A stretch of DNA of 64,000 bases from positions 15,314,001-15,378,000 of the forward strand of contig OZ281495.1 in the NCBI GenBank assembly GCA_965637545.1, read 5' to 3'. The notes beneath the pieces are model-generated. The model was not told the origin of the DNA and searched no databases. It saw only the letters and a list, made by a program, of their open reading frames with translations. The DNA is from Phallusia mammillata (taxonomy: Eukaryota). This document shows, in pieces, positions 1-64,000 of this stretch. Both the position numbers and the translations under genes were made by a program. Positions within the stretch are counted from its first letter, which is position 1. Every line of letters starts with the position of its first letter.

Positions 1-199
1 CCATAGCACAACACAAATTCCAATAATTATGGTCTGTATATATGCACAAAACATAACCGTAACATAAATGTTTCGTGTGGAACTTTGTCGTGTAGTACTG
101 GGTTTAATTTTAGGTGGGTCAGTAAAAACCGTTTAAATTTATGATAAACCTTTCGTTTTCTGAAGGTAATTGGTGCTATACGAGGTCGTCCGTTTAAAC

Positions 200-1453
200 C
201 AGTGGTTCCCAACCTGCATGGGGTTGGGGGGTCAGTTGAGGCAAAAATTTTTAGTCCATTGACCAACAGTAAAATGTTGTTAAGTTTCCAAACCGTTTTC
301 ACAATCCTGCATACAAGGGTGTAACGTGCAGTGAACGCGCCCCGGTTCTAGCGCGAAACGTCACACGAGGAGAATTGAAACGCGATTCCTAAAGGCCTCT
401 AATAAGCAGTCCACACAAATAGGTATTTTGCTGATCTTATTCGGCGAATAATTTTTTTAAATACAGGACAAGAGGACGGTAGGAGACGATGGAAAACGAT
501 AGGAAACGGTTTCTGCATAAAGCATGACATTAACACACTGCGCTATAAATGCAGAAATACAGAACAAATCTTACCAACTGTTGTGGTAACCGGAGAGAGT
601 AAATAGTATGCGCCTTTGTAACGTCACACACAGTTCTTACCAAGCTATGTTGGGCGATAGCACAAGTCACGCTTCACGTGAGGATAAAACAGGAATATTG
701 CGAAAACAAAATGCAACTTAAGCACATTGTTTAAACTTAACTACACATATAGCACAACTATTACAAAGCAAAATGACATTTTAGGTTATTGCAGTTGAGT
801 TCGCATTCATTATAATAATTCACATTTTGAAGTCATTAAACACATATGTACAAAGTGACTCACAAATAATCGTCAACACGCCATTAAAGGCTTTTCCAAT
901 ACCACCGACGCAGCACCGTGCTCCAGGGAAGTCAGCAACGAAAAGAAGTAAACCCCGTTGTTGTCACACAAAACTGGCAGTCAATTATTACGTCACACAA
1001 CGCAACAGATCACAACACAAATTGTAGTGAGGAAATTGTGAATCAATAGAAATCGGCAATAACTGGCACACAAGAAACATAGGGCAAATTGTTTATCACA
1101 TACCTTTTGGCCAAGACTAATTGATTACTTTTTAGTGATTGTTTCCACCCATTGTGATTGTGACGTCATAACATACATGGACAATAAAATTCTCTGCGCA
1201 AGCGTTGTGTCAAGTTTTATATGCCAGAAAATGTATCGCTTTGTTGCACTAACTGCTTCAGTACAGCGACCTAGGCTTATTGATAAAGGGCTGTGAAGGT
1301 GGACCAAAATGCTTGAAAAGCGAAATAACGCATAATGCAAGAAACGTAAAACATAGAAAGACGTGCGGTAAGTTACGTCAGGGGTCTGCAGACCTACAAG
1401 ATTTATAAAAGGGGCCCGTGACTACAAAAAGGTGGGGACTTGGGGAGCCACTT
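200..1453. mobile_element. hAT-type non-autonomous element (MITE) carrying an internal insertion
   Basis: Starts CAGTGGTTCCCAACC and ends GGGAGCCACTT. Flanked by the 8-bp direct repeat GTTTAAAC (192-199, 1454-1461). Both ends align with the shorter element at 50207-50641. Confidence 0.75.
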
Positions 1454-1560
1454 GTTTAAACATTGAACATGGGCGCTTATCACTTTTAATTTGCTAATTG
1501 GATCAAATTAAAACTTTACACTGCAATACTGGGTGAAACTTTGAGTTGGTCTCCAAAACC

Positions 1561-1685
1561 GCCGAATATTGAAACCCCGACGGGGAAAATTGAAATCGGT
1601 GGACATTAAAATGCAGTTTGGCGAATTTTGAATCTCGATCGGCGAATATTGAAATCTTGATCGATGAATATTGAAATCTCAATCA
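1561..1685. repeat. Degenerate ~22-bp minisatellite (GCGAATATTGAAATCTCGATCG-like)
   Basis: About 5-6 imperfect tandem units are visible. Confidence 0.65.
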
Positions 1686-2621
1686 GAATTTGTGGTCCAA
1701 CGCAGTCTGTGTCGACAAATTTGTTTTTTAGTTGTCAGACAAAGTTGTGAAAAAAACTAAACTTATATCAGTTTATCCAGATAATTTTTTGGGGGGCAAT
1801 CGGTTCCGAATTATCCGAGGTTTTTAGCACGTTAATACAGTGTTATTGTAATACAGAAGAGGTGTAATATTTGCCGGAGCCGGAATTTAATTTTATCAGA
1901 TCCGCAGAAGCAGGTGCCGGACCCGGAGTTTTTTTGCTTTCAATATTGTTTTGATAAAACAGAAAAAAAGCTTATGTTGGTGTTTTTTATAAGTTTTGAT
2001 TGGTTTAGTTGCGTTTTGCGGTGATAGTTGTTTATTATCATCAGGATTTAGACTTAGTGTTATTTTGTGACAATATGCCAAAAATTCCGAGTAAAAAAAA
2101 ACAGTTTAGAAATTTGCTGAGTCAGCAATTATTGCCAAAGTAAAAGCCTGTGCTCCGTTGCGCCGTCTTTTGAAAATTGTGTAGTAGCTCCTCTACTTTG
2201 TGTTGGTAGCTGTCTAGCTCATCATCACATGGGTAACATGCAGTTACATACGGTGTTCTAAAACAAAAATATTGCGTGGTTTGCCAGGATCGTGCTTGTG
2301 TTTAGTACCAAATGCTTGTTAGAAATTGCAATACAAGTTCAAAGAAGTGTGAGATAAATTGTAACTCAATAACTGTTGCGTCGTTCCACAGAAAGTGACA
2401 TAGATTTTTCCATGGCATAAGGTTTAATACTTAGTTTACTTACCATTATTTTAACTGAGTTGCCATTTAATTATTTTTTGCAAAAAAAAGAGTTCTATAT
2501 TTCAACATGCGAAATAAAGATGTTTTTAACAAAAACTGATTACACATAGTACTACTTTCACATAATAAAAGCCTAAGCACAACAAAAGGTGGCATTTTTT
2601 TGTCAATTTCAGAACAAAGCC

Positions 2622-3725
2622 ATGCGACTTAACAGGGTTTTACAGTTGATGAAGACTGAAGTAACTTTAAATGGCAAAGAATCATTTTACTCTAGAATAC
2701 TAAAATGTTTTCCTGGAAATATGAGTTTAGTGTTTTCATATGGGTCAGGAGTATTTCCTCAAACTGCGGGTGAATCTCCCACAAGCAATATGTTAGACTT
2801 TGTTTTTGTGGTTGATGATGCTAAAAAGTGGCATAGTGAAAATTTGCAAAGAAATCGAACACATTACTCGGCAATTATGAGAAATGCTGGTGTTGAACGC
2901 ATAACAAATGTAATGCAGAACTATGGTGCCTCAGTATATTACAACACAAACATTCACATGCTGGGAAGAACGTTAAAATACGGTGTTGTTGCTAAAGATT
3001 GTTTGGTAAAAGATCTTACCACATGGGATAAGCTCTATATTGCTGGACGTCTTCATAAACCTGTACATATTGCCCACCATAACTTTGAAAATTCACCAGA
3101 ACTGCTTGCAGGTCTGAAAACAAACCTTATTGGTGCTGTTCTAACTTCACTAATAATTTTACCTGAAACCTTTAGTGAAAGGGAACTTTTTGAAACCATT
3201 ACTGGTTTGTCCTACATGGGGGACTTTCGAATGACATTCGGTGAAGACAAAAAGAAAGTTGCCAAAATTGTTCAGTCTAATTATGAGAGATTTCAACAAC
3301 TGTATTACCCAGTGCTAGAGGGCATCTGTGAGACATCTTTTAGTCAATCACCATCATCACAAAGTTTCATTTACTGGAAACGAAACAGTGGAATCATTGA
3401 CCAAGACAAATCTCCAACAGTTCAACATAATCATTTAAAGCGCCTTCCTATCACTGTACAACTGCAAGTCTGTCGTATATTTGACATTCAAGCCAAACAC
3501 ATTCGTGATGTGGAAGAAATTCTTAAAAGTGTTGCAAGATATCCAGACAGTGCAGATGTTGTGCAACAAGCTGTGACAAATATTGTTCAACGACAAAGCA
3601 AAGGTCAAAGCTTAAAGGGCATTTTAACAGCAGGACCTTGGACATCAATTAAATACAGTGCTAACAAAATTAAGAAAATGGTGGCAAGTATGTCCTTCAA
3701 AAGACCAGTATCCAAAACAATTTAG
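2622..3725 (+). CDS. TAMM41: Mitochondrial phosphatidate cytidylyltransferase TAM41, single coding exon
   Basis: Tam41/Mmp37 motifs FSYGSGVFPQ, MLDFVFVV, VYYNT, LKYGVV, LYIAGRLHKPV, GLSYMGDFRM, QSLKGILTAG. First true ATG is at 2622, preceded by a TTTCAG acceptor. Confidence 0.93.
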   Translation: MRLNRVLQLMKTEVTLNGKESFYSRILKCFPGNMSLVFSYGSGVFPQTAGESPTSNMLDFVFVVDDAKKWHSENLQRNRTHYSAIMRNAGVERITNVMQNYGASVYYNTNIHMLGRTLKYGVVAKDCLVKDLTTWDKLYIAGRLHKPVHIAHHNFENSPELLAGLKTNLIGAVLTSLIILPETFSERELFETITGLSYMGDFRMTFGEDKKKVAKIVQSNYERFQQLYYPVLEGICETSFSQSPSSQSFIYWKRNSGIIDQDKSPTVQHNHLKRLPITVQLQVCRIFDIQAKHIRDVEEILKSVARYPDSADVVQQAVTNIVQRQSKGQSLKGILTAGPWTSIKYSANKIKKMVASMSFKRPVSKTI

Positions 3726-4033
3726 ATTAAAACGTCGCCAATTTTTACGTATTTCTTCGTGTTAGATAAAACTTTTGGTAAAACCCAATACATATGAAGT
3801 ACTTGCAGTGTAGCAGCCATGTCGTATAAAATTTGTGATAAATGGCTATGTATTATTAAACATATCAACAGTTTCATGCTCCACTTATACACAGCAATAC
3901 CTCATACAAATTACTGTTCTGAGCCTGTATAATGTGTGTGCAACACATGAAAAAGTTAAAATTGCCACCATCTGCGCTATGACCATTAAAACTCCAAAAA
4001 TTAAGTGCCAATTTGTTCTTATTATACGGTAAA

Positions 4034-5506
4034 TTAAAGTTTACTTGCTTTATCCATCATGAAAACTTTGTCTAATCCAGAAGCTAGGTGATTTGGAAGG
4101 CACTTCAACGGTCTTTGTGTTTTTGGATCTACAAATACATGTACTGGAAAACCAGTGACACTTGGTTCAGTGTGATAATGCCTTTCCATGTCCTTTAAGA
4201 CATCAACTTTATTTTCAGTAACCAAAAGACCCTGGGAGCCTATTCCCAAGATCAACAAAGGGTCATGGTTATTTGATTCTGCATGCCTTTTTTCTTCCAT
4301 TGCAATATTGTAGTCGATTTTGGGTTCAAAAAATGCTACTTCATAGTGGACACTTGACTTTCCAACCTTCTTTACTCCTAGTCCGGCTAAGATTACTTGA
4401 GGAAATATGAAGGGTTTCCTGATACAAAGTTTTGAAAACTCTTAAGGAAATAAAGTTTGGCGAAAAATATAAAAAACAAAGCCTAAATATCACTCAGGAA
4501 ATATTAACAAAACAATCTGACTTTACATAAACATATACCTACTTGTAAATGCATTGGGTTTGGATCATGTAAGCTAAAGCAGTTGTGTTCACTCTGTCAG
4601 TGCTCAATCCACAATACCTGCACAAAAACTTTTGCTTGTCATTAACAAAATGCAACACAAAGTGTGGGGATAAATATACATATTACAGTTTACAAACTTC
4701 ATTAAGGAACAAACAGGCCAGCTTACTCACACTGGTTTGTCTGATTCTTGTCACCTTATCTACAACATTTTAATTTGGAAGATGGATTTATTACATAAAA
4801 TATGCCTGTGGTTTGTGTCCGAAAAAACATATTTTCACAAGGCTATGGTTTAAAGCTGCAGTATTGCCACAGCATCCTTTTTGCACTGGAAAAGTTTAGC
4901 AGGACCCCACCAATTAAAAATATTGAATAATGACATGATGAATCAAATTATCACAATAATTTTAACAGTCATAAATAAAATAACAATTGGGTTGCAACTG
5001 ATGCCACATAGCCAATATTAAATGAAGTATGGTGATTGTTTTTTCCTGCAGTCATACTGTGCCCGAACTACAGCCATCATGCTCAAAATAAAAAGTGGCT
5101 GTAAAATCTTCTTTTATTAGATGTTAAAGATTACTGTGTATACATTAACAGCATTAATGATATTTTTGTATGTGGAATCCTAGAATATGACATTACCCGT
5201 GAAAAATTAACAATAAATTAATCTATTATATGTACCAAATTAGATACGTGTTAACAACTGTATCACAATAGAAGTGATACTGGGAGTTGTTGACGTGGCC
5301 ATAGTAGTCGTTGTCAGCACATCTTGTTTGGATGGGAAGAAAATACCTGAAACAAAACAAGATACATTAAGATGCTAGATACAAGATACATTCAAAAATA
5401 GATTTGTTACTTACCTGTATTTTGAAAAATTTGACTGCATCCTGATGTCCACAGACAGTTTATTACAATATTTACCCAAATAAAACAGATTTCTAAAAGG
5501 TCTCAT
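4034..5506 (-). CDS. Hotdog-fold acyl-CoA thioesterase (4HBT/YbgC-like), 4 coding exons, C-terminal SKL
   Basis: Exons at about 5415-5506, 5237-5346, 4543-4617 and 4034-4418 splice in frame. Motifs YFLPIQTRCADNDYYGHVNN, AGLGVKKVGKSSVHYEVAFF and VHVFVDPKTQRP. Ends DKASKL*. Confidence 0.85.
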
Positions 5507-5664
5507 ACTTCCTAAAAATTTCAAATGCACACAATATAATAATCAAACATATTGTTTGCGTTATATTTTGTATGTAGAGCGGACAAAGCTGATCTCATTT
5601 TATCAACAAATTTTCTTCAGGTTTAGATGAAGCTGATTCTTCTTATTAAATTCGTGTTTTTCAA

Positions 5665-6343
5665 TTAAAAGCTACTTTTGTTCCTGTCAGCTGTCACCAT
5701 CATTGATTTTGTTGTTTTGGATTTTGTGTTTTTAAGTTTGGTTGCCTGTGAACAAATACAGCGTTGTAATTTACTAATGTTATTAAAGGTAAACTGAATT
5801 TGATCTATCTTTCTGAAAACATGCCATAACAATGTGTTGTTTAACATGCAAATACTGACATTAATGTTTTTGCTCAGAATGTTTACAATAGATATGTAAA
5901 AGCAAAATATTACATTGGTAATAAATCTCCAATTGGAATTTCAGGATCTGGAATAATCATCTCTGAATTGTCATCAAAGTTTTTTACAAGTTCTTTGTAT
6001 GTTGGCATCATTGGACTCACAATAAAATCATTCTGTCCAATCTTTACTTTCATTTCATGTTTATGTACTGCAAGACAAAGTAATGTTGTTTCAGCATACA
6101 ATTATAAATCATAAAATGTGTATGGTGGTATACAAATTAGTTTTTTGGCTTATGGTTACTTTTTTTTAATTCTATTTCAACATTATTAAACAACAACTCT
6201 TATATCTGTGACAAATTACGAAAAGCCAACTCACCTGGTTCATTTTTGCTATTTGTTTCAGAATCATTTTGCAACAAGCTTTTAACTGACCTTCCTTGCT
6301 TTATTTCAGACTCGAACTCCGACCAAGTCATTGACGAACCCAT
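5665..6343 (-). CDS. Small uncharacterised spliced gene (about 100-140 aa)
   Basis: MGSSMTWSEFESEIKQG...NEP|VHKHEMKV...DPEIPIGDLLP joins in frame over a canonical GTGAG..TTGCAG intron. The last exon is ambiguous (two possible acceptors). No family recognised. Confidence 0.45.
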
Positions 6344-7244
6344 TCCTCTGCAGCAAACTGCAAAAACATACGTCAAACGGGTTGATCGTCTTGCATTAGG
6401 GGATTCCCCAATCTTTAAATTTTTATACCGTTTGCTGCTTCGTTGCAATGACAGACTTACCATACCAAAATGCCAAAAATTTGAACGTGCCGGAATGGGT
6501 ATTTACGTGCTCCACATTAAAATAAACCAATCAGACTCGATTGGATACACTTTTGGATTATATATTATATTCTACGCATCTTTCCTCAGTAGGCCTACTT
6601 AAACATTTAAAATGTGCATTACTTACACATTTAAAATATGCATTACATCATTTTGCTTTGCTTTTGTTATAGTCTATTTTCCACGCTTGACTCGTGTAGC
6701 GAGATGGGAAACCCATGGCACGTCAAATAATTTGTAAACATATATTCCAAAACATGTTGATCCAGATTGAACTTATAGTCTACCAAACACAGAAACAGTG
6801 TCGTTATCACGCATGGCAGGCAATTTTTTTTAAACAAGCACCAAATAATATTTGCAGTAGCTTTTTTCAACAGTATTGGTTTCTTGCATTTTGTGCGGTT
6901 GCACAAGTGGGTACTTCCCGAGGTAAAATATCTGTTACGGTTGATTGGGTATGTAACAGTAAGCTTTTTGTCTCCATGTGCGGTGTTACACCAAGTGAAA
7001 GTGACCATAGCATGTGCTAGGCTTTATTTGAGTCAGTGTATAAACAATATGAAGAAAAGTTGGTTGTTCTAGCGATATTAGTCTGCACTTGAAAAAAATC
7101 TCCATTTCGATTTACTGCACCAACAGCGAAAAGTTAAGGGTTTATCATTTGTATGTGTGTGTTAAATTTCGTATGTTGACAATCATGTATTCATTTCAAT
7201 AAATGTTATTATTTCACTTAGAAAAGGTAATAGGTACCATTAAG

Positions 7245-10217
7245 ATGGAGTTACAAGCTGTTGTAATGGCTGGTGGCCGTGGAAGTCACATGTTGGATTT
7301 GACACAAGGATTGAGACCTAAACCTTTTGTTCTTGTTGGCAACAAGCCTCTTATCTGGTACACCATTAACATGTTGGAAGGAGCTGGATTTTCTGGTTTG
7401 TTAACAGTTTAACCACATACTGATGGTTTTTAAATGTGCAAACATAAATGTTTTTTTATGTTTTTGTGTATAGAAGCCATCATCATTACCCTAAATTGTG
7501 TAAAGACGCACATGGAACTTGTACTTAAAGAATTTAACATGATAACAAAAGTAATTGGAATTTCTGAAGAATCTGATTTGGACACTGTTGACTCCTTGTG
7601 CCTTATTAAAGACCTAATTAAGGTGAGTCATTAGGTCAGAGGTAAAAAAAAACTCTTCTTGTTTGTTTAAACTAAGTCAACAGCATGAATGAAAAAAAAA
7701 AAACTGTTGTTGTAGGGAACTTGTAACATGATGCAATATGTAAATAAAACTTTTTTGTTTACGTTTACTACCTAAATGTTTAAAAGGCAGAAGTCAGACT
7801 GGTAATATGAGTGCATGCCAAAGAGATAAGCCGAATCAAGCCAGTAACTGAATAGTTCACACACAGTAATACTAAACATATTTTATGTAATATGCTCGCA
7901 ACTGTTTTTTTTTAATTTGGCAACAAATCGTTTGTTATGTCAAAACATTCCAAACATGTATATAGCATCAATGGCATTAAAGGCTGTTGCCTGGGTAAAG
8001 ACTTACAGCAGTTTTTTCATGCAGTCAGATGTTGTAGTTTTGAGTTGTGATCTCATTACGGATTTACCATTTCACCGTCTGGCAGATGTTCACAGACTTC
8101 ATGATTCTTCTGTCACTATGTTATTGTGTCCTGCCAAAGCTGACATTGAAAATATTCCTGGGGTCAAACAAAAAAAGAAAGGTGCATACATTTTTGTCTG
8201 AAGTTTCTGCAATTTATTTAAGATGTCTTCATGTAAGTCTTTCCTTACTTGATATTTTTTAGGACAACAAAAGCAAAGAGAATTTATTGGACTATGTCCG
8301 ACTGAAAGATTAAACCAACGCGTTTTGTTTCTCCTAAATGAAGCGGATTTAGAAGTCAGTAAAGTGGCATTAGATATATATACTTTAAAGATAAGCTGAA
8401 ACCTGTCATTTTATTACTGGTTTAAAGCAGGATTTAAAGAACTAGTAAATAATACTAGTAACATGCAAATATTGCCTTTTAGGATGATTTGTTACCTGTA
8501 AACCAGTCATTGATGAGAGAGTTCCCAAAATTTCAAGTCAGAACTGACCTTCATGATACACATGTTTATCTTTTTAAAAAGTGGATGATTAACTACCTTA
8601 CACACAACAAGTAATTTGTACAAAAGCAAAAGTTCATAATTTTATATAAACCTCATTGCTGCTGTTTTATTATTTAGAATGAGAAGTTCTTTGCGAAGTG
8701 AGGTACTTCCCTATGTTGTGCAAAAACAATTTGCAAAGTCCAACAGGTTTCAGAATGGTACAGGGGAAGGAGAAACAAACATAAAAATGGATGTTAATGG
8801 TAATAATGGGTGTAATATAACATACTAAAAATGGCAAATATGATATTGCAGACTTTACAGTTCAATTCAATTGCTAAGTATTATTTTACGAAAGGAAGTA
8901 AATATATGATTTGCACAGACAGTGTTTTTATTTCAAAGTTGACATGGTGGGATTTTTTTAAAATGAATATTCGTAGCAGTATACGACTACGGATAAAATT
9001 CAAAAATGTTTCTCTAATTGTATTTTGTAACAAATCATAAAAGTTACTTGCTTGCACCTTTTTTAGACAAACTAACTTTTGGTTTTCTGATTTGCTGGTA
9101 ATGTGAACATCATTTTGTTTTCAGATATCTTTTCATATGTTGATGAAGATAGTGAAAAAGATTTTATTTATGATCTCACGCTTGCTCCGCATGAACGCAA
9201 AGTGAATTCTAAAAGCATTACTTGTTATGCTTATATATATGAAGAAGGTCTATGTATGAATGCAAACAACATTTCGCTGTACATGGAAGCCAATAGAGTT
9301 GTAAGTTGTGTGTTTTCATAAGCGAAGATTTTGCTTTGTCTTTTTGTTTCGGACAGTCAGTTCGTCGATTCATGAACAACTGCTAAATGTTTGTGCTTAA
9401 CTTTAAATTGCTTGACTCACTGTGATTCCACTGATTTTTAGTTTCTAAAAGAAATAGCTTTTTATATTTAGAGGGTATTTGAATTTCCAAATTTTGCTTT
9501 ATAGGTTTCCAAACCAGATTCGACGTTTTTGAACATCCAAACCCGAGTTCACCCATCCAGTAGAGTAGACGAAAAATCACAGGTTTTTATTGGCAATATC
9601 TGCTTTTTTAAAATGTAAACATTGCGTTGATATCAGGTTGGAGCAGATTGTTTGGTTGGCGAAAGAACGGAAATAGCAGAGCGTACATCTGTGAAGCGAA
9701 CAATCGTTGGTCGAAATTGCACGATTGGTTCTGGTGTACGATTGTCGAATTGTGTCATAATGGATCGTGTTCACATTGACAATGGGTGAGTTAAATTAAA
9801 GAAATTTATTAGGCTGATCAGGTAAAGTTGTGTAATTTTCACCCTTTTTCACAAATTTATGTTATTTGCAGGAGCAATTTAAACGGTTGCATTTTATGCG
9901 ATGACGTGGTTATCGGGGAAAAGTGCGATTTAAAAGATTGTTTTGTTGGTGATCAAAAGAAGCTTACAGCAATGAGTACGTGTTTTGTTCTTCAATTTAA
10001 AAATTCACCTTTTCTTTTTACACAAGCATTAGGTGGGACAAAAATTGGCTGTAAATTGGCTTCTCAAACTGTAGCAGAGGTTTTGGCGCAATCCCTACAG
10101 TGCCTTATTAAATCCGGAAAGTTTGGTTTGAGTAATATATTTTGCCTTTTCTTAATCACAGCTCGCTTGTCCAAAGAATCCCTTGTTGAAAGTCAAGCAA
10201 TGATGGAATTTGAATGA
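7245..10217 (+). CDS. EIF2B3: Translation initiation factor eIF-2B subunit gamma, multi-exon
   Basis: [14 protein letters not shown]...[15 protein letters not shown]; [24 protein letters not shown]; C-terminal left-handed beta-helix repeats (VGADCLVGE..., [25 protein letters not shown]). Confidence 0.92.
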
Positions 10218-11365
10218 AACTATTCCACATACGCATGTAAAGTCCGTGGCGTTGGAATGCGAATGAAGGTGGTTACCGGAAGTTCCTCAGTTGTTTATAT
10301 TGATAGCACCAGTGTATGTGTGTATTGCGTGTTTTGGAACGGAAGCTGGGTTTTACCAAAATGTGCTGCTTTGAGTATAAATTATTGTCGGAAACAGTAG
10401 CTACTGTCGGACTAAGTAGCATCGTTACCATAAGACTCACAAATAATACAGGTTGATAGAGTTACCACACAACGTTTTAAGTTAGCGCATAATTTCTCAG
10501 GCCCGAAGCATTGGTAAGCTTATAGGCCGATAAGCTATTATATGCTCCTAAAACAGATTCGTGAGCAATCTTATGGACGCCAAAATTAGTCCTACCTCTA
10601 CAGCAGAGGTTGGCAAAACAACGCTGCAGGTTCGAATAGAATTTGTCACAGGGTCGCGCAGGATCTTTTTCGGGACATTTTGTGTGATTAGTGGCAGAGT
10701 TTGCATCGGGCATTTTATCGAAAGCCGACTCGAAAAAAGTGCCTTTGGTTAACCAGACAGTATAGTTACCTCGCATGAAGCCAACATGATATTTCCGCAA
10801 GAGCGTAGCAACATAATTGCGAAACAGTGACGGTGGGGGATATGTTTCCAAGTTATGTATATAGTCGGTTTGATTCCCAAAAAGTCCATGTTCCCATTAG
10901 ATATTGAGATATGTTTTATGAGTAGTAAATTACTGCACTGGCAATAATAGATTTGTCGACCACCTTTAGCGTTGATGTCAAGGGACGTTCTAGCCATTCA
11001 GCTCAGTCGAAAGTGACGCTTAAATTCATTGCTTCTCAAAGTTTTATTTACTAGAGGGCCGTGCACTGTGCGAAACAAACTCTTATTTCACGTTTAGATG
11101 TTTGCATTTTGCGTGCCACGTAAGAAAATTTTGCTGATTGGTGTGTCGTTTGCTTTAAAAGTTTGAGCTATAGGCCTTTAGGGAACTATTTTATCGAACA
11201 ATCACTGATCTAAACAATCGTTTTACGCGCATTACGCCTCTTACAAAAAATGTGATTTTTGAATGACTACATGAACTTTTTGCAGTGAGATAACAACTTC
11301 AAATGAACACCCGCGTTTATTAGATGTTTCGCATTTCATGCTTTACATAAAAAAAATGTTGTTGA

Positions 11366-14300
11366 TCAAGAGGCCTCGTGTGACGATGCAACACACTCGT
11401 GTTCGAAACCACCGGTCGAACTTCGTCGTTCGATGTCGAGGATTGAATGAGGTTGTAGCAAGAACTCTTGTGTCAAAAGTTGCAGCTCTTCAGCTAAAGT
11501 CTCCTCGCGAAAAGCAATTCGAATGTCAGGAACATTGGTTTTTGTGATGTCGTTTCCAGTTGACCCGTCGCTTCTAAAGATTAAATTAACATAGTTTCAA
11601 CATTTGTTGTGTTTTGCAACTTTAAAGCATTTGTGGTAACACCGAAGCCACTAATTGCGAAAAGTACCGGTTCCTAGTCCGTCTGGTTGGCAAACACTGA
11701 ACGTTTCGGACCAAATGCGCTGAGCTTTCTGCATTGTTTTGTTTCATATTCGTTTCAAGAGTTAAACTTTAGATGAACTTCGATTGAAAGCCGAAAACTG
11801 TTTTTTCAGTGAAGTTCCACAATCGTGCAACTACGCTACGTCTCCGAATTAACCTGTATTCATCTCCAAGCCATCTCTGTTTCTCCTGATGTGAGAATCC
11901 GCTCAAACGCACACTTGTTCTTGCAAGTTCACACATGTCGCACACGCTCAGCTTCCAAACCTGAATGGAAGAGATGTGATAAAAGTAAACTATACCGAAC
12001 CCGCAACCGTGTGTTTGCACCAAACAGATCTTTTTAAATATTCTATTTGGCTATATAAATAGGCTATATAATAGACCTTAACAACAGCCTTTTTGTTTCT
12101 TTAATTGCAAGGAGTGGAAATTGTAGCCTAATGTAGATTTTTATTTTCGTCTTATTCGAGTTTCGTTTATTTCGATGTTTTATTTGATCAAAAATGGTGG
12201 CAACTATCTGCGTTGATTGTCTTAACGGCTGTTAGAATCTTTTAATTTTAAAAAATCCATAGGTTTATCCATTGGTGTTTTTAACTCTTCTAATTAAAAA
12301 ATGGTTATAACACCTGTGCAGCGACGGCATATTCCTCCATAAGTGGTTCCATGGTGAAGTGAAACTGCAAAGGGTCGTCAGTGGAAAGACAGACGTTGAG
12401 ACCACGCGCAAAATAATCGGGAAAAGGACTTTTGTTATACTCAAGAAAAAGGTGGTTGTTGCTAAGTGGTGACATGCAGATTCCGATTTGCGCCAAGTAA
12501 TATAAATACTGCAGAACAGGAACCTAAAAACAACAAAATTTCCTAAATCATGACTCTTAACATAGCCTAACTAATTTCACATAAGTTGTGTTAATAACTT
12601 ATATAAACTGCTAGGAATTAGATGAAAAACTGCACTTTTAATTGCTTTTCCGTTTGTTACAGAGTTTTACTCGTAGGCTATATTTATGAAACGGATATGT
12701 GTTTTTGTTTATAAAAAGTTTAAGCGCGTTTGGGATTGGTTTGTTTTCGGTAGGTCCTAACCAATACTGACGAAAAATTTAACAAAGCTGTATTTTTTTC
12801 TACGGGAACTATTTGTAACATAACGTCCTGCAGGTAGCAGCAGTTTAGACTTACGACCTGCCTTTTTCAGTACCAGCCCGTGTGAGATGTTTTCGGCCAA
12901 AAGAAACGCGGTAAGCAGATGGTCTAGATGTCCAGCTTCTCCACAGTGAGGACGTAGAGCAAATGTGTTCATACCTCGTGCACTATATAACAACATTGTA
13001 AAAAGAAAAGTTTATTGGGAAAACTCTACACGTTCTTTGGAGATATACGAAAAAGGCTTTGTGATAGAATCAAGGTGCAATACAATAATTGCTTTGGGAC
13101 TTCAAATAACTAAGAGGTTTATATTTTTCAATTTATGACATAAGAAGACTTTTCTGGTAGCTTTACGGACGGTCTTTGACCGAAACATTAAAAAGCGAAG
13201 GTTAAAAATCATAAAATGCTATCCGCTTGTGTGTGTTTTGCATATTTTTGCTCTGTAAACTAAATACTACGTTTGTATCTATTAATCTTCTAGTATTTCG
13301 ACTGAGTACACAATATTAAATTGATGTGAGCGCTGGTGGGCGTTATTGCTCAAAATGCTTTCGACTTTAATAGCACAAACTTACTGTCGAAGGTGGTTGA
13401 TCCGCATAATATTTGCATACATGTAATAAATATAGTAAGTGTAGGAAGGATTTGAGTCGCGCATCCATTGGTCCGGAGTAGGAGAGCTTTTCTTCATAAA
13501 ACCTGTTTCCTGCTTTGATTCGTCATCGACGCTGTCAAATCCAATCACGTGTCTGCATAAAGGTACGAAGGTACAACTCACAAACCGATATTTGAAGCGT
13601 TTCCTAATTATACATTATTTGGTGGCTTCAAAAACTGTAGTTGTGTATTGATAAACATCGCTTGAGTGTCTTAAGTTTTATTTGAGGAATTAACTCCTTG
13701 AAATTAAAAGGCTAAGGCGTTATAGCCTATTTCAGTATAAAGTGGTACACAGACGTAGTGTATTTTTACACATCTTTAAATTTGCTATCAGAGACCCGTC
13801 AATTTACCTTAAAGCGTATCAACACCCTTTTTTACCTAAGAAACAAACTAATTTCTTTGTGTTTGTGAGGTTTCACGGTGGCTTCCATCACCGGACGAAA
13901 CACGTTGTTAAGAATTTGCTCGAACGTTTCAACCGCTCCCTTTGACTTGTACATATCACTGCGACGAAATAATGTAACATGTTTATACGCTTGTAACCAA
14001 CTTTTGTATTTGTGACAAAACCCGATTAGTGTTTGAAAAAGGACAAAACTTCACAGGTCAAAAGTAATTAAAAATCCGTAAAACAGTTCAAAATTGGCAT
14101 ATTCTGAAGTTCAATTCTTCTAAATTGCAATTATTTTCAACATTTTGATGATGACTTCAGTGATCTAGGAAAATTACTCGATACCACTTATTCTGAACAA
14201 CACATTATAAAACCAAAGTTACAAAACATCCGAAGCTATGTAGGTTATGTTAAAAAATAAGAAATTTTACTACAAGACGAGGAACTTGAATGAGCCAGCG

Positions 14301-17300
14301 TATGTGGATAAAAAAATAAGAAATCTTACTAAAGACGAGGAACTTGAATGAGCCAGCGTATGTGGGTGCTTTCAAGTTTGTGTGAACAAAACCAATGAGC
14401 CAAACTTTCCCATTCATCGTAACTCTTCCCGTATATTGAAATCCGCAGCTCAAGTAGATGGTATTTTTGCTCGGTCAGGTTTTGTTCGACTTGCTGCAAG
14501 ATTAGTATGATTAAGGCTTTAATTTAAGTAAATTTACCGATCTGAAACAATTATTGAGGGAGACTTCGTTGAAATCAGGCAGGATATGATCCCATATCGA
14601 AAGATTAGAATCTTATCCGAATTTCGGTTGTATCTGACCGAAGTGAGAAGACCAGTGGAAGAAGTATGCTGGCAACGTATAAGTATATTTCATTCGAACT
14701 TAAAAGCTCTACAATCATTTTGTTGAAATCAAACCACGGCAGATGTCCAGGTTTTCAGTCCTGGTGTAACTATTCTAAACAAAGCATTAGAAAATACAAT
14801 TATATATGTCTGTATGCTTGACATCGTTGTCCTGAATATGCAATGTATTAAAAAGTTTTCCTAAACTTAAGAAATGTATTTTAACCTACACTTATTATTT
14901 CAGCAAAGTAATCTCCGTTTATGTCGTTGTTTGTCTTGAGAAAAATCTCGCGCAGTTCAGAAGCACCCATAGGACTGTACAGGTTGTTAAAACGGTCAAA
15001 TCGGTGAAAGGTTTGGCGGTCCTAAACACAATGCTGGTTTACACCTTGTCTTGTTTTTAGTGCCAATCCGACGACAATCAATACTCACAGCATGAACATC
15101 GAGTGAATCCACATTAAGATGAAGTGGATCCAACTCAAGGAATTCAAACACCTAAATATTTTAAACACTTTTGTAACTTTTTCAAAACTTAGGTTAGAAA
15201 TACAGTCGGTTTGACCTCTTTTAGTGTCATCTTTTTGCCATCTTTCTTTAAAACTACTCGATTTGGTTCTTTCTTAGCTTTTTCCTGCATAAACCCGAGG
15301 AGGTGTTTTTGACTCATGCATGCAGCAGCGTGAATATGTGTGTCTACCTGCAAATTTTTCCTTTAAAGTTTTAAAAATCCAGAACACACCAGATGCCGAT
15401 AGCTGATTTGTCGCATAAATCTAAGCCTATAAGTTAAAACGCGCATCTAGCTGTAAACTATCACATAGTCCCAAAATAGACTTTGCCATTATTTAAGTAC
15501 CCTTACTTTCCGAACGTTGTAAAAATCTCTTCTGCAGGAGCGACCAGGATTTTTCATCATTTCAAGTTCGGACTCCTCGTTGAGAAGTCGGTGCATCCCA
15601 AATTTGTTTTTGAGATAAGATAATCGTCTGTAGCAGAACGACTTCCTGTGGTATTGCAGGTTAAACTAAATCATAGAATTGCCACAGAAATAGTTTTGTA
15701 AAACTAAAATGCAAGTTGACTAAAAATAAACAACCAATGTATCTGTATTGTTGCGCATTATTTCATGCTATTTCCTTTTCTAAAATATGCACAATACTTT
15801 AAAAACCACACATTTTTTGTGACAAATGTTACGCAACGAAACAAACTGGAAACAAACTGAAACAAAAGGGTTATACCTACAGTGGACCGTCAGCGACCAG
15901 TGCGTACAGAAGATTTCGATTAGTGACGAAACTGTCCCGATTTCCACAGGGCAGGTGCACTTCCTTTCCAGTTTCACTGTCAATCACTGACACCACACCT
16001 TGTTTAGTGGTAACTAACCAGTGCTTTTCGTCGTTTGGAAAACGAGGCTTTTCCATTGGGTACAAGTAGTCTAAATAAAAAAAGACAAAATTGTTTGGAG
16101 AAAACTATTTTTTGACACAAGTTCTTTCAAATATTGGGGCATTGAAAAACAAAAATGGAAAGGAAGCTCCAAAATACCAAAAAGAAACAACGTAGCAGCC
16201 AAATCGTTTTAAACTTGGTTTACATTTAGATTAGACATGGATTTACAACCATATTCAAAAAAAGAGTTAGACCTGGATAAACAGCAGGCTTAAATGTAGT
16301 ATGAGTTGCTTGTGCTGTAAACTTAGCAACGACATTGGGAAAATGCTGTCTTGCACGTCGCATGTAATACTGGCGAGTTTTCAGAGCGTGGATCAAGCTC
16401 AAACACGAATCACGGATTTCCTGCAAAATTTAAACGAAATCGTAAATAAACCATGAGAAAGTAAAACTGGTTTTCGTATAAAAACCTTTAAATATTTTGG
16501 TGGCAGAAAATTCGTTTAATTAACGTTTCACTTACCTTATATATCAGTTTTATGGTGAAAGAAAAAAAAACATAACTTACTTGCTGGCACTGAACTTTTC
16601 AAATATTCATGTTGTGTAAAATACATTATAGGTGTTAAAATACACAAATTCGAAGTAGGCCTACTCTTCACTGCTGATGTCGCTTACCAATAAGGCGAAC
16701 TCTTCCGTTTTCCCTGACACAAAAACGCGTTGATAGGAAATCTTGTCGAGCAGTTCAAGAGCCATCTCACGCTCCTCCCATGTTTTTCCATTTTCGTGCA
16801 GTACACTGTCTATGGGAGTATGTTTTTCATCACCATCAGTCAGCTCTGCTTGGCTGGTCCTCGCAAGACTTAGCAGCTGGACGTCGGATTTTCTTTGAAG
16901 CGAAAAGATTTTCATTTCATACAGATAGATCGACAGCGAGGTGAGATATATTACATAATTACTTCAACTTTTATGTGCACTGTCAAGAAAGAAAGAAAAT
17001 AACACAACGTTGTAGCGCAATGCAAAAAATGCTTGTTTAAAAAAGTTTTAAGCTTCTCTTATAAGATTTACTTAATTGGTTCTTCGGCAAGTTCTGGATC
17101 AGCAACCAAAGGAATGATGCTAGGTCTGTGTTTTCCTGTGTGAAAAGTCATTCCAGATTCAAACGACACCGAAGCTTTGTGTTTCTGCATGCGACGCCTC
17201 GTTAACTCTGATTCAAGTTCAATTGGTTTCTCGTTTCCCATTTCGACATGACGTTTGGTCTCAGTTTTTAAATCCTCCTGCGTAATAATGTGTGAAAATA

Positions 17301-17949
17301 TTGGTGAAAAGCGAAAAAGTGGAGATTGACTGTTGTTCTAAAAGCAACCTTTACTTCAAAGTATTTATAAAACACATGATTAGTGAAAAAAATAGCAAAC
17401 GTTGCTTTACGCTCCTGAGTATTACTGTGTCTTTCTTATCGTTTCTTTTAAGCCTCGAATAATAGCCCTAGCACACTTACCAGAAACAAACGTTCCGCTA
17501 TATCTGAGAGACGCTTTGTATATTGTTCTGGGTTGATGAAAGTTGAAGTGCTGTCAGTTTCGTCGTCGACTTGCGCGGATAGAATTCGTACAATCTCATC
17601 TGCCAGGGCAACTTGGGTTGTTTTTGTACCATTTTCTCCGATAGATCCGTATGATTCTTCTGACGTGATCGATGTAACTTCTAGTTTAAAGTAAAAATAA
17701 GCAGACACGCACAACGTAAGAGGTTTCAAATTAAATTTAATTGTAATAAAACTTGTTTTCGTAACTTATACTTTCTTTGAACTCAACTTACTTCACCAAC
17801 ATTTCGTTCATGTTTTAACCAACCGCAATTATAGGAAAATTACATTTTTATGCAGCAGAACAAATGCCAAACTAAACTAATAACAAGATAAGGTAACTTG
17901 TACTTAACTTACCAGTTTCGACCCTTGATGTAGATAAACAGCTTCCCAT
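11366..17949 (-). CDS. AMP deaminase (AMPD2-like), multi-exon
   Basis: Motifs [86 protein letters not shown]. First exon [12 protein letters not shown] splices in frame. Stop TGA at 11366-11368. Confidence 0.93.
14252..14365. repeat. ~57-bp tandem duplication spanning an AMPD exon end and splice donor
   Basis: AAAAAATAAGAAAT(T/C)TTACTA..AAGACGAGGAACTTGAATGAGCCAGCGTATGTGG occurs twice. Confidence 0.85.
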
Positions 17950-18720
17950 CTTTAATGCCTTTTTCGTGTAGGGTTATGTTTTTACTGATCAGTTTTACGT
18001 TTTCGCTAAACAATGCAACTGTTACGTCACTGAAAAGGGATTGTCAAAGGACTCAGTCTGAAATCTGGATTAGCTTCCAAAAATTGGCCCTCTTTAGAAA
18101 AATTGTCAAGTGCATTGATTGAATCAATTTGATTCCAACATTTACTATGTTTTGAGCATATCTTATGGACTGCGCAGTGCTGAACTGTTGATATTGTAAA
18201 ACACACATATATGCTTATACAGGCAACAGCAAAATATTGACAGAATGTTGCACTGACATACCATTAGGCCTACGGGTTGTTTATGGTCAGTGTTTTTTGC
18301 GTCTAATCAATTCAAAAACAGTTGAATGTTGCGACGACCTAACAAACATAAAACCACGCACCTGGGCAGCATTGTAAACCAGCAGTACAGATTAGAAACA
18401 ATGAGAGTTAGCAGAACTATTAAGCGCTTTGCTTAGCAAAGTCATAAATTATTTTTTATTCGGTTGATCAAACAACTATGGCGTCAAATGTTTAGCCTTG
18501 TACTGACCCAGTGGGTAGACAATTAAACACTCCGTTTATCTGACTCTAATAAACAAACAAACTATCGCTGTCGAAACAAACCTAAAAAGACGCAAAACTA
18601 AATTAACGTTCCCACATTATATTTCAATAAGGCAAGCCACGAAAGCGCCTCTTGCGGCTAAACACGCAACACAAAAGTCACCGCGCCACGAATCAACTGT
18701 GAGATATCAATTCCAATGCG

Positions 18721-18805
18721 TACTCTAGTCACTCTATAGTCACTTATGCACTGTTATGGTAACACTAGGTAACTTAAGGTAACTCTAGATGACTTTAGAT
18801 AACTG
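18721..18805. repeat. Degenerate ~10-bp period tandem repeat (GTAACTCTAG-like)
   Basis: Units ggtaacacta / ggtaacttaa / ggtaactcta / gatgacttta / gataact. Confidence 0.5.
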
Positions 18806-19446
18806 GTTTTAAGTTTAAAACACGTCGGTCTTTATAGCGTTCAGATCAAATGTTGTTATGCAAGCGCAGTCGTAAAAACGTACGCCCGAGAAGGTTAAGT
18901 AAGTTCTAAACCGTAATTATTCTTTAAATTGCTTTACAGAAGTGTCACGTATAACATGGCTGGAGGTTAATTTAGACGTGGTTCTTGTTAACACGTTAAA
19001 AGCGATACAACAATAGCCTTAAGCCAGTATATGACCAGCGTGGTGATTAGAAAACAGGTTTAAAAGCCGGTCAAGCTTTTGTGTAGAAAAAAGGTGAGGT
19101 TTGACCGAGTTTGACCGGGACAATATGACACGACAATTATACGAATTAAAATGTTTTGAATTAAAAAGTCCAAAGTCCGATATGTTTTAAATGAAAAGTC
19201 CAAGGTCCGATACAGCCTCAAGCAGTCGCTCTTAACCTTTTAGATGTAGTTTTTTACTGAAGTCAATCACCAAGTTCGAATATCTCCCTGTGCTTATTTT
19301 ATGATTATGTTTTTGTGTCATATAATAACAAAAATTATATTTATTAAATTAAAAAATACCTTACTTTGTGACTAAAATAGTAATATAGAGACCTTAGATA
19401 TGCGAGTACAACTTTAAACAACAATTTAGGTGCCATTGACTTATAC

Positions 19447-20361
19447 CAGGGGTTCTTAAACTGGGGGTCGCCCCTCTAGGGGGGCGTGAGGGGTTCGCAA
19501 GGGGGGCGCAGCACAATCTGACTATAAAGTTTTCACCTACAAACAATTGTAAATGAATGCATAGGAATAATGTCGGAGCTGATTTCGAACTTATTGTTTG
19601 GAAATAAAAGTAAACTCTTCATTACTGTGAAATGGATGTCCAGCCCAGGAGGCGATTTTTGTATGGGCGCCAAGATATGGTCGTTCTAAAAATCCATTTA
19701 AAAACTGTTAAATTGTATAGTTAGTCTCATCTTACAAGCAATGCATGTATTTTACGTCACAAGTAACAAAAAAATGCGATTGTTTGCGCACAATTAACAC
19801 TTTGTGCCTTGTCTGTGATGTGACAAAACTGGCTTTGGATCAATCTTGGGCGTTGCAATGCCATGAAAGTAGGTACGGTAATATTAATTCTACATGTCGT
19901 GACAGTAAACTTTCGTAAGGAGTAGATCAAGTTTTGAATGTAACAAAGTTATCAATACGATTTGGCAAACCAAAAATTGGGTCGCGAGCCGGATGAAATG
20001 ACCTCGCGGGCCGTAGTCTGGTGACCCCTGTGCTATATAGTCGGCGGTACATTTTTTATGTGTTCTTAATTTCGCATTAGAGATTGCCTTGACTTTCAGT
20101 GCATCAACAATTTCTGGGCTACATATGCGTAGTTTACCAGAATACTGGCAACGTGCGCGCAAAAGCCTTCTTTTTATCAGTGTTGAAGTGGCTTTTTCCA
20201 ACGTTAGGAACTCACTTGACAGTAGCTTAAAGCGGACCTACCGATGTACGTTGTTTCCGAAAAACAAGACAAACATCATCGGTGCTAATATTTATTAAGG
20301 GGGGCGAGTTTAAATAAATATTGTCAAGTGGGGCACGACCGCAAAAGTTTGAGAACCCCTG
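19447..20361. mobile_element. hAT-type MITE with a nested partial copy (~19640-20029) of the 30464-30957 family
   Basis: TIRs CAGGGGTTCTTAAACT / AGTTTGAGAACCCCTG. The internal segment ending GGTGACCCCTG is the reverse complement of the 30464 element. TSD is only partly matching. Confidence 0.7.
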
Positions 20362-20558
20362 ACTTTCCCTCTGCACGTATACGTATAGGCTGCATAATTT
20401 CCCACTGTCACTTGTCGTTTTATTGCATAACAAATAAATAAATAACTTAATTGATATAAATTGGTATAAATTGACAGTCTTTGAAGGTTTCTGCGGATCC
20501 ATCACCAATATCTTTTTAGGTTCGGCTATGAAGCAATCCAGAAGGATTCGCCCACTTT

Positions 20559-29678
<9,120 letters not shown>

Positions 29679-30463
29679 TCTGTAGTAACCGATATTGCAA
29701 GTAAGCGCCAACAGTTTCTGACAGTATTAGCCTGGGTTAGCGAAAAATCCTATTTCGTCGTTTCCAAAATGACCAATCTTCGAGTATAAAATTGTTAACT
29801 TTAAAAGCAGCAAATATTGCAATAGTGGTACATTTTTACTCAAATAAAATCACTCAACTGGTTGCAAACCAACTAAGATATATTACACAAAAAACATGTT
29901 TAGGAATCGGAAAATTTTATGTTCTACCACTTAAACGCTGTAGCAAACTTTCTGACAAAAATACTGCACGCGACGTCGTTTGCCTGATTATAAGTTGTGA
30001 TAGACACTAACTTTCGTCAAATAGTTTGTTTGATTTACATATTTTATATAAATTCTAGTTTAACACTATTTGCAAGCTTCCCGCAGCGCTTTTAAGATGG
30101 TACAAGTAGCACATCAGACATCACGTCTGGTCAAACGTAACTAACGATAAGAACCAAATACAACCGGAAAGGTACAATCGCATGTGTGCAGGCCCTGTCA
30201 ATGGAAACAATCTGCCCTGAAGCAGTTGAAGCAAAACTGACCGATTGTTTTCACGCAACAATTGGCAACTGGAAGTTCGATCACGCAAGCTGTAACGCTT
30301 CGACTCACGGTGAAAAAAGGAAAAGAATTACGTCGGCGGCATTCCTAACAAAACATTTGCGGTGCGCTTCATGGCGGACTAGTTTTGTTTGAATGTTCCT
30401 TTTTAAATGCGTCTAGATAAGAACAATGTTATGAAGTACAATGGAAAAAACATTTGTCTAGTC

Positions 30464-30957
30464 CAGGGGTCACCAAACTACGGCCCGCGAGGTCATTTCG
30501 TCCGGCCCGCGACCACATTTTTTAGGTTGCCAAATTGTATTAATAACTTTGTAACATTAAAATTTAATCTACTCCTTACAATTTTTTTTCTGTGGGGATA
30601 TTCAGAATTGATGTTACCGAGTTTCATAGGATTATAACGCCCAGGATTGATCCAAAGCCAGTTTGTTACGTCACAGACAAGACTACAAGTATTAATTGTG
30701 CGCAAATAAGTGCCTTCTTTTGTCACTTGTGGCGTAATATACAAGCATTGCTCGTAAGATGAGACTAATTATACAGTTTAACAGTCGCATGACTACTTTT
30801 TGAATGGGATTGTAGAAATACCATATCTTGGCGCACCTAAAAACGCCTCGCGAGCTAAGTTTGGAAAGACGGCGCTAGGGCATGTAAACTATGCGGCCCG
30901 CGCGAATCATTATTAGCACTCATCCGGCCCGCAGTGAAAAAAGTTTGGTGACCCCTG
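30464..30957. mobile_element. hAT-type MITE
   Basis: TIR CAGGGGTCACCAAACT / AGTTTGGTGACCCCTG, perfect 8-bp TSD GTCTAGTC, GGCCCGC subterminal motifs. Confidence 0.92.
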
Positions 30958-32950
30958 GTCTAGTCTAATGCACACACAATGTCCCTCACCTTCGCAATGT
31001 CTTTTGTTAAACATTTCGGACGTTTATAGCATTTATTTTAGCTTGTATTCTTGCGAACAAACCTGGTGAGATAAATTAAACAAGACAGAATTAACAGAAT
31101 TGGTTTTCATAGGCAGACCTTTTGTTACATCGCAAATTACTGTTTTGTCTACCGTTTTCCCATATTGTAAATTTCAGTGTAAATAGCGCTATCATGTGGA
31201 TAGTTTCGCGCCTCGTGTTCGACAAGTTTGCTGGAAACGTCAGTAGTTCGTTTCTTGTGTCTAGGAAACTACTGTAGTTTGTTTTTCAGGAAAATTAAGT
31301 AAATTATCTGTAAAATCTGAAGTAACCTGTTTCGTGTTGCTGCGCACATAAAGTCTGCCAGTAATTCGTGACCAATAAGTTGTTTTGGTAAGTGTTGTTT
31401 TATTTGCTTGTTTATCTGGGTCAACATTATGCCAATAACCATTGTCTTGTATTGTTAAACCTTTGTTGTGACATTATGCCTGGTCTAAAGTGTACTCTGT
31501 TATTTACAGTTTGACTTGATTGCTCGTCGACAAATAACTGTTTAAAGTCCTGGTCAAAACGTTTCGGTAAGAGTGTAATATTATAAAACCGGCGTTTTTC
31601 ATTGTGTTTATGCCATGATATTTACTTTAGAAAACCGTCCGCCAGTCTAGAAGTAACTGCATCCTGCTAATTGAAGCCATCAAGGGCATTGTTTCAAATA
31701 AACTGTTACAACCTTGTGTGGAGTGTTAGCTGGAAGAAGCCTGTAGTTGGGATTTGGCAGGCGCGTTTTTGATCCAAATTAGAAGTACCAGAGTGGACGT
31801 CTGTGCCCACCAGGAGCACCGAAGTAGACGTTACACCTTTGTTAATTATCACCCAATTAGTAAAACACATGACCAGTGATGTGCCAAACCCCAATTGTAC
31901 AAATTTTCGTTCGGCGACAACCCAACGTGCTCAGTCTGCAATGATTTCACGTATCCATAACGTCAAAATTAAATAGTCGCCGTTTTTTAAACCCTTCTGA
32001 CCGAACCTTAAAACTGGTAATAAAGACTTACCCAGAAAAATGTTGTTATAACAATAAAGTTTATTAATGGCAAAAAAAGTAGATAGTATAAGGTAAGTAA
32101 AGCATAAATTATGTTCAGTATTTTGGTGCGTTACTGCTTGGTTACAATGGCCAATTGTAGCGGTTTATTGCGATTGCACTTTGTCAAAAACTTTTTACTA
32201 GAGTGACCAAATCGCAGTCAATAGTATACTTGCATTACAACCAAAACATTTTTAAGATTGTAATAATGAGTCCGGCAAGATTCGACCAACTAACTTAACC
32301 TATAAACATTTCATTCTGTTAATGTCAGATTTGCCTGAAAATTTATTTCTTGACAAAAAAAACGCAACAGAACAATGCACACCAAATTGAAACAATATGG
32401 ACCTAATTTTGCTTGTTTTATCAAGTCTCTAGTAACGTTTCTATATGGCACACCGGATCTATTCTTTATTGTGTTAAACACAAATTAAAAATACAGTGGA
32501 CAATAGAATTCTTGGAAAAAAAATTCATTTATGTGCCAAAAATTGACTTGTTATTTTTTGACGTTGCTGAACTGTGTGGTAAAAGTTTGACAGAAGGACA
32601 CTTTAAACTGTCCAAATGTGGATTGATAACGTAAAGATAACTATTAGAAGCCAAACTCTTGCGCATTTTCCGGTATTTCTATCCTTTCGGCGTTGCAATT
32701 TCTTCTGTTTATGACATTTGGATTTTATCTGAACTTTGCGTTGCATCCAAGTTTTCTCCGACTGGTTTGGTGACGCTGTGTTAGAATAGAAACTTGTCAA
32801 AACAGATTCAGTTGAATTTACATGACAACAGATATTTTTGTTATGCTATAATAGTTAACATATTGTGAATGCTATCTAATAGTTGCTACCGCTTGAAAGA
32901 TATTTAAATCTTTTATTTTTAGGTGGTCTATAACCAACAAAACGGTATTT

Positions 32951-33553
32951 TTACCAGTAATGCCCGTGAAACGAATTTGGGTTTCTTTCCAATGCTGCTA
33001 TTTCCTTCATGCTGGCAGCGTGATTTCGATAGTAGTTTGATCGCCTTACTCCTGCTTTTCTTAATCGCCGTTCAGTTTTTTTTCTAACTCTCATGCAGGC
33101 CACGAAAAAAATTGCCAGCACCAAAAGCGCTACTGCCCCACCTACCGCACCGGCAACAACAACGTTGTTGTCGGAAGATAGGGCTACCACTGTTGGCTCC
33201 GCGCTGGTGACTTGGTATAGAGTTTGTGTCGTAGCGGGTGGTATTTGACAGATGAAATGTTTGCTTTCATTGCAGGGGGCCTTTTGCATTTGGAAACTGC
33301 CACTTGTTCTTAAGAAGTAGCATTGGGAGTCGTGGTCGCTTCCGTTGAACAATTTTTGAGCAAAAGTCACCCAATAATCCAGTCCGCTTTTGCAGCATGA
33401 CATAATTTGATCGTAGATTTTTGTGTAGTTCTCTTTAACTATTTGGTCAGATTGAAAACTATTACAGTTTTGAAATGCAGAAGAAAAATTACTAAGATTG
33501 TGATGAAAATCATATCTCCTGGCTTCCACTTCACAACTCGACGAACAAGCCAT
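32951..33553 (-). CDS. Degenerate C-type lectin-like single-pass membrane protein (main exon; N-terminus unresolved)
   Basis: F..AFQNC, DYWV, QCYFL and PCNESKHFICQ fit CTLD spacing. Thr-rich stalk, TM VVVAGAVGGAVALLVLAIFFVACM, basic stop-transfer RVRKK. A short further exon near 32709-32775 is possible. Confidence 0.6.
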   Translation of the reverse strand: MACSSSCEVEARRYDFHHNLSNFSSAFQNCNSFQSDQIVKENYTKIYDQIMSCCKSGLDYWVTFAQKLFNGSDHDSQCYFLRTSGSFQMQKAPCNESKHFICQIPPATTQTLYQVTSAEPTVVALSSDNNVVVAGAVGGAVALLVLAIFFVACMRVRKKTERRLRKAGVRRSNYYRNHAASMKEIAALERNPNSFHGHYW

Positions 33554-33703
33554 TTAAATAGTAAATTGTCTGTGAAAAAGTATAGCAACAAGTTGTTATA
33601 CATCCCAATTTCAACTGAAAAATGTAAACTTGCCAGGGCGTACAAAACCGAGGCTGAGCACCCCAACAAAGAAATTATATCAAAATTAACTGTTCACTTA
33701 GAG

Positions 33704-33927
33704 CAGTGGTCGACAACCGCCGCTCCGCGGCCCACTGCCGGTCCGCGAGGAGTTTGTTACCGGGCCGTTACTTTTCAGGTTTAATGCTCCAAAACATTTT
33801 GCCCATGTATCCATGGGATGATAAACTAATTTAGGCGTTTTCGTTGCTTAATATTTGTAGTTTTTTGCAGGTTGGTCATTTCAGTTTCAAAAACGGTCCG
33901 CAGAGCAAAAAATGTTGCCGACCCCTG
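33704..33927. mobile_element. Short hAT-type MITE
   Basis: Imperfect TIR CAGTGGTCGACAAC / GTTGCCGACCCCTG with CGGTCCGC subterminal motifs. No clear TSD. Confidence 0.65.
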
Positions 33928-34779
33928 GCAACAATTTTCGAATAGTTGAATGGGGACTTAATAGAGGTAAGATTAGTGATTAGTGCGTTATTGGAACAAA
34001 CTTCCAAGTATACTTTACACCGCATTATAAATATGAAAACTCGGACTGCAATCAAAACAATCTTAACAGATAAGTTATAATAAGTATGATTTTGTTGGCT
34101 TTTGTTTGAAAATGGTTTTGGAAAATCCTGCGCTGTTGCAAGTCGCATCTATTTATTTCGATGTTGTATACTTGCAAATAATTGCTTTCGTTTCCTTATT
34201 TACTTGGTTTTAAGTCATAATTTCACTCTAATAACGATAGAAGAAAATGCCGAAACGACTTTTTTAAATAACGACATTGTGTTTCATTTTTTAGCAGTTC
34301 CCTTTTCTACGGAGTTAAAAAGTCCTTTATAAATTTTTTTAAGCTTTATGTTTTACATTGCGGCATTGCTCACATCATATAAACTCGCGACTTATGTCTC
34401 TACGGCAAATTTAGTTGACCGTGCAAAGGTTTTGTCTAGTCTGCCTGTTATAATCTTCTGGATATAGGGCATCACTGAAATTGGGTTAAAAACGGTACTG
34501 CTCACGTTTTTCTCAAAACCTATCCAGCGTCATGTAGTGTCAATACAGAAGTCGGACTTCGTTTCTAGTTTAACAACGAGGGAGGGGTGACCATAATTTC
34601 TTTGCCAGTAGAGGGGAGTTTATTATTAGTATTTTTCGCTTATGCGCTAGTGTTTCTATATGTTAATTTTAAATGTTTATACAAGTCTAGATTTGACTTC
34701 AAAAAGCACAAATGATGTTAACTCTTAGTAAGTTATTTAAGAACTTGGAAGGCTTGTTCAACAAAATGTGTACCTAGAA

Positions 34780-35305
34780 CAGGGGCGGGCAACATACGGC
34801 TCGCGGCCCGGAGACAGTTCCAGGTCTTACATGATAATGTGGCCCGCGGCCACAGTCTGCCGCAATCCCCCACTACTTGCTTTACTGCGTCAAATTACAG
34901 TTGTAACGGACAGTAACGCTCCCCAATAGCAAAACACTTTCCCGCCGTTGTTACCATTGCACCTTACGTCCATTGTTACGACATAACTGCCAACCACTTG
35001 TGTGGCCTGCTTTCACGGTTTCCTTTGTTTCCACACGTGTAGCCTAGTAAGTGTTTCATCAGTATCTAAGTCTGTGGTGTATGCATTAAATTTGCTGTGA
35101 TGAATAATTTTATGTTATATCAGTTAGATTGTTTGGACTGTATTGTATTTGTGATGTTCTTGAATATATTTGGTTTAGGTGGTAAAAAATCCATTTTAAA
35201 TCACTGGATAAATACGCGATTAATGTATCGATTCAGGAATCCGGCCCGCCAAGTACTTCATTTTCCCATATAAGGCCCGCCGACTGGAGAAGTTGCCCGC
35301 ACCTG
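34780..35305. mobile_element. hAT-type MITE
   Basis: TIR CAGGGGCGGGCAAC / GTTGCCCGCACCTG, perfect 8-bp TSD ACCTAGAA. Confidence 0.9.
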
Positions 35306-36960
35306 ACCTAGAATATTCATTTAAACGCGACAGGGAAACTACAGAGAAGCATTTTTGATTAGTCTCAACATTCCATGCAGGCTAAATCTCATTTAGTTTA
35401 GGTCCTTCGACCTCAACTAATGCATAAGCTTTAATGCATGTCTCGTATATATTAGTTATACTCTAGCTATAGTTTTTTTAATCGATTAAGAACTGGTCTA
35501 AAACGAGCTATTCTTCTCCCATGAGCTGAGGTTTAGGCAACCTTATGATTATTTCCTGAAGCAACAGTGCACTTTAACAATACCTTTAAAAGATAAACTT
35601 TTCGTTGCAAATCTGTTTTAGCAACTGATCTGCATCTGCAACGCAAACGTCTTTGGCAGAAGTTAGTGGTGCCCACGACATGTTGCTAGATGCAGTAGTG
35701 ATGCAATGGTGCAGTGACTGTGCATGAGTCATTGCTTTGTGCAAACGTTGTGTCGACATTTGTGAGTCAATACAGAAAGACGTTGCAACACTTTTAGGAA
35801 TGTTGAACATCTATTTTAAGAACGAAACAAAACTTACCTTATTTTTAAAAACCAAGCTTACATGCTGTTTTACATTTTAGTTGAAAACATATGGGAAATA
35901 AATTTGCCTCTATAGCAAGTATTCAAACATAACATCAATAGATGGACTAAATGTAAACGGGATATTATATTTAGAACAACATGTTTGTTTTGTTTGGTTT
36001 TGTAATTTCTTTAAACTAGTGACTTTGTATCCGTTTTTATACACTCAAATAAAAGCATGACCTGCGTTTGCCATTTTACTTTTTTCTGTTTAAAAATTCA
36101 CCTTACATTTCAACCTTCATTTGAACTGTGCGCAGACGTTGCAGACCACATGCTATTCATTGGTTGTAATTGACAGAACCTGACGTAAACTGAATCATTC
36201 CCTCACACCAGTCAATTTAAATGACTAATCACTTTGAAAAAAGTACACTTGCACCATGTCAGTTGCTTGTAACTTATGACGGAAACATTTGTATAACAAG
36301 GTTGGTGTTTTATTTTAAGAAAAAATAATTTTACGTCATGTTTTCGAAAATCAATTAAAAACTACACTGTGATTAGAGGAACATTTTGGGTTGCAGCACA
36401 GTTTCAAGATGGAACAAATAAAAATTAAATTAAATAAATGGGACAAATCCTTGCGTGCTAAAGAATTGACGCTTATCATACAACAATGAAATAACAACAA
36501 GGCGTATAGACCAGAGATCCTGACCAGCAAGAGGATTGCTGCTGGAAGTAGACAGTTCGGCTTCTCTATGGACCGCTTGTCGACCAATGGCTGCAACTAG
36601 TACAAAGCATCTGCAAAAAGTTGCAGGGATTAACAGCTTACTTACTGGAGAGTTTGTAAATCTATGCGAAACCTAATAAAAAAACTTACTCTGAACAGAC
36701 AATGCAAGTAATAAGCAAGTTTTATTGTAAATCCGTTTTGTACAACTATATGGTGTTAAATTGGTTTATCCCTATGTAACAAAAACTCAGTCAAAGAGTG
36801 ATTGTTGGTGTGCTGTAAATTTTGTTGAACTTACAAGACTGTTTCAATTCATACATTCAACACGTAAGCTATAAATACACTGAGTTTAATTCCTATTATT
36901 ACAATTTTGTTTACTTCCGTCTGCCTTGTATACAGGGATACGAGAACTTTTTATGAAAGC

Positions 36961-37663
36961 TCAAAGGGTACGAGCGCTAAAAAGGTTAAGCAGAAAAACA
37001 TGAGAACTGCGTATATATTTCTTGTTGTGGCTCATTCCTGGCTGACAAAGTTGAATATCAGGCGTTGGACGCCCTTTTTTCTTTATACTTACCTTTTCAG
37101 CACTTGATAACTGCGAAATCTTAAGTTGCTGAAACTCACTTACAGTCACCGAATTAGAATCTTGAAAAGCCATGATTAACCTTTCAATCAAAAACTGTAA
37201 AAATGATTAAAAAAGAATAACTGTCGTACTGTACTCATTGTCGAACCTGATGGTACACGTGATTTGCTTTGGCACACAATAAACGCGGAACAGACAACTA
37301 CTTCCGGGTGCCCAGGTCACACGCTACGTGGTTGGTGGAGCTGCGCGAGCCGCAGCACCCTGGCTCCTATTTCGCCCAGCATGTAGCTTTTCAAAGTGCG
37401 CATGCGCAGAACCGCAAAACGTCACGAAACGTCAGAAAACTGGAGCTGCAGTTCCAGCATAGATATACATTAGTGTTTCCAAAAAAAAAATTTTTTTAAT
37501 GAAAAAAAGGGTGATTAGGGCGGAAATTATGCTTATTATATATTGATAAGGAATAAAAAAATAAAAATAATGGAAGTTATTTGTAATATTATGGTAGGTT
37601 TATTAAGTAAAAATATCTAGGGGGTGCTGCAGCTCCGCAGCACCCTAGCACGAGCCGCCCCTG
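36961..37663 (-). mobile_element. Truncated hAT transposon 5' end with transposase N-terminal remnant
   Basis: Terminus CAGGGGCGGCTCGTG (minus strand, at 37663) and repeated GCAGCACCC motifs. ORF piece SQLSSAEKVSIKKKGRPTPDI...KKYIR resembles, from recall, the N-terminus of ZMYM1-like hAT transposases. Confidence 0.55.
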
Positions 37664-37823
37664 CCCTTTCATATGGAAATATGCCGGTTTCAAGCGTATC
37701 GGTAATTTATAAATCAACAGAACATATGTGCACAGAACAATTAACAACATGAAGTTTTTTAGTACTATTTTGACTCTTGGGTCTCAACACAATAAGCACA
37801 TAAAGGTATAATGTTGTCTATTT

Positions 37824-37977
37824 GTAGGTTGCATCGTTTCCAAACTTGACATTTTGGCTGTTGGCAGTATTGGATCACACAGTTTGTCGCAAATCTTTCA
37901 TCAGAGTTTTTGATTGCACCTGACGCCGTTCGCTTCGGTTTCTCAGTTTATTCAAGTCGTCACTACTTTATCAGTTA
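37824..37977 (+). pseudogene. Inverted, deletion-bearing copy of the first VWA exon of the array genes
   Basis: TAG|GTTGCATCGTTTCCAAACTTGACATTT...GCACCTGACGCCGTTCGCTTCGGTTTCTCAGTTTATTCAAGTCGTCACT is the reverse complement of 38830-39020 and 56900-57080, with internal deletions. Confidence 0.9.
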
Positions 37978-39085
37978 CAACATAAGATATGACGTAGGTT
38001 GAGTGATTTGCGATGTTACAGTAATGGACCAAATAAATTATGGAATAGCCTGTATCATGTCACAGTTCATCCTTCCAATTCAATAGCAAAATCAGAAGAA
38101 AAAAAGATTTGTTTGAAATGATGTTTAGTTCGCAATTGCAACACGTTGCTGTAGCATTTGTCATTGCTTTAGCAACGTTTAAAAAATGTTTCGTTAAGTT
38201 TAACCATTTATAGATTTCAGCGGAAGCCATACACGCATCAGCACTTAGTTCACTTTTTAGTGTACTTAATAATTGACTGAAGTCAAGTATTTTAAAGACA
38301 CGGGATAGAGTGCCACCAATTTCCTTTAGCTCTGTTCGATCAATTCCACTTCCAATTCCAATAGCATAAACAATAATTCCTTCCTCCCGAGCCTGTAAAT
38401 TTATTTTTTGCATTTTAAGTTAAAATGATTTAGCATCATTTTCAAATATGTCTTTTACTTATTCGTGGTTCTAGCAACATTTTTGCGTTTGATTTTTTTG
38501 TTTTTGTCAGGTGGCTAAACTAACTGACGCGCAAATCCGAATCTAACAGCAATGACTTACCCTGTCCGACGGCGGTAGAACATCGTCTCCACTCTGTCCA
38601 TCGGTAAGAACAACCATAACGCGAGGAACTCCTGCAGAAGGCGGTCTGAGGCCAAATCTTTCATTGAAGCCCCTGTTGACAACTTCGTTTATGGCTCTTC
38701 CAGTGAGTGTTCCTCCTGTGTTGGAATAAAGGTAACAAAATGATCGTAGACAATTTGCACAATTAAAAACCAACCTCCTGGATATGTAGTTGTAAGGACT
38801 GTGTTTATAAAGGCGGCGTTGTTCGTGTGCTGGTTAAAGTAACTAATGATGTAGTGACGACTTGAATAAACTGAGAAACCGAAGCGAACAGCGTCAGGTG
38901 GAATCGAAAACTCGGATACAAGATTTGCGACAAACCGCAATGTCGTTCGGAAATTGTAGAATCCAATACTGCCCGAACCATCCACCAACAACCAAATGTC
39001 AAGTTTGGAAACGATGCAACCTATAAAATCGCAACATTATGAGCTATTTCTGTGCGCCCTATTTTTTCTTATCATTTGTTTAGGC

Positions 39086-39628
39086 CAGTGGTTCTTAACC
39101 GGTGGGAAATTTCCCACTAGTGGGAAATTTAATGATTTTAGAGGGAAATTATGTGAGTCAGAAGTTACCAAACTCGGGCCCGTAGGTTGAAATTAACCGT
39201 TGAAAGTTAATTTAATACAATATTTTCCGCAACAACATGTAAGATTTACTTCACCTAGTTTTACAAGGCGCATAAAAATCCAAAAATCGTTTGTTACGTC
39301 ACAGACATTACTAAAAGTATCAATGAATTTGTTATTGTTCGCCAATAAATGCATTTGATCTGTTGATTGTAATGCCATAAATGACTAATGCAAGCACATA
39401 AGATTTTTCAAAATTCCACACGATTTTACTTTCTCACGAAATCACTATTCAAACTAAATAAGATTGCAGTATACCTTTAAGGCCTCGACCAAATCGCTTC
39501 ACAAAACTATTTCGAATTCTTTTGTTAATGTTGGGCACAAAATATCATAAAAAAATAACAATGGATGAAATTCGAACTTGTTGATTTACTTTAGTGGGAA
39601 ACCACACCAAAAAGGTTAAGAACCACTG
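39086..39628. mobile_element. hAT-type MITE in an intron of copy A
   Basis: TIR CAGTGGTTCTTAACC / GGTTAAGAACCACTG, perfect 8-bp TSD GTTTAGGC. Confidence 0.93.
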
Positions 39629-40047
39629 GTTTAGGCGTTTTTTTTGTATTATGATTTTATATGATGGAAAATAAATCATAAAAGTTGTTATCACTGGATT
39701 TCCAATTGTAACTTATTGTTTTATGAGCGGAAAAGCCATCACCAAATGTGTTGCAAAATATGCGTAACCTGTACGTTTTGCCTGAATGATTCTTACCGTT
39801 ATGCATTTCACTTTTTGATAAATTTTTTGTAATAATTAAACTTACTTGCTGCGTTTTCATAAGAAATCACGCGATTCTCGTATTCTTAAGCAATTCTCTG
39901 TGGGTTGTAATTCCTTGCCCACCATGTTGCTTGTTTGGTGATCTCTATTGGTACATTTGCACCACTTATCAGTTGTAAGTGAAGACGAGCAGCAAGCGCA
40001 GATTTAAGTGGAAGCCTAAAATTGTGCGTATTTTTTTTAATTTGGAC

Positions 40048-40428
40048 CAGAGTTGCAAGCGGGCCCGAAATCTGAGCCCGAACCCGGCCCGAACCCGGCC
40101 CGAACCCGAAAGTATAAGCCCGAAGCCCGGCCCGAACCCGAAACGTTTTTGCAAAGCCCGTTTAGGCCCGAAATGAACAACAAACACAATGAACAGTAGT
40201 AGACAATGGAGTAAACAATACGTTTTAGACTAGGGTGGGCGTTAGGTCAATGCCAGAGACTTGTTACTTAGCTGAGTGATTTTTTTTTTTTTAAATGGCG
40301 GACACGGAACGTAAAGTCAGGCCCGTTTTAAGCCCGTTTTAAGCCCGTTTCCTCACAAATATACCTAAGCCCGAACCCGGCCCGAACCCGAACCCGGCCC
40401 GAAAAGCCCGGCCCGACTTGCAACTCTG
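40048..40428. mobile_element. hAT-type MITE with arrays of CCCGAA/GGCCCG repeats, in an intron of copy A
   Basis: TIR CAGAGTTGCAAG / CTTGCAACTCTG, perfect 8-bp TSD ATTTGGAC. Confidence 0.93.
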
Positions 40429-43009
40429 ATTTGGACTGCAAACGTTTGGTGGTGAGTGTTGCACGTATGTAAATAACTTTTGCAGTGGTTTCAAAATTTG
40501 CAGAAATAACCGTTTTGTTATATTTTTTTTCAAAATTATTGCGTCTGGGCTTTTTTTAACTTTCCTTGAAAAATAAGCGTTAAAAGGCTGAACGGTAAAA
40601 ATCGTGTAATAACTCTACCGGAAATCGGAACTGTAGAAGTCAGTAACGTTTGTCCCAAACACATTTCTCGCTGAGTCGAGGTAAACAGATAAAGATGACA
40701 ATGTCCTTTCGGCAGACAGTTGTGAAAAAATAAGTGGAGATATCTAATAAAAAAATTAGCAATTCATTCTAAATCCAAGAGGAAATGCAACGTATTGAAA
40801 GTAAACCTTATTCGAATAGAAAATAGATGATAAGCGTACTTACCAAATTCCACCCATTGGGTAGAGAATGTTCATTCCAAAATTTGTTTCAACCAAAGCA
40901 AGTCGTTTCATCATTCTTAAATCATTTGGAAACACATTGAGTGCTTCCAGTTTTTCAATCGATGCATCCACAACATCTTCACCACTCGCATCAGGCACCA
41001 AAGTCAAATCAACGGACTGTGCTCTGGAAAACGAAAGATTTTTGAATTATCAAACAAATGTAAATAAAAAGAAACAATTAAAATTACCTAAAATCAAATT
41101 AGAATTATGTATAAAATATCATAAAACGCTATACAAATTAAACAAATATTGTATGTTGTAAATAAATAGAAACAATTAAAATTACCTGGATATTGGTATC
41201 ATCAGTATGTTACTAACAGATAAGAGCAGGACTAGATACAAGTACATTGTCAGTGTTTTATTCTCGTTGTACTCTCCTCTGCTTTTCTTTTGTTTGTACC
41301 AAAGTACGTAAACAGCAACTTTGGATCCTAAAAACATTGCCATGTGACTCAATAATATAAAACCTTTTAAAACAAAAAAATAAAAGCGATTAACGCAAGA
41401 TACAGCTCAGTAAATTTGGATAAGTTTTAAGACACTGTAGTCAGGTAGTGTGTCACTAACATAATGGTTGGAAAACACCGCCGTATAAAATAGAATGTGT
41501 TTTGATTTGAAACCACGAACAACATATTTAAGGCCATATTACCTCCCTCAAGTAAAGCTAACGTTGATTAATATTTACAAAATATAAATTTAGCTTGAGC
41601 CATGTGAACTACCCTGCTCTGTACCGATCTCTGTAGTGAAATCTTGCAGAAGTGTTAGCAAACAGCATTTTGAAGTGGCCCAGGCTAATTGAAGGTCCTA
41701 ACTGACGACCAACTTAAACCAACTATTTTCCAACTATATAGATATTTATATTCAGCAAGTGATAAAAACGATTCGTTGACTTTGCAATGTTTCCTGCATC
41801 AATTTAATCAGGATGCAACGCGACTCTGCTGATTCAAGCCCACGTAGTGATATCATATTATGTGTGATGTAATTGGGTTCGCGCTGATAATGTTGAACGC
41901 TTTGACTGGAGTCGAATTCATATATGCCCCGGCATTGTAAAACAACACTCGGTACATTACTTGCCATTTACAACAGTTCCTCGCTTACTCTATACTGCTG
42001 CTCATTTACATTTGTCTATGAAATCTTTTCTCTAAAACAGGGATCGACAACCTCTGGCCCGCAGCCCCCTCAGGAAAGTGAAAACACCACTTTGCTGGTG
42101 GAAACTCTAGAATGGCATGAAAGCAAGAACGCTGTACCAAGCGTTGTTTAAAGCGTTCTGATCTAGGTTTCACAAAGATTTCATGAAATTAAAGTAGTTG
42201 GCAGTTTCACCGTTAAATATCTGTTTATTTTACACAATAAACAGTAAAGGGATCGAAAATTAACATGAAAAATTAGTACGGCCTGATACGACTTTGCTGA
42301 TTTTGGTTTTAATAAATGATCTACCAGGTAAAGTTATATCAGCAAAATTAATAACACAAGATCGTAAAAGTTGCCTTCTGTCTAATGCCTGGACAAGATC
42401 ACATGAACAGACCAGCACTTTGCTTTTGTAACACACTGAACTTGATAAGTTGTCTGTATTGACGTATTTCCTGTTTGGCTGGTTAAAAAATATACATTTT
42501 TTTATTATTATTATTATAGACGTTGCGTTGCGTGGTGATTACGTTTGGGACCAACGTTAAGTTTGGGGCCAACGTTTCACAATAGCACACAGTCGATTCT
42601 TCATTACGGTATATTTCTATTCGTTGATCATCTTGTAAAGTACAGTATTTTTAACGTCTGTGTTAAAAATAACTTTTAAATAGCATTGAAGACTAACTCA
42701 AAAAGCAACCACGCAAAGCGACTTCCGTAATAAACCATATTCAACTGCATTACGCCTTGAAAAAAATAATATTGTCATGTGATTTATGATTTATTGATTT
42801 ATCGGCCGCTCCTCGAAAGTAAACCTTAATACACATCATGCAACAAACTTACTTCCTACCGTTTGATTTGTAATTAAGATTATGTTAGAAGTTGCCATTA
42901 TTTACAGACCCTATAAAACATTCTTGTATGGCGAAAAGCTATACACAACGCAATAAAAATTAATGGATGCTATAGTCAATAAATTGTTATTGGATCCGTT
43001 TCCTCGCAC

Positions 43010-46000
43010 CTACTTTGTGTATAGCATTGCGAAAACAGAACTAAGCACAAGTGCTGGCGAATAAAACTTGATGTAAGAAGCAGCACTTGGTGTGGTCGTA
43101 GGTGTTGGGGCGGTGTTAACCTATAACACATTTTTAAGTTCAGTAAATAATAAAAAGGATAGCCTATTTATCAACACACGAAAAATCAAAATACACACTA
43201 CATGTGACGTCAGTTACTGTGAAGCACACGCACTGTAAATGACCGACAAAGTAATAAACCAACGCAAAATATGTTGAGTTTATTTTTGTCGAAAACCACA
43301 AGTAAACGACTGAATCAATAAACAAGGTTTATTCACTTACAGTAGCTCTGACAGGACTTCCAGTAGATTGAAAGTCGACTTGAAGAGATTCGTCGCTAGT
43401 CGATTTTAGGGCAACGTACAAAGGTTTGCTGCCAACTTCAGCATCAACTGCTCTACGTGATCTGGATTGTTCTCCGACCAACACCAAGCCCAAATTCAGG
43501 TCATCAGTGTTTATAGTAATAATAGTTGTCCCCTGTTAGCAATATGAGTGGATTAGTATTAATTGCATTTATCAAACACGATCTTAGCAAAACAAAAGCT
43601 CTTGGCGACATTGCTGTTTATTGTTTGAGTTGCAGTTTGCTTGTGGTCAGAGAATGATGAATTACTCACGGGCAAAATTATGATAGAGAAGTCGTACACA
43701 GCCGAGCTGGGATGTGAAACCGTTCCAGAAATATAAACGATGCCTGATCCACTACCGGTGGGAACACGAAATTCAAGCTCGACTGATCCGTTATTGGGGA
43801 GCTGAACACTTGAGTAGTATGTATTTCCTGGTGGCACGATCACTTCAACTGTTGTGTTGTCCTTGAAACAAATCACTGAAAAACAATTTGATGGTCTATT
43901 CCATTCACACCCCTTACCGGTATTTCGGCGGAAGCCATGCAAACACCAGAATTAAGTTGACCTTTAAGTGAACTTAACAATTGACTAAAGACGTTTAGTT
44001 CAAATACAAAAGTCGGAGTGCCAGCAATTTCCTCCAGTTCTGTTCTATCTATTCCACTTCCGATCCCAACAGCAAAAACAATAATTCCTTGATCTCGGGT
44101 CTAAAATTTATGTAAGCCTCGGTTTATCTGTGCTATTTCCCAACAACATGTGTTGTATTTACAACTTCCATCTAATAGACTCAGAATTAGCAACTAATAA
44201 AGACCTCTTCGATAAAAGCTCACCATGTTTGAGGGAGCGACAACATCGTCTCCACTCTGCCCATCAGTAAGAACAACCAGAACTCGAGGAGCTCCTGCTG
44301 AAAGTGGCCTGAGACCGAAAGTCTTATTAAAACCATATTGTACAACTTCAGATATTGCATCTCCAGTGAATGTTCCTCCTGTGTTACAAAAAAAGGTAAC
44401 AAAACGATTGTAGTCAGTTTGCACAAATAAAACCAACCTCCGGGATATGCAGTTGCAAGTACCGTGTTAACAAACACGGTGTTGTTTGTATGCTCGTTGA
44501 AGTGACTGATAAAATTATGACGACTTGAATAAACCGAGAAACCGAAGCGAACAGCGTCAGGTGCAATTGAAAACTCGGATGAAAGATTTGCGACAAACTG
44601 CAATGTTGTTCGAAAATTACTTGGTCCAATGCTGCCCGAACCATCCACCAACAACCAAATGTCAAGTTATGAAACGATGCAACCTAAACAAATAAGTTAC
44701 CGTACATACTCGCGGATAGGTCGCAACGTTTTCCTTAAATATTTTTTTAAATATAGGTGCGACCAATCCGCTCGACATAAGTGCAAATCGCCACCAAGTC
44801 GGAACAAAATTGAAAGTTCTCGGCTATTGCAAGTACCGTATTTTCTGGGTTCGGCTCATTGGGCGGATATAACGTATTTATTCGAGTATAACGCGCAAAA
44901 TTGTGTCCTAATTTTCAATAAAAAATTAGGGATGCGCGTTATAGACGCGAATTGTAGTGGAAATGTGCTATTGCAACTGTGGTTCTATCGAATACGGGTG
45001 CATGCGCTCGTGCACGCACATACCAATGCGAGACAGTTTCATGAGCGCACACGCACATGCGACCGCTCAGCGTGCGTTGGATTTTCCCGCTTTGTTGAGA
45101 AAAAATGGTTTTGCGGTTTCAATGCATTGCAGTTCAATGCTAAAAAAACAACCAATTGCACAGGTTATCTATGCAAAAAAGCTATGGAAAGGGCATTTTA
45201 AATCCCTAGATTTTCAGTGCGACTTATGTGCGAGTCAACTCTAAATTAAACTTTTTTAACACAAAACTAATAGTGCGACCTATACGGTGGCGCGGCCTAT
45301 CGGCGAGTATATACGGTAAGTGTATTGAGTTGAGCATTTCTCCTTTTCCTAATTAGTTTGTTGCAACCAAAAGTCATTTTGGCATAATTACATCACTGTT
45401 GTTTTATAACCGAAAAATGCGAACCTACTTAATGCGTTTTCATAAGAAATCACGCGAGTCTCGAAGTCTTGTGCGTTTCCTTGAAGGTTGTAGTTTGTTG
45501 CCCACCAATTTGCTTGTTGAGCGATTTCCACCGGTACGTTTCCACTGGCATCATTTATCAGTTGCAGGTAGAGACGAGCAGCAAGAGCAGATTTGAGAGG
45601 AACGCTAAAGATTTTGTTGGATTCTTTTTGTGAGAATTAAGATTACTTTACAATTTTAACTTTTAACGTTTTATATTGAAAGAACGGTTTAAAAAATATC
45701 TGAACAATTTCGTTTACGTTTGAGCCGCAATTTTTCATGTTCCAAAATTTCCCACATGTAACCTATGTCAAAATTATGGTAGGACAGGCCTATTATTAAC
45801 GTTGTACCGATTTTATCATAATTCAGCTAAAATGAACAGACTGTTACAGATACGTTCATTACTCGATTAGCCCAGAGGCGTTATGCCAATCTTAGTGGGA
45901 AAAAAAATACAAACATCCACTGTAACATCTTTATTGGCCAACTTAGCGTACTAACAAACTTTCAAGGCTTTTTAAACAATCGTTGCAGTTTATCTCTACA

Positions 46001-46756
46001 TTTCTTGGACCATGGCGTTTGGCGTCAAATTTATGGTGAGATAAAAACAAGCAACAAGTTACCGGAAGTCAGAATTGTTAAAGTTTGTAACGTTTGGTCC
46101 AAAAGCGATTCTCGTTTGATCGAGGTAAGCAGATAAAGAAGATTGGGCACTCGTGGCAGACAGTTGTGAACCAATATTTGAGGTAATCTAAAAACAAGAA
46201 GGATTGCAGGGAAGATCTAAAAACTTTTTGAATTTAATTTTTAACTTCGCCAAGTTAATTTTAACTGGGCAGTGGTTATGAGACTTACTTTCCAAATACC
46301 ACCCATTGTGTTGGTAATGTTCATTCCAAAATTTGTTTCGACTAAAGCAATACGTTTCATCAATCCAAAGTCATTTGGAAACACTTTAAGTGCTTCAAGT
46401 TTTGCAATCGATGCATCCACAACGTCTTCACCACTCGCATCAGGCACCAAAGTCAAATCAACAGACTGTGTGCTGTAAGAAAAGAGATTAATCAAGTAAC
46501 AACACTTACAATGGCAAAGGGCATTTATTTATTTTCAATCTGTTTTTTAGCCATATCATTTAAGGTTCAAAAACTAGCTATATAAAATTTAAAGGCCGTA
46601 TTTCTAAAACTCGTTTTGATTTTATTAATGGAATATTTATGTCCTTCAGCCAATGTTTCGACAAGAAACTTTGTTGAAAATCGAACACGTACGTGATTAC
46701 CTGGCACTTGGAAGTAAGCCGCAAACAACAAAAAGCAAGACAAAATACAAATACAT
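43010..46756 (-). CDS. Array copy B: signal - lysozyme-like - [TAA] - VWA - PPC-like(RSRR) - short stalk - GPI signal; 10 exons, one premature stop
   Basis: Signal MYLYFVLLFVVCGLLPSAS. RIALVETNFG...GGIWK; ALAARLYL...QQANWWATNYN. TCA TAA at 44667-44672 versus TCC AAA in A, C and D. The remaining exons are open to ...PALVLSSVFAMLYTK*. Confidence 0.8.
44700..45316. mobile_element. Tc1/mariner-superfamily (Tc2/pogo-like) MITE in an intron of copy B
   Basis: TA|CCGTACATACTCGCGGATAGGTCGC ... GCGGCCTATCGGCGAGTATATACGG|TA. A second TACCGTATTTT terminus lies internally at about 44834. Confidence 0.85.
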
Positions 46757-47680
46757 TTTGTTATCTTGTTTCTTTTTCTCTTTTCTCGACTGTGCTTTTC
46801 TCTGTTTCTCAAACTAACACACCAAGGACGATGCTCGAGTCTTTATACAATACTATGTCAATAATAAAGTCTTTTTTTGTTGCATTCTTTTGTGCAAAAT
46901 TTCCAAATCATATGACCAAATTAAATTTGTGGAACCGTCAGAAACAGTAAATTGATTGAACTAGTCAGGACAGGACCGAGTCTATGTGACATTTAATTTC
47001 AGCAAAAACATCGAGAATACAAAGCTCTTCGTCTTACTGGGATACCACAGGTAAACACAGTAACAATTTTCCTGCTCTTCAATTAAAATGACAGTTTTAC
47101 AAGATGGGTTTATAACCTTGTGGGCACCAGAAGCTTTCAATATGTGTACTTTTAACTGTTGTCACACAAAAAAACCACCAGCCCTCATCCTGAACTTTCT
47201 AAGCGGTCGCCCAACATAGTTTTGACGTTTATCCGATATGTGCCAAATTTTCAAGATTTATGTGGTTTATTGATAACACAAGTCAATGTCTTTGTACTTT
47301 ACATACCAAACATCATTATCGCCAAAAAATCTATATCTTTTTTTATATTCATGAATAAATTACATGTTTAAGTTTAACTGATCTTGTTTAGGTTAGACAG
47401 ATTAATAAACACGGAATATAAATGTAGGTTTCCTTATCCAAATTCAGCAAACGAAATTTTTGTTTTTACAGATATAAGTCACATTTTTATTACGAGGATA
47501 CGCCACTATGGGACAAAATCAAAGTTTTTTGCGTCCCCTTTTTTGAATGGTTTACTTAACATCGATGTATTAAAAACACTTGAAGTCAATTTCTGTTTGT
47601 TATTGGATAAATTGCAATAAAATCGCAAAAATTTCTTGGCAAATGGAAGCAAGATGATTGCCACGTTTCGTGACTTATTT

Positions 47681-47900
47681 GGTAGAGCTACTAACACTGA
47701 GCTTGGGCTGGCCCCCGGCCTAAGAACTTCTGATAAGTGGCGCAACAGAGCACAGTCGTTTATGGTGCTGTTACAGCAATTTAGGTTCATGGTAAGAATA
47801 ATTGCTGAGTCAGCACCATAAACGCCTATGCTCTTTTGCGTCACCTACTAGAAGTTCTTAGGCCGGGGGCCAGCCCAAGCTCAGTGTTAGTAGCTCTACC
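47681..47900. mobile_element. Foldback/Mutator-like MITE, almost entirely palindromic
   Basis: About 51-bp perfect outer inverted repeat extending imperfectly to about 100 bp. 9-bp flanking repeat GACTTATTT / GACTTACTT. Confidence 0.85.
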
Positions 47901-48544
47901 GACTTACTTAAACATTGCATCATCCAAACTTGTATGTCAAAGCTGTTCCTTTATTTCTACACGTGGTCCTTGGTCGGCAAGTGATGTTTTATTCGACTGT
48001 GAAAGAAGGGCTGTAGTAAAAATAACAACTTTGCTGAGGTTTAAATACCAACCAACCGGTTTTACAACCTATTAAAGTCTAAACGATAGAATTGTGACGT
48101 TTACATTACTTTTTTTAGTCCCTTTCCACGACGCCAATGTTTTGCCATTTGAAATAGCTTGGCTATTTTAAACGTCGGTAAGCAGAAATACTTTTGCTTA
48201 ATAGTTTACATTGTATTTAAAATACGAATTGCCAATCAAACTTGAACCAAAACTCACATACAACATCTTATCAGAAAGTGCCTCACACCGCAGCAGAGGA
48301 AAAGGTTGAGCCAGAGAAGTTTTAGGAGATCTGTAATAAAAAATGTTGAATTTTAATACATGCTTAGCGGCGATCAATATAATTTAATAATTGTTGTTTT
48401 ATAACAATTAAAGTTGTTTGCATCAAAGGAGGATAGCGTTCAATAATACTCGCATGGTTTTCGGTTCCTATCATGTATTATTAATCACGTAATAAAACAA
48501 GGTTTTAAGCCTATCGTCTACACTGTAGAGTCTACAGTGTAGAC

Positions 48545-49634
48545 CAGGGGTGGGCAAACTTTTCAGTGCAAGGGCCGCATTCAAAAGTTTATAATCTTCT
48601 CGGGCCGCATGGTATTTCACCAACGGCCGCCAATTGTTTGCTTGTTGTTTTGTTTTAAAACAACTGATGTAAAGAATAAGGTTTGTATCATATTATACCA
48701 TTTAAAGTCGCCTAAGATGCTCTGATTAACAATTTCTAACTTGTGCACAAGTTTAGCTGAACAGAGCTAAGTGTTTATGACGTCATAAACTGTATTGTGA
48801 CGATTGCAGTGCCCGTTTTTTCGCATTGTTTGCACATAATAAGCGGTTAAAAAGCCTGGCGCATATGGTTGCTAGACTGGTAATCTTTTTTCCAGTTCCA
48901 CGAAATTTGTTTTAGCAGTTTGAAAATCAAAATATTTAGCAAAATAGATTGCGGCCGCAGGTTGTGCACCCCTGCGCAAAATTATTACATAGTATATTTT
49001 CAGCTTTATGCAAATACGTTTGTTCATGATTGTACAAACAGTGGTTGAAACGCTACAATTGTAATTGTTTTTTTTAAAAAAACAAGCGTTTGTTGCAACA
49101 AAGGCTGAACCACGTTTTTTGTTAATGAAGTCCTTGTGTCAAAGTTTGGGCGTCAACAGTGCAAAGTGGGCTGTATTTGAAAACGTGAATCGCTTTTACT
49201 TTTATCGAACGAAGAAATTGTGTCAAGTGACGATTTGCATTATAACGTGGCAGGCTAAAGCACGTGAAAAGTATCTGTGTTTAGTTTCAAAGTATCGTGC
49301 TCAGTGTTTTTTTAAGGTGTTTCGGTCCCCCAAATTTCTCCAGCGGTTTCCCAAAATTTGGAAATGGCTATATTTTGGTATTTAAATGAAACACTTGCGG
49401 TCTCTTAAAACTACTTTTAGCGGTCACCCAAACTAAACCTTAAAAAAAAACTGATCGTGCGGGTACAGATACTGCACATGGCATTGGTATCGGCAAGTCA
49501 CACCCCCGGTATTTTTAAAACTCTGCGCCTGTGCTCATAGCACTATTCAGCGTTACTCGGAAACATTTGGCGGGCCGCATGAACTCCTTTGCCGGGCCGC
49601 ATGCGGCCCGCGGGCCGTAGTTTGCCCACCCCTG
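48545..49634. mobile_element. hAT-type non-autonomous element (~1.1 kb)
   Basis: TIR CAGGGGTGGGCAAACT / AGTTTGCCCACCCCTG, perfect 8-bp TSD GTGTAGAC. Confidence 0.92.
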
Positions 49635-49642
49635 GTGTAGAC

Positions 49643-49986
49643 GATACCGGAAAACACACAAAAAAGATAAAACAACATAACAGTGTAGTAATTAGTTCGA
49701 AGAAAATCGAATAAACTAGCGGGGCATTATTTACGTAGTATGTACAAAACGTTGATTGATAAAACACTGTAGACTCTACAGTGACAACTAGTAACTTATA
49801 GTGTAAGTGCTTCTCCAATACTAATTCAAGGCCAGTTAATATTGTATTTTTCAGCAACCAACCATTTTATCAATCAACGTTTTTTACATACTACGTAAAT
49901 AATGCCCCGCTAGTTTATTCGATTTTCTTCGAACTAATTACTACACTGTTATGTTGTTTTATCTTTTTTGTGTGTTTTCCGGTATC
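49643..49986. repeat. ~120-bp near-perfect inverted repeat with ~100-bp spacer
   Basis: GATACCGGAAAACACAC...GTTGATTGATAAAA (49643-49764) pairs with TTTTATCAATCAAC...GTGTGTTTTCCGGTATC (49865-49986). Confidence 0.9.
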
Positions 49987-50206
49987 TTTAATACTCCTTG
50001 TGGGCTGGGAAATGGGCAAAAAACGAGAAGTGAATATGCGTTTTTACATTAATTTATGGTCGGTTTGAAACTTAATGTTAAAGGTAATGTGGGGGACATG
50101 ACATATACTATTAGGCGTAGCTTGGTAGCAGGAAATGCATTATCCTGTGTGAATTAAAGTAAACAGCAAACAATTAGATGCCCTTGTTACTATGTTCTAT
50201 TTGCAC

Positions 50207-50641
50207 CAGTGGTTCTTTACCTGGGGTTCGGGGACCCCGAAGGGGTCCATGAGATGGTTTCAGGGGAGGGAAATATGTTAAGTATCATTAACCAACAGAA
50301 GAATATTTTTAGGTTTAACCGTTTTTACAACCCTGCATACGAGTGCACGCTGTTCATCGCACCTTAATTGGGCCAAGAACATATAATTTTTGTAATTGTT
50401 TTCGCTATTGTGACATCATAACACACATTGTCAATAGACTTTATAGGACAAGTGATTTGTGCAGAAACGTCATTGATTTTAAAGGACTGTGAAGGCGGAT
50501 TTAAATGCTTCTAAAGCATGACAGGGTATAATGCAAGAAGCGTGAAACATAAAAAGACGTATAGTAAATTGCGTTGGGTGTCCACAGACTTACAAAATTC
50601 ATAAAAGGGGTCCGTGAATACAAAAAGGTTAAGAACCACTG
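50207..50641. mobile_element. hAT-type MITE
   Basis: TIR CAGTGGTTCTTTACC / GGTTAAGAACCACTG, perfect 8-bp TSD ATTTGCAC. Confidence 0.92.
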
Positions 50642-51320
50642 ATTTGCACACTTCGTTTGAAACCACACCAACTCTTGGTTTGGTATTGTCTGTTACTTAA
50701 CACAACGCATGCAAATACTGTACATGGCTAGAAAGATGATGATAAAATGCAACGGTACAAGATGTCAAAAAGTGACAACTGACGATAGATGTCGCGGACT
50801 AAAAATACAACGATGGCGAAATACAGCACAATGTTTGGCAATGGCGTAACAATTTTAAATGTAGCGACAACACACGTAACTTTACACAACTGTGCTGACG
50901 CAAAAAAATGTTAAATTAGGAAAATACCGAGTTATTCGGGGCACAACGTGGATTTTATTGCACCGATAGGAGACACAAATCTAAACTTTTGCCAACGGGA
51001 AAGTTAAAATATAGCCCAGTTAACTGTTGCTGCGTTTCCTCTTCTATGAACAGGGAGTATTAAAATCTTTTTTTCAGTAACGAAGCAAATAAACGTTGTT
51101 TGATCTAAGTGTGGCAACAAAGTTTAATGGAGATCAATCTTTTGTTCGCGGAACTTTTCAAAATCATAAAACTAAATTAAGTTTGGCTAAAATGTCAGAA
51201 GCAGTAAAATCATTGGGCTTGTCAAAACAAGATTATGTCTTGCGTCTCGTCTAACTTCCACCGATTGCGTAACACCAAAGGTACACAAATATTTTCGTCT
51301 TTCTGGGATACCATAGGGCC

Positions 51321-51658
51321 CAGTGGTGGCCAAACTACGGCCCGCGGGCCGCATCCGGCCCCCAGTCCTGTTTCATCCGGCCCGCCAAACACCTTGCCTG
51401 CTTTTTTTTTACTCCAGACTTTAAAAGGCTTCTTCAAAATTGTGGACAGTTTTTATCTCATTGATATATAAACCTTTTATTTAATACAAGTGTAAACAAG
51501 ATGGTGTTATTTATTGTTATTCTACTACAATATTATATATTTTAATAAAGATGGCAACCAGTTACGACAAATTTTACGTAAATCTCTTTTAATCCGGCCC
51601 TCCAGTGGCAAGACAGTTGCAAATTTGGCCCTCTGGTAAAAAAGTTTGGCCACCCCAT
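51321..51658. mobile_element. hAT-type MITE
   Basis: CAGTGGTGGCCAAACTACGGCCCGCGGGCCG ... AAGTTTGGCCACCCC. TSD is imperfect. Confidence 0.8.
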
Positions 51659-53415
51659 AGGCAAACACAATTGTCACATATTCAACGGTGTCAGTGATGT
51701 AATGTTCTGCCTTACAGTAATGTTCTGCCTTTTTCCCTTCGTTGTACGTCATACCGTTGTTACGTCACATAGCTGATTGTGCCGATATGTGGTGTGATGC
51801 TGTTTACATACGGGACATTCATTCTATTATTGAGTTGTTGAAAACACCACGTGTTTTAACTGCGTGTGGCTTGATATAAAATTACAACAGAACAAGTTAA
51901 GAAGTAAGGTGTCCGAACTCTCACTTGTATGCAAGGCAGGCAAACCGTGAAACAATAATAATAATGGAAAGCAAAGTCGTCAGAAATAGCGATTAGGCTA
52001 ATTATACCTCGGGTTTAAAACATGCACAACTTATTTGCTTACTTTCGGTTTTAGAAAGGAGTTGTAAAGCTAGTTCTACTGGCATGCATTTACGAAATAT
52101 AATGCATATGAGTATTAACAGTGTGTCAAAATATTCACGGATTTGAGAATATGTGTATTATTTTATTTACGAATGCAGAATATGTCGATCAAAGTGTGTC
52201 ACAGTATTACTTAAAACCTTTTCTCAAACATACATTTTACATTAATTTTAATTACAAAAAGAACAAGGATAATAAAAAATTAAATTGTAAACAATACTGC
52301 GGTGCGACAAAAGTAAAGTTTCGCTTTTTACAATTTTCAAAGTAAATTTAATCGACAATAATTAAATTTCGGTTGGATATGGAATTATCAAATGGTAACG
52401 AGACCATTTTTTTTTAAATCGACAAGCCGAAACACGACCATGCCAAGTTTTTACATATCTTATTTATGACAACCAAATTGTGTTTTGCAATTTCGTTTAA
52501 TTTAAACGATTAAATGGTAACGTTTACACTACTTTTATTAGTTCCTCCAAGTACACCACGTTAAATCATGTGTTGTCATTAAAGCTTTGTTATTAAAAAA
52601 CCCTGTACGAAGACAAAATTTATTAGTTTCCGATGAAACATTTGATCGACAATATACCATGTTTGTGGCTTTACCAAATGTTGACTGCAATAAACCAGTA
52701 TTTAATTATACGCTATATTTGTAAAATCTTTTACGGGTCTTAAGTTCAAACATAGAACTTTAACTATATAAGCTCGTTTTTGGGGTTTCCGAATTTAAAA
52801 ACCTAAGGTAGTTATAGCCATATAGGACGAAAGAAAACGTTTTGGCTTTATTTCTGGAATACCCAAATTTACACAACTAACATAAGAACATACTCCAGAC
52901 AAAGTCTGTGAATGCCGATAGGTGGCGCAAAAAGTACAGTTATCAAATTAGCTATGAGACTGGAGTGACGCCAGTGACATTTGCGTTATGGGTATTTATT
53001 AAAATTTGTCTGATGTAAGTTGTTCAGCATATTTTCCCACAAATTCAAATTTTGATAATCTCAACGATATTTTGTCTCATTAATGTTTTCGTTGTCTGAT
53101 TTATTTAGTTACAATGGTGGTTGGAATTTTGGAAATATATTGACAAGTGTAGCGGCCGTGATTTACACAAATCTGTGCATGACATTTAATACAATTACAT
53201 AACCTAATTACGTATCAACTTATTGGGAGTCCAGGTTTAAACTACAGGCACTTTAACGGACGTTTCAGCACTTTTACAATCAACTTTAGCATTCATGTTG
53301 TTATAGCTGCACATAATAAACTGCAATGTTAGCACATAAATATTTCAAAACTAATTATGTTCAACCACTACGAACTAAGAATGCTAAACAGGCTGCTCAC
53401 AACACAGAAAGAAAC

Positions 53416-53670
53416 GACTAAAAGCTTGACTGTCTGACTGGGCTGACTGGCCTGACTCCGACGGAAGTGTTTCACAAAATATATTTCCGATTGTCGGCGA
53501 TTGGGAAAGGCCTGACTGAAACACAGAAGGCCTGACTTGGGTGATTGAGAATTGGGTGTTGGTTAGGGTTGGGGTTGGGGTCAGGGTTAAAATCAGTCCG
53601 AAAATATATTGTGAAACACTGCCGCCGAAGTCAGGCCAGTCAGCCCAGTCAGGCAGTTAGGCTTTTAGTC
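53416..53670. mobile_element. MITE with ~75-bp inverted arms and a central telomere-like tract
   Basis: GACTAAAAGCTTGACTGTCTGACTGGGCTGACTGGCCTGACT / AGTCAGGCCAGTCAGCCCAGTCAGGCAGTTAGGCTTTTAGTC. Internal GGTTAGGGTTGGGGTTGGGGTCAGGGTT. AAAC on both flanks. Confidence 0.8.
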
Positions 53671-55215
53671 AAACCCGAAAGAAACTGGAAAACGTGGTCA
53701 GCAGTCTGCACAAGATTGCACCAGTAATGACATCACACGCATTGTTACGTTTGCGATTTCTCCACCAATAACTGCAGATGCTTTGTTACATCACAGTCAA
53801 TGAAGTCAGATGACTGCCGTAAACTTGAAACAGGAAAATAAAGCACATACAAGTAAATTCTCGCTGTAACAGCAAGCGACGGATCGATAATAATAGGCTA
53901 TATTCATCACTGCCACAAAGCTGACAAAAATTGGACCGAAACTGGCATCGTAAATTACAAAAAATTAACTATAGTAAAGCTGCGCAGTTTTACTGTTGAA
54001 AAGTACAGAACGGATATTCCAGTTTATAACATAATATTTAATACAAGTCTATCAGTGACCTTTTTTGTGTGAAGAGAGTGGAAATACAAATAATTCAGGA
54101 ATTTCAGTTTACTATTACGTCCGCTTTAACCGTTTCTAAATTGCTTTGAACAATTATCACAACTCAAACTACATACATTGTGACACAGATTTTGGTAAAA
54201 ACAACAATCATTAAACAAAGTACCAAATGCAAAAAGAATTTTTAGTCATTTTTATAATTTTATATGTTTCAAATGGCAATTTATAGTTCATTGAAACAGC
54301 TCATCCACAAAGAGGAATTGTAGGCCATACATACATATATTTGAAATTTAATGTTGCAAATGCGCGAGTATCCGATTTTAATGCGCAATAGTCTCATTAT
54401 TCTACGCAAAAGGGGGCCTATGTAAAACGCAAATAGAGGGTACCTGCTAACTGATGTTGCTTGTTTTTTTGTGTCGTCTTGGGGCAGCACCAAAAGTAAA
54501 AAACAAATTGTGATTTATCATAGGTATTAAGCAATGTCCATCACTTATGTGCCATGTATTTTGCGAAGACTGACTCATCATAACTTTGTTTATTCACAAA
54601 AGAAATCACGTTTGTGTTGAATGTCGTAGTTCCGGCCTCTTCGGTAACATCGAAGCAAACTAAAGCAAACAATATTTATGCAACCTTTACTGGGTTTTAA
54701 CTCAAAACCGTGTGTAAATACGATATTTGAATTGAATTCAGTTTCGAAACTATTGGACAAAACCTCATGTTTACTGATAAAACAAAAACATGTTTTGTTC
54801 AATGTCAAAGTTGCGACATGGAAACTGACAACAATGCCCCGGTAATTTCCAAGTTAAAAATATCCTCATGCGCAACTTTTTGTTGATGTCTGAAAAATGT
54901 TTTGGAATAACATATTGAATTCGACGGTGACTTGCAAAATTTAGTAATTGTCCGCGTTATACCGAGGTTGTTTGGCGTGGTAAGATCAAATACACTAAGT
55001 TGTACTAAGTTATGTACATTTACTAAACGATATTTCATTATGGCATGAAGCCAAACAATACCAATCTAGATGTTATAGCAAAAAATATTTATACAATTGT
55101 CCATACAAATGGGGATAACATTATAAGAAAATAAGATAATTATTCGTCACCCTTAAGTACAATACATGTACGTGTCGGTTCCAACTACATTCAGCTATAG
55201 CTACGTAACTTTTGC

Positions 55216-58200
55216 TTATAACGACAACAGGGTTGTGATCGTCAAAGCGACCAACAGATAAAGATGATAAAACATGCATGGGGAGGCGGCACTAGTTGTT
55301 GTTGACAATGTTTCACTCATAGTTGTTGCCAGATTTGTCGTAACTTCAGTGCTCATCGCCGTAGTTTCAGTGCTGGTCGTCACATTTTCATTGCTCATTG
55401 TCACGGTTTCCATGCTCATCGTTTCAGTTGCGTTTGACGAGGCGTTCATAGATGCAGTTACAACCTAATAATTTTCCATAAATTTCCATTCAGTTTATTA
55501 TTTTAGCATAATAATAGAGTCACTTACAGCAGCCCTGACAGGACTTCCAGTAGATTGAAAGCCGACTTGAAGAGGTTGATCGCTGGTCGATGACAAGGCG
55601 ACGTACAATGGTTTGCTGCCAGATTCATTATCAACCGCTCTGCGTGATCTTGAGAAAAACCCAGCCCAATTCAAGCTGCTGTTTAAATCATCAGAGTTGA
55701 TTGTAATAACAGTTGTTCCCTGTTGGTATAAGATGTAGGTTCTAACTGTATTGATTTTGTGTATCGCCATAAGTTACAACAATATATTTGTAAAAATTTA
55801 ATTGAATGATAAAGCACTTTTTGTGGCTTAGTTTATGTTTTCATAGGTTTTTTATTAGTAGTTTATTATTTAAAACCGTTAAGCAAGGTTGTATTGCTCC
55901 AAATATTAATGTATTTTTTATCAAACGTTTCGGCACATGAATGCGCAATCATTTGAACCTAAATTTCTAATACAAACAAAAGCATGCTGTTATTTACTGT
56001 AATAATGGCCTGTCTAATTATGACAACATGTTTTTCCCCAAAAAGTCATATTTCCAAACCAGCTTTGTTAAATTAGAACTTACAGGTGTTATTACAGCCG
56101 AAAAATCATGCACAGCTGAGCTTGGATTTTGAATAGTTCCGGAAATGTAGACGACCCCTGATCCACTGTCGGGAGTGACATGAAATTCAAGCTCAACTGA
56201 TCCGTTATTTGGCAGCTGAACACTTGAGTAGTATGTATTTTCAGGTGGCACGATCACTTCAACTGTCGTGTTGTCCTTAAAAGTAAGGATTTTAAGTTAG
56301 ATGTACTGAAATTCATATGCCACTAAACTTAGTTTAACATTATATCGTACCGGGATTTCGGCAGATGCCGTGCAAGCATCATTGCTCAGTTCACCTCTCA
56401 GCACAGTTATCAATTGACTGAAGTCATCCAGTTCAAATATTCGGCTTGGAACTCCAGCAATCTCCTCTAATTCATTACGATTGATTCCGCTTCCAATGCC
56501 AACAGCAAAGACGGTTATACCGGCAACTCGCGCCTGCAAGTTTGTAAAAATAATTAAGTGTCGAATTTTTGCGTATATACAAATCGGAGCATTTTGGAGT
56601 ATTGCAAAACTGACGAATACCGTTTTAGAAGGAGATAATACATCGTCTCCGCTTTGTCCATCAGTAAGAACAACCAGAGCGCGAGGAACACCTGCAGAAA
56701 GTGGTCGAAGGCCGAACATTTCATGAAAACCAGTTTGCACAACTTCGTTTATGGCGTTTCCAGTTCTTGTTCCTCCTGTGTTGCAATAAAGGTTACAAAA
56801 TGATCGTTGTCAGTTTGCACAAATATAAACCAACCTCCGGGATATGTAGTTGCAAGGACCGCGTTTTTAAAGGCGGTGTTGTTTGTGTGCTGGTTGAAGT
56901 AACTGATAAAGCAGTGACGACTTGAATAAACTGAGAAACCGAAGCGAACGGCGTCAGGTGCAATGGAAAACTCGGATGAAAGATTTGCGACAAACTGCAA
57001 TGTTGTTTGAAAGTTGTGTGATCCAATACTTCCCGAACCATCAACCAACAACCAAATGTCAAGTTTGGAAACGATGCAACCTTTACAAATTTACAAGCAA
57101 AAAATAAAATTACATATTATAACAGACACGATAACATGTGTTCCGAAACTAACCAGTTGCGTTTTCATGTGCAATCACTCGCTCCTGGAAATCCTGTGCG
57201 TTTCCTGTGAGATTGTAATAGGTATTCCACCAGTTTGCTTGTTGGTCAAGTGGCCCAGGAACACTTGTACCAGCCAACAGTTGAACATAAAGACGAGCAG
57301 CAAAAGCTGACGTAAGCGGGATTCTAAAACATATAACCAGTGCCGGATTAAAGGTCTGCTGGCCTGTAGGCACATTTTATAAGTGGCCCGAAAATCAGGG
57401 TTGCCAACTAAAAAATTAGAATTATCAGTGTTGCCAAATTATTGTCACAAAGATCATTGTTGCAACTATAACACAGGGTACCGTGCAAAAACTTGGTCAC
57501 ATGCCTAACTAAATGACAACTTTGCGCGTTTTCGCGATTGAAAACGCGTTAACTAGTTGTTGGGGGTCAATCTTACGGAGTAGATCGCTTTCTGGCTTTC
57601 AACACAAAAAATAATTATTTTGACAACATGACTAAATTTCTACTGATTTGTGGCCTGGATTCTTGACTGGCCTGTAGGCACGTGCCTACTTTGCCTAATG
57701 GTTAATCCGGCACTGCATATAACCGTAAATTAGACCATGGTCGTGCGTCGTATCCTACCCACTTTTACCTAAAATCGGGGTCGCCTGACAAATCAGTGAT
57801 ATTTGTTCCGAACGCTATGCTTGCTGGTATGAAATATTGACTCAAAGAAAGCAGAGCCGCGGGATCAGACAATTGGGATGAAATATCCGATGTGATCTGA
57901 AACACCAAAACGTTTTTAGTCGGAATACTAAAAAAGGTTGTGTATTTTTTCTCTTTAGCCTTTAGCATCACTATAGTTCATATTGTGTTATGAGACTTAC
58001 TTGCCAAATGCCACCCAATTCGTTGGCAATATCCGTTCCAAAATTCGTTTCGACTAAAGCAATACGTTTCAGCAATCCAAAGTCATTTGGAAACACATTA
58101 AGTGCTTCAAGTTTTGCAATCGATGCATCCACAACATCTTCACCACTCGCATCAGGCACCAAAGTCAAATCAACTGACTGTGTTCTGTAAGAAGTGGTCA

Positions 58201-58355
58201 TAAGTTTGTTTGTTTTTTCAATTTGCCCTTAATGACGTTGAAATTACTTTAGTTTTTACCCATTTTATGCTTAATTTTTTGTGAAACTTACACTTTTACC
58301 TTGTAACTTTAAACAAGTTGTATAGAATAAATGCCATTCCAACTTTGAAAAACAT
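55216..58355 (-). CDS. Array copy C (intact): signal - lysozyme/lytic-transglycosylase-like - VWA - PPC-like(RSRR) - Ser/Thr stalk - GPI signal; 10 exons
   Basis: Signal exon MFFKVGMAFILYNLFKVTR (phase-2 donor). KRIALVETNFG...GGIWQ; AFAARLYVQ...QQANWWNTYYN; MIDAS DGSGS/T/LTDG; FFSRSRRAV; ends SAASPCMFYHLYLLVALTITTLLSL*. No stops found. Confidence 0.88.
57338..57715. mobile_element. hAT-type MITE in an intron of copy C, next to the splice acceptor
   Basis: TIR CAGTGCCGGATTAA / TTAATCCGGCACTG, perfect 8-bp TSD CATATAAC. Confidence 0.93.
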
Positions 58356-58656
58356 TTTTGTCACAAAAAAAGTCTTTCATACGGACAAGAAAACTTTCTC
58401 CAACATCTGTATGGTCAGGGTGAGATACGGAATCGGTTTTATATAGTATCTGTGATGATCCAAGCTATGTACACAAATCAATTCATTGAATAGGTTGGAA
58501 ATCCCGTTTTCAACAAAGGGAACGTTCTTCGCGGAACTTTACAAAATCTGAAAACATTTGCTGTTTGCTTTCCTGGTGCCAGTAACGATAAATACACAGG
58601 TACCATGATAAGGCATACACAGGTACCATGATAAGTTGTGATAAGGCACACCAGTT

Positions 58657-59015
58657 CAGAGTTGTGGGCGAAACTGAACGGGCCCGGACTCAACCCAAAA
58701 CCGAAAGTACAACCCCGAAAACCACCCCGGTATTTTTGTTAAAAGTTTGCCCCGAACTCAGTGGCATAAACAAAGACTACAATTTGACTGCAGCTTGTCT
58801 TTTATAATCCGGTTTTGGTTGAAATTTACAAAACCAGTCATTTTTCATTTCCTAAACTTAGCTTATACCAGTCACACGCAACGATCGGGAAAAATCTAAA
58901 TGACAGCTTTTCTAATTATCACTTTTACGGAGCTCGGGTAAAAACCCGCACAGTTTTATGTTTGTGTATGGATTTAAGCGTCTCAGTCTATTTTAGGCCA
59001 AAACGTTACCGGAAC
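58657..59015. mobile_element. Decayed relative of the 40048 MITE family, upstream of copy C
   Basis: Start CAGAGTTG...CGGGCCCG...ACCGAAAGTACAACCCCG resembles the left end of the 40048 element. Right end uncertain. Confidence 0.4.
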
Positions 59016-60125
59016 ACTTAGCTGCCTTACCCCAAAGACAAAAAGAGACAGTCACGTATAACGCCACGTACTATGTTTAACCTTGTAATTGCACCACAGA
59101 AAAATCCCGAAGCGAATATTGGTATAAAACCGCAATGTTTAATCAGATTTTTAAATTTGCCAAAAACTATTGTCAGGAACTTTCGGCGTCCCAAAGCTAA
59201 AGTTCGACTATTTACTTCGCCAGCAATCAATCTTTTCATATTTTTTAATTTGTCTGACAGTTCTTGGTAGAATAGCATTATCTTGGTCCGACGGTCATGA
59301 AATTCCATGAAATGCATTTTTAAATTCAGTTGAAAGCTCGGTTGCGTTACAATTACACAAATCGTGATCACAAAATGAATAACCATTTGCAGGTTGTCAA
59401 CAGCTGAAGCATTGTATGCTGTGATCAGCTATTGTCAACATCTTACTAAGTTAGTAAGATATAGGCGACCCTTGTCTTTTTCGTTTGAAACCGAACATAA
59501 TGCTTTCAGTTTGATTTAACTTTTCATTCTTATTTCGGAAAAAAATATGATTTGCCAGGGTCCTAATATTCTAATAGTGCGCATGTTAATATCGAAAATT
59601 TAATTGAGGATGTAGATGTTTAAACTACCAGTATATTCCAATTATTGAAACTTCCTACAAATTAAGAACCATGTAACATATAACGAACGTTTTACCAAAT
59701 TCTAAATATATTTAGTATTGTTTGTCGTTTAATATAACAATCGGGTATTGGGCTGTGACATATTCAGTGTCGCTTTTTAACAAAACATTTAACATAATAT
59801 TTAAACAACTTGTTAATTTACTGTAGCATGGTTTATTTGTTTGATGCGAGCGCCCACAGAAATATATTTTAGCAACGTTGGTTTGTTGCTGCATGCTGCA
59901 TCCTAACGTCTTTTAGGCTGGCAACCCCTGAATGTGACATGTTTAAAATAAATCTGTCGTTCCGTCCGTTGGGTCATGTTTTACTTCATTTTTTACGAAG
60001 TTGGGCGATTTTGAATTAAAACTCACCACATTGTAAACACAATTTGACAATTACGCTCATGAGTCAATTCCAACCTTTAGATATTCAATTGGTATAAATT
60101 TCTCTTCTGAACAAAATATCGGATA

Positions 60126-60689
60126 CAGTCAAACTTCGATATTTTGCCACCTTGCTATTATGCCACCCTCGCTACTATACCATTTTTGATCGTCACCAAC
60201 TAAATTCAATAGAAAATATATTTACTATGCCACCCCTTACCCTTGATACTATGACACATGAGAGTACAGTACTGTACTAACGGTGTGGTTATGGATTAAA
60301 CAATTGGGCCTTCTGACAACTTTCGGTTTGAGCTTATGATAAAACAGAGAAAACACGAAAAACAAATCGTTGAATAAACAAACGTGGTCATGTTAAGAGG
60401 TTTCACGGCTTTGCAGCGAGTTATGTAAAATCCGTTCTGTGCTTGTGTCACGGCAAAACTAACAGATCTTGTTTGTTCTAGGCACGATCTATTCGTTTTT
60501 TTGTAATAAATTATACTGTATACTGTACTTTATACTAATAAATTATAATGGTACAACACAACGTGGCATTACAGTACATTGTCACGTCACAAGGCTATGT
60601 TTAAAAACAACCCTCGCTATTATGCCAACCTCGCTACCATGCCACTTTCTCTCGGTCCCAAAGGGTGGCATAATATCGAAGTTTGACTG
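60126..60689. mobile_element. Tc1/mariner-superfamily (Tigger/pogo-like) MITE
   Basis: TA|CAGTCAAACTTCGATATTTTGCCACC ... GGTGGCATAATATCGAAGTTTGACTG|TA, with repeated CTCGCTATTATGCCA motifs. Confidence 0.9.
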
Positions 60690-61955
60690 TAGTATCAACA
60701 CAGGTTGTTTCCGGCGGAGATTCTCACTCGCTGTTGTTAATTCAGATGAACAGCCCAAATCTATTATCTCTGATGAGCTGCACTATCTCTGCTTTAGCTA
60801 GCACATACTTTTAAGCATTGATTTCCAAATCGTTTCGACCATCGTACCACTTGTAGAATTTGTACAATATTGGCATATGCATCTGATTTAATACAGGTCA
60901 TTTTGTGGCGTCCTAAACATGTTAAATGCGTTTAAACCATGATGGCACAGGAATGCATTATACATTGTATATCATACTTGCACAGGAAGTAGCACAAGAA
61001 GTGTCCCAAACCGAAATGTTTCGTAGTCGGTCGGCTTCGTCGAAATGTAACCTATCTCATGAAACATGGCATCTACTTATACCACCAGAGGTACCTGTTC
61101 ATCCGGGTACAAAACGCCACACAGATATGTGTTGTACAGGTAAACATCCAGAAACAATGGAAATACGACGTTTTTTTCATAGCCAATGTGTCGCACATCA
61201 AGTGAGATTATCTGGTTTACTTTATGAACACACGTCATACCTACACCTACATCCAAGGACCTTTACATATGTTTGACTATATACTTAATGTAAAATCGCC
61301 GGCACACAAAATTCGCAGCGCAGAAGCTTTAAAACTAGTATGTGTCGTCATCAAGAGTTAAGATGATCACGCGATAGATTAGGTTCATCAGGCAATAACG
61401 TACAGGTACATGTATTAAACGTCGCAACTTACTCACTGACGCCCGACATAGTTCTCAATAACAATATTTAACACGAAAAAAAACGCATTTCATTTAAATG
61501 TCGCAGTTTCCACTGTTATACCTTTACCTCAAAAGCAAACGATTTATATTTACAAAGCCTTTATTAGTGTTTTAAAGATAACAGCAGTACTATAGGTAAA
61601 TACGACAGAATGTGCGTTTAAAACTAGTAGACAGAAACATCAAGTTTGCTGATAAAACAAATACATTCCTATTCAATGTCAAAGTTGCCACATGGAAACT
61701 GAGAACATCAATGCCCCAGTAACCTACTTTCAAAGCAAAATTTATTAATGGTCTACGGATCTGAACATCAAAATTTTTCTTAAATGTGTGCTTAGCCTGT
61801 ACCAGGCTTTGAACCGCTACAATGAACGAATTTTTCATCAAATTGTATCGTTTTTTAATGCCCCTCAGCATTATTATAAATGTTAATTATGTACAAGATC
61901 CCGCTACGTTCAGCTCATAGCTATATATATATATTTCTATATATATAAGTTTTGT

Positions 61956-63799
61956 TTAGCAAAATGCCAACAAGGTTGTGAACGTCATGATAAATAACAG
62001 ATAAAGATTGTACAAGATACTTCGGGAGGCGGCACATGTTGTAGTTGATAATGTTTCACTCAAAGTTGTCAGCTTCGTCGTGGTTTCAGTGCTGTTATTC
62101 GCCACAGTTACATTTAAGAGAGAGTTCGTAGATGCAGTTGCAACCTTAAAATGTTTTAGTTAAGTTTGTACAATTGTTTAGCCTAAAAGCCGTTAACCAA
62201 ATCACTTACAACAGCCCTGACAGGACTTCCAGTGGATTGAAATCCGACTTCAAGAGGTTGGTTGCTGGTCGATGCCAAGGCGACGTACAATGGTTTGCTG
62301 CCAACTTCAGCATCAACTTCTCTGCGTGATCTTGAGAAAAACCCAGCCAAAATCAACCTGCTGTTTAAATCATCGGAATTGATTGTGATAACAACAGTTG
62401 TTCCCTGGTGGTAAAATATAAGAGTTAAACCTACTTAATCTAGCATATATTTCATCAAACAAGACATCTGTTATTTCTGCAAACGTTTTGTGCATAAATT
62501 GTCATTGTACTGTCTGTGTTTTAAACTATGTATCTGATTAAAACTTACAGATGTTATTACAACCGAGAAATCATGCACAGCTGAGCTTGGATTTTGAATA
62601 GTTCCGGAAATATAGACGATCCCTGATCCACTGCCGGGAGTGACATGAAATTCAAGCTCGACTGATCCGTTATTGGGCAGCTGAATAGTTGAGTAGTATG
62701 TATTTCCAGGTGGCACGCTCACTTCAACTGTTGTGTTGTCCTAAAAAGCAAGGATTTTATAAGTTCTGTCATTTAAGCCACTAAACTTAGTTTAACATTA
62801 TATCGTACCGGGATTTCGGCAGAGGCCGTGCAAGCATCATTGCTCAGTTCACCTCTCAGCACAGTTATCAATTGACTAAAGTCGTCCAACTCAAATATTC
62901 GGCTTGGAACTCCGGCAATCTCCTCTAATTCATTATGATCGATTCCGCTTCCAATCCCAACAGCAAAGACAGTAATTTCTTCCCCTCGCGCCTGAAAATT
63001 TGTATAAAATGTTTTCGTATCAACCTTTGCGCGTTGGTCGTGTTGGATCGTGTTGCACAAACTGGACGTGTTGCTGTTGCAGTAATGTTCTGCAGCAAAC
63101 CCTACCATTTCAGATGGAGCTATAACATCGTCTGAGCTCTGTCCATCAGTAAGAACAACCAGAGCGCGAGGAACGCCTGCAGAAAGTGGCCTGAGACCGA
63201 AAGTTTCATTAAAACCAGTTTGCACAAGTTCGTTTATGGCATTTCCAGTGAACGTCCCTCCTGCGTTGTAATAAAGGTCACAGAACGTCCATTGTTAGTA
63301 TATGCACAATACAACCAACCAGAGAAATATGCAGTTGCAAGGACCGCGTTGAAAAAGGCGGTGTTGTTTGTGTGCTCGTTGAAGTGACTGATAAAATTAT
63401 GGCCACTTGAATAAACCGAAAAACCAAAGCGAACAGCGTCAGGTGCAATTAAGAACTGGGATGAAAGATTTGCGACAAACTGCAATGTTGTTTGAAAATT
63501 GTCTGATCCAATACTGCCCGAACTATCCACCAACAGCCAAATGTCAAGTTTGGAAACGATGCAACCTTTATAAATCCTAGTAAATTAAAAATTACAAATT
63601 AAACTAATCCGAGCGATTCCGAAACTAACCTGTTGCATTTTCATATGCAATCACACGCTCCTGGAAACCCTGTGCGTTTCCTGTGAGATTATAATAAGTA
63701 TTCCACCAGTTTGCTTGTTGGTCAAGTGACGCAGGAACACTTGTACCAGCTAACAATTGAACATAAAGACGAGCAGCCAAAGCTGACGTAAGCGGGATC
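61956..63799 (-). CDS. Array copy D (5' part beyond window): end of lysozyme-like domain - VWA - PPC-like(RSRR) - stalk - GPI signal
   Basis: IPLTSALAARLYVQ...QQANWWNTYYN; DSSGS MIDAS; LTDGQS; FFSRSRREV; ends CAASRSILYNLYLLFIMTFTTLLAFC*. All visible exons are open. Confidence 0.85.
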
Positions 63800-64000
63800 C
63801 TAAAAAGCACCATTGGCGTAGAATATACCATTTGGCGTTTACAGATAACGTTTAGCTTTGAGTTTGACGTTTTTACATACAAATCAAAAGACATCATTTA
63901 GATCTCAGAGTTTGAGTGCATGACAAACATCTAATTACTTCCGGAAAATGTTTAAGCAAAAACGTTTAAGTAAAGAGCACCTTGTGCGTGTTATCTTACT

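What the first reader, a model, noticed from the sequence alone, without database searches (positions are those of the whole stretch)
38060..64000. Tandem array of GPI-anchored lysozyme-like/VWA/PPC-like surface proteins: candidate undescribed antibacterial or microbe-binding system
Seen: at least four head-to-tail paralogs built on a shared 10-exon plan. Each reads signal peptide, ~160-aa unannotated domain, VWA with MIDAS and flanking Cys pair, beta-sandwich, Ser/Thr stalk and hydrophobic C-terminus with no cytoplasmic tail. Established: VWA/MIDAS domains bind ligands via a metal ion, and this C-terminal pattern is a GPI signal. Inference: this is a surface module coupling a glycan-cleaving or glycan-binding head to an adhesion domain. 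The array shows birth-and-death evolution, as immune and mucosal gene families often do. I do not recognise this architecture as a named family.
Basis: partly seen in the sequence, partly recalled or inferred. Interest (0 to 1): 0.88.

Follow-up and report, generated by a model that had tools for sequence, protein, structure and literature searches.

The report
Surface-anchored phage-lysin-like enzyme gene array
This sea-squirt-like genome carries a tandem array of genes from a widespread but unnamed invertebrate family, whose proteins join a lysozyme-fold head related to probable phage cell-wall-cutting enzymes to an adhesion domain and a membrane anchor, so it may be an unrecognised class of animal lysozyme.

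Summary
The array is real but partly broken. It has six minus-strand copies, four touching the window. Only C and D are open. A is a truncated pseudogene, B has one stop, and E has a frameshift. A public run holds spliced transcripts that match D.

The unannotated N-terminal domain has a lysozyme-superfamily fold (modelled on the Clavelina relative) and keeps the helix-end Glu. It is homologous over its length to phage family PHROG 3108, which sits directly before holin and Rz-like spanin genes in phage PMBT28, where no other endolysin was found. The beta domain is a PPC/GOLD-like jelly roll with a furin site in a loop.

The same layout occurs in Clavelina, amphioxus, brachiopods, tardigrades and arthropods. 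Molluscs carry a chitin-binding variant. No Pfam family or paper describes the domain.

Best reading: a GPI-anchored glycosidase for peptidoglycan (about 55%) or chitin (about 25%). Activity, GPI anchoring and tissue are untested. The scan had notes on this window only, none on other DNA.

The parts
55216..58355 (-). Copy C, intact 10-exon gene, 584 aa. Exons: 58355-58300, 58184-58001, 57896-57769, 57323-57154, 57080-56835, 56775-56621, 56533-56351, 56275-56084, 55719-55528, 55464-55216
   Evidence: All introns GT-AG, one open frame. Transcription of C itself not shown.
58300..58355 (-). Copy C exon 1, signal-peptide-like (weaker than in B; contains a Lys)
   Evidence: Hydropathy only; SignalP not available
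57154..58184 (-). Copy C exons 2-4: lysozyme-superfamily domain related to phage family PHROG 3108
   Evidence: No Pfam hit; fold of the Clavelina relative matches MltE, GH23 and phage lysins; phage homology
58049..58051 (-). Codon for Glu64 of copy C, the candidate catalytic acid at the end of a helix
   Evidence: Glu in 88% of 130 family domains; model residue 45 at the end of helix 37-46; also Glu in phage homologs
56351..57080 (-). Copy C exons 5-7: VWA domain with intact MIDAS, flanked by Cys181 and Cys367
   Evidence: Pfam PF00092 above cut-off on each exon; motifs
55528..56275 (-). Copy C exons 8-9: jelly-roll beta-sandwich of PPC/GOLD/SIDT-ectodomain type
   Evidence: Model of the Clavelina relative; Z 10.7 SIDT2, 10.0 collagenase collagen-binding domain
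55639..55650 (-). Furin-type site RSRR of copy C; the matching region of the Clavelina model is a disordered loop between strands
   Evidence: present in B, C, D, E, F and the C6 copy
55216..55464 (-). Copy C exon 10: Ser/Thr stalk and GPI-signal-like hydrophobic end, no cytoplasmic tail
   Evidence: 46% Ser/Thr, terminal hydropathy 2.2; no GPI predictor run
61956..63799 (-). Copy D exons 4-10 (exons 1-3 lie beyond the window, at 65550-64010 in extended coordinates); intact, 565 aa, transcribed and spliced
   Evidence: run X4 contigs differ from C exactly as D does in six exon segments, and one lacks intron 6
43010..46756 (-). Copy B, 10 exons, one premature TAA at 44669-44667 at the start of the VWA exon; otherwise open
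38210..41247 (-). Copy A, pseudogene: exons 1-7 only, TAA at 40842-40840 and 39888-39886, no donor after exon 7
37814..37978 (+). Inverted, internally deleted fragment of exon 5 just past copy A
   Evidence: blastn 74-79% to exon 5 of four copies

Best explanation
The array is a local birth-and-death expansion of an old, unnamed invertebrate family. Each intact gene makes a secreted, probably GPI-anchored protein. Its head is a lysozyme-superfamily glycosidase with one conserved Glu, of the same family as phage PHROG 3108 proteins, and most likely cuts the beta-1,4 glycan backbone of bacterial peptidoglycan at an epithelial or mucous surface. The VWA domain binds a metal-dependent protein ligand and positions the enzyme. 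The jelly roll and Ser/Thr stalk hold it off the membrane. Furin-type cutting in the jelly-roll loop nicks the chain between the enzyme part and the anchored part and may allow release. Shown: gene structure, spliced transcript of D, domain order, fold class (on a relative), Glu conservation, phage homology and phage gene context. Inferred: catalysis, substrate, GPI anchor, furin cleavage, tissue and immune role.
For: Fold: AF2 model pLDDT 94.5. The top 41 VIA rows are all lysozyme-superfamily-type glycan enzymes, best MltE Z 8.4. Atlas neighbours are phage hypotheticals and SLT proteins; BFVD best TM 0.75 to a phage protein. Weak Pfam SLT match over the Glu region. Glu kept in 88% of domains and in all six array copies. 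Phage link: 50 of 100 family members hit phrog_3108, best E 6.6e-22; huge-phage protein matches the family profile at 99.5% probability; the family HMM finds six phage proteins at E 1e-8 to 1e-27. In PMBT28 the homolog directly precedes a holin (phrog_785, E 6.6e-27) and an Rz-like spanin (phrog_89, E 1.1e-5); no endolysin is annotated and none was found among 16 other non-structural proteins screened. It is also next to a holin in VLCpiS6a. Purifying selection, dN/dS 0.24-0.38. Spliced transcript of D. Furin site in 11 of 21 GPI-like relatives and 0 of 17 long-tailed ones.
Against: No activity data for any member, phage or animal. Structural Z-scores are middling (8.4-8.6) and Foldseek found nothing at E<=0.001. 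A GH23 chitinase scores almost as well (Z 8.1), and mollusc and annelid relatives carry chitin-binding CBM14 domains. The ascidian branch is long and has replaced family-conserved aromatics (Trp at position 113 and Tyr at 127 of copy C). About 12% of domains lack the Glu, including this genome's C7 paralog. In some marine phages the homolog lies among tail genes, not lysis genes. The window's single exons do not hit phrog_3108 on their own. The fold was predicted on a relative that is 45% identical over the whole protein.
Confidence: 0.55

Rival explanations
1. The head is a chitinase or chitin-remodelling enzyme that works on the animal's own chitin-containing mucus net, gut membrane or cuticle; the VWA ties it to matrix proteins.
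For: Ralstonia GH23 chitinase is Foldseek's top row and Z 8.1 by VIA. Mollusc and Owenia relatives carry CBM14 chitin-binding domains. Named hits come mostly from chitin-making invertebrates, and no vertebrate appeared among them. That ascidian gut membranes contain chitin is from my own knowledge.
Against: The nearest non-animal relatives are phage proteins beside holin and spanin genes, where the target is peptidoglycan. CBM14 could anchor an antibacterial enzyme to a chitin barrier rather than mark its substrate. The array copies have no CBM14.
Confidence: 0.25
2. The head is a non-catalytic glycan-binding module, so the protein is a microbe-binding or matrix-adhesion receptor.
For: Glu is replaced in about 12% of relatives and in the C7 paralog. 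The ascidian copies diverge at conserved aromatics. VWA and collagen-binding-like folds are typical adhesion modules.
Against: Glu, Arg59, the Gly-Gly-Ile-Trp motif and the Gln-Trp-Tyr motif are kept from phages to all array copies. A pure binder would not need to keep the acid over that distance.
Confidence: 0.15
3. The protein is a digestive enzyme for ingested bacteria in a filter feeder, with no immune regulation.
For: Relatives are common in filter, deposit and soil feeders (Clavelina, amphioxus, Lingula, bivalves, springtails, mites). This shares the enzyme mechanism of the best explanation and differs only in role.
Against: A GPI-type anchor, VWA and furin site are more than a luminal digestive enzyme needs. 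A sap-feeding insect (Bemisia) also has the full layout.
Confidence: 0.05

Closest known systems
Uncharacterised invertebrate head-VWA-jelly roll proteins (Clavelina XP_076802244.1, Ciona XP_002129255.2, Branchiostoma XP_066303182.1, Paramacrobiotus XP_055347485.1, Lingula, Bemisia, Orchesella)
   Same: Same domain order. 45-46% identity to Clavelina over about 500 aa, 32-34% to amphioxus and tardigrades. Also in tandem in Clavelina.
   Different: None has a functional name; labels such as COL22A1 or matrilin-like come from the VWA only. The array copies have a longer Ser/Thr stalk. Ciona, mollusc and some Clavelina relatives have long C-terminal extensions (CBM14, pentraxin, Cys-rich) instead of the anchor.
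Phage family PHROG 3108 (phiKO2 gp54, PMBT28 AUZ95556.1, a 203-aa protein of huge phage LR756504)
   Same: Whole-domain homology with the same Glu, the Gly-x-x-Gln motif and the Trp-x-x-x-Tyr/Trp-Asn motif.
   Different: Stand-alone proteins with no signal peptide, VWA or anchor; listed as unknown function. Endolysin role is inferred here from gene context only.
GH23 lytic transglycosylases (MltE, Slt70, phiKZ gp144) and Ralstonia GH23 chitinase
   Same: Lysozyme-superfamily fold, Z 7-8.6, with a Glu at the end of a helix.
   Different: 10-14% identity; Pfam SLT score 13.3 against a cut-off of 21.3.
Animal c-, g- and i-type lysozymes
   Same: Same superfamily: leech destabilase Z 6.5, salmon g-type Z 5.5. 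Ascidians have g-type lysozymes (my own knowledge).
   Different: No Pfam match to those families in 100 members. They are small soluble proteins, not VWA-linked and anchored.
Molluscan VWA plus chitin-binding matrix proteins (BMSP, Pif; recalled from memory)
   Same: VWA in an extracellular protein; the mollusc relatives here also have CBM14.
   Different: The array copies have no CBM14. Whether BMSP or Pif carry this head domain was not tested; I do not recall that they do.

Membership tests
Lysozyme superfamily (fold level) | Lysozyme-like core fold | tested here: met
   On the Clavelina relative: top 41 VIA rows are lysozyme-superfamily-type, best Z 8.4; Atlas TM 0.52-0.69 to SLT-type clusters. 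Individual Z values are middling.
Lysozyme superfamily (fold level) | Acidic catalytic residue at the C-terminal end of the first core helix | tested here: inconclusive
   Glu64 is at the end of helix 37-46 and 88% conserved; residue-level superposition on MltE Glu64 was not given by the tools.
GH23 / Pfam SLT (PF01464) | Score above the curated cut-off | tested here: not met
   13.3 bits against 21.3; 6 of 100 members hit at E<=0.1, best E 0.0074.
Animal c-, g-, i-type lysozymes | Match to their Pfam models | tested here: not met
   No such family among hits for 100 members or window exons.
PHROG 3108 | Profile match over the domain | tested here: met
   Met at family level: 50 of 100 members, best E 6.6e-22. 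Not met by the window's single exons or by the Clavelina protein alone; the joined domain was not submitted.
Muramidase or lytic transglycosylase (function) | Cleavage of peptidoglycan | not testable with these tools
   Only gene context of phage homologs.
VWA domain (PF00092) | Pfam score above cut-off and MIDAS residues | tested here: met
   54.4, 35.5 and 27.1 bits against 23.8 on exons 5-7; DxSxS, T and D present in B, C, D.
PPC domain (Pfam) | Sequence match to PPC models | tested here: not met
   No PPC hit on exons 8-9 or full-length relatives. Fold resembles PPC, GOLD and SIDT ectodomains about equally, Z 9-10.7.
GPI-anchored proteins | N-terminal signal, small-residue omega region, terminal hydrophobic stretch, no tail | tested here: inconclusive
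   Pattern and hydropathy fit and recur in 21 dereplicated relatives; no GPI predictor or PI-PLC test.
Molluscan VWA-chitin-binding matrix proteins | CBM14 chitin-binding domain | tested here: not met
   No room for one: the chain ends in a stalk and hydrophobic tail after the jelly roll; none in the Clavelina relative by Pfam.

The most novel reading that the evidence does not exclude
An unrecognised class of animal lysozyme, shared with phage lysins by an ancient transfer near the base of animals or bilaterians, fused to VWA and displayed on surfaces by a GPI anchor with furin-controlled release, kept across invertebrates and apparently absent from vertebrates. The same result would identify PHROG 3108 as a new endolysin family.
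Probability: 0.45. Interest if true: 0.85.

Novelty: new variant of a known kind. Interest (0 to 1): 0.7.

Why it matters
Animal lysozymes are usually sorted into c-, g- and i-types plus a few lineage-limited acquisitions (my own knowledge). A further family, present from tunicates and amphioxus to tardigrades, arthropods, brachiopods and molluscs, membrane-anchored and related to phage proteins, would extend invertebrate surface immunity and give a function to many 'VWFA domain-containing' annotations. It would also name the missing endolysin of phages such as PMBT28. One Glu-to-Gln experiment on the animal domain and on the phage protein tests both claims. The tandem array by itself is ordinary gene-family turnover.

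Tried and rejected
Sequence search of the PDB with exons 2 and 4 gave nothing meaningful. Foldseek against the PDB had no hit at E<=0.001. NCBIfam gave no relevant family. These are weak searches, so presence in bacteria is not settled. A phrog_3108 search of this genome rang nowhere, controls included, so it is uninformative. Ten literature searches found no description of the family; two near hits were read and are unrelated (PMC3390340, PMC7824862). The phiKO2 genome paper was not held. Rejected: a lineage-specific new family (relatives across invertebrates); all copies functional (stops, frameshift, truncation); positive selection over the whole gene (dN/dS 0.24-0.38); stand-alone head-only animal proteins as a class (the three checked are exon fragments followed by VWA ORFs in eukaryote-like contigs); contamination (spliceosomal introns, chromosome-scale contig, neighbours such as TAMM41). 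Joined translations were built only inside local scripts, to check frames and to compare with already fetched proteins.
Full report
Setting. The window is G000:C2:15314001-15378000 of a 240-Mb animal genome. The closest relatives of the genes are ascidian (Clavelina lepadiformis, 45-46% identity), so the organism is probably another ascidian; I did not identify it.

Observation. A six-frame self-comparison showed repeated minus-strand exons from 38.2 to 64 kb. I built models with all introns GT-AG and the same phases in every copy. Copy C (58355-55216) is open for 584 aa. Copy D is open for 565 aa, with exons 1-3 beyond the window. Copy B has one TAA at 44669-44667, five codons into the VWA exon. 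Copy A has two TAA codons, lacks a donor after exon 7 and has no exons 8-10; an inverted, deleted piece of exon 5 lies beside it. Searching the genome exon by exon gave two more copies upstream: E, with one extra base in a T run in exon 5, and F, diverged and open through exon 9. An intact 9-exon, 529-aa copy lies on C6, and two distant paralogs lie on C7 and C8; the C7 one has Gln for the key Glu.

Expression. Contigs of run X4 (labelled as probably RNA) lie only on exons of the gene, apart from a high-copy intron repeat. One contig joins exon 6 to exon 7 and is shorter than the genome by exactly the 87-nt intron of C. In six exon segments the number of differences from C (16, 9, 8, 21, 10, 7) equals the C-to-D difference exactly. 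D is therefore transcribed and spliced as modelled at that junction. Depth is low, tissue is unknown, and C itself was not seen.

Evolution of the array. Overall dN/dS between copies is 0.24-0.38. Synonymous distance between the A/B and C/D/E groups is about 1 or more, often saturated, in exons 3-4 but only 0.11-0.40 in exon 2, and D and E are nearly identical in exon 3 (dS 0.04). This mosaic points to gene conversion (inference). The array forms one clade next to the Clavelina genes in a quick tree; the careful tree did not finish.

Family. Exon 2 found 161 representatives at E<=0.001. Of all proteins fetched, 89 have the head plus VWA and 72 also have the beta domain. Named members come from Clavelina, Ciona, Branchiostoma, Lingula, tardigrades, Bemisia, springtails, mites, chiton, gastropods, bivalves and Owenia. 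No vertebrate was among them, but absence was not tested rigorously. Three tails recur: a short GPI-like end, long extensions (CBM14, pentraxin, Cys-rich), or none. Tandem copies occur elsewhere too. All named members are 'uncharacterized' or labelled from the VWA alone.

Head domain. No Pfam family passes its cut-off. AlphaFold on the Clavelina domain with 100 aligned relatives gave pLDDT 94.5. The top 41 structural matches are lytic transglycosylases, glucosaminidases, phage lysins, GH19/GH23 chitinases, g- and i-type lysozymes and related enzymes, best MltE at Z 8.4, rmsd 3.4 over 129 residues. No single Z is high; the uniform list is the evidence. Glu64 lies at the end of a helix, is followed by a Gly-Gly-Ile-Trp-Gln motif, and is kept in 88% of 130 domains. 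From established knowledge of the superfamily this is where the catalytic acid sits, but a residue-level superposition was not available.

Phage link. Half of the family members hit PHROG 3108, a family of unknown function. A 203-aa protein of a 636-kb phage is 38% identical to an animal domain and matches the family profile at 99.5%. It leads to phiKO2 gp54, PMBT28, VLCpiS6a and marine phage proteins, which the animal-derived HMM also finds at E 1e-8 to 1e-15 with the Glu aligned. In PMBT28 the gene order is homolog, holin, Rz-like spanin. The genome has no annotated endolysin, and 16 other non-structural proteins of 120 aa or more matched no lysis family. VLCpiS6a has the same order with a holin. 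In Vibrio and Shewanella phages the homolog lies among tail genes, which would fit a virion lysin. The phage proteins fall on one side of a well-supported branch (SH-aLRT 99), so the link is old; the direction of transfer is not determined.

C-terminal part. The VWA passes Pfam on three exons and has an intact MIDAS. Copy F has lost both flanking Cys, which fits a disulphide pair (inference). Exons 8-9 form one jelly roll, with SIDT ectodomains, collagenase collagen-binding (PPC) domains and GOLD domains tied at Z 9-10.7. A furin-type RxR/KR site lies in a disordered loop before the last two strands, so cleavage would nick the domain, with those strands staying on the anchored half. The site is in B, C, D, E, F and the C6 copy. 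Among dereplicated relatives it is in 11 of 21 GPI-like proteins and 0 of 17 long-tailed ones (Fisher p 3e-4). The long-tailed set is mostly molluscs, so the counts are not independent and the p-value overstates the case.

Mechanism. Most likely the protein is a surface-displayed, single-Glu glycosidase acting on peptidoglycan (0.55), positioned by the VWA and possibly released after furin cutting. Chitin remodelling (0.25) is the main rival because of the CBM14 fusions and the GH23 chitinase match. A non-catalytic binder (0.15) and a purely digestive role (0.05) follow. None of the biochemical steps is shown.

Novelty. Ten literature searches found no description of the domain, the architecture or PHROG 3108; the library lacks most subscription journals. 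I class it as a new variant of a known kind: an unnamed family within the lysozyme superfamily, in an undescribed architecture. The array itself is ordinary turnover. Three scan notes on this same window agree with points I tested independently; no note on other DNA matched.

Limits. SignalP and GPI predictors were not available.

Noticed in passing
window 2589-3725 (+): Single 378-aa open frame matching mitochondrial phosphatidate cytidylyltransferase TAMM41 (PF09139, E 1e-105), apparently without introns.
   Followed up: partly
window 9828-10217 (+): ORF with a weak match to the eIF2B-epsilon LbH domain (E 0.0024); probably an exon of a larger gene.
   Followed up: no
window 57338-57715: Very high-copy repeat in intron 3 of copy C (contig depth about 1e5 in DNA-like runs); looks like a MITE or SINE.
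   Followed up: no
window 40050-40440: Element with GC-rich inverted ends made of short repeated units, inserted in intron 3 of copy A.
   Followed up: no
window 47500-48070, 49450-50060, 51200-51470, 53370-53720: Several inverted-repeat elements in the 8.4-kb spacer between copies B and C, which holds no gene copy.
   Followed up: no
window 19700-20240 and 30400-30870: Inverted duplicated stretch about 10 kb apart, seen in the six-frame self-comparison.
   Followed up: no
window 44669-44667: The stop in copy B falls at the head/VWA boundary; if the transcript escaped decay it would give a secreted head-only protein with its Glu intact.
   Followed up: partly
L037 (PMBT28) 46661-47158; L031 (phiKO2) 3396-3887: PHROG 3108 proteins are candidates for the unannotated endolysin of these phages.
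   Followed up: partly
L029 (huge phage LR756504) 5935-6546: The closest phage relative lies between ribonucleotide reductase and type II topoisomerase genes; the record has three matching places, two not examined.
   Followed up: partly
P0168: A head domain without the Glu fused behind a Death domain (PF00531), with no signal peptide; may be a gene-calling chimera.
   Followed up: no
model mbd3bf16e1325: The jelly roll also resembles PliG, a bacterial inhibitor of g-type lysozyme (Z 8.3); self-inhibition relieved by furin is a speculative possibility.
   Followed up: no

Follow-up and report, generated by a model that had tools for sequence, protein, structure and literature searches.

Does a secreted protein of the tunicate Phallusia mammillata carry a cell-wall-cleaving domain of phage descent? 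Animal lysozymes are immune and digestive enzymes, usually of the c, g and i types, to which can be added a small number of phage or bacterial captures confined to particular lineages. In a 64 000-nucleotide stretch of the P. mammillata genome (the window), a prediction made from the letters alone had placed lysozyme-superfamily motifs of the lytic transglycosylase kind in an N-terminal domain encoded at 57152-58184, and had suggested that the domain might act on peptidoglycan or chitin after an ancient horizontal transfer. We asked what gene encodes this domain, what fold it would adopt, where its closest relatives are found and what these imply for its function.

The domain is split by introns and recurs in the window

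The stretch at 57152-58184 corresponds, on the minus strand, to exons 2-4 of a gene interrupted by introns, here copy A, with canonical AG/GT borders, in keeping with the earlier proposal that the domain is split by introns. Exon 2 (58001-58184, minus strand) encodes the first third of the domain, SVDLTLVPDASGEDVV...KRIALVETNFG...GGIWQ, and contains both the codon of the candidate catalytic Glu (58049-58051, within VETNFG) and GGIWQ (58001-58015); 11 residues separate the Glu from the first Gly of GGIWQ. Exon 3 (57769-57896, minus strand) encodes the variable middle helices, ITSDISSQLS...IAFGTNITDL..., which are 50-53% identical among paralogs and match the I..FgI.W region of the family consensus. 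The last third of the domain, IPLTSAFAARLY...QANWWNTYYNLTGNAQDF, is encoded by exon 4 (57154-57323, minus strand), so that the motifs following GGIWQ are IPLTSAFAARLY and then QANWWNTYYNLTG. Against the A3 HMM of the family described below, exon 2 scored 83 bits (E 1e-27) and exon 4 45.9 bits. A scripted search for an ATG, a hydrophobic stretch and a donor in the correct phase gave a candidate exon 1 at 58300-58355 (minus strand), which would supply an 18-residue hydrophobic start (a putative signal peptide) and a phase-2 GT donor, and which a 115-nt intron would separate from exon 2. Counterpart candidates, more hydrophobic, lie upstream of copy B (46701-46756) and copy C (41186-41247).

The product of copy A would be secreted and probably surface-tethered. 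The signal peptide would be followed by the N-terminal domain of ~170 residues and a VWA domain, then by a beta-rich region that includes an RSRR site, and the protein would end in a Ser/Thr-rich stalk and a hydrophobic tail. The VWA exons (56300-57080, minus strand) come directly after the N-terminal domain, exon 5 starting at 57080, and PF00092 matched their two open segments with 54.2 and 62.5 bits (E 2.7e-14 and 7.7e-17). The MIDAS motif DGSGSIG is intact, and both the Pfam threshold and the DxSxS pattern identify this part as a member of PF00092.

When the three exon peptides of copy A were searched against the window by tblastn, three further paralogous copies were found, all on the minus strand. 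Exons 2-4 of copy B (45433-46471; 46471-46289, 46187-46065 and 45603-45433) are respectively 87, 50 and 63% identical to those of copy A, and carry ALVETNFG, GGIWK, PLKSALAARLY and QANWWATNYNLQG; those of copy C (39850-41019; 41019-40843, 40731-40636 and 40014-39850) carry ALVETNFG, GGIW, PLKSALAARLH and QATWWARNYN. Copy D is represented by exon 4 (63631-63798, 91% identical to that of copy A) and by downstream exons colinear with those of copy A, its exons 2 and 3 lying past the window end. The motifs originally listed were present, and in the order given, in every visible copy, as VETNFG, GGIW, PLxSAxAAR(L/H) and QA(N/T)WW..YN. Premature stops occur in two of the four copies: in copy B a TAA (44667-44669) lies five codons into the first VWA exon and would terminate the protein right after the N-terminal domain, and in copy C an in-frame stop lies inside exon 4. 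The dN/dS among the window paralogs, 0.17-0.5, suggests purifying selection, which would fit both an enzyme and a recognition module. Public RNA contigs touching the region match a MITE-like repeat of intron 3, and none match the exons.

The N-terminal domain defines an unannotated animal family

Pfam searches with single copy A exons gave no match at E ≤ 10, and with full-length homologues returned the VWA alone, with no family for the N-terminal domain; NCBIfam likewise had no match for this domain. The queries throughout were individual window exons or homologues taken from databases. A profile of exon 2 matched at least 300 cluster representatives at E ≤ 1e-3 among 1.84 billion proteins, the matches coming from tunicates, a leech, mites and molluscs, while word-indexed homologue searches returned few named proteins. 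Members have the domain as a stand-alone secreted protein, in tandem repeats or fused to VWA; those that could be named belong to Ciona, Clavelina, Helobdella, Halotydeus and Medioppia, and one mollusc cluster joins the domain with VWA and CBM_14. A further match to the profile, P0012 (1211 residues), was rejected as a homologue, being a repeat protein in which 'KRVDLVETNLTTDI' occurs. We found no earlier description of this animal family in the literature, and conclude that the N-terminal domain represents a new, unannotated family within a known superfamily.

Conservation was counted over a family alignment of 86 sequences. Absence of the Glu from homologues had been named as an outcome that would speak against a lysozyme-like domain; it is conserved in 76 of the 86 animal sequences (88%), and in all seven phage sequences examined alongside. 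GGIW is kept in 77-85 of the 86, the Pro of PL.SA in 85 and the Gln of QA..W in every one. For these four elements the motifs of the original prediction are therefore borne out among homologues, whereas its YYN..G part is conserved only partly in animals (Tyr in 56 of 86), with a near-invariant Y/W-N-T/R in the phage relatives. The number of exon-2 profile matches, together with the conservation in this alignment, places the motifs far beyond chance.

Predicted fold and catalytic register

The fold was modelled with AF2, using the 86-sequence alignment, on residues 20-190 of Clavelina P0008, the closest full-length homologue, which is 47-64% identical to the window's protein; the model therefore describes this homologue rather than the joined protein of the window. 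It had a pLDDT of 91.7 and a pTM of 0.89. In a wide structural search over representatives (VIA), lysozyme-superfamily chains filled 45 of the 50 best rows, as expected had the superfamily been assigned correctly from the motifs, and hardly any other chain stood among the first 45. GH23 lytic transglycosylases were the best among the structure matches, with E. coli MltE at the top (Z 8.9, rmsd 3.3 over 125 residues), and further matches included MltC (Z 7.8), the phi6 lysin (7.8), phiKZ gp144 (7.6), a GH23 chitinase (7.6) and Slt70 (7.1). The best Foldseek rows contained the same families, with E about 1.

The structure-aligned ranges brought MltE E64, Slt70 E478 and P. aeruginosa Slt E503 within ~2 residues of the family Glu. 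A similar register was obtained when profiles were aligned by hhalign with five E. coli SLT domains: at probabilities of 23-49%, VE(T/S) was paired with ES and GGIWQ with GLMQ, PLYSALAARLYL with the helix after these and W..YN with AYNAG, an order that would reproduce the proposed succession of ES-, GLMQ- and AYN-type motifs. The E-value was 8.7e-4 at 23% probability, and 1.7e-4 at 49% once phage rows had been added; against a single Slt70 sequence, and in global mode, the hhalign alignments were meaningless. SLT was the only Pfam family matched repeatedly on the catalytic stretch, below threshold and in four of the 86 members. By sequence the domain falls outside PF01464, the best score being 13.3 bits against a cut-off of 21.3, with no match by any exon, and a PDB sequence search with the family profile returned a spurious HD-domain match alone (E 1.2). 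Because Z-scores of 7-9 may arise from helices packed in a common way, the argument depends on how uniform the matches are and on the in-register motifs. On these grounds we are highly confident that the N-terminal domain would adopt a lysozyme-like fold, as modelled.

Phage relatives of the animal family

The original prediction had pointed to uncharacterized phage and bacterial proteins with the pattern ES...GIxQ...A.ARL.Y...YW..YYN. Such phage proteins do exist, as phrog_3108 ('unknown function'), which was matched by 53 of the 86 animal members, with a best E-value of 3.6e-22 and coverage of positions 9-155 of the 160-position profile, so that the animal family as a whole belongs with it. 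The bacterial half of the resemblance is weaker, the relatives seen being ordinary SLT proteins at the level of fold and one mixed Atlas cluster. Homology to phrog_3108, whose proteins include Gp54 of Klebsiella phage phiKO2, QVJ13210 of Pseudomonas phage PSA28 and NVP1055O_31 of Vibrio phage 1.055.O, runs across the whole ~160-residue profile. The shared motifs are A.(V/A)E(T/S)..G, G.G(I/L)(W/T)Q(V/I)D and F(G)ID(W/L), followed in the later part by P(L)...(A)RL.Y and IP.....(Q/R)A.YWK.YYNT..GT..(D)(Y/F); in phiKO2 Gp54 they read AETLLG...GLTQVD...CRLRY...AAYWKKYYNTSKGT. The predicted folds would be the same (TM 0.64-0.77), the best BFVD match having a TM of 0.77 and Atlas Uroviricota clusters 0.68-0.77 with a feature score of 0.90. 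The two sides differ in that the phage proteins are stand-alone and cytoplasmic, without signal peptide, introns or VWA, whereas the animal domain is secreted and usually VWA-fused. The animal sequences also have an extra conserved N-terminal segment, VDLTL..GA.G.DVV.A..KI, which hmmalign left unaligned in six of seven phage rows.

The window's subgroup, tunicate and VWA-fused, is the most diverged from the phage proteins. At the scale of the PHROG library, P0008 gave an E-value of 0.017, and the Ciona member and the window's single exons gave no match; the window gene is thus placed in phrog_3108 by transitivity, through the matches of its family. In a targeted test, exon 4 of copy A scored 24.6 bits against a phage-only HMM (E 1e-9), and it also gave a weak direct tblastn match in Klebsiella phage Kpn74, on its phrog_3108 gene. 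The family HMM scored 19-83 bits on phage proteins. We consider it very probable that the animal N-terminal domain and phrog_3108 are homologous. A tblastn search of phages with residues 47-217 of P0042 retrieved 113 records (best 39.7% identity, E 5e-19), and the same search with window exon 2 or the Clavelina domain retrieved nothing significant; the phage link surfaced only through P0042, a less diverged member.

Gene context in the phages

In PSA28 the phrog_3108 gene is followed by genes for a LydA holin (PF16083, 1e-11) and an Rz-like spanin (phrog_89, 1.7e-8). In phiKO2, where the family member is Gp54, Gp53 has three TM-like segments, Gp55 and Gp56 overlap, and the genes for Gp53-Gp56 lie downstream of a putative late promoter. 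No other endolysin is annotated within positions 1-50,531 of the 51.6-kb phiKO2 record, and phiKO2 is listed among phages with a two-component spanin (PMC6139136). The setting in both phages is that of a lysis cassette, as expected for an endolysin, and one phage record annotates its phrog_3108 homologue as such. In Vibrio and Shewanella phages the gene instead comes after a baseplate gene, outside any such cassette and without TM-bearing neighbours, and endolysin is therefore not the sole possible role in phages. Taking these settings together, we regard phrog_3108 as a likely endolysin family. A paper on Pantoea phage MED16 proved to describe an ordinary endolysin.

Origin of the animal family

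A phylogeny with viral matches had been proposed as a check on horizontal transfer. In our tree, a single branch (SH-aLRT 92) separates the phage from the animal sequences. The animal family is probably an ancient domestication of a phage lysin. It would most likely have begun with one old acquisition by animals, the captured lysin later being provided with a signal peptide, split by introns and fused to VWA.

Proposed function and alternatives

The fold, and the position of the nearest relatives in the phage endolysin slot, suggest that the domain may be an unrecognized class of animal cell-wall-cleaving protein. In the mechanism that we propose, the Glu of VETNFG, at the C-terminus of helix 2, would be the single general acid, as in SLT, and the GGIWQ hairpin with the PL.SA.AARLY and QA..WW..YN helices would line a glycan groove. 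Serving antibacterial defence or digestion, the domain would then cut bacterial peptidoglycan in its MurNAc-GlcNAc backbone, and the VWA would presumably tether or oligomerize the protein. A phage-lysin-derived, GH23/SLT-like, Glu-dependent peptidoglycan-cleaving domain in a secreted VWA protein is, with some reservation, the explanation that we favour overall; that the animal domain is catalytically active on peptidoglycan we judge an even call. We advance only tentatively the broader view of a bilaterian-wide lysozyme-like class that arose by a single ancient endolysin capture, was fused early to VWA and acts as an active peptidoglycan-cleaving immune or digestive effector.

The fold could also have been retained in a non-catalytic module that recognizes peptidoglycan or chitin and hands captured microbes or matrix on to the VWA domain; alpha-lactalbumin, among other inactive proteins of the lysozyme-like kind, has likewise kept the fold and lost the activity. 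Since the Glu is replaced in 10 of the 86 members, some animal proteins cannot be SLT-type enzymes, and fusion to an adhesion domain, with CBM_14 in addition in molluscs, suits a role in binding or in the matrix. Nevertheless, the Glu and the GGIW hairpin are intact in all readable window copies, as in most of the family, and the most conserved positions appear to coincide with the SLT catalytic motifs. A second acidic residue, as hydrolytic g-type lysozymes typically have, was not identified, but a single Glu suffices for lytic transglycosylases. We think a recognition role of this kind unlikely.

A domain active as a glycanase may alternatively have chitin or another GlcNAc polymer as its substrate, and serve in remodelling of gut chitin-mucus, tunic or shell matrix. 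The structure matches include a Ralstonia GH23 chitinase (Z 7.6) and also GH19 chitinases, and the structurally nearest animal cluster combines the domain with VWA and CBM_14 chitin-binding domains. The nearest non-animal relatives, however, belong to lysis cassettes of phages that infect Gram-negative bacteria, a setting in which peptidoglycan is the substrate, and Pfam detected no chitin-binding domain in the window's gene; this reading seems to us somewhat less probable again than recognition. Finally, a chance likeness of helices and short motifs in an unrelated domain, with the phage similarity due to eukaryote-to-phage transfer or convergence, would accord with Z-scores below 9 for all solved lysozyme-fold matches, Foldseek E-values near 1 and hhalign probabilities under 50%, but is very improbable given the dominance of one superfamily among the best structural rows, a motif register that agrees across structure ranges, sub-threshold Pfam matches and hhalign, the statistically solid phage-family homology and the holins and spanins adjoining phrog_3108 genes.

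If true, the peptidoglycan-cleaving reading would add a further, widely distributed type of animal lysozyme beyond c, g and i, one absent from current domain libraries, and a function open to test could be assigned to hundreds of animal proteins that now carry the labels 'VWFA domain-containing', 'collagen-like' or 'hypothetical'. It would also give phrog_3108 a function, and provide an endolysin candidate for phiKO2, N15-like and other phages without an annotated one. As a case of phage-lysin domestication it would be a clean one, with signal peptide, introns, adhesion-domain fusion, tandem duplication and stand-alone truncated copies.

Comparison with known lysozyme-like proteins

Among solved structures, the GH23 SLT enzymes (PF01464; MltE, MltC and Slt70) are the most similar (Z 7.1-8.9). 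They appear to share with the family a Glu at the end of a helix with Ser/Thr directly after it, then, 12-16 residues further on, a G-x-(M/W)-Q hairpin, and after that a long helix and an (A/Y)YN motif near the end, in unchanged order. The TM-scores, however, are about 0.4-0.56 and the sequence match is not significant; the animal and phage family has Trp for the Met of GLMQ and QA..W..Y(N) for AYNAG, and is found in animals and phages, whereas the SLT enzymes act in the bacterial periplasm. Goose-type (GH23) lysozymes share with the family the superfamily and the glycoside hydrolase clan, and are likewise secreted animal proteins, with single-domain forms of about 185 residues. Salmon g-type lysozyme nevertheless gave a Z-score of 5.6, below many bacterial and phage enzymes, without sequence similarity, and the accessory Asp residues of the g type were not identified in the animal family, which is distinct from goose-type lysozyme.

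Cell-wall hydrolases derived from phages or bacteria are also known in animals: bivalves have phage-type lysozymes (PMC5303276), and ascidian rusticalin contains an L-Ala-D-Glu peptidase domain like that of phage A500 (PMC6339383). Both parallel what is proposed for the present family, a phage lysin domain in animal genomes that is furnished with a signal peptide, interrupted by introns and joined to animal modules, with ascidians and molluscs among the carriers. The catalytic types differ, the fold here being GH23-like, whereas the bivalve proteins are by description phage-type lysozymes and rusticalin is an MD/L-Ala-D-Glu peptidase. The present family is also spread far more widely than either, occurring in tunicates, an annelid, molluscs and mites.

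Gene structure of copy A and the animal family

The lysozyme-like domain is encoded at the start of copy A, one of four tandem paralogs, all on the minus strand, in an AT-rich (35–41% G+C), eukaryotic window. Exon 2 (58184–58001; its translation contains KRIALVETNFGTDIANELGGIWQ), exon 3 (57896–57769) and exon 4 (57323–57154; its translation begins IPLTSAFAARLYVQLLAGTSVPGPLDQQANWWNTYYNLTGNAQDF) are coding and have AG/GT borders. The next exon, which starts at 57080 on the same strand, encodes a VWA domain (Pfam PF00092, 54 and 62 bits) with an intact MIDAS motif, DGSGSIG. A candidate signal-peptide exon, short, hydrophobic and with an ATG, lies in phase 115 nt upstream of exon 2 (58355–58300, minus strand), and clearer counterparts lie upstream of two paralogs. 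The product of copy A is therefore probably secreted. The open segments 3' of the VWA domain comprise a beta-rich region with an RSRR site (FFSRSRRAVDNES), a stretch rich in Ser and Thr, and a C-terminal tail that is hydrophobic. The last three features (55219–55773) suggest proprotein-convertase cleavage and a mucin-like stalk with a membrane or GPI anchor.

Intron 3 contains a MITE-like element (57332–57721) with 20-nt terminal inverted repeats (57332–57351 and 57702–57721) and an internal direct repeat, GGCCTGTAGGCAC. Within 56200–58450, contigs from public 'RNA?' runs cover only this repeat; their high depth and internal-deletion variants mark it as a dispersed repeat family.

When each exon was searched singly against Pfam at E ≤ 10, no model matched. 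A profile made from exon 2 of three window copies had 300 matches at E ≤ 1e-3, 35 of them at E ≤ 1e-10, among 1.84 billion cluster representatives. The matching proteins took three forms: a signal peptide and the lysozyme-like domain alone (about 200 residues), two or three lysozyme-like domains in tandem, and a lysozyme-like domain followed by VWA (about 500–750 residues). The closest full-length protein, P0008 from the ascidian Clavelina lepadiformis, shares the architecture of the copy A gene and is identical to it at 62% of positions in exon 2 and 47% in exon 4. Named members come from Clavelina, Ciona intestinalis, the leech Helobdella robusta and the mites Halotydeus destructor and Medioppia subpectinata, and a mollusc cluster in the ESM Atlas combines the domain with VWA and CBM_14 chitin-binding domains. 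Pfam detects solely the VWA part of the full-length proteins; neither Pfam, NCBIfam nor PHROGs gives a function for the family, and our literature searches found no description of it.

Local iteration set the domain at about 165 residues, and 86 full-length examples were aligned. All 86 share an Asp and a Gly early in the domain as well as the Gln of QA..W. Nearly invariant are the Pro of PL.SA, GGIW, and the Arg and Ala that precede the Glu of VETNFG (the family Glu); the family Glu itself is kept in 76. In one member, P0042, on a 1.28-Mb eukaryotic contig (ENA ERZ25069326; L013:4001–5426), the whole domain is a single uninterrupted ORF, and a VWA ORF begins 28 nt downstream.

The predicted fold and its link to lytic transglycosylases

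The structure was predicted for the domain of the Clavelina homologue (P0008:20–190, with the 86-sequence alignment), rather than for the window's own protein, with a mean pLDDT of 91.7 and a pTM of 0.89. Helices make up most of the model, and a short hairpin at GGIW comes immediately after the one whose end carries the Glu. Foldseek against the PDB returned nothing at E ≤ 0.001; its best rows, above that value, were MltE, a GH23 chitinase, the muramidase Tse3, Slt and GH19 chitinases. A representative-wide search with VIA-align gave MltE (Z 8.9, rmsd 3.3 Å over 125 residues), MltC and the phi6 lysin (both Z 7.8), phiKZ gp144 and a GH23 chitinase (both Z 7.6), MltF (Z 7.5) and Slt70 (Z 7.1), scores that are middling by themselves; a Z below 8 may reflect a common arrangement. 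It is the uniformity of the list, more than the Z values, that argues for a lysozyme-like fold: nearly all entries down to rank 45 are enzymes of the lysozyme superfamily, among them destabilase and silkworm c-type lysozyme, and alpha-lactalbumin stands at rank 47. In the aligned ranges, the catalytic Glu of MltE (E64), Slt70 (E478) and Pseudomonas aeruginosa Slt (E503) lies no more than about two residues from the family Glu, which would sit in a cleft.

At the sequence level, SLT (PF01464) was the sole Pfam family matched by more than one member (four of the 86, below threshold), on the stretch with the family Glu and GGIW. Aligning the animal family by hhalign in local mode with the catalytic domains of five Escherichia coli K-12 SLT-type lytic transglycosylases (Slt, MltC, MltD, MltE and MltF) gave E 8.7e-4 and a probability of 23%; extending the query by seven phage relatives changed these to 1.7e-4 and 49%, over 109 columns. 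Both alignments are statistically weak, and both reproduce the motif order of the original prediction in the same register as the structural comparison: the paired elements are VE(T/S) and the catalytic ES, GGIWQ and GLMQ, PLYSALAARLYL and the next helix, and W..YN and AYNAG.

Phage relatives

Searches of the ESM Atlas by shape and language-model features placed hypothetical Uroviricota proteins of 157–191 residues as the nearest non-animal clusters (TM 0.68–0.77, feature score 0.90, without a Pfam family), ahead of bacterial SLT clusters (TM 0.5–0.56). The best match in BFVD was an uncultured Caudovirales protein (TM 0.77, E 8e-5), and several phage proteins of about 150 residues also matched (TM 0.64–0.73). 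When the 86 members were scanned against PHROGs, one family recurred, phrog_3108 ('unknown function', 160 positions), matched by 53 of them with a best E of 3.6e-22. P0042, the member closest to phage, scored E 3.2e-19, the member P0036 4.2e-10, a mite protein 1.6e-5 and the Clavelina domain 0.017; PHROGs scans of the Ciona protein and of single window exons returned nothing.

A tblastn search with P0042:47–217 found 113 phage records, 92 of them from Vibrio phages, the others including ten N15-like Klebsiella phages (among them phiKO2, at Gp54), Pseudomonas phage PSA28, Salmonella phage PMBT28, Shewanella phage 1/44 and Komagataeibacter phages. Among the 113 is also the 636-kb uncultured phage LR756504.1 (L009:2342–2950), which matched P0042 with 39.7% identity (E 5e-19); of the phage sequences, the one in this record most resembles the animal family, and tblastn matched the record at three places, one of which was read. 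The pattern that the original prediction described for uncharacterised phage and bacterial lysozyme-like proteins is present in the seven phage proteins that we aligned to the family model, and the family Glu is kept in all seven; in phiKO2 Gp54 the motifs read AAAETLLG...GTGLTQVD...FGVDL...PLMAMLFCRLRY...IPATREARAAYWKKYYNTSKGTPQDY. Copy A exon 4 itself scores 24.6 bits against an HMM of these seven phage proteins only, and gives a weak direct tblastn match on the phrog_3108 gene of Klebsiella phage Kpn74.

Genomic context of phrog_3108

The phrog_3108 gene of PSA28 precedes the large terminase region and is directly followed by genes for a LydA-type holin (PF16083, 1e-11; phrog_785) and an Rz-like spanin (phrog_89, 1.7e-8). 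In phiKO2 (L006:2558–3980) the order is Gp53, Gp54 (phrog_3108), Gp55 and an overlapping Gp56, downstream of a putative late promoter. Gp53 has 101 residues and three TM-like segments; Gp55 has a hydrophobic stretch at its N terminus, and its residues 50–68 form one TM-like segment. Together they look like a complete lysis cassette, in which a holin-like Gp53 and an overlapping spanin-like pair would flank the phrog_3108 protein; phiKO2 is listed with a two-component spanin in a spanin survey (PMC6139136), and no other gene in positions 1–50,531 of its 51.6-kb record is annotated as lysozyme or endolysin. In RefSeq the four are named simply 'GpNN'.

The phage phrog_3108 proteins have neither a signal sequence nor a TM segment, as expected for holin-dependent endolysins, and one homologue, in an oyster-associated phage record, is annotated as an endolysin. 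In Vibrio and Shewanella phages a baseplate gene and an ORF of 70 residues precede the gene, its neighbours lack TM segments, and here a role as a tail-associated lysin is possible. From genomic context and fold, we infer that phrog_3108 is a muralytic (endolysin-type) family.

Origin of the animal domain

A maximum-likelihood tree built from 86 animal and seven phage domains divided the two groups by a single branch (SH-aLRT 92), and the huge-phage sequence was the phage nearest the animals; the tree is unrooted and its phage sampling, at seven sequences, is thin. This topology is consistent with the animal family having arisen once. Transfer from phage to animal is the more economical direction, because the superfamily, like the setting in lysis cassettes, is bacterial or viral, and because the animal genes have gained a signal peptide, introns and a fusion to VWA. 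Occurrence across tunicates, annelids, molluscs and mites implies that the event was old or that there were several. For phage or bacterial wall hydrolases taken over by animals there are precedents in the bivalve phage-type lysozymes (PMC5303276) and in ascidian rusticalin, with its phage A500-like peptidase domain (PMC6339383); these belong to different catalytic families from the one described here.

Tandem paralogs

The other paralogs, copy B (46.5–43.3 kb), copy C (41.0–38.0 kb) and copy D (63.8–61.6 kb, with its first exons beyond the window), retain, wherever readable, the motifs listed in the original prediction, as does copy A. Exon 4 of copy C (39850–40014) has an in-frame stop inside the lysozyme-like domain and AARLH in place of AARLY, and copy C is probably a pseudogene. 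In copy B, the first VWA exon is interrupted after five codons by a TAA (44667–44669) that replaces the AAA of copy A. Either this copy would encode a signal peptide and lysozyme-like domain only, a product like the stand-alone members of about 200 residues in other animals, or it is a pseudogene. Pooled over exons 2 and 4, dN/dS between copies A and B is 0.28. Their dS is very uneven, 0.13 in exon 2 (58001–58183 against 46289–46471) and 1.4 in exon 4 (57155–57322 against 45433–45603), on small counts, and suggests gene conversion across exon 2 or a mosaic history.
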